The notes under the pieces: model-generated
Told to the model about the DNA's origin: nothing
Databases searched by the model: none
Seen by the model: only the letters and a program-made list of their open reading frames with translations
Shown here: positions 1 through 64,000 of the stretch, piece after piece
Layout of the letters: every line of letters begins with the position of its first letter
Position numbering within the stretch: the stretch's first letter is position 1
Assembly: GCA_020348925.1 (NCBI GenBank)
Contig: CP070758.1
Coordinates: 4,649,775-4,713,774, forward strand
Source: Gemmatimonadota bacterium
Lineage (GTDB): Bacteria > JBHIER01 > G020348925
Reading direction: 5' to 3'
Length of the DNA stretch: 64,000 nucleotides
Translations under genes and position numbers: made by a program

Positions 1-3276
<3,276 letters not shown>

Positions 3277-3286
3277 TCAGTAGCAT

Positions 3287-6200
3287 CTATCCCTCTTCAA
3301 GCTGAACGTCCAAACCTAAACTCTGCAGCTCCTTGACCAGAACATTGAACGACTCCGGAACACCGGGTTCTGGCGGATTCTCTCCCTTCACAATAGCCTC
3401 ATAGATACGAGATCGACCGGCGACATCATCCGACTTCACTGTCAGCATCTCCTGCAGAGCATGAGCAGCGCCGTATGCTTCTAAGGCCCACACTTCCATC
3501 TCCCCGAAGCGTTGCCCACCGAATTGTGCTTTTCCCCCCAGGGGCTGTTGCGTCACCAAAGAATACGGACCGATAGATCGCGCGTGAATCTTGTCTTCGA
3601 CCAGATGATGCAGTTTCATCATGTATATGTAACCCACCGTCACCTCTTTGTCTACTGCTTCACCGGTTCTACCGTCAAAGATAATCGATTTTCCTGTTGC
3701 CGGCAGACCAGCCTCTGTCAACACATCTTTGATCTCACCGAGCGAAGCTCCGTCAAAAACAGGGGTGACCATCTGAATATTGAGCTTCTTGGCTGCCCAT
3801 CCAAGATGGGTTTCGAGTATTTGCCCGACATTCATCCGAGACGGTACACCCAAGGGATTTAACACAATGTCCACGGGAGTCCCATCAGACAAATACGGCA
3901 TATCCTCTTCGGGTACGATCTTGGCAATCACGCCTTTATTACCGTGTCTTCCAGCCATCTTGTCGCCAACGGATAATTTCTGCTTTTTGGCCACATACAC
4001 TTTGACCAGCTGAACAATGCCTGGAAGAAGCTCGTCCCCACGGGAGACCTTATCCACTTCGATATCCAAATCCTCCTGGACCGTTTGGATCAGCTCAACG
4101 GATTCTCTCATGACGCGTTCGATTCTCTTGTCGAGCGCTTCATTCTGGGTCCATCCCTCAAGAGGTTCGACAGCATCAAATTCAAGTTTTTCCAAAACCC
4201 GCCTTCCGTATTTCTGACCTCTCCTGACGACGACTTTTCCGTCCTTCACATGGCGCAACCCTCCGGACAGTGCACCCTCCAGAATCTCTGTGAGTATCTC
4301 GTTCCTGGTTGCTTTTATTTCCTTTATTTTCTTCTGAGCTTTCCTCTTCAGCTCTTGAATTTTCTTCTTGTCCCGCTCTCGGGTCTTTGAATCGTGATCC
4401 CTTCTTGAAAACAGCTTGGTATCGATGACGACGCCTCTCATGCCTGGAGGAGCCTTGAGAGAAGCATCACGCACGTCGCCAGCCTTCTCACCAAATATGG
4501 CCCTGAGCAATCGCTCTTCGGGTGAAAGTTCGGTTTCACCTTTTGGCGTTACTTTTCCCACGAGAATGTCTCCCGCTGTCACTTCAGCTCCAATCCGAAC
4601 GATCCCCTGCTCATTGAGGTTTCGGACAGCCGTTTCACTCACATTCGGTATTTCTCTCGTAATCTCCTCAGTCCCACGCTTTGTATCCCGTACCTGCAAC
4701 TCAAATTCTTCAATATGAATAGAGGAAAAGATGTCCTCCTGAACCAACCGTTCACTCACGATAATGGCGTCCTCGAAATTATATCCGCTCCAGGGCATAA
4801 AAGCAACCAACACATTTTTCCCCAATGATAGTTCACCGTAGTGCGTGGCCGAGCCATCGGCTAAGATCATTCCTTTTCGAATGCGATCTCCGACACGAAC
4901 CACCGGCTTTTGATGAATACATGTATCCTGGTTGGAACGTTTAAATTTCACCAAGTCATATGTCTCAACATTGTCCAATGCCGTTGCCACGTCATCAGAT
5001 CCATATCGTTCTCGTTGAACGACAATCTCATCAGCAGTCACTTTAACCACGCGACCCGAACTTCGGGCGAGAACCATCGTTCCAGAATCTTGAGCTGCCT
5101 TTTCCTCCATTCCGGTTACGACGAGAGGAGATTCGGATTGCAGGAGCGGAACAGCCTGGCGCTGCATATTTGAACCCATGAGTGCTCGATTGGCATCGTC
5201 GTGTTCCAGAAATGGAATGAGTGCAGCCGCGACGCTCACCAACTGCTTCGGGGATACATCCAAATAATGGATCTCCTGCGGAGAGACGACGACAATGTCC
5301 CCACGCCGACGGGCTTTGAGCATCTCGTTAACGAATCTCCCTTTCCCATCCAGGGGTTCATTGGCTTGAGCAATCGTAAATCTATCCTCTTGATCGGCCG
5401 TCAGAAACTCAATGATATCCGTCACCTTGCCCTTCTCGACTTTTCGCAATGGTGTTTCAATAAATCCAAATTTGTTGAGCCGGCCGAACGTACTCAGTGA
5501 CGTGATCAAGCCAATGTTGGGACCTTCCGGTGTTTCAATCGGGCACATCCGACCGTAATGGGTATGGTGAACATCCCGCACCTCGAATCCGGCACGTTCT
5601 CTCGTGAGACCACCGGGACCGAGTGCGCTGAGCCTCCGCTTGTGGGTAAGTTCTGCCAGCGGATTGGTCTGATCCATGAACTGGGACAGTTGACTGCTCC
5701 CAAAGAACGCATTAATGACCGCTGATACCGTTCTGGCATTCACCAAATCCTGCGGGGTAATGGCCTCAAAGCTCCGCAAACTCATGCGTTCGCGAGATGT
5801 CCTGGCCATTCGTGATAAGCCAACGCTGAACTGTTGGGCTAACAACTCGCCTACAGAACGGGCACGTCGATTCCCCAAGTGGTCGATATCATCAGTGTAC
5901 CCTTCTCCCCTGCGCAGTGCAAGCAAATACTGGATGATGGCGATGAAATCATCATTGGTGAGAACCATTTGATCGCGATCTACGGTCAGGTTTAACCTCT
6001 CATTGATGCGGTGTCGACCGACCTCACCGAGATCGTACCGCTTCGGATTAAACAAGAGTTTCTCCAAAAGCGCTCGTGCTGTTTCAACATTCGGCGGCTC
6101 ACCGGGCCGCAGCAGGGCATACATTTTAAAGAGGGCATCCTCCTCCGAATCACTAAAATCCTTCTGCAGGGTATTCTTAAAGACGACAACATCCTGATTT

Positions 6201-7069
6201 GCTTCATCCCGAAAGATTGAAATTTTAGGGATATTTTCTTTCTTCAAGTCGTCGATCAAATCCTTCGAGAGCACACTTCCCATACTGGCTAAAATCTCAC
6301 CCGTCTCCTTGTCGACCACATCGGCAGCTAAAATCTTTGAGGACAAATCACGTCGGATCTTCTTGATATCGATCTTCTCCTGTTCAAAGAAGAGATTCAA
6401 AATTGCCTCGTTTGTCGAATACCCTAAGGCCCGTAATAAAACCGTAACCGGCACTTTGCGTTTCTTATCGATATGGACATGGAGAACATCGTTGGCATCC
6501 AGACTAAACTCGATCCACGGACCTCGGTAGGGGATAACACGAGCAGAAAACTGGCGTTTCCCCTCGGTCCTTCCTGACTCATCGAAAAAGACTCCAGGCG
6601 ATCTGTGAAGCTGGCTGACAATGACTCTTTCAGCACCATTAATTATGAAAGTCCCTGTTTCAGTCATCATCGGTAATTCGCCCAAAAATACCTGCTGTTC
6701 AATAATATCTTTAATTCTTTCTTCCTGACCTTCCAAATTCCGAAAGACGAGTCGAAGCGTAGCCTTGAGGGGTACGGCATAGGTCATACCCCGCTCCTGA
6801 CATTCCCTGACAGAATACTTGGGTTTGCCCAGTGAGTATTTCACAAACTCGAGGGAGAATCTGTTGTGCACATCTTCAACAGGAAAGATACTCTTGAAAA
6901 CAGCTTGGAGTCCCTGGTCCTTACGCTGATCATCAGGTGCTTCGTTCTGTAAGAATGTCCGGAACGACTCCACTTGAATATCCAGTAAACCTGGCATTTC
7001 CATAACTGATGATATTTTGAAGAAGTCCCGTTTGGAAATCTCTGTGTTACAATCTTTCGATATAGTCAT
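3287..7069 (-). CDS. rpoB: DNA-directed RNA polymerase beta subunit
   Basis: 1260 aa with [25 protein letters not shown] and [18 protein letters not shown] motifs. Confidence 0.99.
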
Positions 7070-7096
7070 GGCTTTATCTTCACCACCGTGCTGTTA

Positions 7097-7534
7097 TTAT
7101 TTAATTTCCACTGCAGCGCCGACCTCTTCCAGCTTTGTCTTGATTTCTTCGGCCGCTTCCTTCGACACACCCGTTTTTATCGGTTTGGGTGCTGTATCCA
7201 CCAATTCCTTGGCTTCTTTTAATCCCAAATCCGTCAATGTACGAACGACTTTGATAACTTGAATTTTCTTATCTCCTACGCTGTTCAGAATCACATCGAA
7301 TTCCGTCTTCTCCTCGACTTGCTCCTCTGTGGCGGTCGCTTGAGCCGGGCCAGCGGCTTGCAGTATGGGAGCAGCAGCCGTGACACCAAATTTCTCCTCC
7401 ATCCCCTTGACCAATTCCGCAATTTCCAAAACCGTCATTTTTTCCAAAGTCTCCATGACGTCCTTGACGTTGTTTTTCTTCGCCTTCGTTGCTGCCGTGC
7501 TTTTCTTAGCAGCCGCTTTCTTCTCCGCTACCAT
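7097..7534 (-). CDS. rplL: 50S ribosomal protein bL12 (L7/L12) with a Lys/Ala-rich N-terminal extension
   Basis: [10 protein letters not shown]...[10 protein letters not shown]...[11 protein letters not shown] motif. AGGAGG upstream of the ATG at 7534. Confidence 0.98.
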
Positions 7535-7602
7535 TGTCTCCTCCTAACTCATCCAGGATACTGAAAAGATATTCACTGCCTTCGTAATAGTCCAGAAAGC
7601 GC

Positions 7603-8160
7603 TCAATCACTTTGATCCTCGTCATCCTTCTGAACACCACCTTGCTTTTCCTTCTCAATTCGAAGAGCATCCACTGTGGCCACCAATTTTTGGAGGAACC
7701 CTTGCCATCGACTAACGAATGCAACCAGAGGATTGCGAGCCAGGGTGGCTATCTTTGCCAACAATTCCTCCTTTGATGGGAGGTTGGCTACTTCGGATAT
7801 CTCATCCGCAGTGAGAACTCTTCCCTCTAAAAGCCCACTTCGAATTTTTGGGAGTTCACGATCTTTCGCAAAATCAACGAGCAATCGTGCAGGCACAACC
7901 GGATCATCATAACCAAAGGCCAAGCACGTGGGCCCTTCAAATAAGTCCTTCAATTCCGAAACCCCGGCTTCATCAACTGCAAGCCGGGCCAGAGTATTCT
8001 TCACGACTCGCAATTCAACCGAGGCACTTCTCAGTTTGTGTCGCAATTCCGTGATGGAAGCTACATCCAGGCCCGTGAAATCGGCCAAATATACACCTTG
8101 AGCTCGTTGAAACTTATCAGAAAGTTCCTGAACGATTCTTTCCTTTTCAGCTTTTAGCAT
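7603..8160 (-). CDS. rplJ: 50S ribosomal protein uL10
   Basis: VVKNTLAR and LPSKEELLA motifs; lies between rplA and rplL. Confidence 0.97.
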   Translation of the reverse strand: MLKAEKERIVQELSDKFQRAQGVYLADFTGLDVASITELRHKLRSASVELRVVKNTLARLAVDEAGVSELKDLFEGPTCLAFGYDDPVVPARLLVDFAKDRELPKIRSGLLEGRVLTADEISEVANLPSKEELLAKIATLARNPLVAFVSRWQGFLQKLVATVDALRIEKEKQGGVQKDDEDQSD

Positions 8161-8198
8161 CGGTTTCTCGTTCCGTCAAAAGAAATTATCATATTCCA

Positions 8199-8900
8199 TT
8201 ACCGAAAGAGGTTCAGCACCGCTTGTCGATCCAGTTTAATTCCAGGGCCCATCGTGGATGAAAGAGCTAAGCTGCGAACATATTGACCCTTGGCGGCAGC
8301 TGGCTTCGCTCGTAAAACCGCTTCTAAGAAGACGCAGGCGTTTTGAAAGAGGCTCTCCTCATGAAAGGAAGCCTTTCCGATTGGCACGTGGAGAATACCG
8401 GACTTATCAACTCGATATTCGACTTTGCCGGCTTTCGCATCACGAACCGCCTTGGCGACATCGAACGTAACCGTTCCGCTCTTCGGATTCGGCATTAAGC
8501 CTCTGGGCCCAAGAATGCGCCCGAGCTTTCCAACCTCACTCATGACATCAGGAGTGGCAATGATGACATCAACATCGGTCCAGCCATCTTTAATTTTTTG
8601 AATATAGTCATCCATACCCGCATAATCAGCACCTGCTTCGAGGGCTTCTTTCTCTTTATCCCCACGAGCCAGCACAAGAATTTTAACAGTCCTGCCCGTG
8701 CCATGAGGGAGCACCACGAAACCTCGCACTTGTTGATCGGCATGCCGCGGATCCACTCCCAATTTCGCCGCCACTTCAACGGTCTCATCAAAGTGAGCAC
8801 TCGCCGTCTCTTTTACCAGTTTGATGCCCTCCTTAAGATCAAAAACAGCACTCGCGTCGATTTTCTCTGAATTCGCTTTATATCTTTTACTCCGTTTCAT
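8199..8900 (-). CDS. rplA: 50S ribosomal protein uL1
   Basis: [24 protein letters not shown] and STMGPG motifs. Confidence 0.99.
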
Positions 8901-8927
8901 CTCTATCCCTCAATGCATAGAAAAGAA

Positions 8928-9353
8928 TTACGCCTCGACCTCAATACCCATGCTTCGGGCTGTACCCTCAATCATTCGCATGGCCCCTTCAATGTTCACT
9001 GCATTCAGATCGGGCATTTTCAACTGGGCAATTTCCCGAATCTGTTCTTTGTTTACCTTCGCAATCTTCACGCGGTTCGGCTCGCCGGACGCCTTCGCAA
9101 TCCCCGCCGCCCTTTTGAGGAGCACTGATGCCGGAGGTGTTTTGGTGATAAAAGAAAAGGTCCGATCACCATAAACAGTAATTACGACCGGAATAATCAA
9201 TCCCACCTCGCTGCGCGTTTTATCATTGAAGGCCTTACAGAACTCCATAATATTGACTCCGTACTGACCCAAAGCCGGTCCCACAGGCGGCGCCGGATTC
9301 GCATTACCTGCAGGGATATGCAATTTGATCGTTCCGAGTATTTTTTTTGCCAT
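8928..9353 (-). CDS. rplK: 50S ribosomal protein uL11
   Basis: [13 protein letters not shown] and GTARSMG motifs. Confidence 0.99.
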
Positions 9354-9355
9354 GA

Positions 9356-9886
9356 TTATATACTCTTTACTTGTAAGAAATTTAACTCTACTGGTGTTGA
9401 TCTTCCAAAAATACTCACCATTACTTTCAATTTTCCCCTTTCAGGATTCACCTCGTTCACAACACCTGAGAAATCCGAAAACGGACCATCGATGACTTTG
9501 ACTGGATCCCCGATCTTAAAAGGGATCTCGGAGGCAGCTTTCGTCCGCGTCCGGTCCATCTGCGCCATAATTCGATCCAACTCTTCTGGGCGCAGAGCCT
9601 GCGGCTTATCCCCCGAACTGACAAAGCTGGTTACTCCTGGAGTGTTTCTTACGAGGTGCCACGTCTCTTTTGTCATCTCCATTTCAACCAAGATGTAACT
9701 CGGGAGAAACTTCTTGGCAGAGGTCGTTTTTTTGCCGTTCTTCATCTCGACGACCTCTTCAGTGGGTATGATCACATTCGTGATTTTATCCTCCATTTTT
9801 TGAATTTTCACCTCTCTCTCCAGAATCGTCTTCACCTTTTTCTCATGCCCGGAATAAGTGTGAATCACGTACCACCGTTTCTCCAT
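9356..9886 (-). CDS. nusG: Transcription termination/antitermination factor NusG
   Basis: [14 protein letters not shown] motif [11 protein letters not shown], and [10 protein letters not shown]. Start placed at the ATG at 9886 after AAGGAAG. Confidence 0.98.
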
Positions 9887-9929
9887 ATACACTTCCTTAA
9901 AGAGACATACCATTTCTTGACGGCATGTC

Positions 9930-10115
9930 TCACTTTAAAACAAATCCCATTATTTTTGATAATCCCGTATCTACGACAAATATGTAAAGAGCGAACAAGA
10001 GCGATATGATAATGACCACCTTCGCTGAAGCGAAAAGTTCATCCCGCGTCGGCCAGGCAACCTTCGACATCTCTATTCGCACCTCTTGAAAAAATTTTGC
10101 AATTTTTTTAAACAT
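9930..10115 (-). CDS. secE: Preprotein translocase subunit SecE
   Basis: EMSKVAWPTR followed by one TM helix; canonical position between tRNA-Trp and nusG. Confidence 0.95.
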   Translation of the reverse strand: MFKKIAKFFQEVRIEMSKVAWPTRDELFASAKVVIIISLLFALYIFVVDTGLSKIMGFVLK

Positions 10116-10155
10116 TGTCTACTACGTTCAAAGTGCACAACCATATTCGGAACGA

Positions 10156-10232
10156 TGGCAGGCCTGGAGGGATTCGAACCCCCAACATCCGGTTTTGGAG
10201 ACCGGCGCTCTAACCGTTAGAGCTACAGGCCT
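10156..10232 (-). tRNA. trnW: tRNA-Trp (CCA)
   Basis: AGGCCTG acceptor stem, anticodon loop CTCCAAA, GGTTCGAATCC T-arm, encoded 3' CCA; 77 nt. Confidence 0.97.
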
Positions 10233-10276
10233 ATTTCCGACCAACGAACCGCCATGAGGATCAGTCAGCCATGCCA

Positions 10277-10426
10277 TTATCGTGTTTCCTTGTGGGGCGT
10301 ATGTGTTTTGCAAAAACGACAATACTTCTTATACTCCACTCTATCGGAGTGCTTTCTTTTATTCTTTGTTGTCGTGTAGTTTCTTCTTTTACACTCCGTG
10401 CACGCTAAGACGACCAGATCTCTCAC
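10277..10426 (-). CDS. rpmG: 50S ribosomal protein bL33 (Zn-ribbon type)
   Basis: Manual translation from [52 protein letters not shown] (49 aa). Absent from the ORF track. Confidence 0.96.
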
Positions 10427-10457
10427 GATTTCTATTCCCTTTACATACTCTCGTTAT

Positions 10458-10590
10458 CTATTCCAGGATTTCGGTGACCACACCGGCACCAACCGTCCGA
10501 CCACCCTCTCGAATCGCAAACCGCAGCTCCTTCTCCATCGCTATCGGCGTGATCAACTCCACCTCCATCGTTACATTATCCCCAGGCATC
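10458..10590 (-). CDS. tuf: Elongation factor Tu, C-terminal fragment only (rest lost in the gap)
   Basis: [43 protein letters not shown] is the EF-Tu C-terminus; directly upstream of rpmG. Confidence 0.96.
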
Positions 10591-10690
10591 NNNNNNNNNN
10601 NNNNNNNNNNNNNNNNNNNNNNNNNNNNNNNNNNNNNNNNNNNNNNNNNNNNNNNNNNNNNNNNNNNNNNNNNNNNNNNNNNNNNNNNNN
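10591..10690. other. Assembly gap (100 N)
   Basis: Run of N; both flanking genes are truncated. Confidence 1.
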
Positions 10691-12737
10691 CATCGCCGTT
10701 CACATCCCCCCTGTCTCCCCCCCGGCAACCGGATACTCCCCCGCCACAGATACGAACATCATCCACGAACCACCCGTCATCGTTCACGGAGCCGTCGGTC
10801 AGCAGCCGAAAACGGATTCTGACATCGTCCGCCAGGCCGCAATATTCCCTCAAGGAGAAGAACTCATGAATCCATTCACGGCGGTACCCGTGAAAGTCCC
10901 TCGACAACACCTCCCACTCAAAGCCGCCGTCGGTCGAAATCTCCACGAAGGCCGAATCGTTGTCCGGTTCAAAGTAGGCGTAATGCCAGAAATCGACGGC
11001 TGCCGACCCGTACGAGGTCAGATCAATCCCCCGGACCATGGCTGCCCAGGTATCTCCTCCGTTGGTATAATACCCGGAGGGACTGTCTGTCAGAGACAAA
11101 GAGACTGAATGATAGCGGGAACCGGAGGTGCCCCAGCTGCTCCCTTCACCCCCGGGGTTCCACTGGTAGATTCTACCCTCAAAATGATCATGAAAGAGCG
11201 TCTCGGCCTGGCACAACTCGAGGCTGAACGTGGTATCATCGGAGAGGTAAAATGATTCCACGTGGGCCACATAATTGTCAGCTGTAATAATCACTCTGTA
11301 GGTGCCCTCCGACAAGGTTACATCAAAATCACCTGTGGAGAAATTCGAACAGACCGTATCCACTGTCGGACCCTCGAAGAACAGGGACGCTCCCACCGGC
11401 TCCCCTGTTTGAAAGTCGGTGAGGGACCCTGCGCAATTCCATCTCGGCAAAGGCGTCAGTTCGACGTCCACCACAGTGGGACTGCTCGGATTGACCACCA
11501 CATCCGAGAATCGTTTCCCTCTGTAACCGGGATGCGTCACCTCCAGCGTATAGACACCGGGCACAAGAATTCTGCGGTACCGCCCGTACATGCGATCACA
11601 GAGACGCGGAGATACGATACCACCACTTGCTTCCAGCACCCTCACTTCAGCTTCCAGCGGTTCACCACTGATCCCGTCCGTCACGCGGCCCGTGATTCCC
11701 CCGGCCATAACCCTGTCCAAAAGGTAGTACGCGCCCACCATGTTTCGGGCGCATATACCGTCGACCATTTCGCCGGGCGGCTGAATGGTGCTCCCGACCT
11801 CGATAAGAATGGGTATCGTCCCCACTTTGACGTAAAACCAATCCCGGGCGAAGGGGGCCCGCAGAGAACTGCACCAGGGAGAATATGAGAACCTCCCGTC
11901 GTCCGTCGTGATCAACTGCGCCACTTCCTCCGCCGTATACTGGATAACGGGGAAATCCGGGGGACGCTTCTCCTCCCAGCACCAGGGATAGTAGATCACC
12001 TCTTTTGTCCCTGTTCTGGCGCTGTGATACAGAAGGGCAAACACAAATTTCTGTTCCAGGGCGAGATCACGCAGGGCCCGGTTTTCGGACTCGGAAAAAG
12101 GGGCAGGTCCCCGATAGTTATCACTGGCCCAGCTCGTGTCGCCGCGCTCCCAATTGAAATCGTAGTTTCTGTTCGGATCAACCCCATCGATATCCCCCCC
12201 TATCTCAGGTATGAAATCGAAAACACCGTTTCCATTGTTGTCCCGCTTCGTCTTCCGGAACGTCACATCAAGGCCATCCGTCACCACCTTATGCCCCTCA
12301 GGATTGAGCAGTGGGACAAACCATATTTCTATATTGTTGATCCACCAGGTGACTTGAGAATTTGCTCCGTATCGATCGACCAACTCACCGATCATATCCA
12401 GACATATCTCCAGACCGAGGGCTTCCTCGGCATGATGCACGCCATTATACAGAACAGCCGGCTCATCCTCCTCCACATCGACGTTGTCGGAAATTTTGAC
12501 CGCCCAAACGATCATACTGTCCTGGGTTGACACCCCGATGCTGTCCACTCGCATAATATCCGAGTGGACGTCAGCCATGGAATCCAGCTCAGCCACCATC
12601 TCTTCGTAGGTGTGATATCGAGCATCAAGTTGAGCCTCTATATGTGTTGCGGTCAAAGACAACAGGGTGAAGACAACCGCCAGTGGACGCATCTTCAACA
12701 TTCCCATCATGGGCATTTCCCTTCCTACTCTTTTCAT
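10691..12737 (-). CDS. Secreted M14 zinc carboxypeptidase with carboxypeptidase-regulatory-like domains, a jelly-roll domain and a C-terminal dockerin truncated by the gap
   Basis: Signal peptide; YHTYEE, HHAEE (HxxE Zn ligands), NPEG, DPNRNY, PFSESE and YHS motifs. Ends RGDVNGD at the gap. Confidence 0.9.
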
Positions 12738-12805
12738 GCTCAGGTCCTCACGGAACACCTCAACTATGTGCGGGACGCACTGACTGCCCCTTCAGAAAGA
12801 TAGTA

Positions 12806-15757
12806 TCACGGGGCACACGTGCCAACACCCAAGATGACGTTCACGATTCCGAGAACGTCCAAAACGTCAATATCAGCATCGCCGTTACAATTGGCCAGCC
12901 ACAGGGCATCGCCTTCCAATGCTTGAATCCCCAAAATATGGTTCACCGTTGCCAGGACGTCCAAGACGTCGACACCCCCGTCCCCGTTGACGTCGCCTCT
13001 CTCCCGAGAACCGAGACCGCTCAGTCGCTGGGCGTAAATATCGTGGGTATCCGCCTTCCCTTTACTGCGCATATCCTCCCATACAATGAAAGCGCCCCCT
13101 TGACCGTCCCCAACAATCTTTGGGAGCGTCTGTTTTTGAGCATACAAGCACACACACGTTCCATTATGTTCCCATTGGACGTTGCCTGATTCATCCATCT
13201 TTTGAGCAAAGATATCCAACATGGACTCACTCGATCGATAATCCTCCCAGGCCACAAGAGCTCCGTCATCGATTCCGCCCAAAAGAACCGGGGACGATTG
13301 ATCACCCTCAGCGGAGCATACATTGATGCCGTCCTCCGCCCACATTGGATCCCCGGTGCTGCTCAACCTCTGGCAGTAAATATCGTTCCCTCTCTCTATG
13401 TCGCGAAAATCATGCCAGGCGATGAAACAGTAAGAATCTTCACCAACAGCGACAGAGGGTGAAGATTGGTCGTTCTCGGCTCGACATACCGGAAGTCCGT
13501 TGAGAGAATCCTCTCCGCTCACTCTCCACAGTTTCATGCCACTGTTATTCACATTTTGGGCGTAAATATCCTTGGCCCCATGTCGCAGATCCTCCCAGAC
13601 ACAAATCGCCCCTCCGCCTCCGTCGCTGACCAGCACCGGCTCGAGTTGGTTGCCGGGTGACACACACAGCGCCAATCCCCCCTCCGGCCACTCAGAAGGG
13701 ACGGTTCCCCCCCCATCAAGCCTCTGGATATACAGGTTCTTATCGTCCCACGATCCCCCTTGCCAGAGAATGATGCCACCCCCCTCACCATCCTCCACAA
13801 TGCCGTAGGCGTAATCATCATCCTCGCTTTGAGTGATCAACACGCTCTCAAGCCCCCACGCCACATCCCCCTGAGCATTCACTTTCTGGACATATACATC
13901 GGAATCCCACCCCCCCCGAAAATCGCTCCACGCAATGAGTGCTCCACTGTTTCCGTCCGATGTGATGGAGGGATCATTTTGATCGCTTTCCGTCGGGCTG
14001 ATCCGGACCGCATTCGGCCACTGAGGAATACCATCCCCATTGAGCCGCTGCGCGTATATCTGCATAATCCCATCTCTCCGATCCTCCCAGGCGATAAGCG
14101 AACCCCCACTTCCATCGCTGACGACAACAGGTGCGGTCTGGCTGCCATCTCCTGTCGTGTCGACGCCAATCCCATTGTCGCCCCAAGAAACGAGGCCCTC
14201 ACGATCGACCTTCTGGGCAAAGACATAGGTTCCCAGGGATCCTCGCCGACCATCCTCCCAGACGATGATGGCTCCATCGGTGTCACTCATCACGTTCAGG
14301 TGGGAAGCATTGCCGCTAATACCGGCAATGACGACGAAGCCCGTTGTCTCCCATTGGACCGCCCCGGTGGGATCGAGCCGCTGGGCGTAAATTTCGACAC
14401 TGCCAGTGCGCTGATCACCCCAGAGAGCAAACACGCCCCCGGCGGCATCGTGTCGCAAGAGCGGGGAAAATTGGGAACCTGCAGCTTCGCAGATCGGCTC
14501 GCCGTCAACTGACCACTGCACGAGCCCATCGCCGTTCAGACGCTGGACATAAATATCTCCCAAAGGACTGCCTTCACTCCGTTGATCCACCCACACAAGG
14601 CACACCTCCCCAACATCCACCCGTGTCAGCCTGACTTCAATCTGATCGCCAGCGGCTGTACAGACCGCGACACCATCACTCCCCCACAGCGTCATCCCTG
14701 TTGTATTGACCCGCTGGGCATAAATATCCCAGTCGTAGGGATTATTTCGATGGTCCTTCCAAGTACAGATTGCGCCGTCGGAGCCGTCGTTGACCAATCT
14801 CGGCTCCTCCTGATTCCCGTCGGCACCACAGAGAATGGCTCCGCCTGGAGTCCACTGCACCTGGCCGGATGCAGTGACTCGTTGAGCATAGATATCTGTG
14901 TAACTCCCATTTCGCCGATCCCTCCAGACAACGAAAACCCCATCGTTGCCGTCACCCCATAATTTTACCTGATCCTGATCTCCGGCTGATCCGCACACGA
15001 GCAAGCCGCCATTCTCAAACTGGGCCAGACCATTGTTTGTCACTCGCTGAACATATATATCGTAATCCGTTCCCTTGCGTTTGTCCTTCCACGTAATGAA
15101 AGCCCCACCGAACCCGTCCGCACCTATGCTCGTACCGCTCTGCTCGGCCGGCTGCGTACACACGGCCATTCCGTTTGAAGGCCAACCCGAAGCGATGCTC
15201 CCCTCCGAGGTCACCCGTATGGCATAGATATCGCCATCGACGGCATTTCTGGCATCTTTCCAGGTCACAATGGCACCACCATATCCGTCGGAAGTGATAT
15301 TGACCGGTGAATAGGTGCTGATATTCTCATTCAAGATCACTCCTTCAGACGGCCAGAGCCTATTTCCCTCCGAATCAAGTCTTTGACAGTATACTCGACA
15401 CTTTGGATCGGCCACGACATCCACCCAGGCAATAACGGCACCGCCGGCACCATCGGCAATGATGACAGGATCCTCCTGACGACCCTCGGCTTCAATGACG
15501 TGAACGCCCTCGGCAGTCCACAGCGCGTTACCGTCGACATCATATTTTTGAGCATAGATATCGCGCGTTCCTGTGCGGCAATCCGACCAGGTCACATACA
15601 TATAGCCAGCGGAATCACCGTCCGCACTACGGTACCATTCAATATGTTTCCCCTGTCGCAGTTGCACACCATCCTGATCCCACAGAATCTGAGCCCCTGG
15701 GGCCCTGAAGGACATAACCATCACAAAAATGATAAAACCAAAAAATCTTTTCCCCAT
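12806..15757 (-). CDS. Secreted repeat protein (16 repeats of ~55-60 aa with WxDxR-DIYAQR, probable beta-propeller) with a C-terminal dockerin
   Basis: Signal peptide after a GGAGG RBS. Repeats of W.D.R...DIYAQR....G...W...G. C-terminal GDVNGDGGVDVLD...NCNGDADIDVLD. Confidence 0.85.
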   Translation of the reverse strand: MGKRFFGFIIFVMVMSFRAPGAQILWDQDGVQLRQGKHIEWYRSADGDSAGYMYVTWSDCRTGTRDIYAQKYDVDGNALWTAEGVHVIEAEGRQEDPVIIADGAGGAVIAWVDVVADPKCRVYCQRLDSEGNRLWPSEGVILNENISTYSPVNITSDGYGGAIVTWKDARNAVDGDIYAIRVTSEGSIASGWPSNGMAVCTQPAEQSGTSIGADGFGGAFITWKDKRKGTDYDIYVQRVTNNGLAQFENGGLLVCGSAGDQDQVKLWGDGNDGVFVVWRDRRNGSYTDIYAQRVTASGQVQWTPGGAILCGADGNQEEPRLVNDGSDGAICTWKDHRNNPYDWDIYAQRVNTTGMTLWGSDGVAVCTAAGDQIEVRLTRVDVGEVCLVWVDQRSEGSPLGDIYVQRLNGDGLVQWSVDGEPICEAAGSQFSPLLRHDAAGGVFALWGDQRTGSVEIYAQRLDPTGAVQWETTGFVVIAGISGNASHLNVMSDTDGAIIVWEDGRRGSLGTYVFAQKVDREGLVSWGDNGIGVDTTGDGSQTAPVVVSDGSGGSLIAWEDRRDGIMQIYAQRLNGDGIPQWPNAVRISPTESDQNDPSITSDGNSGALIAWSDFRGGWDSDVYVQKVNAQGDVAWGLESVLITQSEDDDYAYGIVEDGEGGGIILWQGGSWDDKNLYIQRLDGGGTVPSEWPEGGLALCVSPGNQLEPVLVSDGGGGAICVWEDLRHGAKDIYAQNVNNSGMKLWRVSGEDSLNGLPVCRAENDQSSPSVAVGEDSYCFIAWHDFRDIERGNDIYCQRLSSTGDPMWAEDGINVCSAEGDQSSPVLLGGIDDGALVAWEDYRSSESMLDIFAQKMDESGNVQWEHNGTCVCLYAQKQTLPKIVGDGQGGAFIVWEDMRSKGKADTHDIYAQRLSGLGSRERGDVNGDGGVDVLDVLATVNHILGIQALEGDALWLANCNGDADIDVLDVLGIVNVILGVGTCAP

Positions 15758-15856
15758 TTCAACCTCCACTATGATATGTTACACAAAGAGCCTCACCCCG
15801 GAAGCCACAAAATTTCACGAACTCATACGGAGAGAGGTTCAATTCGAAAGGTTACC

Positions 15857-18800
15857 CTAATAAGAACACGCGCCACTCCCTAAGATCACATTAACAATCC
15901 CCACCACATCCAATATGTTCACCTGGCCGTCCCCCGTATAATCCGACGACCACAACTGGTATTCCGTCGGCCCTTCCCCACTCGCCAATATGATATGAAT
16001 CACCCAAACAACGTCCAAAATGTTCACCCTTCCAACCTCATTCACATCCCCAATCTGAGACTCAACCCCAAACCAATCCAATATTCGCCCCAACATCTCA
16101 GCGCGCATATGAGACACATTCGCCACATCATAAAACTCGATCAGCGACTCAAAGCCAACTGCAAAATATATAACCCTGTATCCACCCCTGTAACGAAGAG
16201 CCGCAGTTTCGCCGGAACCGTAATAGATGAGTATTGAGCTGGCGCCGTTGAGAGGTTCGATCACGTCCGGGCTGTCCTGATTGTCCGCGCCTAAGTCACC
16301 TGGACAGAGCGATAGCATATCGAGCTCACCGGTGATCGGATCCCCAGGCACGCTGTACAGCCATATGTCTTCACTCCGGTCGGCCAAAAACCTTACATGC
16401 AAATAGTTCCTCAGAAAGGGTGACTCGCGAAGATCAGCCGCAATGTTTTGGCCTGTCATGAACAAACCCCCACCGTTGTCGAGAAAAGTTTTGAGCCATT
16501 CTTGATCGGATGGAGTGAGTGTAGAGTCACATTCGTTTCCCGTAAACCAGATCACTGCCTCATAATTATAAATCAAAGACGTATCCAACATACCATCGCT
16601 CAACCTATCGTACAGATCACACCCGATACCCTCCATATCACAGGCCGCTTCGAAATATATTTCCAGAGAGTCCCCGCCATCGTCGTCAACGAGCAGAAAC
16701 GCCGACTGTCCCACGAGGACTTCGAACCGGAGAGTTGTACCGTAATAATCACCGTTTGAGAAGATGGAAAGGTGAAAGGATACATAATGATACGGCGTTT
16801 CATTGCTCAGACGAAACACAAAAGGGTCGATCCAGTTTGTGCAGGAAGAGTCTGCCTCCACTTCAGGAAAATCCGCAGAATCACTGAGAAGTGAAAGATA
16901 CTCATCTTCTGTCCTTAGCACTCCCCGTACATCGGTCGCTTGCCCACCACCAACATTCCGGAGCTGAATGCGCAGTTCCCACACCTCTCCTGCTTCGGGT
17001 CTGCCATCCCCATCACCCTCGACCTCGTTGAGAGTGCAAGTCTCATAGGTTATTATGGGTGCTACAACCTCAATGTTAAAAGCCGTCTTCGAACAGAACG
17101 ATCCCCAAATTGCTGTCACAACCTCAAAAGGTATTTCGTATCCGTGCTCACAGTCTGGAGCAACAGCAACAACAAAGGGGCCTTCGCTCACGGCCGTTTC
17201 TCTGGGAGGTAGGTCAGGAAAGGTTTGGATACTATCCTGGACACAAGCACTCGTATCGCTGCTTCTCAAAATCGCTGTCACGTCCTGAGCTGTACTCCCG
17301 CCAAGATTGAATAATCGGATGCTCAGCTCGATCACTTCGCCTATGTCGACGAGGCTATCCCCATCTCCGGTACTCAATCCAACAGAATCGTCGTCAAGAA
17401 TCACTTCGCACAGATTGGTATGAGGATTCGAGGGGAATTCTGTGTTGGTTGTGAACTTTATCGCCGAGTGATCTGATAACTCTTGGGCCCCAGGAACGTA
17501 TTGTCCGGCATAGGTGTACTCCAGACCGCCCTTCTTGTCCGGAGACTCAATCCCCACAGTGGCAAAATTCCCCGCATAATCACTGTTGCTCACCGCCCGA
17601 TACTGAAACACGATCTCTCCATCCCCCGTTGGTGTCGGATAATACTCGGGATCATAGAGTACGACCTGAAATGTCTCTTCTGCATCATCATAATCGTTGT
17701 AAATCCTGCTCCACTCCACAACAAATCTATGTTCCTGCTCATCATTGAAATATACGACACAACCATTCCCCATGTAGAGATCGTCCCAGAATGGGGCCAC
17801 GAGGCACGGCGGGTTGAGAACCGCCGGAATGGACCAATTCCTGAAATTTGTCATCCACGTTGCCCCAAAAGAAAGCCATCCATTCGAACAGACGGATACT
17901 TCATCGTAAGTATTCCCATAATAACGAAAGGCGAACGGCAAGGGCAATACTTCGGTATCCCCCTGAGGATAATTCTCCCCGGTATAATACCCAGGCTCAA
18001 TGTCATCGATGAGATTTAAAACAGCCCCAGCCCCCCCGTGGAGTGGATCGATTTCAATCCACTCATAATTGGGTCTGTCATAATAGCGCCAGTCGAAACT
18101 ATCGTAAGCGAAATATCCGTAGGAATCGGGGCCGGAAGGATCGGATGGGGTGGCAAGCCCAACTGTTACCGGTAACATTACTACGTCCCTCATCTCAGAA
18201 TTGCTCTCCACATACAGGGTGAAGTGCACTTGATGTCCGGGGAACATACTCTCATGGGCTGAGATGATGAAAGGATTTTCCGAATTATCACCCTGGCTTT
18301 CCATCATGATGGTTCCAAAGTCCGCTCTCGAATCGATGAGAACGATATTTGGATCGGAAGTCCTGAGTGTTGCTCGAACGTTTTTACCGACCTTTTTCCC
18401 CTCATTGGTTATCGTTACTACAAGGCTACCCGTTTCACCGGGATCGAGGCGGTTGGGAAGCAGTGTCTGGCTTGAATCTTCTATATGAAAAGAGTGCAGG
18501 GAGAAGTCAGGAGCCTCCACCGAGATATCCAAAAAGTCTTCCCAAAGAGTTCCACTCCCATCGACAATTTCTATGGTGCACGTTACTACATGTCCATCCG
18601 GGCAATCCGGGGTAATCGAAATGACGTACTCTTCTTGACCCGCAACATCACTTCCAGGTGGAATATCCCCAAAATTCGCTATGCTTTGATGCACAGCCCC
18701 GTATGAATCATCAACCGCTATCTCAGCAGAGACGGAGAAAGCCGTCCGGCTTACACCCGCATTCCTCAAAGAAAGTATCAATTCCATCGTTTCTCCCGGA

Positions 18801-20923
18801 TTGACTTTTCCATCGCCATCGCCCGAGCTTTCACCCAATGAATCGTCATCGATATGATGGTTTGAGAGGGAGACACAGACCGGGACTTCCTGACCGAGTA
18901 AAATTGTCTGGTAGGGTTTGAAATTGTGTTTCGTAACAGTCACCAAAACGGAATCATTCTCTCCCACGGAGACAGGCAGGGTGATTCTCCCATCCGGTTC
19001 TGTATATCCTCCGGAGAGGATCCGTCCACCTGCGGTTAGACAGACATACGCACCATCGACGGGGAGATTGTCAGAATTTTCAACTGTCATAAACAACTGG
19101 TTGGTCCCAACACCAATCACTGAGGGATGATCGACAAAAAGATTGTTGGGGATATCTGTCCACATCACCAGTCCCGGATCGCCGATCAAAGTGTATATAT
19201 AAAAATAACACTCTACGGAATTCCAGGTGTTTCCCGGACCCCTGTTGTGCGGATATTGCATATACAGCTCCATTTTCGCTCGGGCAAAAGCCTGACCCAC
19301 TGTAAACAGGGAATCGTCAAAGACACCGGCATAAAATCCAGCATCCAGGACATTATTATAATTTACAAAGGTAAACATCGATGTGGGACCGATGATAGCA
19401 ACGGCTCCTCTCGGAAAAGAAACCGTTCCGGCACGCAACCACGCTTCTGCCGGACAATCCTCATTAAAATCAGCAGCATTGCAGACCATATCTGTAACCA
19501 CGGGCAGCATGAACCCATTATGCAGACCATAGATGTTGTCAAGGTCAGCAGGAGTTTGATATGCAGACGTCCATCCACCCCAGTCCATCCAACCACGATA
19601 GTTGACAAAGGCGACTCCCGAGTTCACGACAGCCGAAATATATCCCACATCACATTCATACCCTGGAAAAGTAAAGGACGTATCCACCTGTGTAAAACCA
19701 TTATCCAGGAGTTTCTCTCTCACCCATAGTTTCAGTGTTCTCGTTGAAGCATTTCCTTCATAATTGCAGATCATGAGAGCTCTCTTGTACCAGTTGGTCC
19801 GCCCCATGTATGGATTCCTCTCATACGAGACAATCTTATTCGCAACCGTTCGCATCTCGTTGACGGAAGACACTGACAATCGCCCCACAAAGACATCCGG
19901 GAAATAGTCCTCACCCTCCAGCATACAATAAGGATGGTCAGCAGCCACCCATTCCAATCCATCATCATAATAAAAGGTTGGCATTTCATCGACATCACCG
20001 ACGAGAATGACATATTCAAGGGGAACGGAAGCAGACTCGTAATAATCCTGGATATAAATTCGTATCAGATTGTTACTCGGGTTCGAACCAATCCGCGACA
20101 GCTTCACCATTTCTGTATGATGCCCCTTCTGTCGCTTCCACTCCACCAGTGGTTCCAACGCTTCATAATAGGCATCAGGTGTAATAATGAGATACCCTCC
20201 CCTTACAACCTCCTGAGATGACGGCAGGGCAGTATAGTTTACTATCGAACTTCTGTAGAGCTTTTCAAAAGCTTCCGGTCTTCCAAGGCTCCGGCGTTTT
20301 GGTGTGGCTGAATTTTCGGACCGCTTATATGTCAGCTTCACAGTAAGCCTTCGACACACTTTCACCTCTTCACGAACGGGATTGTACTGCACAGGATGAA
20401 GAATAAGAGGAACAAGACAAAGGTCCCGAACCATCACCGCAGACCCAACCTCAGCAGCAGGTTCAGGATAGAACGCATCCTGGGCATAGAACTCTCGGCT
20501 CATGAGAAAAGGGCGCTCGTCTCTTTTCTCGGTCCGTTCCTCCTGATGCGGCCACATCCGTATGTCGCTCAGGATCGAAGAGTCACGAAGGTCTACCTCA
20601 ACATCCACGGAGACACCCGGCGGTACGGCCACCAACCTGGCCAGAACAGGCAGCTCCGGCCGACCGGCCTCGGTTCTCCACCCGGCCCGGGATAGGCGTA
20701 CCTTCTGGTACTTCTCGCCTCCTTCAAAGATATCCTCAATGACCGGCTCGGGAATCTCAAGAGCTATTTCGGTCCCACTGTTGTCCGAAGCCAACACCCG
20801 AAACTCCGGAACATCTCGCTCCAATAAAAATTCGGCCCTAGAACCCGCACTGAGAAAAAAGACCGTCCCTATGCACACAAGAATAAAATGTCTTCTTCGA
20901 AAAATCTCCTTGACTGTGATCAT
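15857..20923 (-). CDS. Gingipain-like C25 family protein, paralog 1 (propeptide, C25 domain, Ig-like modules, dockerin)
   Basis: Propeptide GRPELPV/PVQYNP; YLIITPD, WKRQKG, YVILVGD, DVFVGRLS, NKIVSYE, LIGDPG. C-terminal GDVNE...NILD duplicated Ca-binding loops. Confidence 0.9.
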   Translation of the reverse strand: MITVKEIFRRRHFILVCIGTVFFLSAGSRAEFLLERDVPEFRVLASDNSGTEIALEIPEPVIEDIFEGGEKYQKVRLSRAGWRTEAGRPELPVLARLVAVPPGVSVDVEVDLRDSSILSDIRMWPHQEERTEKRDERPFLMSREFYAQDAFYPEPAAEVGSAVMVRDLCLVPLILHPVQYNPVREEVKVCRRLTVKLTYKRSENSATPKRRSLGRPEAFEKLYRSSIVNYTALPSSQEVVRGGYLIITPDAYYEALEPLVEWKRQKGHHTEMVKLSRIGSNPSNNLIRIYIQDYYESASVPLEYVILVGDVDEMPTFYYDDGLEWVAADHPYCMLEGEDYFPDVFVGRLSVSSVNEMRTVANKIVSYERNPYMGRTNWYKRALMICNYEGNASTRTLKLWVREKLLDNGFTQVDTSFTFPGYECDVGYISAVVNSGVAFVNYRGWMDWGGWTSAYQTPADLDNIYGLHNGFMLPVVTDMVCNAADFNEDCPAEAWLRAGTVSFPRGAVAIIGPTSMFTFVNYNNVLDAGFYAGVFDDSLFTVGQAFARAKMELYMQYPHNRGPGNTWNSVECYFYIYTLIGDPGLVMWTDIPNNLFVDHPSVIGVGTNQLFMTVENSDNLPVDGAYVCLTAGGRILSGGYTEPDGRITLPVSVGENDSVLVTVTKHNFKPYQTILLGQEVPVCVSLSNHHIDDDSLGESSGDGDGKVNPGETMELILSLRNAGVSRTAFSVSAEIAVDDSYGAVHQSIANFGDIPPGSDVAGQEEYVISITPDCPDGHVVTCTIEIVDGSGTLWEDFLDISVEAPDFSLHSFHIEDSSQTLLPNRLDPGETGSLVVTITNEGKKVGKNVRATLRTSDPNIVLIDSRADFGTIMMESQGDNSENPFIISAHESMFPGHQVHFTLYVESNSEMRDVVMLPVTVGLATPSDPSGPDSYGYFAYDSFDWRYYDRPNYEWIEIDPLHGGAGAVLNLIDDIEPGYYTGENYPQGDTEVLPLPFAFRYYGNTYDEVSVCSNGWLSFGATWMTNFRNWSIPAVLNPPCLVAPFWDDLYMGNGCVVYFNDEQEHRFVVEWSRIYNDYDDAEETFQVVLYDPEYYPTPTGDGEIVFQYRAVSNSDYAGNFATVGIESPDKKGGLEYTYAGQYVPGAQELSDHSAIKFTTNTEFPSNPHTNLCEVILDDDSVGLSTGDGDSLVDIGEVIELSIRLFNLGGSTAQDVTAILRSSDTSACVQDSIQTFPDLPPRETAVSEGPFVVAVAPDCEHGYEIPFEVVTAIWGSFCSKTAFNIEVVAPIITYETCTLNEVEGDGDGRPEAGEVWELRIQLRNVGGGQATDVRGVLRTEDEYLSLLSDSADFPEVEADSSCTNWIDPFVFRLSNETPYHYVSFHLSIFSNGDYYGTTLRFEVLVGQSAFLLVDDDGGDSLEIYFEAACDMEGIGCDLYDRLSDGMLDTSLIYNYEAVIWFTGNECDSTLTPSDQEWLKTFLDNGGGLFMTGQNIAADLRESPFLRNYLHVRFLADRSEDIWLYSVPGDPITGELDMLSLCPGDLGADNQDSPDVIEPLNGASSILIYYGSGETAALRYRGGYRVIYFAVGFESLIEFYDVANVSHMRAEMLGRILDWFGVESQIGDVNEVGRVNILDVVWVIHIILASGEGPTEYQLWSSDYTGDGQVNILDVVGIVNVILGSGACSY

Positions 20924-23900
20924 CTCCTAATCCCCAGTATGACATTCACGATGCCCACCACATCCAGTATGTTCACCTGGCCGTCCCCGGTACAATCCGA
21001 GGCCCACACCTGATACTCCGTCGGATCACCCTCAATAGCCAGTATAATGTTGATCATCCTCACAATGTCCAAAATATTTACAGCCCCATCCTCATTCACA
21101 TCGCCAATCCGAGGCTCAACTTCAAACCAATCCAATATGCGCCCCAACATTTCAGACCGCATCGCATACGCATTGGCGACATCATAAAATTCTATCAGAG
21201 ACTCAAATCCAACAGCATAGTACACAAGCCCGTACCCATTTCGATACCGAAGCGCCGCCGGGTTCTCAGTGCCGTAATATGTGAGAAGAGGATTTGCACC
21301 CCCGAGAGGCTCGATCTCGTCCGGACTGTCCTGATTGTCCGCACCGTAATTACCGGTGGCAAGAGAGAGCAGCCCCAGATCGCCTGTGATCGGATTCCCC
21401 GCTACCCCCTCCACCCATATCACCCCGCTGCTGTCTGCCACAAGCTCGGCATGCATGTACTCCAACAAAAAGGATGAACCCGAAAGATCCGAAGCAATGT
21501 TCTGACCGCTCACAAACAGGTTTCCCCCCTCATCAAGATACGCCTCCAAACACTCCTGATCGAAAACTGTCAAGGTCGACTCCCGCTCACTCCCCGTAAA
21601 CCATATTATCGCCCAGTAATCTCGAAGCATTGATACCCCAGGCGCACCCTGAACCGACCTCTCATACACCTCATAACTCCTTCCCTGACGGTTCAACGCA
21701 TCCAGATAATACACCTCACACCCATCCCCCCCATCATCATCGACAAGCAGAATGTCCGCCCGCTCTATCACGATCTCAAAGCTGAGAACGGTAGAGTAAT
21801 GATTGCTATTCGAGGAGACAGACAAGTCGAAGGACCTGTTATGATACGGAGTCTCATCGTCGATACGAAAAAGAAACGGATCGTCCGAATTTTCACATGC
21901 TGCCTGCGGCGGGATGTTTAAAAAAGAGACAGTATCATTGAGAAGAGTCACATACGCATCATCTATCGTTAAGACAGCACTGACCCCTGTTGCTTGATCA
22001 CCACCAATATTTTGAAGATTGACATAGAACTCCCACGTTTCTCCTGATTCAATTCTGTCATCCTCATCGCCTTCGATAACATTCAGAGTGAAGGTTTCGT
22101 GGACGATGACCGGGGCAGCAACTTCAATGTCAAAATTCGTCAGTGAGCAGAACGATCCCCCCGTCCGTGTTTCCAATACAAAATCGATGGTGTGTCCGTC
22201 CTCACAAACAGTAGCAATTTCTATCACGAAAGGCCCTTCGCTTCGGGCCGTATCCCCGGGTGTGATATTGGGAAAGGACTTTAGGCTGTCTTGAACCGAT
22301 ACCTTGAGATCCGCACTCCGCAACAGAGCCGTAATTCCCTCGGCATTTTCCTGGCCGTGATTGATCACCCTGAGAGCCAGTTCAATCCTCTCCCCTGCGT
22401 CAACAATGCCATCTCCATCCCCGCTACTCCTCCCATAAGCATCGTCGTCCAAGTGGCAGCCATAATATCCGAGAGACGGACTTTCCGGTCGGTGTCTCCC
22501 CGTCTTAAACTTTATGGCCAGGCCATTGTGCAATTCCATCGCACCGGGGGCATATTGCCCGGCATAGGTATATCCCAAACCGCTCTGCTTGTCAGGCGAC
22601 GCAATCCCAACCGTGGCAAAATTCCACGCATAATCACTATTGTTCACTGTATGGTATTGAAAAAGAATCTCGCCATCCCCGGTATCACTCCGGTAATATG
22701 CCGGATCGAACAGAAAAACTTGAAAGGTTTCAAGAGCATCGTCATAATCGTTATGCACCCCGCTCCACTCCACACAAAACCTGTGTTTCGGTGCATCATA
22801 ATAATAAGTCACACTCCCATCCCCCACGTACAGATCATCCCAAAAGGGAGCGATAAGGCATGGTGGGTTGAGAACTGCCGGAATACCCCAGTTCCGAAAA
22901 TTGGTCATCCAGGTTGATCCCATGGAAAGCCATCCGTTCGAACATACGGAGATGGTGTCGTAACTCTGGCCGTAATACCGAAACGTGAAGGGAAGAGGTA
23001 ACACCTCGGTGTCTCCCTGAGGATGATCATAGAAGGTTGAATCCAGGCCCGGCTCATCGACAAAATTGAAAAGGGTACCTGAACCACCGAGGGAAGGATC
23101 GATTTCAAACCACTCGTAGAGGGGTTTTTCAAAATAGGACCAGTCGTTGGAATCAAAAGCGAAATAGCCGTAAGCATCAGGACCCACCGGATCCGATGAG
23201 GAAATATTTCCAATTGAGATCGATAGGACAATCTCGTCCCTCATTCCAACATTACTTTCCAATACGAGCACGAATTGTGCCCGGTGTCCGGAAAAGGTCA
23301 TCAGATCGGCTGAAATCAGGAAAGGATCATCGGAATTGGTCGCCTCAGTTCCTAAAGGCATATTTCCCCAGAAAGCTGTTGAATCGACGAGCGTGATATT
23401 TGAATCGATCGTTCTGAGCGTTGCCTCGACATTCTCTCCAGGTTTTCGTCCTTCATTGGCGATTGTCACCACAAGATGCGCCGTTTCACCGGGATCAAGT
23501 CGACCGTTCGGTAACACCTGATGTGCATCTTCAATCACTACTTCTTCAAGAGAAAACGCCGGGGCCGCCACACCTATTCTGAGAAAATCATTCCACTCGT
23601 TCCCATTACTATCGGTTGCTTCTAAAGATAAAACGAGCTCATGACCGTCCGGACAATCATGCCTGACTGAGAATACATAGTCACCCTGACCCCAAACAGA
23701 ATCTCCGGGTGAGATTGCACCGAACTGTACAAATTCCTCAAGCACAGTAGCGTATCTATCGTCAATTGCGAATGTTGCAGAGACTGAAAAAGCAGTTTCC
23801 CCTATACCCGAATTTTTCAACGAAAGACTCAATTCAACGGTCTCTCCGGGATTGAGCCTCCCATCACCATCCCCCGAACTGCCATCTGACGAATCGTCAT

Positions 23901-25998
23901 CGATCCGATAATCCGCAATTGAAACCACAACCTCCGCCCCCTCACCGCCAAGGACCGTTTGATACGGCTTGAAATTATGTTTCGTGACGGTTATCCTGAC
24001 AGAATCGCCGATCTCCACGGACTGAGGAAGCGCGATCCGACCATCACCCCCGGTAAATCCGCCGGAGAGTATCTCTCCGCCCCTCGTCAAACTAACGTAC
24101 GCATCGCTCACAGGACGATTCATCGAATCCTTGACTTTCAGGTCCAAAACATTCACCCCAGATTCGATAACCGACGGATGTTCAACTGTTAAGAGCCGGG
24201 GAATGTCGGTCCACATGTCAAGCCCGGGATCACCGATCAAGGTATACATATAAAAATAACACTCCACCGAGTTCCAGGCGTGACCTGGTCCTCGGTTCAA
24301 CGGGTACTGGTTGTACAGCTCCGTCTTGGCCCGGGCTAAAGCCTGGCCCACAGTGAAGAGGGAGTCGTCGAAAACCCCGGAATAAAATCCACCATCCAGG
24401 ACATTATTAAAGTATACTTTCGTATTGCTCGCCGTAGGCCCGACAATGGCTATTCCCCCCTTAGGATTCAGGGGCGTTCCGGCCCGCAGCCACCCCTCAG
24501 CAACACAGTCGAACAGATAAAAAGATGCCTGAGTACACGTCATATCAGTAATGACAGGCAGCATGAATCCGTTCTGCAACCTGTAGATGTTATAAAGATC
24601 AACATAGGAAGCCCACCCCCCCCACATTGCAATGCCGCGGTAGTTCACAAAGGAAACCCCTGAATTCAACACGGTTGAGATAAACCCCACATCACATTCG
24701 GACACTGAATACGTAAACGATGTATCAACCTGAACAAAGCCATTATCGAAGAGCTTGTCCCTCACCCACAGTTTCGTTGTTCTCGACGAAGCGTTCCCCT
24801 CAAAGTTACACACCATGAGCGCTCTCTTGTACCAATCCGTTTGTCCCATGTATGGCTCCCTCTCGTAGGAGACAATCTTGTTGACGACCGTCCGCACTTC
24901 TTTCAGTGATGAGACCGAAAGCCGCCCCACGAAGACATCCGGAAAATAATCGTCTCCCTCGAGCAGACTGTAGGGATGATCCGTTGCATCCCATGGCCAG
25001 GAAGGAAACAGCATTCCCTCCATCTCGTCATAATACAAAAAGGTCGGCATGTCATCGTCACCCACCAGAATAACATACTCAAGCGGAACGGAAGAACGTG
25101 TATAATAGTCCTGGATATAACTGCGAATATGCTCGTTCGTGGGCAATGACCCTGTCGCTTGAAAGGATCCTATCTGTGACAGCATAACGACCTCGGTGTG
25201 ATAACCCTTCTGCCGTTTCCACTCCGCCAGAGGCTGCAATGCTTCAAAATAGTAATCAGGAGTTATGATGAGATATCCACCCCGCTCAATTTCGTCTGCT
25301 GAAGACGAATCGTAATTCAATATTGAACTTCGAAACAGTTTTTCAAAAGCTTCGGATGTGCCAGGACTGTCATGATGTCTCCTCGAGCCACCATTTCCCA
25401 GAGGTCTCAATACCACAGTAATATTCCGATACACCCTCAACTCCTCTCGAAGAGGATTGTACTGGACAGGATGTACGATAAGCGGCACGACTTCAAGATC
25501 ACGAATCCTTATCGGAGACCCGACCTCTACCACTGACTCCGGATAAAAAGAATCCCGGGTGTATATCTCCTCATCCAATGTGAAAGTATGTTTCCCCTTC
25601 CTTTCAAGCTCCTCCCCTCGACTCGGCCAAACTCGTATGTCACTTGCGGTCGAATAATCACCAGACCTAACCTCCACATCCACGGCTACGCCTCGCGGGA
25701 CAGCCACCAACCTCGCCAGCACAGGCAATTCCGGACGACCGGCTTCAGTCCTCCAGCCAGTCCGGGATATGCGGACCTTCTGATAGATGTGTCCTTCCCC
25801 AACCACATCCTCAATGACCGGCTCAGGAATCTCAACCGAGATCTCAATCCCACCATTATCCGCGGCCAATACCCGAAACTCCGGAACATCGCTCTCCAAT
25901 AAAAATCCGGCCCGAGAACCCGTACTGGGGATGAGGGCGAAAACTGCGCCCCACAGCCATACGCTCACCCCTCGGCAGACTCGCTTCAATTCGAACAT
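20920..25998 (-). CDS. Gingipain-like C25 family protein, paralog 2 with dockerin
   Basis: Same motifs as paralog 1. Start moved to the ATG at 25998 (MFELKR, GGGAG RBS, signal peptide follows). Confidence 0.9.
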   Translation of the reverse strand: MFELKRVCRGVSVWLWGAVFALIPSTGSRAGFLLESDVPEFRVLAADNGGIEISVEIPEPVIEDVVGEGHIYQKVRISRTGWRTEAGRPELPVLARLVAVPRGVAVDVEVRSGDYSTASDIRVWPSRGEELERKGKHTFTLDEEIYTRDSFYPESVVEVGSPIRIRDLEVVPLIVHPVQYNPLREELRVYRNITVVLRPLGNGGSRRHHDSPGTSEAFEKLFRSSILNYDSSSADEIERGGYLIITPDYYFEALQPLAEWKRQKGYHTEVVMLSQIGSFQATGSLPTNEHIRSYIQDYYTRSSVPLEYVILVGDDDMPTFLYYDEMEGMLFPSWPWDATDHPYSLLEGDDYFPDVFVGRLSVSSLKEVRTVVNKIVSYEREPYMGQTDWYKRALMVCNFEGNASSRTTKLWVRDKLFDNGFVQVDTSFTYSVSECDVGFISTVLNSGVSFVNYRGIAMWGGWASYVDLYNIYRLQNGFMLPVITDMTCTQASFYLFDCVAEGWLRAGTPLNPKGGIAIVGPTASNTKVYFNNVLDGGFYSGVFDDSLFTVGQALARAKTELYNQYPLNRGPGHAWNSVECYFYMYTLIGDPGLDMWTDIPRLLTVEHPSVIESGVNVLDLKVKDSMNRPVSDAYVSLTRGGEILSGGFTGGDGRIALPQSVEIGDSVRITVTKHNFKPYQTVLGGEGAEVVVSIADYRIDDDSSDGSSGDGDGRLNPGETVELSLSLKNSGIGETAFSVSATFAIDDRYATVLEEFVQFGAISPGDSVWGQGDYVFSVRHDCPDGHELVLSLEATDSNGNEWNDFLRIGVAAPAFSLEEVVIEDAHQVLPNGRLDPGETAHLVVTIANEGRKPGENVEATLRTIDSNITLVDSTAFWGNMPLGTEATNSDDPFLISADLMTFSGHRAQFVLVLESNVGMRDEIVLSISIGNISSSDPVGPDAYGYFAFDSNDWSYFEKPLYEWFEIDPSLGGSGTLFNFVDEPGLDSTFYDHPQGDTEVLPLPFTFRYYGQSYDTISVCSNGWLSMGSTWMTNFRNWGIPAVLNPPCLIAPFWDDLYVGDGSVTYYYDAPKHRFCVEWSGVHNDYDDALETFQVFLFDPAYYRSDTGDGEILFQYHTVNNSDYAWNFATVGIASPDKQSGLGYTYAGQYAPGAMELHNGLAIKFKTGRHRPESPSLGYYGCHLDDDAYGRSSGDGDGIVDAGERIELALRVINHGQENAEGITALLRSADLKVSVQDSLKSFPNITPGDTARSEGPFVIEIATVCEDGHTIDFVLETRTGGSFCSLTNFDIEVAAPVIVHETFTLNVIEGDEDDRIESGETWEFYVNLQNIGGDQATGVSAVLTIDDAYVTLLNDTVSFLNIPPQAACENSDDPFLFRIDDETPYHNRSFDLSVSSNSNHYSTVLSFEIVIERADILLVDDDGGDGCEVYYLDALNRQGRSYEVYERSVQGAPGVSMLRDYWAIIWFTGSERESTLTVFDQECLEAYLDEGGNLFVSGQNIASDLSGSSFLLEYMHAELVADSSGVIWVEGVAGNPITGDLGLLSLATGNYGADNQDSPDEIEPLGGANPLLTYYGTENPAALRYRNGYGLVYYAVGFESLIEFYDVANAYAMRSEMLGRILDWFEVEPRIGDVNEDGAVNILDIVRMINIILAIEGDPTEYQVWASDCTGDGQVNILDVVGIVNVILGIRR

Positions 25999-28900
25999 GA
26001 GCCAACTCCCAAGATAACATTCACGATCCCCACCACATCCAATACATCCACACCACCATCCCCATTGCAATCCGATGCCCACATGTGATATTCCGTCGGA
26101 TTTGATTCAAGGGTCAAAATGATGTTGACCGTCTTTACGATATCCAAAATATTCACCGCACCATCCTCATTCACATCCCCCACCTGGGGCTCAAAACGAA
26201 ACCAGTTGAGGATCCGCCGGAGCATATCGACCCTCAAGGCATCGCCGCCGGCCACATCGTAGAAATCGACGATCGATTCAAATCCCACGGCGAAATAGAC
26301 TACCCTGTAGTCGTTGAGATATCGAAGAGCCGCGCTGTAGTCTGACTGGAAGTATTTGAAAATGGGGCATGCTCCTTCCAGAGGCTGAACCGCATCAGGA
26401 CTGTTCTGGTTGTTCGCACCATAGTCTCCGCTGGCCAGGGACAGCAGACCGTAGGTGCCTGTGATGGGATCTCCGGCCGCCCCATTCATCAAATTATTAC
26501 CGCTGCTGTCAGCGACAAATTCGGCACGCACATAATCCCTCAGGAACGCCGACGCCCGTAAATCGGAAGCGATGTTTTGTCCGCTTAAAAAGAGGCTGCC
26601 GCCGTTGTCGAGAAAGAGACCGAGCCACAGCTGATCTGCGGGTGTGAGCGTTGAATCGCGCTGGTTCCCCGTAAACCAGATGACGGTCTCATATTCGTCA
26701 ACCAGCGAGGGATCGAGTGGACCCCCTCTCAACCTGTCATGATACCTGAAAATCGGGTCCAAGACATCCAGTGGATCCGTGTAGAATTGCTTGATGAATC
26801 CCCCACCGTCACTATTGACAAGCAGAATATTCTCCCTTCCGACTTCGAGCTCAAAGCGAACGACGGTTTCGTACCGGCCATTATTGGAGTCCAGGGACAG
26901 ATCGAAGGAGGCATGATGGTACGGGGTCTCCTCGCTCAGGGTGAAGACAAAGGGTCCGGCTGCATTCGTGCAGACCGCATGGACCCCAGCTTCCGGGAAG
27001 AGGGCGGTATCCTCAATGAGGGTGATATGCACATCCTCTGTGGACAATACACCCCAAATATCCGTCGCCTCTTCATCACCTATATTCTGGAGGCTGATCT
27101 GCAACTCGCAGGTCTCCCCTGACTCGACCCTGCTATCCCCATCACCGAAACTTACCCCGACACTGTCATCGTCTGCGACACAACCGTAGAAATTAAGATA
27201 CGGCCCTTGAGGAAGAGGCTTCCCGGTAGTAAACTTTATCGATAGGCCGTCCCTCAGGTCGCCCGCCCCAGGAGCGTTTTGCCCGGCATAGGTATACTCC
27301 ACGCCGCTTTTTTTGCCCGGAGCCTCTATACCCACTGTGGCATAGTTAAAGGCATAATCACTATTCTTCACCGTATGATACTGAAAGAGGATCTCGCCGT
27401 CACCGGAAACCGTTTGATGAAATGAAGGATCATAGAGGATGACCTGAAAGGTCTCAGGGGCATCGTCATAGTCATTGAACACCCTGCTCCACTCCACAAC
27501 AAACCTGTGCCCTGGCGCATCATAATAATAGGCCACATGCCCATCGCCCATATACAGATCATCCCAGAACGGAGCGATCAGACACGGCGGGCTGAGGGTC
27601 GCCGGAATGGACCAGTTCCGAAAGTTCGTCATCCATGTCGATCCCATGGAGAGCCAACCGTTCGAGCATACGGCGATCCGGTCGTACGTTCCGCCATAAA
27701 AGACAAAGGAGAAAGGCAGCGGCAGTACCTCCGTATCTCCCTGAGGATAGTAAGGGATATATCCCCACGGTGGTCCGGGTGGCGGTGCTGGTTCATCGAC
27801 AAGACTCACAAGGGTTCCGGAACCACCGTAAGACGGATCGATTTCAACCCACTCGTATTGGGGGCTGTCGTAATAGCGCAGGTCGCTGTTATCGTATGCG
27901 AAATATCCGTAGGAATCCGGTCCTGTGGGATCTGCTGATGTCTGGGTTCCCACGGTCAACGACAGGATTTCCGTATCCATCATCCCTGAATTGCTCTCCA
28001 GATGCAGGGAAAATTGAGCCTGATGTCCGAAGAACATGATCGGATCGGCTGAGATGACGAAGGGGTCATTCGAATGATCAGCCTGACCTCCTCTGGGGAT
28101 GAACCCGAAGTCGGCCGTTGAATCGAGCACGGCGATATCCGGGTCAGTTGCTCTGAGTGTTGCGTGCGTGTTATTTCCGGCTTTTCCTCCCTCGTTGTTG
28201 AGGGTCACGGTGAGTCGAACAGTCTCGCCAGGATCGAGCTGGCCATTGGGTAGTGCTTGGTCGGAATCCGCAATCATGAGGTTCCCGAGAGAAAAGTCCG
28301 GGGCTTCCACCAACACCTCCACAACGTCGCTCCAGAAAGAACCATCTCCATCAGTGATCTTTACGGAAAAAGCAAGCTCATGCCCGTCGGGACAATCCGG
28401 AGAGACTGCAAGAACAAACGCCTCCTGACCCCACACTGTCTGCGCCGGTGAAATGCTCCCAAAACTCGCCACGCCCTCACTAACAGCGACATAGGGATCA
28501 TCGCTCGCGATCTCTGCAGTCACCGAGGAGGCCGTCTGGCTTGTGCCCACATTCCGGAGGGACAGAGCCAATTCAATTATCTCACCGGGGTTGACAGTAC
28601 CATCACCGTCACCCAAACTTTGGTCGGACGAATCGTCATCGATGAGGCGGTCCGAGAGGGCAACACAAACCGGTGCTTGCTCGGCAGGGATGAGGGCTTG
28701 ATAGGGTTTGAAGTTATGCTTCGTAACGGTTGCGGTAACGATGTCGTCTGCCCCGACGGGGAGGGGCAGACGAACCTTCCCGTCCGATCCGGTGAACCCT
28801 CCGGAGAGAATGTGCCCCTCCCCGGTCAGACAGACATACGCACCACGAATGGGCTGTTGGCCACCATCTTCAACCGTTAGACTGATCTGATTGGAGCCGA

Positions 28901-30707
28901 CCGCAATTTTCGAGGGATGTTCCACATGAAAAGACTGAGGGCTATCCGTCCACATCTCAAGTCCGGGATCCCCCATCAAGGTGTACATGTAAAAGTAGCA
29001 TTCCACTGAATTGTGGGCGTGACCAGGGCCTCTGTTGAGCGGGTACTGCATGTAGAGCTCCATTTTGGCCCGGGCCAGAGCCTGGCCCGGGGTAGAGAGG
29101 GAATCGTCAAAGACCCCAGCATAAAAGCCCCCATCCAGAGCGTTGTTGAAATACCCTTTCGTATTGATCGCCGTGGGGCCCATGACGGCCACAGCCCCTC
29201 TCGGGCTGAGGACCGACCCGGCCCGCAGCCACGCCTCCGCCGGACAGTTGAAATAAAAGGCCGCAGACCGGCAGACAAAATCGGTGATCACCGGAAGCAT
29301 AAATCCGTTGTTGAGCGCGTCAATATTATTGTAGTTATCCGGTGAGGTCCATCCGCCCCAATCCAGCTCCCCACGATAATTGATATATGACACCCCTGAA
29401 TTTATTACAGAGGAAATGAACCCGACATCACAATCCAGCATATTGAATGTGAACGACGTATCAACCTGCGTGAAGCCGTTATCCAGCATCTTCTCCCCGA
29501 TCCAGAGGTTTATCGTTCTGGCGGATGCAATGCCTCCATAGTTGCACACCAGGAGGGCGCTCTTATACCACTCTGTCTGTCCCACATACGGGTCCCGTTC
29601 ATAGGATACGATTTTATTCACAACCGTGTGCATCTCGTTCACGGAGGAGACGGAGAGCCGTCCCACAAACACGTCCGGAAAATAATCATCCCCATCCAGC
29701 ATGCTGTATGGATGATCGGCGGCATCCCACGGGCCGAGGGGGCTGTAGTTCTCTTCCATTTCATCGTAATAGAAAAAGGTCGGGAGTTCCGCAACATCGC
29801 CTACGAGAACCACGTACTCGAGGGGTACTGCAGATTGCGCGTAATAATTCATTATATAATTTCGAATTTCATCATTATCAGGATTCGCCCCTATCTGCGA
29901 CAACCTCACCACTTCCGTATGATGCCCTTTCTGCCGCTTCCACTCAACGAGAGGCTGCAAAGCCTCATAATAGATGTCAGGCGTGACGATGAGGTATCCT
30001 CCCCGGACGAGCTCCTGAGATGACGAGGGGGCATGATAATTCAAAACCGAACTCCGATAGAACTTCTCAAAGGCTTCCGGAATTGCTGTGTTCGAGACAT
30101 GTCCTCCTTGAACGTGCACCTTGACTCTGAGACTCCTCACGATCTTCAACTCCCCCCGAACCGGGTTATACTGAACGGGATGAATGATGAGGGGAATGAC
30201 ACACAGATCCCGAATCCTGAACGGAGAGCCAACCTCTACAACCGAATCCGGATAAAAAGAATCCCGCCCGTATACTTCCTCGTTCATTATGAAAGAACTC
30301 CCGATCCTCTTATCTACCCGCTCCTCTTGACAGGGCCACAACCGGATATCGCTCCGGACCGAGTATTCGCGCTCACGCACCTCGACATCCGCAGGGATTC
30401 CTCGCGGGACTGCCACCAGCCTGGCAAGAACAGGCAACTCCGGACAACCGGCCTCATTGCTCCAACCAGCCTCGGCTATGCGTATCTTTCGATAGGTTCG
30501 CCCGCCTTCAACGACATCCTCAATCAACGGTTCAGGAACCACAATCGATATCTCAGTCCCCGCACCCTCCGAAACCAGTACATGAAATTCCGGAACATCG
30601 CTCTCCCGAAACAATTCAGCCCAGGAACCCACACTGAGAAGAAATACCCCCACGACGCTGATAAGAATGCAATGCCTTTTCCGACAGACGCCCTTTAATC
30701 CGCACAT
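25986..30707 (-). CDS. Gingipain-like C25 family protein, paralog 3 with dockerin (one Ig-like module shorter)
   Basis: Same motif set; 1573 aa. Confidence 0.9.
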   Translation of the reverse strand: MCGLKGVCRKRHCILISVVGVFLLSVGSWAELFRESDVPEFHVLVSEGAGTEISIVVPEPLIEDVVEGGRTYRKIRIAEAGWSNEAGCPELPVLARLVAVPRGIPADVEVREREYSVRSDIRLWPCQEERVDKRIGSSFIMNEEVYGRDSFYPDSVVEVGSPFRIRDLCVIPLIIHPVQYNPVRGELKIVRSLRVKVHVQGGHVSNTAIPEAFEKFYRSSVLNYHAPSSSQELVRGGYLIVTPDIYYEALQPLVEWKRQKGHHTEVVRLSQIGANPDNDEIRNYIMNYYAQSAVPLEYVVLVGDVAELPTFFYYDEMEENYSPLGPWDAADHPYSMLDGDDYFPDVFVGRLSVSSVNEMHTVVNKIVSYERDPYVGQTEWYKSALLVCNYGGIASARTINLWIGEKMLDNGFTQVDTSFTFNMLDCDVGFISSVINSGVSYINYRGELDWGGWTSPDNYNNIDALNNGFMLPVITDFVCRSAAFYFNCPAEAWLRAGSVLSPRGAVAVMGPTAINTKGYFNNALDGGFYAGVFDDSLSTPGQALARAKMELYMQYPLNRGPGHAHNSVECYFYMYTLMGDPGLEMWTDSPQSFHVEHPSKIAVGSNQISLTVEDGGQQPIRGAYVCLTGEGHILSGGFTGSDGKVRLPLPVGADDIVTATVTKHNFKPYQALIPAEQAPVCVALSDRLIDDDSSDQSLGDGDGTVNPGEIIELALSLRNVGTSQTASSVTAEIASDDPYVAVSEGVASFGSISPAQTVWGQEAFVLAVSPDCPDGHELAFSVKITDGDGSFWSDVVEVLVEAPDFSLGNLMIADSDQALPNGQLDPGETVRLTVTLNNEGGKAGNNTHATLRATDPDIAVLDSTADFGFIPRGGQADHSNDPFVISADPIMFFGHQAQFSLHLESNSGMMDTEILSLTVGTQTSADPTGPDSYGYFAYDNSDLRYYDSPQYEWVEIDPSYGGSGTLVSLVDEPAPPPGPPWGYIPYYPQGDTEVLPLPFSFVFYGGTYDRIAVCSNGWLSMGSTWMTNFRNWSIPATLSPPCLIAPFWDDLYMGDGHVAYYYDAPGHRFVVEWSRVFNDYDDAPETFQVILYDPSFHQTVSGDGEILFQYHTVKNSDYAFNYATVGIEAPGKKSGVEYTYAGQNAPGAGDLRDGLSIKFTTGKPLPQGPYLNFYGCVADDDSVGVSFGDGDSRVESGETCELQISLQNIGDEEATDIWGVLSTEDVHITLIEDTALFPEAGVHAVCTNAAGPFVFTLSEETPYHHASFDLSLDSNNGRYETVVRFELEVGRENILLVNSDGGGFIKQFYTDPLDVLDPIFRYHDRLRGGPLDPSLVDEYETVIWFTGNQRDSTLTPADQLWLGLFLDNGGSLFLSGQNIASDLRASAFLRDYVRAEFVADSSGNNLMNGAAGDPITGTYGLLSLASGDYGANNQNSPDAVQPLEGACPIFKYFQSDYSAALRYLNDYRVVYFAVGFESIVDFYDVAGGDALRVDMLRRILNWFRFEPQVGDVNEDGAVNILDIVKTVNIILTLESNPTEYHMWASDCNGDGGVDVLDVVGIVNVILGVGSCSN

Positions 30708-33349
30708 GTACCAACTCCCAAGATAACATTCACAATACCCACGACATCCAGGATATTCACCTGACTATCCCCGGTGCAATCCGACGTCCACACCTGATAC
30801 TCCGTCGGATCCTCCTCAATAGCCAGTATGATGTTGATTACTCGCACGATGTCCAATATGTTTATCGCTCCGTCCTCATTCGCATCTCCAATTTGAGGCT
30901 CAACTTCGAACCAATGCAATATCCGTCCCAACATCTCGGCACGCATGGCAAAGGCGTTGGCCACATTATAAAACTCGAGCACCGATTCAAATCCAAACGC
31001 ATAATAGACAACCCTGTACTCCCCTGTGTAGCGAAGAGCCGCGACATCACCGGTACCATAATACGTAAAGACAGGAGTCGATCCTGCCACACACACAACC
31101 TCATCCGGGCTATCCTGATTGTTCGCTCCGTAGTCCCCACTGGCCAATGACAGCAAATCATACCCTCCTGAGATCGGATCACCTGATACCCCTTCAACCC
31201 ATATCACCTCACTGTTGTCGGCCCCAAACTCAGCATGCAAAAACTCCCCTAAAAACGATGTGCCCGTGAGATCAGAGGCGATGTTCTGACCACTCACAAA
31301 CAGGTTTCCGCCGGCATTACAATACTCCCTCAAACCCTCCTGATCAGAAACCGTCAACGTCGACTCTCGCTCAGCCCCCGTGAACCATATCACCCCCCAG
31401 TAATCGCCAAGTACCGAAATACTCAGCTCGCCCTCAGCCAGCCTGTCGTATACCTCATAACTTCTCCCCTGACCATCCAAAGCACTCATATAGTAAACCT
31501 CGCACCCTTCTCCACCGTCATCATCCACAAGCAACAGATCCGGGCGCCCAACCACAAGCTCACCACTGAGCACGGTGGTATAAAAATCATTGTTGGCAAA
31601 CAGAGACAGCTCGAGAGAAACGGGATGATACGACGCCCCGGCCCCGACACTGAACACAAAGGGACTCGACTCGTTGGTCCGTGCAGAATCGGCAGCCATG
31701 TCCGGAAAGTCCGCCGCCTCTTCAATGATGGTCAAATACTCATCATCCGTCGACACTATTCCCCACACATCGATCGCCTGACCGCCGCCGACGTTCTCAA
31801 GGGTGACGACCAATTCCCACGTCTCCCCGGATTCAGGTCTGTCATCCCCGTCACCCTGAACCTCTGTGAGCGAACCGTCCGCAACGACGAGAGTGGGGGC
31901 AACCACTTCGAGATCGAGATAGGTGTACGCGGGAGGTACTCCAGATATGTGCGTCTCCAGCGCAAACTCGATGATGTGTCCATTCTCGCAATCCCCAGCA
32001 ATCGAAACAATATAAGGCTCTTCACCAAAAGCCGCATCCCCGGGGGCAATATTCGGAAAACTCCGCACACCGCTCTCAATCGTCACGCTGGCATCCGAAG
32101 TTCCCAATTCGGCCGTCACTCCCTGGGCCTCCTCCTCTCCAAAGTTGATCAATCGCAGGCGCAACGCAACCCGCTCGCCTGCATCCACCAATCCATCACC
32201 ATCACCGGAACTTCCGCCCATGCCATCATCGTTCATCTGCAAATCATAGTAGTTCAAATACGGTCCTTCCGGCAAGAGACGACCCGTCGTAAACCTGATC
32301 GCCGTACCATCCTCCAATTCCCTCGCCCCCGGTGAATACAAGCCAGTGTAAGTATATTCCACCCCTCCCCTTTTATCCGGCGACTCGATACCCACAGTGG
32401 CAAAATTCCAGGCGTAATCACTGTTGCTCACTTCATGATACTGGAACAGGATCTCACCATCGCCGGTGACCGTCGGATAATGGGCAGGATCGTGCAAGAT
32501 CACCTCGAAGGTCTCCACCGCATCGTCATAATCGTTGTACACACGGCTCCACTCCACGACAAACCTGTGCCCGGACGCATCGTAATAAAAGGCCACGTTC
32601 CCGTCACCCATGTACAAATCATCCCAGAAAGGGGCAATAATGTTCGGCGGACTGAGCACCGCCGGCAGGGACCAGTTCCGAAAGTCCGTCATCCACGTCG
32701 CCCCCATGGAGAGCCATCCGTTTGAACAGACGGAAATCTCATCGTAGGTACCTCCATAATAGCGAAAGGTGAAGGGCAAATCCAGCACCTCCGTATCACC
32801 TTGATAATAATCGGCCCAATCCCCTTGTTCAGGCAGCGGTTCATCAACGAAGCTCAATACGGTCCCGGAGCCACCATACTCAGGATCTATCTCGAACCAC
32901 GCGTAGGCAGGACGATCGTAGTAGCGCCAGTCCCCGTTATCGTACGCCATATATCCGTAGGAATCCGGCCCCGTGGGATCCGAGGGGGATGGAACACCAA
33001 CGGGCAGAGAAAAGGTCTGTGTATCCCGCATCCCCGAATCGCTCTCGAGATACAGGGTGAATTGAGCTTGATGTCCCGAATACGTTCTGAGATTTGCGGA
33101 GACGATAAAAGGATCATCCCCATTCGATCCGTGGGACCCGATGGAAATTGATCCGAAGTCCGCAGCGTGATCGATGAGATCAATATCTGGGTCGGACGTA
33201 CTCAGGATCCCCCGGATATTTTCTCCATCCTTGTCCCCCTCATTCCGAAGAGTCATCACCAACTGAACTGTCTCACCGGGATCGAGCAGGCCGTTGGGGG
33301 ACATCTGATCGGAATCTTCTATCTGAACGTCCGACTGAACAAAATCCGG
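30695..33349 (-). CDS. Gingipain-like paralog 4, C-terminal half with dockerin (5' part lost in the gap)
   Basis: Frame is open to the gap (PDFVQSDVQIEDSDQMSPNGLLDPGE) and collinear with the C-terminal halves of paralogs 1-3. Its C25 domain is not visible. Confidence 0.85.
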   Translation of the reverse strand, partial: PDFVQSDVQIEDSDQMSPNGLLDPGETVQLVMTLRNEGDKDGENIRGILSTSDPDIDLIDHAADFGSISIGSHGSNGDDPFIVSANLRTYSGHQAQFTLYLESDSGMRDTQTFSLPVGVPSPSDPTGPDSYGYMAYDNGDWRYYDRPAYAWFEIDPEYGGSGTVLSFVDEPLPEQGDWADYYQGDTEVLDLPFTFRYYGGTYDEISVCSNGWLSMGATWMTDFRNWSLPAVLSPPNIIAPFWDDLYMGDGNVAFYYDASGHRFVVEWSRVYNDYDDAVETFEVILHDPAHYPTVTGDGEILFQYHEVSNSDYAWNFATVGIESPDKRGGVEYTYTGLYSPGARELEDGTAIRFTTGRLLPEGPYLNYYDLQMNDDGMGGSSGDGDGLVDAGERVALRLRLINFGEEEAQGVTAELGTSDASVTIESGVRSFPNIAPGDAAFGEEPYIVSIAGDCENGHIIEFALETHISGVPPAYTYLDLEVVAPTLVVADGSLTEVQGDGDDRPESGETWELVVTLENVGGGQAIDVWGIVSTDDEYLTIIEEAADFPDMAADSARTNESSPFVFSVGAGASYHPVSLELSLFANNDFYTTVLSGELVVGRPDLLLVDDDGGEGCEVYYMSALDGQGRSYEVYDRLAEGELSISVLGDYWGVIWFTGAERESTLTVSDQEGLREYCNAGGNLFVSGQNIASDLTGTSFLGEFLHAEFGADNSEVIWVEGVSGDPISGGYDLLSLASGDYGANNQDSPDEVVCVAGSTPVFTYYGTGDVAALRYTGEYRVVYYAFGFESVLEFYNVANAFAMRAEMLGRILHWFEVEPQIGDANEDGAINILDIVRVINIILAIEEDPTEYQVWTSDCTGDSQVNILDVVGIVNVILGVGTCAD

Positions 33350-33449
33350 NNNNNNNNNNNNNNNNNNNNNNNNNNNNNNNNNNNNNNNNNNNNNNNNNNN
33401 NNNNNNNNNNNNNNNNNNNNNNNNNNNNNNNNNNNNNNNNNNNNNNNNN
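33350..33449. other. Assembly gap (100 N)
   Basis: Run of N; flanking genes are truncated and on opposite strands. Confidence 1.
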
Positions 33450-33572
33450 AATCAAGCAGCCGGTTTCCATTCGATCCAGTGGAATGCTTCGGATTTAGCC
33501 AGCGGAGTCTATTTCTACAGACTTGAGGCTGGTGAATTCGTGGCCACAAAGAAGATGTTATTGTTAAAGTGA
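33450..33572 (+). CDS. C-terminal fragment of a T9SS type A sorting-domain protein
   Basis: Manual translation NQAAGFHSIQWNASDLASGVYFYRLEAGEFVATKKMLLLK*. Absent from the ORF track. Confidence 0.88.
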   Translation, partial: NQAAGFHSIQWNASDLASGVYFYRLEAGEFVATKKMLLLK

Positions 33573-33681
33573 TTTCTGTGATTCTTGGGGAAATCTAACA
33601 ATAATCAAGGTTCACCTTCACCAAGTCCTAAATTGTGTTGAGCAGTGTATCTCTGTTCACCAATGGATTCTCCAGGCACTA

Positions 33682-34608
33682 TCAGTCTTTGATACAACGA
33701 ACCGAATATCCGCTGCGCTTATTGATGCTACCGCGAGCAACCTGTGTGTAGGTGTAATACAGGGCCCGATACCAAGCCATGGTACCAGACTGCTCTGAAG
33801 AAGACCAAAAGCCGGCATATCTTCCAATAGAGGTGAACTGCCCAGGACTGCTGGTACGGTGTCCACCAGGCAACGCGGTAAAGCCGCTTTCGTTAGTGGC
33901 GCCTGTATTAGGGTTGTCCCAATGAGCTGTTCCGGCTTCTTTCATTTTGCCACCTTCATCTGTCCCACGGTATCCTGTAGTATCAGCTTCTGACTGACTC
34001 ATACCCAGGTACATTTCCAGTTCCTTCCACTCTTCATCAGTAGGTATATGCCAGCCAACAGGTGCTATATTTCGGCTGTCATGAACGGCATACCCGTTGT
34101 ATAATCGTCCATAAATTGGAACATTATTGTCCTCGTTGTTATAATTGCAGTAAGCTCCATTTGTCAGCCCGATCCATGTTGTGCTGTCAGTAACATTTGG
34201 TATGGCATCGCCATTGCGATAGTGAGTGACCCTCAGGTTTTCGACCATCCATACTTGTGTACCAATGGTTACGGTTTGGTATACGTTTCCGTCAATATCG
34301 GTTACAATCGTGCTTGGACAGACATCAATTCCAAGACTTATATTTGCTATTTTTACTATGTCAAGTAAGTCAACACTCCCATCACCCTCGCAACTGCCGA
34401 CAGGGGCATTACAGTCGGCTCTCCAGAACTCATTATTATTGGGCGTTTTCGTGCCTAAAACAATATTAACTGCTTCTAAAATATCCAAAAGGTCTATCGT
34501 TCCGTCATTATTCACATCACCCTTTTCGCCTTCATAGGGTTGGGCCAACAGATTCATGGAAAGGCAAACCAGAATGACGATTACTGTTACTATTTTATGG
34601 ATTTTCAT
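33682..34608 (-). CDS. Secreted protein with an N-terminal dockerin and a Fibrobacter succinogenes major paralogous (FISUMP) domain
   Basis: Signal peptide; GDVNNDGTIDLLD...GDGSVDLLD; then TDIDGNVYQTVTIGTQVWMVENL, YGRLYN, GWHIPTDEEW, TNESGFTALPGG, GYSVRCIKD. Confidence 0.9.
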   Translation of the reverse strand: MKIHKIVTVIVILVCLSMNLLAQPYEGEKGDVNNDGTIDLLDILEAVNIVLGTKTPNNNEFWRADCNAPVGSCEGDGSVDLLDIVKIANISLGIDVCPSTIVTDIDGNVYQTVTIGTQVWMVENLRVTHYRNGDAIPNVTDSTTWIGLTNGAYCNYNNEDNNVPIYGRLYNGYAVHDSRNIAPVGWHIPTDEEWKELEMYLGMSQSEADTTGYRGTDEGGKMKEAGTAHWDNPNTGATNESGFTALPGGHRTSSPGQFTSIGRYAGFWSSSEQSGTMAWYRALYYTYTQVARGSINKRSGYSVRCIKD

Positions 34609-34799
34609 GCGGTCACAACCTCCGCCTAATAAATATTAGGTTTTCCCAGAAAAATGAAGTGTCATTTTGGGTTTTAAGCTGTTGTTTTTTAAATATAACG
34701 TAATCTCTTCGAATCCTTTACATGATGGGTGAATGATAGTCTTTGCCGAGGTTCACTTTCTGTTCCATTTGAGGTACTGACATACCATTCTCAACATCA

Positions 34800-34828
34800 A
34801 GAATAACAATCAAAAGAGTCGTTGTCAA
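34800..34828 (-). promoter_or_regulatory. sigma70-like promoter for the dockerin-FISUMP gene
   Basis: TTGACA-17 nt-TATTCT, ~190 bp upstream of the ATG at 34608. Confidence 0.5.
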
Positions 34829-35005
34829 GTAATTTTTAATTCTTCACCAATTCTTTCCGGCGTGTATCCACCGAGCATTCAGAGATTTATCAACCTCTTG
34901 AATCCCCTCTCGTTCAAAACAACACAACTTTTCTCATAGTATACCATACGATGATATCATGACATGAAAACTGAATAGAATGGTATAATATAATCGAAAG
35001 GATTT

Positions 35006-35560
35006 TCAAAGATCAAAGGAGAAGGTGAGCTTACATTCTGAATCTTCAAAGGAAGACCGTATTTTGAGGGACGATCGGTCCTCATCAAATCCGAACAGAT
35101 GGGCGTCAACGTACGCATCGATCATACTGAAAACAATCACACCCGCAGTCCACCAGAGATACCCGTTCCGTCGATCGAGCCGGTCAAGATATTCCTCATA
35201 ATCAACAGCATAGGCATCCCGCGCCTTCTTATCCTGGACAAGGGCCGAGATGACGAGTCCGGACTCGATGCAGAAGATCAGACCACTTTTGACATAGTGC
35301 TCCGTATAGAATTGTCCCCATCCGGGGACAACGGCGGACCGGATCATCGCACCTGTCGGAGATTTCGTTCCCGGCACTCCTTTCCGGGGCTCAAGTTTCA
35401 CAGTCTCTCCGCGGGGTGATGTGAGGGTGTCCCGGGCCATTTCCTGCCACTGTGCCGATGTGACTCCGAAAAGAAGCAGGAAACTAAAAACGATCCGAGT
35501 AAAAAAGAGAAGAATACGGAAAAATATATTTTTTGAAATCGAAAAGCTCCTATACATCAA
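35006..35560 (-). CDS. DUF5683-like membrane protein
   Basis: KSPTGAMIRSAVVPGWGQFY and SMIDAYVDAHL motifs. Start uncertain. Confidence 0.75.
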   Translation of the reverse strand: MMYRSFSISKNIFFRILLFFTRIVFSFLLLFGVTSAQWQEMARDTLTSPRGETVKLEPRKGVPGTKSPTGAMIRSAVVPGWGQFYTEHYVKSGLIFCIESGLVISALVQDKKARDAYAVDYEEYLDRLDRRNGYLWWTAGVIVFSMIDAYVDAHLFGFDEDRSSLKIRSSFEDSECKLTFSFDL

Positions 35561-35572
35561 TCTTCGTCAAAT

Positions 35573-36772
35573 TCATGAAAACAGCGGTTCTTGCGCTGTC
35601 CGAGCTCTCTCTCTGGTCCAGCTGCGATAGTCGGACAGCTTGAATCCGGGTTTCTGCCAATCGATCTTTCCCAAAGCGAGATCCTCAACTCCACAAAGAG
35701 GATTCTCGCAGGAAAGGCATGCGCCATCGCACTCGGCTGCGGGTTCGAAGCGATCTCCGTTTCTAACATACAGAGGAATATCAATCCCTTCGCAATTCGT
35801 TGAGCTCATGAATTCTCCGTTCAACCCGACGGGGATCCCGTCCCCAAGATCATACTCCATGCATAATGCAAAGGTCACGCCGAGGCTATCGCAAGAATTG
35901 CGCAAATGATCGAACAGTCGTTTTCGATAACCGATGTCAGCGTGCAGACCATTATCGATCCGTTGGGAAAATAACCTCTTCATGTCGAAAACAACACCCT
36001 GGCCGAACACCGAGAATTTCTTGTACACTTCACTCACCATCGAAAGCGGGATGTCCATGACACTGGCCACAATGTGGCTCGCCCCGGAATCGACAGCGCG
36101 CTCGATAAGGCCCTCAAGACCTCTCACATCATCCGTAATATACGGAATTATGGGATCAACTCGACAGACGGTGTGTACTCCGCTCTCAGCCATCCGAGTC
36201 ATGCAGTCGAACAGATCATCGGTCGTGGCTCCGCCCCGCATGAGGAGGCGACGCTGTGTTTCCTGTAACGTCAATACGGAGAATTGACCGAAGGAATGGG
36301 ATTGCCTCTTCAACAGACCGATGACACGATCGCTGACGGCCTCCTTCGTAATAAACTCCACAGGAATGTTTCTGCCCACAAATTCCTCGATGATCTTTTC
36401 GGAGAGGTGATACGTATGATTCACCGGCTGAAAAGGATCGGTTACCGGCGAGAGATATCCGCACGATGCCAGGTCGATACTGTCCAGCTGCTTCGCTACG
36501 ACTCGATCGAAGTCCCTGCAGACAGTGACAACTCCGCGTTCCCGGTAATTCTGAAAATAACCGGGCAGGGCCTTTGCGTAACAGAATGAACAATCGATGG
36601 AGCACCCGTTGTACGGATTGACGAGCAGCCGTTCCGCCGTGCATTCCCTCTTCCCCGGCCACCATCCATGTAATTCTTTGCGAGAATCGACCACAACATG
36701 AGGCACGGGATTTTCTATGACATCAAGAACTTTCAATCCCTTACCGAATCGAACTTCGATTTTTTCAGGCAT
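35573..36772 (-). CDS. Radical SAM protein, spore-photoproduct-lyase-like family
   Basis: NPYNGCSIDCSFCYA (CxxxCxxC), TDPFQP, RVDPIIPYITD. Confidence 0.85.
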   Translation of the reverse strand: MPEKIEVRFGKGLKVLDVIENPVPHVVVDSRKELHGWWPGKRECTAERLLVNPYNGCSIDCSFCYAKALPGYFQNYRERGVVTVCRDFDRVVAKQLDSIDLASCGYLSPVTDPFQPVNHTYHLSEKIIEEFVGRNIPVEFITKEAVSDRVIGLLKRQSHSFGQFSVLTLQETQRRLLMRGGATTDDLFDCMTRMAESGVHTVCRVDPIIPYITDDVRGLEGLIERAVDSGASHIVASVMDIPLSMVSEVYKKFSVFGQGVVFDMKRLFSQRIDNGLHADIGYRKRLFDHLRNSCDSLGVTFALCMEYDLGDGIPVGLNGEFMSSTNCEGIDIPLYVRNGDRFEPAAECDGACLSCENPLCGVEDLALGKIDWQKPGFKLSDYRSWTRERARTAQEPLFS

Positions 36773-36863
36773 GCGGTTTCCTTGCAAGCCTCTTTCGAGG
36801 CAGACATTTCAATCACTCCCCATGAAGCCCGGTCACCATCTCATGGGAGATACCACTTCGTAC

Positions 36864-36892
36864 ATTTTAATACAATTCCTTTACCTTGTCAA
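36864..36892 (-). promoter_or_regulatory. sigma70-like promoter for the radical SAM gene
   Basis: TTGACA-17 nt-TAAAAT, ~90 bp upstream of the start. Confidence 0.6.
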
Positions 36893-37178
36893 CCCAAAAT
36901 TTTTGAACCATAGAATCAGCCCATTGTTCCAGACGGTCACCTTTCTATGATATTCTTTCACCAGTATGACTGAGATGTGGCCATATTGACACAATCGCAA
37001 ACAAAAAAGCTGTCAGTCATGCTGTCGTAAATTCTTGAAATATTATGCCATTTTGACCGCCATCATTTGCAGATGAGAGTGACAGTGAAAAAACAAAATT
37101 TTTCAATATTTTATTAAGTCATTCTTTATAATAAAGTTGGGTTTTTTTAATGTGGACTATGGAGAGTGGATTTCCGTT

Positions 37179-37195
37179 TTGGCACGAAATTCGCT
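37179..37195 (+). promoter_or_regulatory. sigma54 (-24/-12)-like promoter of hsp20-groES-groEL
   Basis: TTGGCACGAAATTCGCT has exact GG-N10-GC spacing and lies ~57 bp upstream of the hsp20 ATG. Confidence 0.65.
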
Positions 37196-37251
37196 TTCTC
37201 TGATTTGAGAATGTCAAAAAAAGGAAATGAACACGAAAGGAGGTGACAAGA

Positions 37252-37695
37252 ATGACACTCGTGAGGTATCGTCCAATGACGAATCTATTCAACTTCAGGG
37301 ATGAGATGAACCGTCTCTTCGATGGTTTCTTCCGCGGGGTTCCGGATGTGAACGAGCATTTCACTACGTACGGTCCGGACGTGGATATCAAAGAAACTGA
37401 TAATGATGTTCTTGTCTCCGTGGAAATTCCTGGAATGGATCAGAAGGACATCAAGGTCAATGTCCGGGACAACGTTTTGACCCTGAAGGGTGAGAAGAAG
37501 CGGGAGCAGGAGGTTGAAAATACGAATTACCACCTCAGTGAACGTTGCTTCGGCGGTTTTGAGAGATCCTTCACGCTGCCGACGAATATCCAGAACGATA
37601 AATTGACTGCGACATATAAAAACGGTATTCTGAACGTAACGCTGCCAAAAGCGGAAGAGGCAAAACCCAAGGAGATCTCAGTAAAGGTGGCGTAA
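37252..37695 (+). CDS. Hsp20/alpha-crystallin small heat-shock protein
   Basis: PDVDIKET, EIPGM, LTLKGEKK, ERCFGGFERSFTLP, ATYKNGILNVTLPK. AGGAGGTG RBS. Confidence 0.96.
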   Translation: MTLVRYRPMTNLFNFRDEMNRLFDGFFRGVPDVNEHFTTYGPDVDIKETDNDVLVSVEIPGMDQKDIKVNVRDNVLTLKGEKKREQEVENTNYHLSERCFGGFERSFTLPTNIQNDKLTATYKNGILNVTLPKAEEAKPKEISVKVA

Positions 37696-37704
37696 GAACC
37701 TCGT

Positions 37705-37736
37705 CGGAGAGCGCCTCTCCTGAGAGGCGCTCTCCG
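37705..37736. repeat. Perfect 15-bp inverted repeat (hairpin) between hsp20 and groES
   Basis: CGGAGAGCGCCTCTC-ct-GAGAGGCGCTCTCCG; no U-tract follows. Confidence 0.9.
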
Positions 37737-37877
37737 TGGAAACCACCCGGAGACCCCCCTCCCTCTGTTCATTTCGAAAAGATGAAATGAGGGGGTTTTT
37801 CCATGAGAAGACACGGAGAGAACCACACGCTGATTTAAATGTCGGTGAAAAGCTGGAACAAGGAAAGGAGATGCAAG

Positions 37878-38165
37878 GTGAAGATAAAGCCTTTACGGGA
37901 CAAAGTCGTCGTCATGAGACTTGAGGAGGAGGAGAAAAAGGTCGGTGGTATCATTATCCCCGATACGGCTAAAGAGAAACCCATGCAGGGTAAAGTGATG
38001 GCTGTTGGACCCGGTGCCATGGATAAGGCCGGCAAACGAATCCCGATGGAGGTTAAAAAGGGAGACACAGTACTTTTCGGGAAATACTCAGGGACAGAAG
38101 TGTCCATTGACGGAAAAGAATACCTCATCATGGATGCAAGCGATATCTATGCCATTATCGGTTGA
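37878..38165 (+). CDS. groES: Co-chaperonin GroES
   Basis: [37 protein letters not shown] start after AAGGAG. Confidence 0.98.
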
Positions 38166-38185
38166 GTATGTTCCAAATATTCTAA

Positions 38186-39817
<1,632 letters not shown>

Positions 39818-39847
39818 TTTCAGGGTTGGCATAAAGAAAAACCTTAC

Positions 39848-39881
39848 GGGGAGGAACCTCTCGTTCCTCCCCTTTCTTTTT
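39848..39881 (+). terminator. Intrinsic terminator after groEL
   Basis: GGGGAGGAAC-ctctc-GTTCCTCCCC followed by TTTCTTTTT. Confidence 0.85.
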
Positions 39882-39974
39882 AACAGTCTCAAGCGATCCA
39901 AGGCTGCCCTGGGATCAAGAGATCTGGGATAAGAAACCCGAGGCAGCCATATTTTTTCAGTCGAATGAAAAACA

Positions 39975-40943
39975 TTAGTATTTGCGAAACGCGACCTGCA
40001 ATGCCTGGCATATCTCATCAATCGCGTCCTGAGCTCGATCGAATATACCGGGTAAGATCACAAAATCGTGAAGCATGCCCTCATACCGGGTGCATAGCAC
40101 TGGTATCCCTTTTTCTCTCAAACGATGTGCGTAAGCTTCCCCCTCATCTCGAAGAACGTCAAATTCTGCGGTGATAACGAACGCCGGCGGTAATCCGCCC
40201 AAATCATCCGCAAGTATTGGTGAGACGGACGGACTCATGGCCTGTCCCTTGTTCTGTAAATAATGATTGCGATACCACTTCATATTCGCCGCAGATAGCC
40301 ATAATCCGTCACCAAAATAATGGTATGATTCCGTTGCAAACGAAGAAAGATTCAGCCAGGGGCAAATGAGCACCTGAAAGATCAACGAGGAAAAACTCTG
40401 ATCCCGAGCAAGAATCGAGGAGACTGCCGCGAGATTGCCACCAGCACTGTCGCCCGCGATAGCAATTCGAGCGGGATCACCTTGAATATTCTCGGCATTT
40501 TCGAAAATCCATCTCACAACCGTCACAGCATCCTCAACCGCTGCCGGATGCTTATACTCCGGTGCCAATCTATAGTCGACAGAAACCACCGCACACGATG
40601 CGCCGCTTGCCAGAAACGTGCAAAATGGATCGAACTCATCCAGAGTACCCAATACAAAACCACCACCGTGAAAAAAAATTAGTATCGGATATGGTGGATT
40701 TCCATTAGGTTGATAAACGCGTAGAGGTATTTGACCTGTGGAACTTGAGATACACAGAGTTTTTACCGCGATACCTTCATTCGGTGTTCCAAGCCAGGAT
40801 TCTTCAAGAAAACACTCACGAGCTTGTTGCGGTGTGAGCGAGGACAGTGGCGCCGCCCTTGTTTCAGAGATCTTCCTCAGAAGAGTCCCCGCTTGAGGGT
40901 CGAGATGCCCCTGAGTGTATGATGGGTACAGAGCCTTCACCAT
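39975..40943 (-). CDS. HSL-family alpha/beta hydrolase (esterase/lipase)
   Basis: HGGGF, VDYRLAPE, GDSAGG, DVLRDEG, GMLHDF. Confidence 0.95.
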   Translation of the reverse strand: MVKALYPSYTQGHLDPQAGTLLRKISETRAAPLSSLTPQQARECFLEESWLGTPNEGIAVKTLCISSSTGQIPLRVYQPNGNPPYPILIFFHGGGFVLGTLDEFDPFCTFLASGASCAVVSVDYRLAPEYKHPAAVEDAVTVVRWIFENAENIQGDPARIAIAGDSAGGNLAAVSSILARDQSFSSLIFQVLICPWLNLSSFATESYHYFGDGLWLSAANMKWYRNHYLQNKGQAMSPSVSPILADDLGGLPPAFVITAEFDVLRDEGEAYAHRLREKGIPVLCTRYEGMLHDFVILPGIFDRAQDAIDEICQALQVAFRKY

Positions 40944-41040
40944 GATTTTTCATTTCCCCAGCTGTTCCGTTCAAAGCTTCATTGAAAGAAATGAAGGCAA
41001 CGTCCCCACGCGTATGGAGCAAACGGGGGGTTAACTTCAA

Positions 41041-41709
41041 TTATTGTAATTGTTCAATGATTTCATCGGCGGCCATCACCCTTGCAAAACCTTTCCTCAA
41101 TACCCTCAATTCGGGCTCTTGCATCTCCGGATCGTCGGTTGACGTCACATCGCTTCCGAAGATGACTTTGAAGCTCCTCTCATAGGCCTGCCGCGCCGTG
41201 GCTCCGCAACAATAGTTCGTTAATGTCCCGCATATGATAACCGTATCTTTATCCATATTTTTGAGTATTGTTTCCAAAGGAGTATCGTAGAAGGCCCCGT
41301 AAGAGGATTTTTGAATCACGATCTCCTCCTCTCCGGGTGCCAGCTCATGCCACACCCGTCCTTCGACATAAAATAAGGAAAAATCGATATCCAGCTCCGA
41401 ATATCGCCCTGGCATCAACGCTCCGGTTTTCGGGCGGTCCAAGTAATTATGTGTCTTTGAATAGACCGTATATATGACCGGGATATTCTTGCTCCGACAG
41501 TGTTCGATGAGCATCTTGATACGGGGGACTTGTCTCGTTGCTTCCGGCACCCAATCGGGAGACCAATGGGGTTTCACAAATTCATCCTGCATATCTATGA
41601 CCAGTAAGGCACAATTACCCGGCACAATTTCAAATTGTGCGTCACCTTCTTCATAGGCTTTTCTGGCTAAATTCAGCACATCCTGTTCAGAGAAGTTACC
41701 GATTTTCAT
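41041..41709 (-). CDS. Isochorismatase-family cysteine hydrolase
   Basis: ALLVIDMQ, K..YGAFYDT, GTLTNYCC, TARQA. Confidence 0.92.
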   Translation of the reverse strand: MKIGNFSEQDVLNLARKAYEEGDAQFEIVPGNCALLVIDMQDEFVKPHWSPDWVPEATRQVPRIKMLIEHCRSKNIPVIYTVYSKTHNYLDRPKTGALMPGRYSELDIDFSLFYVEGRVWHELAPGEEEIVIQKSSYGAFYDTPLETILKNMDKDTVIICGTLTNYCCGATARQAYERSFKVIFGSDVTSTDDPEMQEPELRVLRKGFARVMAADEIIEQLQ

Positions 41710-41889
41710 TTTCCTCTGCCTTTATGAATTACGTGTGAATTACGTGCTTCATACCATGTCGATTTCCATATATCTCTGAGTCCTTATGCCTCAGGGACGA
41801 ACAATCGCAGCGAAGATTTTCGAAGTTGAAATCCTCGATTTTCTCTTTCAGAACGATCTTACGGTGGAATCGAGAGGTGCCTTCACGAC

Positions 41890-42954
41890 TCACTTCTTCT
41901 TGTTGTGTTTCATCGCCGATTTGATGAACCTTCCGAACTTCCTGTCCTTTTTGCGTTTTTCGGCGTAAGACATATCATGGTACTCGGATTCACTGAGTAG
42001 TTTCAGAAAACTTCGGTAACGCCCTCCGCTCAATTCCCCGGTCTCAACCGCCTTCAGGAGTGCGCAGCCAATTTCCGTAGTATGAGTGCAATTGGTGAAA
42101 CGACACTTTTTGGAGAGTTCCCGAATCTCGAAGAAGCTCTCGTCTATCCCACTGCTGACACCGATAGTACCCAGTTCCCTCATGCCAGGAGTGTCGATTA
42201 CTATTGCGCCCTGATCAAGAGAGATCAACTGGCGACGCGCTGTCGTATGGCGTCCCTTTCCGTCTTTTTCACGAACCGTGTTTGTCTCAAATAGATCTCG
42301 GCCCACGAGACGGTTCAAGAGCGTCGTTTTGCCCACTCCCGACGATCCGAGCAGACAATACGTCTTACCCCTTTCCAAAATACTTCGGATTCGATCCAGT
42401 CCGAAGCCGGTTCTATTGCTGAGCGCAATGACGGTACACGCGATGTTCGATTGTCTGACCTCTGAGATCCACTGCTCTACATCCTCTGAACTGACCAGGT
42501 CGCTCTTCGTTAAGAGGAGTACGGGCTCAATCCGACCTTCGTTGACCATGACCAAATAACGTTCCAGTCTGCGCACATTGAAATCGAAATCGCACGCTTG
42601 GACAATGAAGGCCACATCAATGTTGGACGCAATCATTTGATAGTCGATTCTTTTCCCCGGTGTTTTCCGTCGCAAAACCGATCTCCTTGGAAACAGATCA
42701 TGAATAGTGGCAAACGTATCATAATTGTGGTACCGGACAAAGGCCCAATCTCCTACGCAGGGAAAGTCCATGCTCGACTCGGCGGAAAACACAAGATTGC
42801 CTGCAAGTTCAGCCAAAACTTCACTCCGTTCATTTCTGACGAGGTAGTTATCCCTGTTGACGGCGGTTACGCGAGCGACGCGATACTCAGTTCTCTGCAA
42901 TTTTTCACGCTGTTCCTGAAACCAGCAGTCAAATCCGAGGTCTCTCAGTTCCAT
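41890..42954 (-). CDS. rsgA: Ribosome small subunit-dependent GTPase A
   Basis: TKSDL, GSSGVGKTT, GRHTT, DTPGMRE and Zn site CRFTNCTHTTEIGC. Confidence 0.95.
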   Translation of the reverse strand: MELRDLGFDCWFQEQREKLQRTEYRVARVTAVNRDNYLVRNERSEVLAELAGNLVFSAESSMDFPCVGDWAFVRYHNYDTFATIHDLFPRRSVLRRKTPGKRIDYQMIASNIDVAFIVQACDFDFNVRRLERYLVMVNEGRIEPVLLLTKSDLVSSEDVEQWISEVRQSNIACTVIALSNRTGFGLDRIRSILERGKTYCLLGSSGVGKTTLLNRLVGRDLFETNTVREKDGKGRHTTARRQLISLDQGAIVIDTPGMRELGTIGVSSGIDESFFEIRELSKKCRFTNCTHTTEIGCALLKAVETGELSGGRYRSFLKLLSESEYHDMSYAEKRKKDRKFGRFIKSAMKHNKKK

Positions 42955-43078
42955 GTGCACGATCTCTCTTCCATAAGCTCTCTACCGTATAAAACGCGCC
43001 TAATATTGAAACCTGTTCAATACATTCATCCCAGGCAAAGGAAAGAAAAAAAATGTGACCCTGCCATGACACATCAAA

Positions 43079-43495
43079 TCAGTTACGAGCCTTTATATCA
43101 ACCAATTTCCTAACGCTCTGCCTGTCTTTGGAATTCTTCACGCCGACCGTCAAACCCCGACCCTCCGCATATTTCTTCGCACTCAAGAGTGCTTTGATAA
43201 GATCTCCGGGTATATCACTTTTCTCAACTTCGAAAACGGCTTTGTCACCGAAGACAAATGTTACGCGGAAATATCCCTTATGAGGTGTCATGAAGAAAAG
43301 GTTCCGCTTCTTTCGCAGGAGTTTCATGGTCCATCCCGACTTCTGGCTGTAGAACTTCCAATCCTCAACCAATTCACCGTACTCATCCTCAAGATCGCTT
43401 CTCAGTCTGTCCCAAAGCTTTGCGGTTTTTCCCAAAGCCCTGGCCAGGGACTCTTTTTCAGGTTTTACGGATTTGTCCATAAAAAAGCTTGTCAT
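43079..43495 (-). CDS. DUF3788-like protein
   Basis: WKFYSQKSGW...KKRNLF...FVFGDKA...KYAEGRG pattern. Confidence 0.65.
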   Translation of the reverse strand: MTSFFMDKSVKPEKESLARALGKTAKLWDRLRSDLEDEYGELVEDWKFYSQKSGWTMKLLRKKRNLFFMTPHKGYFRVTFVFGDKAVFEVEKSDIPGDLIKALLSAKKYAEGRGLTVGVKNSKDRQSVRKLVDIKARN

Positions 43496-43834
43496 CGTTT
43501 CTGTCCTCCCCTTTTTATATCAACTGCCAATAAGGTAAATAGGGGTTCGATCCCAACATGCTTTGTTAAAAAGAAACTTATGGGAGCCGACATCATTTAT
43601 AGCTTTTTGAATATAGTAAAGAACTGCGAACAAAGCAAATTATTGCTCCTTGCATAACAAATGCAACAGAAAACTGTTATGAAATCCATGGTATTCCCAC
43701 CTGTTGGAGAAGCTCTTACCTTTTTATAATGCAAAAGGGCATAAAGAGGAAGCTGTGGTACCAGTCAAGGTTATCATAGAGATAACCGTTTGGTGATCTC
43801 ATTAAAAATCCAGATATGCTCATGTATCGTACAC

Positions 43835-45490
43835 TTAACGTAACAGAACCAGTTTCATTGTCTCGCTAAACGTATTCCCCGCATGCATGACACAGAAATA
43901 TATCCCGCTTGCATGTTGACTTGCATCAAAACAGATAACATAGGAATCGGCTTGCTGAAACTCGCTCACCAAAGTTTGTATTTCTCTCCCAAGCAGATCA
44001 TATACTTTCAGTGTCACGAAACTCGAACGGGGAATTGAATATGAGATGAGGGTTGTGTTGTTGAACGGATTTGGATAATTGTGATGCAGACGAAATTGAT
44101 GAACAACGGATTGGTCTGTTTCAACAGAAGATTGATCTATTTCATTCGTATCTTCCCATGCAAAATGTAGCAGGTTGCATGCATATTGCGTCTCCTCGGT
44201 GGTCACCAGTTCCTGTCCGACAACATGTATTGTATCGGTCGCCTCCGAAACGAGCAAACACATCCCATGCATCTCGACGGCATTGAAAAAACCGACGGGC
44301 AACGGCTGACGGTAAATTGTCGTAAAATCCCAGGCTCCGTTTTTCAAAATGCCGTATCGTATATTGCCCACATTCAGACGTTGCGTGCCCGGCCAATGGG
44401 TTGAAGCAATATCCGAAAAAATGATATGAGGTGTGTTATTCTTATCAAAAACGAGATGAGACAAACCGCCCGTATATTTCCTGCCGTCACCTCCATAATA
44501 CCCGTCATCGCGTTCGGCAATTATTTCGGAGCCCCAACCATGATCTCCCAGTCTCTTGAGCAAAAACAACTTGCAATATACAGCGGAGTGGGTTAATACG
44601 CGATTGACGTACATGCAGGAGATGTAGGGCGTTCCGCTATTATCCAGGCATAATGAAGGGTACCAGCCTGCATCATCTTTGGCTCCGTAATCATTATTCA
44701 AAGCGATCTCCATTTCCCAATTCCCTGTTTTATTTGTTGCATACCACAATCGGGAGGGATCGTCCGTCGCATGGATCTGCTCTGCAAAGATCACATGGAC
44801 ATAACCCTCATCATCCACCTTAATATCCTGCCGAATGGACGATTTAATGTACATATCATATGTATAGGCCATATCATAGTGATGCACCAAATCCTTTTCC
44901 CAATTTCCCGTCCCATTGGTCAGGTGATACAAATTGGAGCCTATCCAGGCGTCCATGAAATCTTCAGAGTCAACATCGGAGCGTGTCTTCAAAATCAATA
45001 AATGGAATGAATAATCAGGACCTGTATCGGCGGAGAGCTCGTATATGAATTTTCCTCCTTCGTTGTAGAAGTGGATGAGTGTTTCGTTGTGCCAGTGATT
45101 TGTACTATTCTTGTAATAGTGGTCGATGACTTGATCGTGTTCATCCGACCGTGCGACAAAAATATGAGGATCGGATTCTGCGTCAAACAATAAGACGGAT
45201 TTCTCAAGCCGTGTCCCTGAAGTTACTGTATCAATATTCTCAGATCCGTCAGGATGGATTGTCTTGTAGAGAAGTGTGCCTTCATCATCGCTTTTTTCAA
45301 AACGTTGAAAATACGAGATCCCGACAAACCCGTCGTTATTTATCTGCGCCCAGCTCCTGCTGTGACTGTCGTTCAGGCCATAATATATTGTGATCTGCGA
45401 ACCGTTCGTTTTCTGATCTTGAATTCCAGCGGCTACAAACTGGCTGTCGATCATCAATAGGCATGTTATCATTTGAAGACAATTTCTCAT
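43835..45490 (-). CDS. Secreted probable beta-propeller protein with a T9SS type A C-terminal domain
   Basis: Repeats such as SLCLDNSGTPYIS and LVFDKNNTPHII. C-terminal NYPNPFN...LKVYDLLGREI...SGIYF...KLVLLR. Confidence 0.8.
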   Translation of the reverse strand: MRNCLQMITCLLMIDSQFVAAGIQDQKTNGSQITIYYGLNDSHSRSWAQINNDGFVGISYFQRFEKSDDEGTLLYKTIHPDGSENIDTVTSGTRLEKSVLLFDAESDPHIFVARSDEHDQVIDHYYKNSTNHWHNETLIHFYNEGGKFIYELSADTGPDYSFHLLILKTRSDVDSEDFMDAWIGSNLYHLTNGTGNWEKDLVHHYDMAYTYDMYIKSSIRQDIKVDDEGYVHVIFAEQIHATDDPSRLWYATNKTGNWEMEIALNNDYGAKDDAGWYPSLCLDNSGTPYISCMYVNRVLTHSAVYCKLFLLKRLGDHGWGSEIIAERDDGYYGGDGRKYTGGLSHLVFDKNNTPHIIFSDIASTHWPGTQRLNVGNIRYGILKNGAWDFTTIYRQPLPVGFFNAVEMHGMCLLVSEATDTIHVVGQELVTTEETQYACNLLHFAWEDTNEIDQSSVETDQSVVHQFRLHHNYPNPFNNTTLISYSIPRSSFVTLKVYDLLGREIQTLVSEFQQADSYVICFDASQHASGIYFCVMHAGNTFSETMKLVLLR

Positions 45491-45709
45491 TGTTCTTTCC
45501 CTTTTTAAAGATAACAATACTTTCTAATAATCGACCCTCCTTAAGAGCTCCAGGGATTCACATCTTGAAGAGTCTTGAAAAGGGTTGAACCTTTAATTTT
45601 AGATTTTCTCAACACCTTCACAAGATTTTCAATGAGTGTCAACCTTTTAAAAACCAACACGTAAATTTAGGAATCAGCCCTCTAAAACTCTGAAACTCCC
45701 ACTTGTCAT

Positions 45710-46525
45710 TCATCCTCCCGGCGCAGTCCGGGATACTCCGTCGATGAAAGATCTTATGACACTGAAGAGTTGTTTCGGATTCTCCGTGGCCATCGAATGT
45801 CCGGCGTCTTTGATATAGAAGATTGGCACACCTGCCGCCTGGAGAAGAGCCTCACCCGGATAGAGCCCTCTATTTTTCTCTCCGTAAATAAAACAGACAT
45901 TCCTGATTCGGGAAAGTCTCTCAACGAGTGGAGTCGACGATACTTCGACAGTATGACAGGCACTTGTATAGAGCGCTTCTGTCGACGCCGCGGCAAATGT
46001 ATTCACATATTCACGCATAGATGGGTCTTCGAGACCGGCGTCCCTGAATAGCACCTCGAGTTTCCGCCTTCCCTTCTCAACAAATTCCTCAAAAGTTCTC
46101 TCCGCAACCTGTCCTGAGATGAAACAGTCCTCCGGCGTGAGGTTGCCCTCCATATCAATCAGCGACAACACCCGAAACGGTTCCATTTCCGCCATGTTCA
46201 TAGCAATGAGTCCGCCCATTGAGTGGGCACAGAGGTGGAACGTCACGATCTCCAAACGGTCGAGGAGCTGGAGAATGACAGCGGCCTGGTCCTTCATACG
46301 GTATCCGAATTCTTCAGGTCCCCGGCTCTGTCCGAATCCCACGAGATCGGGAACGACCAGTGAAAATCCTTCGAGAGATGGTGAATCGAAGGCGTATCGA
46401 AAATGCTCCTTGGCAGACCCGAATCCATGTATAAAAACAACAGTAGCACCGTTACCTGACAGACGTCTCGTGCACGCGATGTCGAAGTCTCCTCGGACAT
46501 TGATAATTGTGTTTCCGATCTTCAT
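45710..46525 (-). CDS. Alpha/beta hydrolase
   Basis: VVFIHGFG, DLVGFGQS, AHSMGG, AGHSM. Confidence 0.9.
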   Translation of the reverse strand: MKIGNTIINVRGDFDIACTRRLSGNGATVVFIHGFGSAKEHFRYAFDSPSLEGFSLVVPDLVGFGQSRGPEEFGYRMKDQAAVILQLLDRLEIVTFHLCAHSMGGLIAMNMAEMEPFRVLSLIDMEGNLTPEDCFISGQVAERTFEEFVEKGRRKLEVLFRDAGLEDPSMREYVNTFAAASTEALYTSACHTVEVSSTPLVERLSRIRNVCFIYGEKNRGLYPGEALLQAAGVPIFYIKDAGHSMATENPKQLFSVIRSFIDGVSRTAPGG

Positions 46526-46887
46526 ATTGATTACGAATTTTCCAGAGGTTTGGTACGATAATAACTAATTTCGACCGAATGGCTGATTCAGGCGCGATCG
46601 GATTATTATTCGAGCAGGTTCACTCAGAAAGCGATATGGAAACCACTTCTGAAACCTTCAGCGAAAAAGATCGGCCTCTCTTCTTGAGACATCTCCTTCC
46701 ATGACCCGTTCATTTCCGACCGGCAGAGTCTGAGATCGTCTCTACAATCGGATAATGTTGGATCGAAAACGCAGACAAAATGTTTCACTTTTCAGAAACT
46801 CGTCTGTAGAAGGAGTGCCCAGGTTTGGCAGTCGAGGAGTGAAGGTTTGTTATTTTTTCGGTAAGAGTTTTACACAGGGTTCGTCGT

Positions 46888-49263
46888 TCAGTTTTTTGCA
46901 GGATTCTGCGCCCTCATTTTCTCCAACATCTGCACCGCATTCGTATTATCAGGATTCAGCTCGAGTGATTTTTCATAATATTGCATTGAAAGATCATATT
47001 GCTTCATATGATAGTAGCACTCCGCCAGACTGTCCCAGGTGTTCCAATATCCGGGTACCACCATGGTGTTGAGTTTGAAGAGTTCCAAGGCGGACTCCAA
47101 TTGACCGGCTGCCAATAGTTCGTAACCTTCTGAGTTAATTTCGTTCATGAATTGACCGGCGCTCAATCCGAACCACCACAGCATATCCCCATCTTCCAAT
47201 CTCTTGAAATATTCGAATCCTGCCTCGGCGCCTAACTTCTCGACGACTTCCGTGACAAAGGGCAGATCTTCGAGTCGCAGATCGTCGACGAATGTCGCTT
47301 GTTTAACGGCTTGCTCGAGCAGGACAGCAACGTCTTCATCCAGTAAAAAACGCTGCTGGTTCAATTCCAAAAGAGACTCTGTCACTTTAAAGAGATAGTC
47401 CTCTTTGGTGGGGTAAAGCTCACTTATTGATTTTCTGGGATCATCGTTCTTTTCACGCTCATCCCTCGTTCGAGGGAAAGACAGCGTTCTCCCCCTATTA
47501 ATCCTTAACGTGTTGGAAAACGAAGGGGAACGCATGTGCCAACCCAGAAATGTCGCCAGCGGTACCGCGATTTCGGGCAGATGAATGCCCGCAAGCTCAT
47601 TGCCGTCGTCATTGACTTGGGGAACCAGACAGACATATCGAGGTCCAACCTTCGGGGGCACATAATCCGCGATACCTTCAGTCTGCCAGCGGGGTCCCAG
47701 ATCCAGACGGTATGGATTATAAAATGATTCCGGCGTTTGAAGCCCCGGTATATCAGGTAAAGTGCTCAGATAGGCTTCCAGGCTGACCAGAGTGCCATCG
47801 GATATTCGGGGTATCCGTGACTCGGGCGGTTCGATTCCATAACTGACCCAGTGGTCCAAAGCCGTCAAAAGGGCACGCCCGATAATACCGATACGAGCAT
47901 CGACATGAGTCCTTCCGGCAATAAAATACATCCGTACTTCCGGATCAATCTCCGCATCCTTCATGCCCTCAACATCGGTATGTAAAAGTGATGCCGCTCG
48001 GGTCCAGTAATCCGTTGTTGTATTGATAAAAAACATTTTGGGTAAAAATCCCGATTTACGGGCTCGTGCACATGCGTCACCTCGTTCTTCCGTATTCGGA
48101 TCGTACTGCTCGACCGTCGTAAAGGGAAAGGTATCCACCGGGTACAGATTGTTCTCATGATGACTCCCGTGACGGGTCGTCTGGGCGAAACGACTATTAA
48201 ACAGTCCCTTTCCGCTTCCCGGGCAATTCGCAATGAGACCGTCAAGCACGTTTCTCCTCTGTTCGTCGCCGTTGAAATCCTGAAAAATATAATGATATAG
48301 AAGACGACCCGACTGCGAATGCCCCCAGGCAAATGCATAATCAATGACATCGGCCAATGGATTGCGGAAGCCATATTCATCGGTTTTTTCATATTTGAAA
48401 AACGATACCACATCACGAATGGCAGCCAGACCAAGACCCGTCACCTTAGGATCCTTTCCCCTATAGACCAGATCGTATAACCAGCCTGGCTTGAAACCCT
48501 CTTTGATATATACATAACCGGGATCAGACACCACCAGACCGTTTTCAAAACGGGCGAAGGACCAGTGATCGTTCGGAACCTCAACCGGCTCTTCCCAACG
48601 GTACTGCTGCATCGTCAAGGTGGCATGTGCATTGTCCATGGACACGGGAACGTATGCGATGGAGTTATCCCTGACCAGCGGTAGGCTGTAGACCAGGTCA
48701 TCCGCGTAAGAGATGATTTCGGAATATATCTCACCTTCTATGGTTTTACCATTCTCCGTCACTACGGGTACTTGAATGTTCAATTTCCGGTCGTCTTCCT
48801 TCACATCGCAATTCCATCCGCACCAAAGATACGACCACCCTTCGCTGTACAGCCAATTCCTGCCCGCCATTTCGGTAAAATGCCCTATGCCCATTTTGTG
48901 TCCCCGGTTGTTAACAAAATAGATAAGCCTGCGATTTCCACGGCCGGCATCGACCGGTTTGTGCAGCTCGAACTCCGTGGAGAACTCAACATTGCCGCGC
49001 TCGTTGCGATCGGTCAGGTTCAAATCCACGATCAGCTGATTCGCCGAATTTTCCGGATCCACTTCAAGGTAGATCATTCCCTTAATCACCTCGTAGGGAC
49101 CGGAGCTGCCGTGATCAGGGGAGTCGGCTGCCACCTCCCGGCTGCTCACCTCCACGCGAACGACCTTCGCAGTAACCATCGCTGGTATAAACATCAGGCC
49201 AATAATTGTAGTTAGAAAAAACAGAGTCGAAATTTTGTAGTATAGAGAGGATAAGTATCTCAT
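46888..49263 (-). CDS. Secreted alpha/beta-hydrolase-domain (tannase-like) protein with C-terminal TPR
   Basis: Signal peptide; GLGLAAIRD, GHSQSG nucleophile elbow, DYWTRAASL. TPR segment WNTWDSLAECYY...YYEKSLELNPDN. Confidence 0.75.
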   Translation of the reverse strand: MRYLSSLYYKISTLFFLTTIIGLMFIPAMVTAKVVRVEVSSREVAADSPDHGSSGPYEVIKGMIYLEVDPENSANQLIVDLNLTDRNERGNVEFSTEFELHKPVDAGRGNRRLIYFVNNRGHKMGIGHFTEMAGRNWLYSEGWSYLWCGWNCDVKEDDRKLNIQVPVVTENGKTIEGEIYSEIISYADDLVYSLPLVRDNSIAYVPVSMDNAHATLTMQQYRWEEPVEVPNDHWSFARFENGLVVSDPGYVYIKEGFKPGWLYDLVYRGKDPKVTGLGLAAIRDVVSFFKYEKTDEYGFRNPLADVIDYAFAWGHSQSGRLLYHYIFQDFNGDEQRRNVLDGLIANCPGSGKGLFNSRFAQTTRHGSHHENNLYPVDTFPFTTVEQYDPNTEERGDACARARKSGFLPKMFFINTTTDYWTRAASLLHTDVEGMKDAEIDPEVRMYFIAGRTHVDARIGIIGRALLTALDHWVSYGIEPPESRIPRISDGTLVSLEAYLSTLPDIPGLQTPESFYNPYRLDLGPRWQTEGIADYVPPKVGPRYVCLVPQVNDDGNELAGIHLPEIAVPLATFLGWHMRSPSFSNTLRINRGRTLSFPRTRDEREKNDDPRKSISELYPTKEDYLFKVTESLLELNQQRFLLDEDVAVLLEQAVKQATFVDDLRLEDLPFVTEVVEKLGAEAGFEYFKRLEDGDMLWWFGLSAGQFMNEINSEGYELLAAGQLESALELFKLNTMVVPGYWNTWDSLAECYYHMKQYDLSMQYYEKSLELNPDNTNAVQMLEKMRAQNPAKN

Positions 49264-49761
49264 CGTGATTGATCCTTTCATCTCTCGATCATTTCAATAT
49301 TCATGAGTTCTTCTCTTGACAATACTTTCAGTTTCTAACGGATTCCCTGAAACGCTCTCTTCATCATTGGATTTTTAAACATTAGACATTTCCTCATATA
49401 AGTGTGTTTCATTGGTCTGTAAAATAAAACCAATAGAGATTGAGCAGGATATGTATCTTGTGTGAGATGGAAAGGGATATACATCCCTCAATGATTTTCG
49501 TCCAGCATACATATACTGGACAATCAAGTTTTCAATTAATGTGCTTCATTGAATAGTGAAATAAGGACACACTTTTTTCAATCTCGATGTAATGAATACT
49601 ATGAAATTGAACGGTAGATTGCAGATACATTTCAGATGTGTGGCATGTCGTTTACTTAGATAATAGGAGACTCCTTCAAGACAATGCTGTAAAATTTTTG
49701 TAGACTTTTTCTCCGGTTTTTACGTTTATATTAGTAAAAGTTATAATAAAAGGTCCTGTTT

Positions 49762-50322
49762 ATGAATGAAGATGTTCTCATCCTACTAGCCAAAGACGGC
49801 AGCGAATCAGCATTTCGTTCCCTGTACGAACGATTCCGCGAGCCCATCTACCTCCTTGCTTATCGCTACACCCGCAACCGTGAGGAAGCCGAGGATATTC
49901 TTCAGGAGACATTTATTAAAGCCTTCAGGCACATAGATTCTTTTCGCAATGAGCGGGACGGCAGGTTTCAGGCCTGGCTGCAGCGTATCTGCGTGAACAA
50001 TTCTATCAGCCATTTGAGGAAGACGAAACGGCGAAGAGACAATTCCCTCTCCCTGGCGGACATCCAGACAGAACCAACAGCCAAGAATTCATCGCCCGAG
50101 GAGAAGATGGAACATCAGCACGTCCTGATCCTTGTGGAGCAGGCTGTGAACCGTCTGTCGTCCAAGCAGAAGGTTATTTTTGACCTGCGTTACAACCAGC
50201 ACAAGACTATCCGCTCGATTGCCAATCTTCTTGGATCGAGTGAAAGTAACGTGAAGACACAGCTTTCCCGCTCCGTGAAAAAACTGAGGAAGTCCCTCAA
50301 ACCCTTATGGGAGGAAACATGA
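49762..50322 (+). CDS. ECF-family RNA polymerase sigma factor
   Basis: EAEDILQETFIKAF, FQAWLQRI and region-4 IANLLGSSESNVKTQLSR. Confidence 0.95.
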   Translation: MNEDVLILLAKDGSESAFRSLYERFREPIYLLAYRYTRNREEAEDILQETFIKAFRHIDSFRNERDGRFQAWLQRICVNNSISHLRKTKRRRDNSLSLADIQTEPTAKNSSPEEKMEHQHVLILVEQAVNRLSSKQKVIFDLRYNQHKTIRSIANLLGSSESNVKTQLSRSVKKLRKSLKPLWEET

Positions 50323-51032
50323 ACTGCGGAGAATTTAAAGAGCTGCTCATAATCCGCCTCTGCGGTCGCCTCACGAAAGTACAGAAAAACTTCCTGGAGG
50401 AACATGCGGTGTCTTGTCCTGCCTGTGCCCGGCTGGTGGATAGAGTCAAATCAATGCCTGTCAATGAACCTGCCGGGGAAGTCCCAAGACCCGACTGGGA
50501 GGTCTCGTGGCACATCATTCGTGATCGCTCGCTGAAACGCAAAGGGCGCCTGCCGTTGTTCCTTACGTCAAGACGGTTTGCCCTAATTGCGGCCGCCGTG
50601 ATCGTCGCGTTCGTCCTCGGAATAGTTGCTGAACGATCGGTCTTTTTTCCCACGACGGCTCCACTTCCACTGAAAGCGGAGCAACCACACGAGAGCGTTG
50701 CGTCCATCGCCGCTTACACCGAGACCATCGAACCACTATTGATCGATTTCATGAACCGCGGTGCCCAACCAACTCCTGGCGAGATAACGGAACTTACCAA
50801 CCGCGTCATTGCCGATATGCTTTCGCAAACGCGACTCCTGAAATTCGCGGCAGCGCGATACGGAGACGGAAATCTGTACCAGCTTCTGGACGATGTCGAG
50901 CTGGTACTCATCTCGATCTCGAATCTGGGCGGCCAGAACGGCAACATCACCGCCCAACTGAACCACTTCATTCGTAACAAATCGCTACTATTCCGGCTCA
51001 GACAGTTGCCGAGAGAAAACGAACCAATTTAA
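50319..51032 (+). CDS. Zinc-binding (ZAS/zf-HC2-like) transmembrane anti-sigma factor
   Basis: ATGA overlap with the sigma gene; MNC...HAVSCPAC (HxxxCxxC); one TM helix. Confidence 0.85.
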   Translation: MNCGEFKELLIIRLCGRLTKVQKNFLEEHAVSCPACARLVDRVKSMPVNEPAGEVPRPDWEVSWHIIRDRSLKRKGRLPLFLTSRRFALIAAAVIVAFVLGIVAERSVFFPTTAPLPLKAEQPHESVASIAAYTETIEPLLIDFMNRGAQPTPGEITELTNRVIADMLSQTRLLKFAAARYGDGNLYQLLDDVELVLISISNLGGQNGNITAQLNHFIRNKSLLFRLRQLPRENEPI

Positions 51033-51045
51033 ATGGAGGGCGAAA

Positions 51046-52536
51046 ATGAGAAGCATACTATTCCTAACGGTCGGACTCATCATACTACTCAACAGTGTAT
51101 CCTTCGCCGGATCTTATTACGGCGATACGGAAACAGAATTCTTTCTCAAGGCCAAAGAGTTCGCTTTCGAAAGAAAATGGGAACAGGCCCGGGCCAGACT
51201 TGAGGAATATTTGAACCGATACCCCTCAGGCCAGTTTGAGGCGGAAGCGTACTACTGGCTGGCTCGAAGCTTGAATCAACTCTCTGATGAAGTAAAACAG
51301 GCAGACGACATGGTCCGGTTGAAAGAACGTGCCATTGAGAATCTCAATAGTCTCTTCGAGCGCCATCCCGACAGCATTTGGCAGGACGACGCCAAGGTAC
51401 TCAGGATCAAAATTGCGTCTGCGCTCGCCCTGCTGGGACGGACGCAGTATAAGAAGTATATTGAAGAGGTCGTCTCGGATCAGGACGGGGGAGATCCGGA
51501 CTTGTTGATGGCCGCGCTCGAAGCACTGACCGATCTGGAACCTGAGGCGGCCCTGCCTTTGATTGAGGACGTTTTGAATACTCAGGACGATGCGGCGATC
51601 CGTAAACAAGCATTGTTTCTTCTCGGAGCGTATCACGGACAGGCGGGACTATCCATCCTGCATCGCGTGGAGACCTCAGATCCCGACGAATCCGTCCGAA
51701 AAGAGGCGGCCTTATGGCAGAAACAAATCGAAATGGAGTCGATTCCGGTTCAACTGAACTACTACGGCTACACCGCCCGTCTCAAGAAGGATCGCCATCT
51801 CATACAGGAGGGCACATTACACGTGTATGATTTTCCCGCTCTCCGTTCTCCCGGCAGTAAGAAGGTCGAAAAAGAGATTAAAAAACTCTTTAACGGGAAG
51901 CTTTCCGACGTCAAGTTCACCATGGGATTGATCGGCGGCATCGAATCCCAGCGGATCTTGCGCTCACAGGGATTATCTCTGCACGTCACGCACAACCTTC
52001 GGGGATTCAAGGTAGAGATTCCCGAAGATGCTATCAAGAAGGATTACTTCCGAGTTCAAGGAACGGTGAGTTTCTTCGACACGTATCGAAATAAGGAGCA
52101 CTTGAAGGATTTCGCCGTAAACGAGGACCACGGTCAGCTGATGGCAATGCGGTATGGCGAAGACGTTGCCATCCTGGTGCTGCAGTTCGAATCACTCGAG
52201 GAACCTCTGGACGTCTCGGAGGAGCCTGTTTATCACACGAAGTTCACGAACGTATTTGGAGCCCTCGTCCATTCGTCCCGGCAATCCTGGAACCCGGAGG
52301 AGATGCTTGGAGCGGTGCAGGGATCGGTCGTTGAATACGGTCGCGCCAAAGCCGAGATTCCGGGGAAGGAGGGCAAGTGGATCCTCATAGGTGACATTCA
52401 GCTTCATAGTAAGGAGCACCTCTTCATCGGTCGCGGTGCCGTTCTGTATGACCCAAAGCAGAACGTTGTGGCGGAAGCGTCCGAAATCATCGTACCCTCC
52501 GATGCACCGGAAAAGTACGAGATCAAAAATAAATGA
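51046..52536 (+). CDS. Exported TPR/HEAT-repeat protein
   Basis: Signal peptide; YPSGQFEAEAYYWLA (TPR-like); IRKQALFLLG and DPDESVRKEA (HEAT-like). Confidence 0.7.
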   Translation: MRSILFLTVGLIILLNSVSFAGSYYGDTETEFFLKAKEFAFERKWEQARARLEEYLNRYPSGQFEAEAYYWLARSLNQLSDEVKQADDMVRLKERAIENLNSLFERHPDSIWQDDAKVLRIKIASALALLGRTQYKKYIEEVVSDQDGGDPDLLMAALEALTDLEPEAALPLIEDVLNTQDDAAIRKQALFLLGAYHGQAGLSILHRVETSDPDESVRKEAALWQKQIEMESIPVQLNYYGYTARLKKDRHLIQEGTLHVYDFPALRSPGSKKVEKEIKKLFNGKLSDVKFTMGLIGGIESQRILRSQGLSLHVTHNLRGFKVEIPEDAIKKDYFRVQGTVSFFDTYRNKEHLKDFAVNEDHGQLMAMRYGEDVAILVLQFESLEEPLDVSEEPVYHTKFTNVFGALVHSSRQSWNPEEMLGAVQGSVVEYGRAKAEIPGKEGKWILIGDIQLHSKEHLFIGRGAVLYDPKQNVVAEASEIIVPSDAPEKYEIKNK

Positions 52537-52683
52537 ACACCGACCCGATCATCCTCTATGTATCCAATGCGGGGGATGGAAAGGAGTATACGTTTTTCAA
52601 ACTTGATCTTTTTTAATTCATGTCAAGATTAAAGAAAAAAATGTGGCTTACGACTGAGGACAAGCTCGAAGCATTCGGATCTT

Positions 52684-54141
52684 TCATCTCCTTCTCTGCA
52701 GCGAATACCCCGGCATAATGATTCCGGACACCTCTCTATCGTCATTTTCTTCGAACCTGATCAGCTCGCCCTCCTGCCACTGATCGAGCATTTTAAACGT
52801 GTTCCCCGAAACATATTTGAGCCTGACCCGATCCCCCCACGGATCATCACTTGCGGGATCGACAAGGGACAATTCGTTGTTGAGCAGCATGACATGCATG
52901 ACGGAACCATCGCTCCATTCGTAGGCTCCAACAAATCTCATCCAGGACGGATCGGCTTGAGCCGGTTTTTCTTCGGTTTCAGTAGCCTTCCTGACAACCG
53001 GAGCAATAAGTGTCCAGGCTTGTGCTGTAATCTCTCCCGGCTTACCGTCATCACCATTTGTCAAGACAACAACACCGAATTTATCGGCAGGTGCAGCGGA
53101 AATCGCTGATTTAAATCCGGGCACAGAGCCCCCGTGTTGAATTCGTACCTGATCACTGACACGAGCCACACCCCATCCCAGACCGCGACCGCCATTCCAG
53201 TCATCATAAAGCCAGTGGGGGCGGTGCATCTCTTTCAGCGTGGATCCTTTCAGGATCTGGGCACCACCGGCGGCACCATCTCGAAACTGCAGCGATAAGA
53301 ATTTAGCCAGATCCTCAACGGTAGAAGCCATATTTCCCGATGCGACCGCGGCCTTTTTGTCAAAGAAAGGTGCAATTTCTCTCGATCGTCCCGGTCTCCG
53401 TGAATAATATCCCGTTGCTAAATGAGACATTTCAGAAGACGGGGTGACCGATGTCGAGGTCATCCCCAGCGGGTTCAGAATATGGTTTGTCACGTACTTA
53501 GCGTACGATTGGCCAGAGACAGCCTCAACGACAAAACCTAAAACATTGAAAGCGACGTTTGAATACTTGAATTTCGACTCACGCGGAAGGATCGTCGAAG
53601 ACTCCTGGAACATCTTGATCAACGTTTCTCGATCCGGGAACTCCATGTCATCCCAATAGAGCGCCTCGAACTCGCGGGGCAGGCCGGATGAATGTGTCAG
53701 AAGATGGCGAATGGTGATGATCGGGCTGTCGCTGTACTCATCATTCAGATGAAACCAATCAAGATGTTTTGCCACCGGATCATCCAATTGCAATTTTCCC
53801 GCATCGCGAAGATGAAGTATGGCCGTTGCGGTGAAAAGTTTCGTCAGCGACGCAATCCGGTATGCGGTCGATGGCGTAGCAGGTGTTTTTCTTTCAAGAT
53901 TGGCATAGCCGTACCCTTTCGCCCAGATAAGGTCCTGATCGTAAACAATGCCGACAGACACGCCGGGCAGTTCTTCCTGATACAGCCGGTGCTGAACCCA
54001 GGCATCGAACACATCGATCGCTGCTTGCACCTCGGGATTATCCAGGACTGATTCCGACTCAGACCAAACAGTCCACAAACCTGAAACGGCAAAGAAAATG
54101 GTCACTACAACTATCGTACTTTGTAACTTTCTACATCGCAT
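52684..54141 (-). CDS. Secreted serine hydrolase, beta-lactamase class C/peptidase S12 family
   Basis: ASLTK (SxxK), LLTHSSGL, YSN, HGG. Confidence 0.93.
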   Translation of the reverse strand: MRCRKLQSTIVVVTIFFAVSGLWTVWSESESVLDNPEVQAAIDVFDAWVQHRLYQEELPGVSVGIVYDQDLIWAKGYGYANLERKTPATPSTAYRIASLTKLFTATAILHLRDAGKLQLDDPVAKHLDWFHLNDEYSDSPIITIRHLLTHSSGLPREFEALYWDDMEFPDRETLIKMFQESSTILPRESKFKYSNVAFNVLGFVVEAVSGQSYAKYVTNHILNPLGMTSTSVTPSSEMSHLATGYYSRRPGRSREIAPFFDKKAAVASGNMASTVEDLAKFLSLQFRDGAAGGAQILKGSTLKEMHRPHWLYDDWNGGRGLGWGVARVSDQVRIQHGGSVPGFKSAISAAPADKFGVVVLTNGDDGKPGEITAQAWTLIAPVVRKATETEEKPAQADPSWMRFVGAYEWSDGSVMHVMLLNNELSLVDPASDDPWGDRVRLKYVSGNTFKMLDQWQEGELIRFEENDDREVSGIIMPGYSLQRRR

Positions 54142-54396
54142 TTTTGGCTCCTTTGTCTTTTATCCCTGATCGCCCGATATATGTATGCCGGGCAAAAAGT
54201 GGTACAGGGATATATATCTCTACTCCGTTCTTTTTTAGGAGCTTCCAAGGGAAATTCCTCTGCAAGTAAGTTAAGCGAATATTAACACCTACATCCCTGT
54301 TTATAATAAAAGCTCATCAAACTTCCCATGCCTTGAAAGAAAAAGACTGGCAGAAAGTGTCTTTTTGTTTCCTGATATGAGTACGCGTTATGTCTC

Positions 54397-54681
54397 TTAT
54401 CCATGGATTACCTCAGCCAGTGCATCTTTGATGATCGAAGCACTGACGCCCCGCCGTTTGAGACTGGACACCAAATCTGTAACAGCATCATTGTCCAATC
54501 TTTCCAAATCCCTTCTCAGGCATTGTCCAACGTAAGCCCGTATCAAAGGTTGATATCCTGAAATTCCCAGCAGAGGTGCTACCCTTTTCAGGTCTTCAAT
54601 GACATCAACAGGCATGCGAAGTGTAACCGACATCATGGGACGTTTTTGGTCCAACCGTTTTTTTAATTTCTCAATCTTCAT
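54397..54681 (-). CDS. Putative BrnA-like ribbon-helix-helix antitoxin
   Basis: SVTLRMPVDVIEDLKRVA...GYQPLIRAY. Overlaps the 3' end of a BrnT-like remnant. Confidence 0.7.
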   Translation of the reverse strand: MKIEKLKKRLDQKRPMMSVTLRMPVDVIEDLKRVAPLLGISGYQPLIRAYVGQCLRRDLERLDNDAVTDLVSSLKRRGVSASIIKDALAEVIHG

Positions 54682-54734
54682 ACAATTTCCTTTCGAATCG
54701 AGTCGCCTTGCGAGCTGATATGATTCTGATCCAT
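54671..54734 (-). pseudogene. Internally deleted BrnT-family toxin remnant
   Basis: ATGG is joined out of frame to IRIISARKATRFERKLYED*, the typical BrnT C-terminus; only 64 nt remain. Confidence 0.75.
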
Positions 54735-54742
54735 TGGGATTT

Positions 54743-54774
54743 AAGATAGTAGGATGTATTGACAATGTCAATAC
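54743..54774 (-). promoter_or_regulatory. sigma70 promoter with an overlapping palindromic operator (TA autoregulation)
   Basis: TTGACA-17 nt-TATCTT; perfect palindrome GTATTGACA-a-TGTCAATAC at 54756-54774. Confidence 0.75.
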
Positions 54775-54810
54775 GTTTTTAAAAGAGATGCTTTCCATTG
54801 CACGTCTCAT

Positions 54811-55012
54811 TCGGGGACACCATACTCATTTTCAAACCATCTTGCACTTTATCTCTCCCCTTGAGGGGAGACAAAGAGGGGTGTTCTCCACTGGATTCGA
54901 AAGCACATTTAAAACTCATTGTTAATACCTCAAAATCAACTCAAATTCCTATTCACATAAAAATTGGATCGAAGACTACTCAAAGGCAAATAAACAGGTA
55001 TGGTGTCCCCGA
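54811..55012. repeat. ~200-bp element bounded by perfect 15-bp inverted repeats (MITE/REPIN-like)
   Basis: TCGGGGACACCATAC (54811-54825) and GTATGGTGTCCCCGA (54998-55012); internal hairpin TCTCCCCT-tg-AGGGGAGA at 54854-54871. Confidence 0.7.
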
Positions 55013-55069
55013 GTTTGCAAACCAACATTCTAAATAAGTAAATAAAAATTTGACCCCGAGCGCATGTCC

Positions 55070-58000
55070 TTATTTCAACAGCACCATCTGACGCGTGGCC
55101 GTGTAGTCACCGGCCGTCAATCGATACAAGTACACACCACTGGCCACATCAGTTGCATCCCACACCAGGGTGTATGCACCAGGTACCTTCACCTCATCCA
55201 CCAACGTCACAAGCTCCTGTCCCAATATGTTGTACACCTTTAACGTCGCCCGTACGTTCCCGGCCACCGAATACTCGATGCACGTGGCAGGATTGAAGGG
55301 ATTCGGATAATTTTGAACCAGCCCGTATTCAACCGAAACCATCCCCTTGAATACGATGGATCTCACCTCGGGAAATATCGCCTCGGTGCAACTGTGGGCC
55401 AAGAGCACCTCGCCGAAAGTCAACTCAGGATCACCAGTATCAATGACCTTGAAGGATACCTTGACCAATTCTCCTTCGTAAGCATCGATGGCGAGACCAT
55501 CCGGACTGTACAGAACAACCCTCAACTCACCGGATCTGGTATGGTAAAACATCTCCATTCCCTCGCACCGGGCTGAGAGGGTTACCTGAACAGGAACAAC
55601 CTTAGTTGCATTGTACTTGAGATCAAACTGTGCCCCGGCCATTGAGATTTCAGAACTCAGCGAAATATTCACTTCCACGCTGTGATGAGAAGAAACCGTC
55701 TCAGCCCACACGGTGGCCTGAGATGTACCGAGAACCGCCTTGGCCCCCACGGGTCGACACTGATCAAAACCAAGAATCACGTTCACAATACCCAAGACAT
55801 CCAGCACGTTGAGGGTACCGTCGGAATTGCAGTCGCTACAACAGAAACCATCTCCTTCCAATTCCACCATACCCAAAATATGGTTCACGGCTGCCAGGGC
55901 ATCCAGGATGTTAATCTCTCCATCACCCGTAGGATCACCTCTTCTTCCCTGACACATGCAACCGCAGTTTCCGGGCCAGGCGATACCGAGTCTGAGCGCA
56001 TAGTCATCATCGCTCCGGATGAAGCGGAATGACTCAGAATCGTATGTGAAGCAACCGCTTGGTGGATCCGGATCCTCGTAACAAGGTATCAAACCGCTAT
56101 GGCCTTCCCCATGCTGGATGAAAAGAAAAACGTCTCCCTCCATACATTTCAGATTCTCTTCCCCGGAAAGATCCACACCGTACCAATCCTGTCCCCACAG
56201 TCCGAAGCCTGATGGAACATCTGGGATAGGCCAGTCGTCCAATGTGCTCTCATCGGTGTGTGTGCTCACCGCTGCCAGCAATTCAACACCGTCACCGGGG
56301 TAATCGATCGTATCTTCAGTATCAGAGAAGGGACCGGTAAAAATATTCACCGTGTATGGACCCTCACCGCTATTATACCTGACTGCTCCCTCCGTAATAC
56401 GATACGTTCCCAACCAGTGTGGAGGAAAAAGGTGAACGGCTACCCCGTTGCCATCTCCGAACCCCGAAGCATTCCCGGTCAAGAAATGATGGTCAAACAG
56501 TGCCCCACCGTTGGCAGGAAACACATTGACCCAGGCTGAATATAGGCTGTCGTTCGGTCCGTAGTAGTCCTCGCCTGCGAACAGAAATGCGAGGACTCTG
56601 TATAAGCCTGCCGCAGCAGGCGTCCAGTCAAAATAGATTTTTCGAATCTCACCGGTCTCAAAAGAATCAGCCACTCCCGGTGTTAACGGTATAACTTCGT
56701 TGTTCTCTTCGTCCAAAATCTGATAGAAAAAGTACCCGTAGGCTTTGAGCTGACCGAAGTTTCTGATGGTTAACGTCACTCGGGTTTGAGATCCCACAGC
56801 GTTGGGTGTGGAATAATCGATCCGATCGACACCCATATCATACGGAGCCGATTCTCTGCCCACAATCTCAATATTGTCGAGCCACAGCCCGGTTCCATTG
56901 CCGCAATCGTCATTCGTGTCCGAGTGTGTCAGCCAGCGCAACTTCACCGTTCTTCCGCTGTAATTCCACAACGTCATCCGGCCATTGTACATCAGATCAT
57001 CATTGACGTATGACCACCACGTTTCAAAGTGGCACGTCTGATCGTATCCGGTTATGTCGGAAAAACCTTCCGTCATCCTGGGCCAATGGTGATAGAGAGC
57101 GGTCCAGGCCATCCCGTCTTCGCTGATATGAACCTCGTAGTAGTCTTCAAGGTCGGTATCGTGGTCTCCATCGAAGTCCGGCATGTCGCACTTGAACCAA
57201 TACCTCAGCTCCGGGAACCACCCTTCGGGAATCTCAAACCACGGTGATTCCAACCAGACCGATTCCAGATTCCACTCATCGTCGGCGTCGGCGACCCAGG
57301 CATGGGTCGGACTGGGGGCATCGGCGGCACCGTCAACATAGTGCCAGATATTGTTTCGTGATGTCACACTAGGCACCAAATGGATCTCATCATCTCCATT
57401 GTCGAAGAAGATATTGGAACCACCATCGTCCACTGAGATGTTATCAATGAAGAAACCGTGGAAGGATGTATCCTGGCCACAGCTATATTCGTCAAATGTG
57501 GATAGACATTCATCAGAGCAGAAGTGCATCCGTAAAACAACATTGCCCGTCTTATAATTGTCGAGAGGATACTCCATATGCCGCCACCCCTCGCTGTTTC
57601 CGTTCAGCCCTTTGATACCACCGGGGACAAAATATCCCGTCGCCACCTGATGGGAGTAAAGTGTCCCGCACACGCACACGTGAGTCAGATCCGTTGGCAG
57701 AATGAAGTTTTCCGGAGGATATGTTGCTCCTCCGTCAGTGGACACATAGACAACCAGACCGTCCCAATCGCCTTGCAGGATACCATCTACAAAACAATCG
57801 GCATACGTGTTGAAATCGGAACCCTCACAACTCCATCTGGCGTCGAAGGAGAGCACAGGATTTGAGGTTCCTGATAAGTTGACGGCCTGCTCCATGTCCA
57901 ATGTCTGGGACCATGCGCTACCGTATCCCCAGACGTCGGAAAAATTATTGGCTGCATCCCGAGGCGTCCCGCACCACCAGGCATTACTCCCGTCATACGT

Positions 58001-58258
58001 CCAGTACTCATCGGTGGTATGCCACATGGCTCCAATATCACTCATGTTCTTACATGTAAACCCACCAGCTCCATCCTCGAAATCCCAGAAGTAAAGTGTA
58101 TCCAGTTCCTGCGTAACAATTGGAACTGATGGTATTTTTGCCTGCGTGTTGATTGTTTCGGTGCTGTAATTAGGCTTCTTCTCAGCCAGGGCCACGACGG
58201 TCACACCAACAGCCACACACAGAGAAACAATAGCAACACAGATATGCTTATTTCTCAT
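55070..58258 (-). CDS. Secreted multidomain protein: jelly-roll adhesin-like domains, Ig-like domain, dockerin, cohesin-like domain and T9SS type A CTD
   Basis: Signal peptide; dockerin GDPTGDGEINILD...DCNSDGTLNVLD; cohesin-like VEVNISL...MAGAQFDLKYN...GELVKVSFKV; CTD QNYPNPFNP...SGVYLYRL...RQMVLLK. Confidence 0.85.
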   Translation of the reverse strand: MRNKHICVAIVSLCVAVGVTVVALAEKKPNYSTETINTQAKIPSVPIVTQELDTLYFWDFEDGAGGFTCKNMSDIGAMWHTTDEYWTYDGSNAWWCGTPRDAANNFSDVWGYGSAWSQTLDMEQAVNLSGTSNPVLSFDARWSCEGSDFNTYADCFVDGILQGDWDGLVVYVSTDGGATYPPENFILPTDLTHVCVCGTLYSHQVATGYFVPGGIKGLNGNSEGWRHMEYPLDNYKTGNVVLRMHFCSDECLSTFDEYSCGQDTSFHGFFIDNISVDDGGSNIFFDNGDDEIHLVPSVTSRNNIWHYVDGAADAPSPTHAWVADADDEWNLESVWLESPWFEIPEGWFPELRYWFKCDMPDFDGDHDTDLEDYYEVHISEDGMAWTALYHHWPRMTEGFSDITGYDQTCHFETWWSYVNDDLMYNGRMTLWNYSGRTVKLRWLTHSDTNDDCGNGTGLWLDNIEIVGRESAPYDMGVDRIDYSTPNAVGSQTRVTLTIRNFGQLKAYGYFFYQILDEENNEVIPLTPGVADSFETGEIRKIYFDWTPAAAGLYRVLAFLFAGEDYYGPNDSLYSAWVNVFPANGGALFDHHFLTGNASGFGDGNGVAVHLFPPHWLGTYRITEGAVRYNSGEGPYTVNIFTGPFSDTEDTIDYPGDGVELLAAVSTHTDESTLDDWPIPDVPSGFGLWGQDWYGVDLSGEENLKCMEGDVFLFIQHGEGHSGLIPCYEDPDPPSGCFTYDSESFRFIRSDDDYALRLGIAWPGNCGCMCQGRRGDPTGDGEINILDALAAVNHILGMVELEGDGFCCSDCNSDGTLNVLDVLGIVNVILGFDQCRPVGAKAVLGTSQATVWAETVSSHHSVEVNISLSSEISMAGAQFDLKYNATKVVPVQVTLSARCEGMEMFYHTRSGELRVVLYSPDGLAIDAYEGELVKVSFKVIDTGDPELTFGEVLLAHSCTEAIFPEVRSIVFKGMVSVEYGLVQNYPNPFNPATCIEYSVAGNVRATLKVYNILGQELVTLVDEVKVPGAYTLVWDATDVASGVYLYRLTAGDYTATRQMVLLK

Positions 58259-58799
58259 AATACCAATCTCCTTTGAAAAACATACGCCACAAACCATCTT
58301 AAGCAAGGGATATCCCCTTCACTTCAAAAACAAAAAGGCATGACACTTGAGAGCATCAGCCTTATATCCTGCGAACACGAAACAATCTTACCACTCCTTT
58401 CTCGTACATTGAGGTAGAAGTCAACACTTCGAGGAAATTTCTTCATGCAAGACTCCTCGGGGATCACACAAAAAGCTTCTGTTTTTCACCTCCTTTCAAA
58501 GCGTGTAAAATCAGGCTCTGAACCGTACAACAAGATGCAATTCTTCGATTGGGCTCTTACCGTGTCTTCTCTCGTTTGTTTTTCATCCGTAGGCAAAAAC
58601 CTTCTGCTTTCGGCTCCAACGTTATCTCCAAAAATTGTACTCTCGCATATATGACGGTATTACTCATGGCTCACTCAGCGGTAAAAAAAATGTCACAGAT
58701 CAATTCCGCTTTAATGAATCACTTTTATCCATCTTGATAGTTAAATCACCTGTGCTTCGTGAAACCTCGCATATTATGACTATTCCTCGTATCTAAAAC

Positions 58800-58814
58800 G
58801 CAAAGAATGTGCCA
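58800..58814 (-). promoter_or_regulatory. Consensus sigma54 promoter facing the dockerin-cohesin-CTD gene
   Basis: TGGCACATTCTTTGC = TGGCAC-N5-TTGC on the minus strand, ~540 bp upstream of the ATG. Confidence 0.7.
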
Positions 58815-59512
58815 TTACTATTCATCCATTACGTTTCATTGGTTTATGAATACCCTGGAAATAAATGTATTGTAGGAATGTTCGTTTATGTTACAGAGAG
58901 TGTTCGTTACCGGTCACTAAAAAGATTTCTCAGATTGAAAAATCGATGGATTGACACATTTTCGTGAATGCGTGTGTCGTGATGATGTGGGTTGAGAGTT
59001 TTCTCCCTCTGACCTTCCGTTCGACGCAGTGCATGATTTGAAGAATGTTCGTACCGGAAAGAGAGGGGACACCTTTTATGACGTATTCACTATAAACTGA
59101 CAGAAAAGGAAATAGTCAATTCAACTTGATAATGTTGGATACATACAGTGTGCCAGAAATTCTGAAACACCATACTCATTTCGATATCGTCTCGCACTTC
59201 AGCCTTCCCCTTGATTCGATGGTACATTCAAAAAACTCATTCCCGAGTTCAATGATTAAGTGTACCACTTGTGATTTCACTTGTTCAAGTGTTATCTTAA
59301 GTAGTTATGAAAACAAAAAACTATGTTCATCTGACTGCCGACGAACGGTATCAACTCAGTGCCATGCGAGCAACTGGTCAGAGCCTTCGACAGATCGCTC
59401 AAGTCCTGGGTCGTCATCATTCGACGATATCTCGATAACTCAGCGAAATGCCCCACCCGTTCATACAGGCTATTATCTGAGACATGAGGCTCACGAGCTA
59501 TATGGTTTTTAA

Positions 59513-59650
59513 GGGACACCTTTTGCAACTGATTAGAGTATATATGAATACAAATATATTAGCCGATATCAACACCTACATCATCGTTTTTCTTAAAAGT
59601 GCATTAAACTTCCTGTGCCTTAAAAGGTAAAGACGAACAAAAGGTGTCCC
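59513..59650. repeat. ~140-bp element bounded by perfect 13-bp inverted repeats of the GGGACACC family
   Basis: GGGACACCTTTTG (59513-59525) and CAAAAGGTGTCCC (59638-59650). Confidence 0.7.
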
Positions 59651-60348
59651 CAAACCTCACTTGCCGACACATATCCCAACCACTCCGTTTTCGCCCTACC
59701 CGCCAATACGAAAAATACAACGAGAGCAGATGCAAAGAGAAAAAAGGCGATAACGGAAGCAATGGCAAGGTAGTATCGTTTTTTAACAGAAGCGTCCGCC
59801 ACTTTCCAGCGTCTGATTGTGTAGCGAAGAAGCACGATAGAAAGAAAAAGAAAAATGCACTGGATACAGAAGAAGGTGTAGTGAGAAAACAGAAAACCGG
59901 CCGTAACCCAAGAATCGGGGAACTGCTGCGTAACTGCACGATAGATATTTAAAATGAGAAATCCGGGGACGAAAATGATAGCTGCTATTGAATTGGCTAT
60001 GAGGAGCTTCAACTCTTGGCGATCACCAAAGATGAAAAAAAAGGCCGACATGAAGCCCAGCACAACAAGCGGAAAGAGAGGCTCGCTGTGATGTGATTTG
60101 GGGTAAGAGGGTGAATAACCGGCCCAGAGACTGTACAGTCCCCAGAATAAAAGCCAAATGAGCAGCTCGTGTGCCACCGATTTCGTAACATACCTGTCAA
60201 TAAACGATCTCCGGCCTCTCGACGGCATAGAACCCATGATCTCCTTTACAGAAGAATGAAAGACTGCACCACGCCTTCGTTATCGTTTTCTTAAAACCAT
60301 AATAAACTTCCTATGCCTTAAAAGATAATAACTTAAAAAAAGTGTCCC
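59583..60348. repeat. Pair of ~68-bp imperfect direct repeats (59583-59650 and 60282-60348) flanking a membrane-protein gene
   Basis: Both read ATCGTTTT(T)CTTAAAA...TAAACTTCCTRTGCCTTAAAAGRTAA...AAAARGTGTCCC. Confidence 0.85.
59620..60237 (-). CDS. Hypothetical integral membrane protein (~5 TM), 3' end running into the repeat
   Basis: AAAGGAG RBS; several hydrophobic helices; last codons lie inside the repeat. Confidence 0.65.
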   Translation of the reverse strand: MGSMPSRGRRSFIDRYVTKSVAHELLIWLLFWGLYSLWAGYSPSYPKSHHSEPLFPLVVLGFMSAFFFIFGDRQELKLLIANSIAAIIFVPGFLILNIYRAVTQQFPDSWVTAGFLFSHYTFFCIQCIFLFLSIVLLRYTIRRWKVADASVKKRYYLAIASVIAFFLFASALVVFFVLAGRAKTEWLGYVSASEVWGHLLFVFTF

Positions 60349-60449
60349 TCAGTTTATATTGTTAGTCGCTCTTTGAATTCCGCTTAAGTATAAGAAACAT
60401 TATGATAAATGTCAGGAGTTTTTCGGCAAACATTTCGTACAGACTTTCT

Positions 60450-60582
60450 AAAGCTGAAAGCTGAAAATCTGAAATGTTAAAAAGTTGAAGCGTATATGCG
60501 TGTAAGTGTTGAAGCGTGAATGTGTAGAAGAGTCAAAGAATCAAAAAATCTAAAAGTCAAAAAGTTGAAATGTTGAAAAAAT
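60450..60582. repeat. Imperfect 7-8 bp tandem repeat tract
   Basis: AAGCTGA-AAGCTGA-AAATCTGA-AATGTTAA-AAAGTTGA...AAAGTCAA-AAAGTTGA-AATGTTGA. Confidence 0.7.
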
Positions 60583-60619
60583 CCCCCAATTTTAAAATCC
60601 ACATGATTCTTATACCATG

Positions 60620-60958
60620 CTATTCCGATATCGCTTTTTTCAGCCTTTTCGTACAATAGGTGTTTAAGCTTTCCCCCTCATTTAAAGCTTTTACAACCAA
60701 AGCTTCATGCAATTCCTTCCCTGTTCTGAGGATGAATTTTCCTGAATATCTCTTGCCTGCTGTTGCTTGAGGAAGAGGAATACCATCCTTTTTGTAGATC
60801 GCTATCCACTCATCAACAATCCGGCAAAGTTCTTTATAGACTCGAGTCTCATCATCCCCATGACAGCATTTTCCAATCCAGCCCGGAACCGAACCAACAT
60901 AACACTGATCTTCTTCGGACCACTCAACAATTTTGAGATATTTATCGCTTTCTTTCAT
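60620..60958 (-). CDS. hicB: HicB-family antitoxin
   Basis: VEWSEEDQCYVGSVP, HGDD, YSGKFILRT..ELH.AL...A..EGESLN. Confidence 0.9.
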   Translation of the reverse strand: MKESDKYLKIVEWSEEDQCYVGSVPGWIGKCCHGDDETRVYKELCRIVDEWIAIYKKDGIPLPQATAGKRYSGKFILRTGKELHEALVVKALNEGESLNTYCTKRLKKAISE

Positions 60959-61149
60959 TTTATGGACTCCTCAATTTTCTGATTGACCAGTAACTCCTGA
61001 TAGGGCTTCGCATCGTCTCCAAGCTTTCCCGATATTGTCAAGACAATGCCTTTCGGATGTATAAAATTTCGATGATCTCCCTTTCCTCCGCGGTTGATGA
61101 AACCAGCGCGTTTAAGATCTTTTATTAATGCTCTTATTTTTCTTGGCAT
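60955..61149 (-). CDS. hicA: HicA-family mRNA interferase toxin
   Basis: LIKDLKRAGF...GGKGDHRNFIHP...DAKPYQ; 4-nt overlap with hicB. Confidence 0.9.
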   Translation of the reverse strand: MPRKIRALIKDLKRAGFINRGGKGDHRNFIHPKGIVLTISGKLGDDAKPYQELLVNQKIEESIK

Positions 61150-61183
61150 ATCAAATAATACTACTTTGATACTATAAAGTCAA
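61149..61183 (-). promoter_or_regulatory. hicAB sigma70 promoter with an inverted-repeat operator
   Basis: TTGACT-17 nt-TATTAT with the ATG 5 nt downstream; TATCAAA-N9-TTTGATA at 61149-61171. Confidence 0.7.
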
Positions 61184-61311
61184 GTAGAAAATCGATTCGA
61201 GTTCGCCATAGGATTTCTATCCCAGAGCTCGGGAATGAGGCGCCTTGGATAAGATATTCAAGGTGATCACAGGCGATCGCAGTTAAAAAGGATATCCCAT
61301 ATTCAAATCTA

Positions 61312-62109
61312 TCAACACAATTCTTCTTTGAGAATTTTATAAAACTCTTCCCTGGCCTGCCGCTCAATCCAGGGCATGTGCCCGCAGTTCTCGAGCAACA
61401 TAAATCGAAAACCTGTGAGCACGGCGGACAGGGGTTTTCGGACACCTTCAGCCGGATGGGGATCGTAAATGCCGTGGATCGCCACCACCGGACACCGGAT
61501 ACGCCTTCCGAGTTTCAGAAGTTCGCCACTTCTTCTCAGCTCCGCAGCATCGTTCCATACACCCCGATAGACACGGTACCGGACCTCCAGATCTTCGGTT
61601 TCGAGAGTCGAAGGATCGAAGGCATCGGCCTTGGTGAACAGCTTCCCGAGTCGGGCAAAAATTGCGTCTTTGTCTCGTATGGCAGGATCTTTCAAGTTTT
61701 CGGTCAGAGAAAGGGCTTCATTCTTTTCATCCTCACTGAGTCGGTTCAAGCGAATCTCCTGAATTGCAGTGGCATACTTTTCTTTAAAGGGACCGCTTCC
61801 GATGAGGATCAACTTTTTAACCAAAGCAGGATAATGAGCCGCACAGAGATAACTGAGCCACGCCCCCCAGGAGAATCCAATAACGGTCATAGGGAAATCT
61901 CCCTTCTCTTCAAGGACATTCTTTAATTCCTCGATCTGTCCTTGGACCGAAGTTTCTGTTTGAAGCGGTTCCAAAACACCCCACTCCGAGGAGAGTTCCC
62001 GTGCCACCGGGATCATGTGCCCCGGTGCACCCGGTCCACCATGAACGACGGCTACGGTAAAAGGTTTTTGTCCATATGTTCTCAAATTTTTCACAGGTGT
62101 TTTCAGCAT
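61312..62109 (-). CDS. Alpha/beta hydrolase
   Basis: HGGPGAPG, GFSWG, HGIYDPHP, CGHMPW. Confidence 0.9.
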   Translation of the reverse strand: MLKTPVKNLRTYGQKPFTVAVVHGGPGAPGHMIPVARELSSEWGVLEPLQTETSVQGQIEELKNVLEEKGDFPMTVIGFSWGAWLSYLCAAHYPALVKKLILIGSGPFKEKYATAIQEIRLNRLSEDEKNEALSLTENLKDPAIRDKDAIFARLGKLFTKADAFDPSTLETEDLEVRYRVYRGVWNDAAELRRSGELLKLGRRIRCPVVAIHGIYDPHPAEGVRKPLSAVLTGFRFMLLENCGHMPWIERQAREEFYKILKEELC

Positions 62110-62204
62110 AAAAACCGATTGAAGGATAGTTGTTCGTTATAGGCGATGTTCCTCTTTCTCAAAAAGTATACGACTGTCGGAGTTAGGATATCCTATAAAA
62201 AGAA

Positions 62205-63521
62205 TTATCCCCGAACTGCCCAGCGAAAAATATTGGTCAGCTTCGGTGGTGTGCCCTGCATGAGAATGGCCACCCGGAAGATGCGTCCCCCCGCCCAGAC
62301 AAAAAGAAAGGTAAAAAGCAAAACACCAACCAGACCGACATACGGCTGCCAGGCCGGTATCATTTCAGGCGTTCCCAGTCGGAGTACCATCAGCGTCGGT
62401 GTGAAGAGCGGAATCAGCGACATCCATGTCGAAAAGCCGCTCACCGGTTCCAGCACGACGGGAAAGTAAATAAACATGGGAACGATGGCCGGTAGTATCG
62501 ACGGAAAGGTCAGGGATTGAGCATCCTTCGCCTCACTGCACACCGATCCCAGAGCCGCGGCCATGGCACCGAACATGATGATGGCCATGAGCATATAGGC
62601 GAAAAACCAGGGCAGGACATGAAAGGGAATATACTCCTCGAATCCCATCGAGCGCACAACAAAAATCCCACCGATAACATAAACGGCTGAACTCGTGAGG
62701 GAAACACCGACGCCCCCGAGCAATTTCCCCATCATGAATTCGAAGGGCTTGATCGAGCCGAGCAGCACTTCCGCAATGCGCTGTGTCTTCTCCTCCATGA
62801 CGGAATGGAGCATCCCCGGGACACTCATCATAATCATCAGAAAAAGAAGCATCATGAGGATGATGGGAATCAATATGGCTTCGAATTCACTGGCCCGCTT
62901 GGCCTCCTGAATATCCCCCGTCGCTTCGTCCACGGTAACGAGACCCAAGCCATCCACATTCACCCAGTAAAACAGATCTTCGACTTCCGACTCATCAATA
63001 CCCGCATCCGCCAGTCTCAGCTTGCGCAGATGATTATTGATGGGCCAGGACATCCACTGGCGGACGTTGTCCATGGCCGCATTCTTCGCATAATACGAGA
63101 TGCGGGACGCTTCGCTCTTCTCGCCGGGATGAATCACGTCAGGGCCAATTTCGACAAAGGCGTGAAAATCAACGTTCCGTACCCGGTCCGAAAGCTCCAG
63201 TCGCTGGGCCCTCGGATCCTCATCATCAGGCTCCACCATTTCGAAATAATAAGCCGGCTTGATCTTCTTACCTGTTTCAGCCTGATAGATTTCTTCTTTG
63301 TTTCGATGCTCCGCCGCTTCGATCAGAGCTTCCGCTAAAACACCACTCCGATCGATAATGACGACCGTCTTGTCCTTCGTATCGACCCGGTCCTTCAGAA
63401 GGGCGAAGGCGATGAGACTGCCACCCATCACCAAAGGCGCCAGAACGAGGCCGATGATGAAGCCTTTGGTCCTCACCGCCGCTTTGTATTCCCGCGTCGC
63501 GAGTTTTAACGTTTTACGCAT
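62205..63521 (-). CDS. ABC-2 type transporter permease (NatB/YhaP-like)
   Basis: N-terminal TM, large extracytoplasmic loop, VMEEKTQRIAEVLL, GKLLG, multiple TMs. Confidence 0.9.
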   Translation of the reverse strand: MRKTLKLATREYKAAVRTKGFIIGLVLAPLVMGGSLIAFALLKDRVDTKDKTVVIIDRSGVLAEALIEAAEHRNKEEIYQAETGKKIKPAYYFEMVEPDDEDPRAQRLELSDRVRNVDFHAFVEIGPDVIHPGEKSEASRISYYAKNAAMDNVRQWMSWPINNHLRKLRLADAGIDESEVEDLFYWVNVDGLGLVTVDEATGDIQEAKRASEFEAILIPIILMMLLFLMIMMSVPGMLHSVMEEKTQRIAEVLLGSIKPFEFMMGKLLGGVGVSLTSSAVYVIGGIFVVRSMGFEEYIPFHVLPWFFAYMLMAIIMFGAMAAALGSVCSEAKDAQSLTFPSILPAIVPMFIYFPVVLEPVSGFSTWMSLIPLFTPTLMVLRLGTPEMIPAWQPYVGLVGVLLFTFLFVWAGGRIFRVAILMQGTPPKLTNIFRWAVRG

Positions 63522-63522
63522 T

Positions 63523-64000
63523 TCAAGTCCCACCTGCTTCCGGACCGGCTATCCGAACAAAGATATCGTGCAGCGAAGGTTTGACGATGTCGAAGCTGCT
63601 GACGCGGGTCCGGAGCATTATCTCAGAAAGAATTCGATGCGGATCACTCCCCGCTCTCATGCGCACCTCCTGCATCTGACCGAAGTCGTTCACTTTCTCG
63701 ACACCAGCAATATCCTGCAGGATACAAGCACCCTTTTCGGCCCGAACGCGGATGGTATCACTCCCATAGGTATCCTGGATTGAAGACAATGTCCCATCCA
63801 GAACCTTATTGCCCTTGAAGATCATGAAAATAAAGTCGCACATCTTTTCAGCCATGCTCATATCGTGCGTGCTGAATATCACCGTCGCACCTTGGGCCTG
63901 GAACTCCAGGATGGCGTCTTTGATGACGTCGGTATTCACCGGATCGAGGCCTGTAAAAGGCTCGTCCAGTAAAACCAGTTCCGGTTGGCCAACAACAGTA
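63523..64000 (-). CDS. ABC transporter ATP-binding protein, C-terminal part (5' end outside the window)
   Basis: Walker B LVLLDEPFTGLDPVN, H-loop FSTHDM, and PSLHDIF tail. Confidence 0.93.
   Translation of the reverse strand, partial: TVVGQPELVLLDEPFTGLDPVNTDVIKDAILEFQAQGATVIFSTHDMSMAEKMCDFIFMIFKGNKVLDGTLSSIQDTYGSDTIRVRAEKGACILQDIAGVEKVNDFGQMQEVRMRAGSDPHRILSEIMLRTRVSSFDIVKPSLHDIFVRIAGPEAGGT

Follow-up and report, generated by a model that had tools for sequence, protein, structure and literature searches.

Dockerin-ended C25-fold proteins and a cohesin beside a T9SS CTD suggest a candidate cell-surface assembly network in a bacterium labelled Gemmatimonadota

Could the dockerin-bearing proteins encoded at one locus of an uncultured Gemmatimonadota bacterium assemble on cohesins that are held at the cell surface by T9SS CTDs, and would such an assembly be a machine dedicated to processing proteins? 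We analysed a stretch of 64,000 nucleotides, hereafter the window, from contig CP070758.1 of assembly GCA_020348925.1. A sequence-only reading had noted dockerins in eight proteins of this window, four gingipain-like paralogs among them, and proposed that such subunits had exchanged the CTD for a dockerin and dock on cohesin-CTD carriers to form a peptide-harvesting complex. The window joins three contigs of one MAG record (contig A, 1-10590; contig B, 10691-33349; contig C, 33450-64000) through spacers of 100 N at 10591-10690 and 33350-33449; the second spacer is the scaffold gap that had been noticed between the main dockerin cluster on contig B and the cohesin gene on contig C.

Contig B carries an array of six co-directional, partly overlapping genes on the minus strand, which encode C25d, C25c, C25b, C25a, a propeller protein and an M14 carboxypeptidase. 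Five of the six products end in a type-I-like dockerin without a T9SS CTD, the sixth (M14) breaks off six residues into its dockerin, and the five proteins with intact N-termini start with a Sec-type signal-like hydrophobic stretch. C25a (15857..20923) consists of a signal peptide, a C25 propeptide, a C25 domain, Ig/CARDB-like repeats, a NIDO-like domain and a terminal dockerin (15860-16051). The same architecture was found with Pfam in C25b (20920..25998; dockerin 20923-21105) and C25c (25986..30707; dockerin 25989-26180), the NIDO-like domain of C25c scoring 20 bits, below the cut-off. All three match Propeptide_C25 (E ~1e-21) and Peptidase_C25 (E ~1e-58) in Pfam. C25d (30695..33349; dockerin 30698-30889) is the C-terminal 885 aa of a fourth paralog that is cut by the contig end; it has no C25 domains in the window, but its first 225 aa correspond, at 97.8% identity, to the last 225 aa of a partial protein, P0133, which comes from a different contig of the record and contains both the propeptide and the C25 domain. 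The count of four gingipain-like paralogs stands. The propeller protein (12806..15757; dockerin 12809-12997; no CTD) does have the 16 beta-propeller repeats previously counted, each of about 55 aa and ending in IYAQR-like motifs, and matches the TIGR04275 repeat. The M14 carboxypeptidase (10691..12737) contains Pfam Peptidase_M14 (E 1e-41), two CarboxypepD_reg domains and a MAM-like domain; the zinc ligands, HxxE...H, are in register with carboxypeptidase T, and the enzyme looks intact from its sequence. As to conservation of the array, three proteins (P0129, P0130 and P0132) are encoded on one common 20,110-bp contig.

A further dockerin protein is encoded near the start of contig C. This FISUMP protein (33682..34608, minus strand) contains a Fib_succ_major domain (190.5 bits; TIGR02145, 134 bits) and has its dockerin (34309-34524) directly after the signal peptide. 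A lipoprotein anchor was considered for it and rejected on direct reading, since no lipobox, by the pattern that we assume for this motif, precedes the sole Cys of the signal peptide. No glycoside hydrolase or CBM reaches the Pfam threshold anywhere in the window, as had been said of glycoside hydrolases for the eight proteins; the sole glycoside hydrolase match, GH43 on the propeller protein, scores 25.2 against a cut-off of 32.2.

Seven proteins of the window contain a complete type-I-like dockerin. In seven of the eight proteins named earlier we found a match to Dockerin_1 (PF00404; gathering score 22.9), and six of these reach the gathering score, in the range 25.1-40.7: C25a (28.1), C25b (40.7), C25c (29.1), C25d (32.0), the FISUMP protein (29.3) and the cohesin-bearing protein of contig C (25.1). 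The propeller dockerin falls below it (18.6). However, a dockerin HMM of 41 mostly foreign sequences matched all seven modules at E 2e-13 to 1.4e-30, the propeller dockerin at E 1.8e-20. An HMM of the seven dockerins matched, among six-frame ORFs of at least 40 aa, only those seven (E 1e-30 to 5e-35), the next match having E 2.8. Both loops of the duplicated DxNxDGxxxxxD Ca-binding motif, which with the accompanying helix we take to be the hallmark of type I dockerins, are readable in all seven, with single substitutions in some. A profile of the tail of the cohesin-bearing protein matched PDB dockerins at E 1e-8, and an AF2 model of this tail places three dockerin helices at model residues 16-26, 35-40 and 50-61. 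The eighth protein, M14, retains only 'GDVNGD' (10692-10709) as read directly before the contig end and N-run; a truncated dockerin is plausible from these residues, but complete modules number seven rather than eight.

How did the C25 proteins come to end in a dockerin? In a list of 120 C25 homologues, a CTD forms the C-terminus of 97 and a dockerin that of 13, with neither module at the end of the remaining 10. The 12 full-length proteins of the dockerin type, together with the partial P0133, make up one clade (SH-aLRT 100) placed among CTD-ended C25 relatives, and a CTD-to-dockerin swap in these proteins would fit this tree. At 75 loci of C25 relatives in species-representative genomes, dockerin and cohesin HMMs matched none of 7163 ORFs, even at E<=1, and the CTD HMM matched 160. 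These loci come from a scan of genome contigs with the C25 alignment, which recovered no dockerin-ended C25 protein, its best matches being 33-45% identical, so that the loci are not those of the dockerin clade. We also considered that the C25 proteins might be PorU-like sortases, and rejected this identity because they score 33-58 bits against NF033707, for which the cut-off is 420.

The propeptide and catalytic fold of the P. gingivalis gingipains RgpB and Kgp (MEROPS C25; 1cvr, 4ief, 4rbm) are shared by the window proteins (E 5e-26 to 4ief_B), as is the catalytic Cys; in contrast to RgpB and Kgp, these proteins end in a dockerin instead of a T9SS CTD and are much longer (about 1,570-1,720 aa) and include NIDO-like and CARDB-like regions. 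They differ also at the active site. The catalytic dyad of RgpB is Cys244-His211, according to PMC9559808. Aligned to RgpB, C25c has Cys479 at the position of Cys244 and Glu447 at that of His211; the His211 column holds Trp in C25a (P0122) and Ile in C25b (P0124), both of which keep the Cys. Not one of 119 homologues has His in this column, and no column of the N-terminal 700 aa holds His at 85% conservation or above. On this alignment, we regard the window proteins as C25-fold homologues and refrain from classing them with the canonical gingipain-type peptidases. It is a serious possibility, to our minds only a little short of an even one, that these paralogs are not peptidases at all, being gingipain-fold binding or scaffold proteins or performing some other chemistry, in which case the array would be no protein-processing unit. 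Set against this, the Cys is kept in 118 of the 119 homologues and Arg445 and Glu491 in all of them, which suggests a conserved active site, as does retention of the C25 propeptide, a latency domain in gingipains. Peptide harvesting, as had been proposed for the complex, is unproven, the canonical catalytic His being absent from the C25 domains. Metagenome surveys commonly include 'gingipain-like C25 peptidases' in their counts of extracellular proteases; given that all 119 close homologues lack this His, that reading needs testing.

The cohesin is found in a T9SS cargo protein of 1062 aa (55070..58258, minus strand), alone among unrelated genes on contig C. The protein combines a dockerin (55751-55939), a cohesin (55337-55714) and, directly after the cohesin, a type A CTD (55073-55309), as had been claimed for it. 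Numbered on the longer frame 55070-58306, of 1078 residues, Pfam Cohesin (PF00963) matches residues 875-958 over profile positions 14-105 of 139, with a marginal score of 25.2 against a cut-off of 24.1, and the CTD model TIGR04183 matches residues 1000-1075 with 37.1 against 23, PF18962 being just under its threshold (26.8 against 27). Structure prediction is clearer: an AF2 model of residues 785-1078 (pLDDT 91.1, pTM 0.70) comprises the three dockerin helices, a beta-sandwich and the CTD sandwich, and pLDDT over the cohesin domain is 90-98. With Foldseek, cohesins were the top matches in the PDB (E 2e-10 to 1e-6, probability 1.00; 2w1n at E 2e-10), and the type I cohesins 1ohz_A, 2ccl_A and 6kgd_A gave target-normalised TM scores of 0.63-0.72. 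Pfam Cohesin is above its cut-off in 11 of the 15 best representative-library relatives. The cohesin-like domain is thus confidently predicted to have a cohesin fold.

Is this protein the carrier on which the others would dock? The position of its cohesin directly before the CTD agrees with that role; however, it is not a scaffoldin, as it has N-terminal domains of its own and a dockerin of its own. The N-terminal beta-rich region of about 780 aa has MAM-like and CARDB-like character; an AF2 model of its first 736 aa was unusable (pLDDT 49.6, from a seven-row alignment), and an ESM Atlas search with the region returned only unnamed clusters. A complex prediction for the window cohesin (residues 68-210 of the modelled tail) with the C25c dockerin (residues 1503-1573) and two Ca gave 0.18 and 0.23, where the mark is 0.32, for this single pair run without controls, and so speaks to binding in neither direction. 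Contig C encodes a second cargo protein with a T9SS type A CTD, a BNR-like protein (43835..45517, minus strand; TIGR04183, 35.1 against 23) that has neither dockerin nor cohesin and stands outside the set considered here. Neither TIGR04183 nor PF18962 detects a CTD in C25a-d, the propeller protein or the FISUMP protein, and no genes for the T9SS machinery (SprA, PorU, PorV, PorKLMN) were found within the window.

Dockerins are not confined to the array. Of 14 further proteins of the same record, 13 contain a dockerin above the cut-off and 12 a CTD-type domain above the Pfam threshold; they include S8 and C1 peptidases, an alkaline phosphatase, DUF362, beta-helix, LamG and FG-GAP proteins. It had been conceded that the dockerin might prove to be a generic tag, and this is so in part: it occurs on 13 or more other proteins of the record, whose functions are unrelated. 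Since 12 of the 14 also have a CTD-type domain, the dockerin does not in general stand in for the CTD, nor is it peculiar to peptidases; for the C25 proteins, the proposed replacement agrees with the single dockerin-ended clade among CTD-ended relatives. Cohesins are fewer: we saw five modules in four proteins (the window protein, P0003, P0010 with two, and P0057), compared with at least 22 dockerin proteins. In T9SS cargo proteins elsewhere in the record, as in the one on contig C, the cohesin lies directly upstream of the CTD. A search for a protein of scaffoldin size with the window cohesin found none at 1888-5000 aa, which is weak evidence by the search's own terms.

Given that same-record dockerins occur on many unrelated and mostly CTD-bearing enzymes, the module looks like one for general surface assembly, not like part of a dedicated peptidase machine. 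We hypothesize, and give the hypothesis an even chance, that cohesin-CTD anchors capture dockerin proteins and so form a general cell-surface assembly network. T9SS would export the cohesin-CTD proteins and fix them to the outer membrane, where their membrane-proximal cohesins would capture, in a Ca-dependent manner, the dockerins of CTD-less exoproteins. Because many CTD-anchored proteins bear dockerins too, a role purely as an anchor for CTD-less proteins falls short, and cohesin-dockerin contacts may also cross-link the anchored proteins into a general surface network. We infer cohesin-dockerin binding, location at the surface, passage of the CTD-less proteins through the outer membrane and any proteolysis by the C25 proteins, and to our knowledge no export route across the outer membrane has been described for CTD-less proteins.

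The same distribution invites another explanation, in which secreted proteins of this lineage use the dockerin-like modules generically, as Ca-binding stalks or for adhesion, to bind glycan, mineral or substrate or to stabilise the protein, and no complex with cohesins is formed. The presence of dockerins on many unrelated proteins that are already CTD-anchored and the excess of dockerins over cohesins would both be expected, and among 120 listed relatives (of 2536 matches) the commonest architecture, with 43, is a dockerin and CTD without a cohesin. We nevertheless consider this explanation rather unlikely, as both Ca loops and both helices are retained in the dockerins, the prediction of the cohesin fold is a confident one, and cohesins co-occur in the record and, in 51 of these 120 relatives, share a tail with a dockerin and/or a CTD; the full Doc-Coh-CTD tail of the window protein recurs in 38 of them.

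An artefact of binning, by which contig B with its dockerin array would come from another organism than contig C with its cohesin gene, appears very unlikely. Contig B does have a higher GC content (52.1%, against 48.3% and 47.7% in the other two contigs) and a lower mean tetranucleotide correlation with contigs A and C (0.66-0.67, against 0.84 between A and C), and the window is a concatenation across N spacers. Furthermore, the overlap of C25d with P0133 indicates that the true continuation of contig B is on another contig of the record, so that the order of contigs in the record is not physical and the distance from the cohesin gene to the array cannot be read from it. However, exact look-ups of proteins from all three contigs succeeded for six of seven, all on one deposited record of 5,038,017 bp, which agrees with the contigs belonging together; five of the six best matches to the propeller dockerin of contig B come from this record, and its identity to the dockerins of Doc-CTD proteins encoded on other parts of the record is 69-74%; and a composition unlike that of housekeeping genes is common in large secreted repeat proteins. 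Very improbable as well, in our estimate, is a reading in which the Doc-Coh-CTD tail would act as a self-complementary connector for T9SS cargo throughout FCB-group candidate phyla, cargo proteins forming head-to-tail chains on the outer membrane, and in which dockerin proteins without a CTD, the His-less C25 paralogs for example, would hitch-hike across that membrane by binding a cohesin-CTD carrier in the periplasm and passing the T9SS translocon as a folded complex.

If the cohesins of the proposed surface network do bind these dockerins, a modular, T9SS-based means would be common to many uncultured FCB-group bacteria for decorating the outer membrane with enzymes, which would bear on how bacteria of sediments and anoxic waters attack particulate organic matter.

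Compared with the clostridial cellulosome (1ohz, 2ccl, 6kgd), the window has in common the helical dockerin with two Ca loops and the beta-sandwich cohesin, the latter only 13-18% identical to the clostridial type I cohesins. A cellulosome is marked by a multi-cohesin scaffoldin, dockerin-bearing glycoside hydrolases and a CBM; here there are a single cohesin and no such hydrolase or CBM at threshold in the window, nor is there an SLH anchor, and the bacterium is a diderm with T9SS CTDs. Closer in kind is the 'planctosome' of Nemodlikiaceae (Planctomycetes), a hypothetical non-cellulosomal cohesin-dockerin model for peptide degradation (Andrei et al. 2019). As described there (PMC6461901), it shares with our locus an M14 carboxypeptidase and an adaptor protein that combines a dockerin with a cohesin, but it differs in its anchor, a lamin-tail rather than a T9SS CTD, and in its peptidases, M12B and M14 rather than C25. 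For Latescibacteria, 'cellulosome-affiliated enzymes' are mentioned in a sentence of PMC7081726 that cites Farag et al. 2017; a direct literature search for dockerin together with cohesin in this group found none, and another for His-less C25 homologues also found none.

The closest counterpart is the cellulosome-like complex of Ca. Stygibacter (Cloacimonadota), which Williams et al. 2021 (PMC8542988) proposed from sequence for the degradation of polypeptides and polysaccharides. Common to both are enzymes with signal peptides and C-terminal dockerins, including a C25 gingipain-like peptidase, and a cohesin protein whose T9SS-type CTD would attach it to the surface. The coupling of C25 and T9SS, in which the sequence-only reading had located any novelty, was therefore already proposed in 2021. 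The same study describes for Ca. Stygibacter a non-catalytic scaffoldin of 3,755 aa with tandem cohesins and CBMs, and dockerins also on GH18 and GH57. In contrast, the lineage examined here, which NCBI labels Gemmatimonadota, showed only single cohesins (two in P0010), placed in the Doc-Coh-CTD tails of proteins that have N-terminal domains of their own; it has no glycoside hydrolase in the window and no giant scaffoldin that we could find. What differs from Cloacimonadota is the single cohesin in a widespread Doc-Coh-CTD tail and the array of His-less C25 proteins.

The T9SS cargo protein encoded on the minus strand at 55070-58258 (the Coh-Doc protein) contains a dockerin (Doc, residues 790-852), a cohesin (Coh, residues about 865-990) and a type A C-terminal sorting domain (CTD, residues 1000-1078). 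Pfam Cohesin passes its cut-off narrowly (25.2 against 24.1) and TIGR04183 clearly (37.1 against 23). The AF2 model of the Doc-Coh-CTD region, from a 41-row alignment, has a pLDDT of 91.1 and a pTM of 0.70 and consists of three helices followed by two beta-sandwiches; its best matches in the PDB by Foldseek are cohesins (2w1n, E = 2e-10), with target-normalised TM-scores of 0.63-0.72 at 13-18% identity for type I cohesins. Searching 1.84 billion proteins with the cohesin only gave 132 representative clusters at E ≤ 1e-3, of which 11 also reach E ≤ 1e-10; among the best 15 of the 132, 11 have Pfam Cohesin above cut-off, two are repeat-protein noise and two are Doc-CTD proteins with a cohesin that goes undetected by Pfam. 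From Pfam, AF2, Foldseek and these library relatives we regard the cohesin fold and homology as established. The sequence-only reading had placed a cohesin-like domain and a T9SS CTD on one dockerin protein, and on this Pfam, TIGR04183, AF2 and Foldseek agree.

Its N-terminal ~780 residues place the protein in a family of paralogous Doc-CTD cargo, compared with which it has an extra cohesin inserted between dockerin and CTD. Its gene is isolated, with unrelated neighbours. The opposite strand carries, 2.5 kb from this gene, an ECF sigma factor and, behind it, genes for a putative anti-sigma protein and a HEAT/TPR protein (49762-52536). A beta-lactamase/AmpH-family protein lies at 52684-54141, with a second copy of at least 90% identity elsewhere in the record.

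The Doc-Coh-CTD region has 2536 database matches, the named ones coming from Zixibacteria, Latescibacteria and Glassbacteria MAGs; these span several FCB-group candidate phyla. Using HMMs built in this analysis, we assigned architectures to 120 listed of the 2536 matches: Doc-CTD (43), Doc-Coh-CTD (23), CTD only (22), Coh-Doc-Coh-CTD (14), Coh-CTD (nine), Coh-Coh-CTD (three), CTD-Doc (two) and singletons (four). Judged by sequence, the Doc-Coh-CTD tail (55073-55954), present in 38 of the 120 listed and in 14 of these with an additional upstream cohesin, is a C-terminal module of wide occurrence, joined to N-terminal domains of very different kinds. The window's own record supplies 14 of the 120 listed, 13 with Dockerin_1 and 12 with a CTD-type domain above cut-off.

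The 64-kb window contains two N-runs, each of exactly 100 N (10591-10690 and 33350-33449), and therefore comprises three contigs: A (1-10590), with rpoC, rpoB, L10, L1, nusG and a tuf fragment; B (10691-33349), with the dockerin array; and C (33450-64000), where the cohesin and FISUMP genes lie with housekeeping genes. All six genes of contig B run in one direction with small gaps or overlaps, an array that looks like an operon. Pfam detects Propeptide_C25 (E about 1e-21) and Peptidase_C25 (E about 1e-58) in three of the four gingipain-like paralogs (C25a-d); the propeller protein has 16 repeats, and the M14 protein retains its HxxE...H zinc ligands. By direct reading of the sequence, the FISUMP protein and the five array proteins with intact N-termini begin with a hydrophobic, signal-peptide-like stretch. 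The longest ORF (10458-12758) runs from M14 across the first 100-N spacer into the tuf (EF-Tu) C-terminal fragment of contig A; we reject an M14-tuf fusion as a concatenation artefact. The C25d gene (30695-33349) is split at contig ends, and residues 1-225 of its product are 97.8% identical to the last 225 residues of P0133, a partial protein of the same record on a contig other than the one next in the window; contig order in the record is therefore not physical. By locus tag P0133 adjoins P0128, a full-length C25-dockerin paralog, into which the array probably continues as a fifth paralog.

Of the eight dockerin proteins originally claimed, seven have complete dockerins by Pfam and HMM, and M14 retains just 'GDVNGD', behind a Cys/Gly-rich junction resembling those preceding the other dockerins. 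Dockerin_1 is found in seven of the eight and exceeds its gathering score in six, the propeller dockerin falling below it (18.6 against 22.9). A dockerin HMM derived from a 41-row alignment, just one row of which is from the window, recovers all seven (E = 2e-13 to 1.4e-30); an HMM of the seven finds no eighth in the six-frame translation of the window (best remaining match, E = 2.8). In C25a-d and the propeller protein the stop codon lies 2-6 residues past the dockerin, and these proteins therefore have no canonical C-terminal T9SS signal.

The dockerins fall into two subtypes, one of the C25 proteins (64-84% identical internally) and a general one common to the propeller, the Coh-Doc protein and Doc-CTD cargo; the propeller (12809-12997) and Coh-Doc dockerins are closer, at 58-74% identity, to those that Doc-CTD cargo carries elsewhere in the record. 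This division hints at two cohesin specificities. In most dockerins the second Ca loop has a Cys right behind its first Asp ('DC[NT]GDG'), and a further Cys lies 2-4 residues past the last helix, as seen among those at 12809-12997, 15860-16051, 25989-26180, 30698-30889, 34309-34524 and 55751-55939; the exceptions are C25a, whose first position is Tyr, and C25b, without the terminal Cys. The pair may be a lineage-specific disulfide staple.

The C-termini of 120 C25 homologues listed are CTDs in 97, dockerins in 13 and neither in 10. We built a tree, with no root inferred, from the first 640 residues of 73 rows: all dockerin and 'none' rows with an N-terminus and 51 of the 97 CTD rows, leaving out 46 CTD rows and P0134, which has no N-terminus. 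Twelve dockerin-ended C25 proteins and the partial P0133 form one clade (SH-aLRT 100) amid CTD-ended clades. Because gingipains themselves bear CTDs, a CTD-to-dockerin swap is the simplest reading; this topology fits the replacement proposed from sequence. Three paralogs (P0129, P0130, P0132) share one 20,110-bp contig of another assembly, so the tandem array is conserved. At 75 loci around C25 relatives (33-45% identity) in species-representative genomes of KSB1, TA06, WOR-3, Eisenbacteria, Cloacimonadota, Krumholzibacteria and Fibrobacteraceae, the CTD HMM matched 160 ORFs, the dockerin and cohesin HMMs none.

Independently of assembly, the C25 paralogs could be non-proteolytic, a possibility we rate only somewhat below even. 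The catalytic dyad of Porphyromonas gingivalis RgpB is Cys244-His211, according to PMC9559808. In C25c these align with Cys479 and Glu447, and the complete paralogs C25a-c (15857-30707) have Trp, Ile or Glu at the His211 position. None of 119 aligned homologues has His in that column (W, Y, G, F, I, V, E, S or C instead), and no His column in the alignment is at least 85% conserved; the catalytic Cys is present in 118 of the 119, and Arg445 and Glu491 are invariant. The description as gingipain-like holds for the C25 domains in three of four paralogs and the retained Cys, but not for the catalytic His. C25a-c and their homologues are C25-fold proteins with a conserved site; sequence alone does not justify calling them active gingipain-like peptidases.

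The best-supported reading, to which we give about even weight, is tethering of CTD-less exoproteins by cohesin-dockerin contact: T9SS-anchored cohesin proteins would hold CTD-less dockerin exoproteins, as part of a general surface network, since CTD-anchored proteins also carry dockerins. We infer cohesin-dockerin binding, localisation, export route and protease activity. The dockerins might instead be generic Ca-binding modules with other ligands, which we consider unlikely. The catalytic or binding parts of the 14 listed proteins from the record are as diverse as S8 and C1 peptidases, alkaline phosphatase, DUF362, beta-helix, LamG/PKD and FG-GAP, and five cohesin modules were seen in the record on four proteins (the Coh-Doc protein and the proteins P0003, P0010, with two, and P0057). 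That dockerins and cohesins co-occur through a binning artefact is very improbable. Contig B differs in GC (52.1% versus 48.3% and 47.7% in the other two) and in mean tetranucleotide correlation (r = 0.66-0.67 with A and C, which correlate with each other at 0.84), a difference that decides for neither side. Against an artefact, six of seven proteins, from all three contigs, were found by exact look-up on a single deposited record of 5,038,017 bp, labelled a Gemmatimonadota MAG by NCBI. Returning to tethering, the observation behind the sequence-only reading is confirmed and its interpretation supported in part.

The coupling of C25 proteins to T9SS had been thought novel, but is already in print as a hypothesis: for Ca. 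Stygibacter, Williams et al. 2021 (PMC8542988) propose that dockerin-ended GH18, GH57, S8 and C25 proteins dock on a scaffoldin of 3,755 aa with tandem cohesins and a CTD. The planctosome was proposed by Andrei et al. 2019 (PMC6461901). Among the papers searched for dockerin and cohesin together with type IX secretion, T9SS or gingipain, no other relevant one turned up. The dockerin-C25/cohesin-CTD set is a variant of a still hypothetical kind of system, and differs from the published proposals in its lineage, in its His-less C25 array and in having a single-cohesin Doc-Coh-CTD tail on proteins with N-terminal domains of their own.

Follow-up and report, generated by a model that had tools for sequence, protein, structure and literature searches.

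Three neighbouring genes of the 64,000-nucleotide window (the whole stretch of DNA that was analysed), all co-oriented on the minus strand and derived from an uncultured sediment bacterium, encode the large secreted proteins P0001, P0002 and P0003. They have the gingipain (C25) fold and belong to a large subfamily of it that is monophyletic and lacks the catalytic His. Their conservation pattern points, tentatively and with slightly less than an even chance, to Cys-dependent domains with a rebuilt cationic pocket and not to gingipain-type His/Cys endopeptidases. The three ORFs are located as follows.

15857..20923, minus strand: ORF of P0001, 1688 aa
20920..26082, minus strand: ORF of P0002, 1720 aa from a GTG start, with the architecture of P0001
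25986..30707, minus strand: ORF of P0003, 1573 aa, with the architecture of P0001 and a shorter middle part

The P0002 ORF overlaps the start of P0001 by 4 nt, and P0003 shares 13 nt with an upstream ORF encoding an 869-aa dockerin protein (30695-33304). The database version of P0002 (P0004, 1692 aa) starts at an internal Met at approx. position 25998 of the window. An M14 carboxypeptidase is encoded in the same gene row.

By sequence and fold, all three proteins belong to peptidase family C25. Peptidase_C25 (PF01364) was matched over profile positions 1-373 of 374 with E-values of 6.4e-58, 1.3e-57 and 1.1e-58 for P0001, P0002 and P0003, while Propeptide_C25 (PF08126; 8e-21 to 3e-22) and the type I dockerin (PF00404; 2e-6 to 3e-10) were likewise found in each. 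P0001 consists of a signal peptide, Propeptide_C25, the His-less C25 domain, an Ig-like domain, CARDB-like sandwiches, a NIDO-like region, a GATase1/ThuA-like domain and the dockerin, in this order.

20231..20809, minus strand: Propeptide_C25 of P0001 (residues 39-231; Pfam, phmmer and Foldseek)
19166..20194, minus strand: Peptidase_C25 of P0001 (residues 244-586; Pfam, AF2 and Foldseek)
24217..25275, minus strand: Peptidase_C25 of P0002 (residues 270-622; Pfam)
28956..29996, minus strand: Peptidase_C25 of P0003 (residues 238-584; Pfam)
16055..16714, minus strand: GATase1/ThuA-like domain of P0001 (residues ∼1404-1623)
15902..16051, minus strand: type I dockerin of P0001 (residues 1625-1674; Pfam)

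The GATase1/ThuA-like domain matched no Pfam family and its nucleophile elbow lacks a Cys; the dockerin of P0001 is not followed by a T9SS C-terminal domain. The AF2 model of P0001 (pLDDT 91.5, pTM 0.93) was compared with known structures by Foldseek. Its C25 domain resembled RgpB most closely (1cvr, TMt 0.89, E 1.4e-30; 4ief_B, TMt 0.90), followed by Kgp with a TMt of 0.81. The prodomain was recognised by phmmer as related to those of Kgp (E 9e-12) and RgpB (E 4e-10) and matched 4ief_A with a TMt of 0.84. With the gingipains RgpB and Kgp of Porphyromonas gingivalis (MEROPS C25, clan CD; PDB 1cvr, 4ief, 4rbm, 6i9a), the proteins share the N-terminal prodomain, the two-subdomain catalytic fold, the C-terminal Ig-like domain, the position of the catalytic Cys and the core residues GD, D329, R348, Y367-E368, N469, E493 and GDP. 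They differ in the tail, which carries CARDB/NIDO/GATase1-like domains and a dockerin in place of the haemagglutinin/adhesin domains or T9SS C-terminal domain of gingipains.

According to the preliminary description, which assumed that the NYRGx motifs align with the gingipain motif NYTGHG, the catalytic His is absent and the Cys is kept in all three complete paralogues. This was confirmed, and the positions given there for ORFs and motifs were correct within 4 nt.

19586..19603, minus strand: NYRGWM of P0001, with Arg443 (19595-19597), Trp445 at the site of RgpB His211 (19589-19591) and Met446 at the site of Gly212
19478-19492, minus strand: DMVC(N) of P0001, with Cys481 (19481..19483), the equivalent of RgpB Cys244
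24628..24645, minus strand: NYRGIA of P0002, with Arg482 and with Ile484 at the His site
24532-24546, minus strand: DMTC(T) of P0002, with Cys516 (24535-24537)
24418-24420, minus strand: Lys555 of P0002
29364..29381, minus strand: NYRGEL of P0003, with Arg445 and with Glu447 at the His site
29268-29282, minus strand: DFVC(R) of P0003, with Cys479 (29271-29273)
29157-29159, minus strand: Lys517 of P0003
19352..19369, minus strand: S1-lid loop of P0001, from Phe519 (position of RgpB Trp284) through Asn523-Asn524; register against RgpB (514-524) with only moderate posterior probability
19199..19207, minus strand: Tyr573-Phe574-Tyr575 of P0001

In a HMMER comparison with PDB chains, 'vnyrgwmdwggw' and 'tdmvcnaadf' of P0001 were placed on 'anytghgsetaw' and 'fdvacvngdf' of RgpB with top posterior probability, the Kgp counterparts being 'anytahg' and 'igncc'. 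As this alignment covers both catalytic motifs, the assumed register is right. RgpB His211 hence corresponds to W445, I484 and E447 in P0001, P0002 and P0003, and the catalytic Cys244 to C481, C516 and C479. Unlike in RgpB, the G-H-G of the family is missing, Gly212 is replaced by M, A or L and Thr209 by an invariant Arg. RgpB Glu152, the third residue, which orients the catalytic His, has a Glu as its equivalent in P0001 (E389) and P0002 (E428), whereas P0003 has Gly there (G391). The acidic S1 residue Asp163 aligns with Trp in P0001, and the lid position of Trp284 is F or K; positions 519 and 575 (P0001 numbering is used for alignment columns throughout) read F519/Y575, K555/Y611 and K517/Y573 in P0001, P0002 and P0003.

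There is next to no probability that these motifs stem from chimeras of tandem paralogues, from sequencing errors or from pseudogenes drifting after duplication. The scaffolded assembly has 205 gaps of 100 N, and a 'fusion' ORF in the neighbourhood is a gap artefact, but none of the gaps lies within the three ORFs, which are intact over 1573-1720 codons. Public sediment-metagenome contigs are ∼99% identical across the region, and another study contributes a contig (X4, record 23, 19503-19871) that covers the P0001 site with two differences, none of them in motif codons, among the differences listed. Single-base errors are ruled out by the His-site codons TGG, ATT and GAG, each at least two substitutions away from CAY. 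The same state also recurs in hundreds of independent metagenome proteins, and together these observations contradict an artefact or decay.

The NYRGx clade that had been envisaged in the preliminary description does exist. A first survey comprised 264 rows, and in these the Arg that precedes the His site by two residues was invariant, as had been claimed, with 263/264 (the remaining row is a fragment not reaching the site). The Cys was present in 262 rows, the exceptions being P0179 (Gly) and the fragment P0238, and His occupied the canonical site in two. Identity among the surveyed lineages falls to ∼31-35%, and the recurrence of the Arg-Gly-x signature with the retained Cys in 263/264 homologues is far beyond chance. 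The pooled set comprised 337 C25 homologues, of which 268 form the His-less crown clade and 59, mostly from candidate division WOR-3, are sisters carrying both the Arg and the canonical His ('YRGHG' type, e.g. P0115 and P0266-P0318).

Within the crown, Arg443, Asn523, Asn524, Tyr573 and Cys481 are conserved clade-wide, as is the family-wide core (G309-D310, D329, R348, K363, Y367, G436, N469, E493, K550 and G581-D582-P583). Diversified pockets had been proposed for the paralogues; this applies to positions 445, 519 and 575, but not to the five conserved residues. The old His site holds 17 different residues in the crown (W93, F47, Y40, A19 and others). Among 13 close relatives it ranks 12th in variability out of 383 columns, and it is flanked by invariant NYRG and WGGW.

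The crown was monophyletic with an SH-like support of 0.92. When eight diagnostic columns were masked, its support was 0.84, and its sister group (0.94) was an Arg+His clade of 50 tips with the state E-R-H-Y-D-E. According to the tree, a single event at the base of the large clade removed the His; the view that the three paralogues degenerated independently is abandoned. Because the sisters carry Arg and His together, the Arg predates the loss, so that the suggested Arg-assisted catalysis could at best be a later co-option and the Arg is no original substitute for the His. The loss coincided with Asp524→Asn (Asn in 252/268 crown members vs Asp in 59/59 sisters), Glu573→Tyr (Tyr in 236/268 vs Glu in 52/59), loss of the Glu152 equivalent at position 389 (Y103, S31, T19 and others vs Glu in 46/59) and a change of the aromatic S1 lid Tyr519 (Tyr in 57/59 sisters) to mostly His, Lys or Ser (H149, K ∼55, S ∼36). 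The sisters, which are annotated as 'C25 family cysteine peptidase', are the nearest relatives outside the crown and share with it the architecture class (prodomain, C25 and FlgD-Ig/T9SS), the invariant Arg and the Cys. Their site looks canonical and complete, which makes it probable that they are true proteases.

A His from another segment could fill the dyad position and make P0001-P0003 ordinary His/Cys gingipain-type proteases, but this is very improbable. Such a migration is suggested for many clade members, in which His519 of the S1-lid loop (149/268 crown vs 0/59 sisters) or His575 (107/268 vs 1/59) is present; 189/268 have at least one of the two. The three window proteins, however, have no candidate His at either position, and P0001 carries the only Phe at 519 among the 268 members. 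In the segment from the old His site to the Cys, no His is common to all three, and the only widely shared one nearby, His330 in D-H-P-Y (177/268), also occurs in 18/59 sisters and is Leu in many members. A His from another loop, which would have overturned the preliminary description, is thus seen in part of the clade, but not in P0001-P0003.

Transpeptidation had also been suggested. A role like that of PorU, the T9SS C-terminal signal peptidase/sortase (PDB 6za2), which would cut a C-terminal signal and ligate cargo to a surface polymer, is unlikely. PorU is a C25-family Cys enzyme from the same superphylum, the genome contains a PorU-like gene (L001) alongside at least 150 matches to T9SS C-terminal domains, and a T9SS sorting domain is present in many clade members from other phyla. 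The NCBIfam matches of P0001-P0003 are weak, however, with 33, 58.3 and 36.5 bits to PorU (NF033707; cut-off 420) and 30.1, 38.3 and 34.5 bits to PorU2 (NF052324; cut-off 450). L001 itself has the canonical G-H-G without the Arg and ∼630 residues preceding its C25 domain, whereas the prodomain directly precedes C25 here. Foldseek returned a TMq of 0.27 and E 1.5e-10 for PorU (6za2_B) compared to 1e-30 for RgpB, and six paralogues per genome are unlike a single-copy secretion component.

A stronger competitor, possible though on balance doubtful, is a non-catalytic pseudo-protease whose gingipain cleft, presented by a dockerin-cohesin scaffold, would bind a ligand that is a peptide, a protein or a glycan; the Cys would serve the binding surface or fold, and positions 445 and 519 would set the ligand preference of each paralogue. 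Several points count for it or against a Cys-dependent site. His445, Glu389, Asp524 and Glu573 disappeared together at the base of the crown, the pattern to be expected if proteolysis is lost. The former His position is hypervariable, no replacement acid/base is universal (the best His column reaches 66%) and P0001 is hydrophobic at 445 as well as at 519. In the subclade of the window, the old His site is followed by M, A or L in place of the Gly or Ala of 230/268 crown members, and the sequence behind the Cys has departed from the Gly-rich consensus of the clade. Judged by sequence, the His, on which all characterised relatives depend, is lost, as in pseudo-enzymes. The long non-catalytic tail with its CARDB-like, NIDO-like, nucleophile-less GATase1-like and dockerin parts fits a display or adhesion protein, and canonical His-bearing C25 paralogues of this genome (L001, L002, L003 and L010) could supply proteolysis.

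Other points favour the Cys-dependent reading. In known pseudo-variants of Cys proteases it is usually the nucleophile that is lost. Here both Cys and Arg are kept at the low identities mentioned, which speaks for selection on the two residues, and the retention of the Cys argues against simple inactivity. The replacements Asn524 and Tyr573 are concerted, fixed and strongly conserved, the crown has a single origin, and a zymogen-type prodomain is still present. Neither a disulfide nor a metal-ligand role explains the Cys clade-wide, as its possible disulfide partner C490 is conserved in no more than 81%, and in the crown the candidate ligands H519 and H575 reach 56% and 40%. A literature search found no assayed member of the crown clade. 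The accessible part of a review describes a His/Cys dyad in every characterised clan CD peptidase (PMC4357240), and the break of this dyad speaks against the Cys-dependent reading. Bacterial pseudo-orthocaspases (clan CD, C14), as far as an excerpt describes them (PMC6426788), are likewise a conserved and widespread lineage without the canonical dyad, but Tyr and Ser replace both His and Cys there, while the crown lost the His with its acidic partners and retained the Cys.

If P0001-P0003 are Cys-dependent, Arg443, Asn523, Asn524, Tyr573 and Cys481 would together surround a single pocket where the S1/catalytic site used to be; that Arg443, Asn524 and Tyr573 lie close to Cys481 is deduced from the alignment with RgpB and Kgp and from co-variation. 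In the accessible part of a docking study on the Kgp structure 6I9A, Thr442, the residue at the Arg position, contacts the ligand along with Asp516, Asn475 and Trp513 (PMC13266019). The pocket would have changed from acidic or neutral to cationic and may hence take an anionic group, candidates being an Asp/Glu carboxylate, a peptide C-terminus or an acidic glycan. The Cys would act as nucleophile or covalent-capture residue, and the variable positions 445 (W/I/E) and 519 (F/K/K) may tune what each tandem paralogue accepts. The signal peptide, the C-terminal type I dockerin and the many cohesins of the genome (81 matches, beside at least 148 to dockerins) suggest that the proteins are probably shown on a surface scaffold beside the M14 carboxypeptidase, the docking to cohesins being a prediction. 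The preliminary interpretation was partly supported overall. For the family, the finding means that a large His-less group of C25 proteins is routinely counted as ordinary proteases.

Three gingipain-like (C25) proteins, P0001, P0002 and P0003, are encoded next to each other on the minus strand of the window, P0004 being the database version of the second:

15857-20923, minus strand: ORF of P0001, 1688 aa
20920-26082, minus strand: ORF of P0002, 1720 aa from a GTG; the database version begins 28 codons later
25986-30707, minus strand: ORF of P0003, 1573 aa
16055-16714, minus strand: GATase1/ThuA-like domain of P0001, ~220 residues, no Pfam family, equivalents in P0002 and P0003

Neighbouring ORFs of this row share 4 to 13 nt, provided that P0002 begins at an internal Met. 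All three proteins start with a signal-peptide-like segment, followed by Propeptide_C25 and Peptidase_C25 (E ~1e-58, profile positions 1-373 of 374), CARDB-like sandwiches together with a weak NIDO-like stretch in the middle, and a type I dockerin at the C-terminal end. At the level of the fold, AlphaFold2 modelling of P0001 residues 30-680 (65-row alignment; pLDDT 91.5, pTM 0.93) gave matches to the RgpB prodomain (TMt 0.84), to Kgp (TMt 0.81) and to RgpB itself (TMt 0.89-0.90, rmsd 2.8-3.4). The GATase1/ThuA-like domain (model pLDDT 78) was recognised via 2gk3_A (Z 17.8, rmsd 2.8, 193 aligned) and 3rht_A (Z 16.8) and has no Cys at the nucleophile-elbow position. Domains similar to this C-terminal one also occur in GH42 glycosidases, PelA and Agd3.

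In the preliminary description, NYRGWM, NYRGIA and NYRGEL were placed in register with the gingipain motif NYTGHG, and the catalytic His was accordingly reported as absent and the Cys as kept. This register was verified with HMMER against PDB chains, where P0001 aligned to RgpB (E 7e-31) and Kgp. NYRGWM was paired with NYTGHG and DMVC with DVAC of RgpB at the highest posterior probabilities, and NYTAHG and GNCC of Kgp appeared in the same output. The absence of the His and the presence of the Cys were borne out in all three proteins by this alignment, the codons and public contigs:

19586-19603, minus strand: NYRGWM of P0001, His site W445 (codon TGG), Cys C481
24628-24645, minus strand: NYRGIA of P0002, His site I484 (codon ATT), Cys C516
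29364-29381, minus strand: NYRGEL of P0003, His site E447 (codon GAG), Cys C479

Residues are numbered below as in P0001, with 445 at the site of RgpB His211 and Cys481 at that of Cys244; the clan CD review, in the part available, prints the RgpB His as His221 (PMC4357240), while the chain numbering in the HMMER alignment gives 211. Public sediment-metagenome contigs matched the region at ~99% identity, each of the three sets (X1, X3 and X4) leaving parts uncovered, and a contig from a second study covered the P0001 motif with no difference within it. That the His-less motifs are a sequence artefact is a negligible concern. A contig joint running back from 30707 to 20942 is probably due to the likeness of the upstream-gene dockerin to the P0002 dockerin and not to a rearrangement. 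Among the public runs listed, no RNA dataset matched a 1.1-kb C25 stretch.

The source genome G000 (a 5.04-Mb scaffold with 205 gaps of 100 N) contains 11 full C25 domains. Six of them (L004-L009) carry N-Y-R-G-x with W, F, E, W, I and V as x, the His is kept in L001 (PorU-like), L002, L003 and L010, and L011 was not assigned to either state. One of the six, L005 (G000:C1:3733107-3736376; P0009, 1024 aa), is not short for biological reasons because its 3' end is cut by a scaffold gap. Homologues were collected with a word-index search (490 proteins at E < 1e-10, best 120 used) and an exhaustive search of 1.84 billion representatives in a 50%-identity library (9737 at E < 1e-3 and 1025 at E < 1e-30, best 150 of the 1025 inspected). 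The NYRGx clade anticipated in the preliminary description was found: of the pooled 264 rows, which count the genome's own paralogues and include P0002 twice (as P0002 and P0004), 263 have the Arg, 262 have the Cys and two carry a His at the former catalytic position. P0238, a fragment, and P0179, with Gly instead of Cys, are the exceptions. Judged by these sequences, the missing His of P0001-P0003 is a trait of the clade and not three separate accidents.

A clade HMM scored the six Arg-bearing paralogues at 486-538 bits and all sampled His-bearing C25 domains at 184 bits or less. Five genomes from other phyla, picked by rpoB similarity, had the His in 13 of 14 C25 rows, and the remaining row, L112, lacks both His and Arg. 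A search of genome contigs with a single C25 domain as query found no related locus. In the sister genome G001, the sole crown-like C25 match, L099 (G001:C489:314-1372), reads R-G-S at the site and contains one in-frame TGA, which may reflect a broken copy or its location at a contig edge. The habitat of the clade is sediment metagenomes, with KSB1, WOR-3, Cloacimonetes, Marinimicrobia and Zixibacteria as named sources among the matches listed.

A second search was seeded with P0115, one of two proteins with both Arg and His in the first pool, and added 74 proteins. The 337 pooled domains comprised 268 with Arg and no His (the crown), 59 with Arg and His (YRGHG-type lineages, mostly WOR-3, termed sisters below), four with His and no Arg, five without Cys (four of them partial) and one other. 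In a FastTree phylogeny of 97 sequences, the Arg set formed one clade (SH-like 0.92), at the base of which P0171 and P0115 branch. P0171 is a metagenome protein of 3975 aa with three C25-like stretches, the best of which has Arg and His (H-R-D-H-G) and stands near the base of the Arg-bearing clade. The second tree (157 sequences, 368 columns, 8 diagnostic columns masked, rooted on the PorU-like group) drew on 56 of the 59 Arg+His rows and, for the crown, on 70 random rows together with forced ones; L099 and the genome's six own loci were not part of it. In this tree, the crown was monophyletic (0.84), and its sister group was a 50-tip Arg+His clade (0.94), with the 'HRDHG' Arg+His group more basal. 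By parsimony, the Arg would have been gained while the His was still present and the His lost once; both trees are approximate-likelihood trees with a chosen rooting, and the order of events is provisional.

Several positions changed alongside the His.

Residues at the rebuilt site in the Arg+His sisters and in the crown
Position 389 (aligned to RgpB Glu152): sisters Glu 46/59; crown variable (Y103, S31, T19, W19 and others)
Position 445 (old His site): sisters His; crown W93, F47, Y40, A19, I15, L11 and others
Position 519 (aligned to RgpB Trp284, S1 lid): sisters Tyr 57/59; crown His 149, Lys ~55, Ser ~36
Position 524 (lid loop): sisters Asp 59/59; crown Asn 252/268
Position 573: sisters Glu 52/59; crown Tyr 236/268

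As read from the alignment, the His-Glu pair and two more acidic residues are replaced by residues that were then fixed themselves. The net effect would be a change of the site from acidic or neutral to cationic, with Arg443 left unpaired. Residues common to canonical C25 are still conserved in the crown (G309-D310, D329, R348, K363, Y367, G436, N469, C481, E493, K550 and G581-D582-P583), and the scaffold and the Cys are therefore under selection. For RgpB, the available part of the clan CD review gives the dyad and S1 contacts with Asp163, Gly210, Gly212, Gln282 and Trp284 (PMC4357240). An excerpt of a docking study on Kgp (6I9A) lists Thr442, at the Arg position, with Asp516, Asn475 and Trp513 (PMC13266019). 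This contact list, which bears on the role of Thr209/Thr442, hints that the Arg side chain might enter S1. Arg443, Asn523/524, Tyr573 and Cys481 presumably cluster in space.

The highest share of His in any column of the crown C25 domain is 66% of the 268 members. His330 was found in 177/268 crown members and 18/59 sisters, His519 in 149/268 and 0/59, and His575 in 107/268 and 1/59. Given the aromatics at 445 and the His at the former aromatic lid, the pattern resembles a swap of these two residues, and the catalytic His could have migrated in many crown members. The preliminary description had considered that a His from another loop takes the dyad position. This holds in part: His519 or His575 is present as a candidate in 189/268 crown members (both in 67), and none is found in P0001-P0003:

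P0001: F519 (the only Phe at 519 among 268) and Y575
P0002: K555 and Y611, equivalents of 519 and 575
P0003: K517 and Y573, equivalents of 519 and 575

A His hidden elsewhere in the three proteins is very improbable. In the close subclade of the window proteins (13 sequences, ≥58% identity), the consensus at 519 is Lys, and position 445 is the 12th most variable of 383 columns, inside the invariant NYRG...WGGW.

The Cys is kept in 262/264 rows between lineages that are ~31-35% identical. C490, a possible disulfide partner of Cys481, is conserved in 81%, and the crown C25 domain has no conserved metal ligands. The retention of the Cys without an equally conserved disulfide partner or metal ligands argues that the thiol is used, and the dismantled acid/base set speaks against gingipain-type amide hydrolysis as its activity. 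The view tentatively favoured is that a rebuilt pocket would bind anions and serve a putative Cys-dependent activity or covalent capture, with specificity set at 445 and 519. A non-catalytic binding module, which has the dismantled acid/base set on its side and the retained thiol to account for, comes second as a somewhat less likely possibility. PorU-like transpeptidation is considered improbable.

A more far-reaching reading, regarded as rather unlikely, sees in the crown a new kind of Cys-dependent enzyme on the gingipain scaffold with a migrated partner, a cationic pocket and anionic substrates. The Arg would have entered the S1 pocket first, followed by loss of the His-Glu machinery. The catalytic partner would have shifted to the S1-lid loop (His519 in ~56%, Lys519 in ~21% including two window proteins) and the aromatic lid to the old His site, while the pocket would have become cationic. 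Such a protein would act on anionic substrates, e.g. acidic peptide termini or acidic polysaccharides, as an enzyme or covalent-capture adhesin, and not as an Arg/Lys-specific endopeptidase; in this view, positions 445 and 519 would make a panel of specificities out of the tandem paralogues.

On the minus strand, the order of the row is an 869-aa dockerin protein, P0003, P0002, P0001, a 987-aa protein, an M14 carboxypeptidase with dockerin and a scaffold gap, beyond which the tuf 3' end, tRNA-Trp, secE, nusG, rplKAJL, rpoB and rpoC follow:

10458-12758, minus strand: 766-aa ORF, M14, CarboxypepD_reg, MAM-like and dockerin start, then the last 42 residues of EF-Tu
12806-15769, minus strand: 987-aa ORF, sub-threshold GH43-like match
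30695-33304, minus strand: 869-aa ORF, dockerin only, 13-nt overlap with the P0003 start
33682-34608, minus strand: 308-aa protein, N-terminal dockerin and Fibrobacter succinogenes major domain (PF09603, E 5e-56)

The 869-aa and 987-aa ORFs had no informative Pfam match and, against PDB sequences, nothing beyond the dockerin and one weak match. A fusion of M14 carboxypeptidase and EF-Tu was rejected, as the 766-aa ORF reads through the 100-N scaffold gap at 10591-10690. The tuf gene is collapsed at this gap, and an identical second tuf 3' end lies at G000:C1:4191362-4191487. Another 100-N gap (33350-33449) is located just downstream of the 308-aa protein. The docking repertoire is very large for a 5-Mb genome: at least 148 matches were counted for dockerins (150 of 527 candidates scored), 81 for cohesins and at least 150 for T9SS C-terminal domains (150 of 246 scored). 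Some frames of the genome contain a dockerin and then a T9SS domain; P0001-P0003 end in a dockerin alone. The phylum comprises two species genomes in the GTDB set used (G000 and G001), and the nearest named rpoB genes (60-65% identity) belong to Ignavibacteria-labelled, Zixibacteria and KSB1 MAGs; no named genome, Gemmatimonadota MAGs among them, exceeds 65% rpoB identity.

The fold and the family are already known. No description of His-less C25 proteins or of such a clade was found in the literature, as judged mostly from titles and abstracts, and, to our knowledge, neither the site rebuilt across the clade nor its stepwise origin nor the possible migration of the His has been described. The clade would represent a dated, stepwise natural experiment, with gain of the Arg, subsequent replacement of His, Glu, Asp and Glu and retention of the Cys, that bears on the dismantling or re-purposing of a clan CD active site. 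The finding is relevant to carbon-cycling studies of sediments and anoxic waters, which take C25 genes for Arg-specific extracellular endopeptidases; the accessible parts of two sediment studies count them in this way (PMC6752024, PMC8359207). In White Oak River sediments, according to the former, 41-45% of the peptidase genes with a signal peptide are C25 gingipain-like, and these are tied to the hydrolysis of Arg-containing fluorogenic substrates (PMC6752024). Should the crown proteins be something other than Arg-specific proteases, the protein-degrading potential inferred for these communities would be mis-assigned in part.
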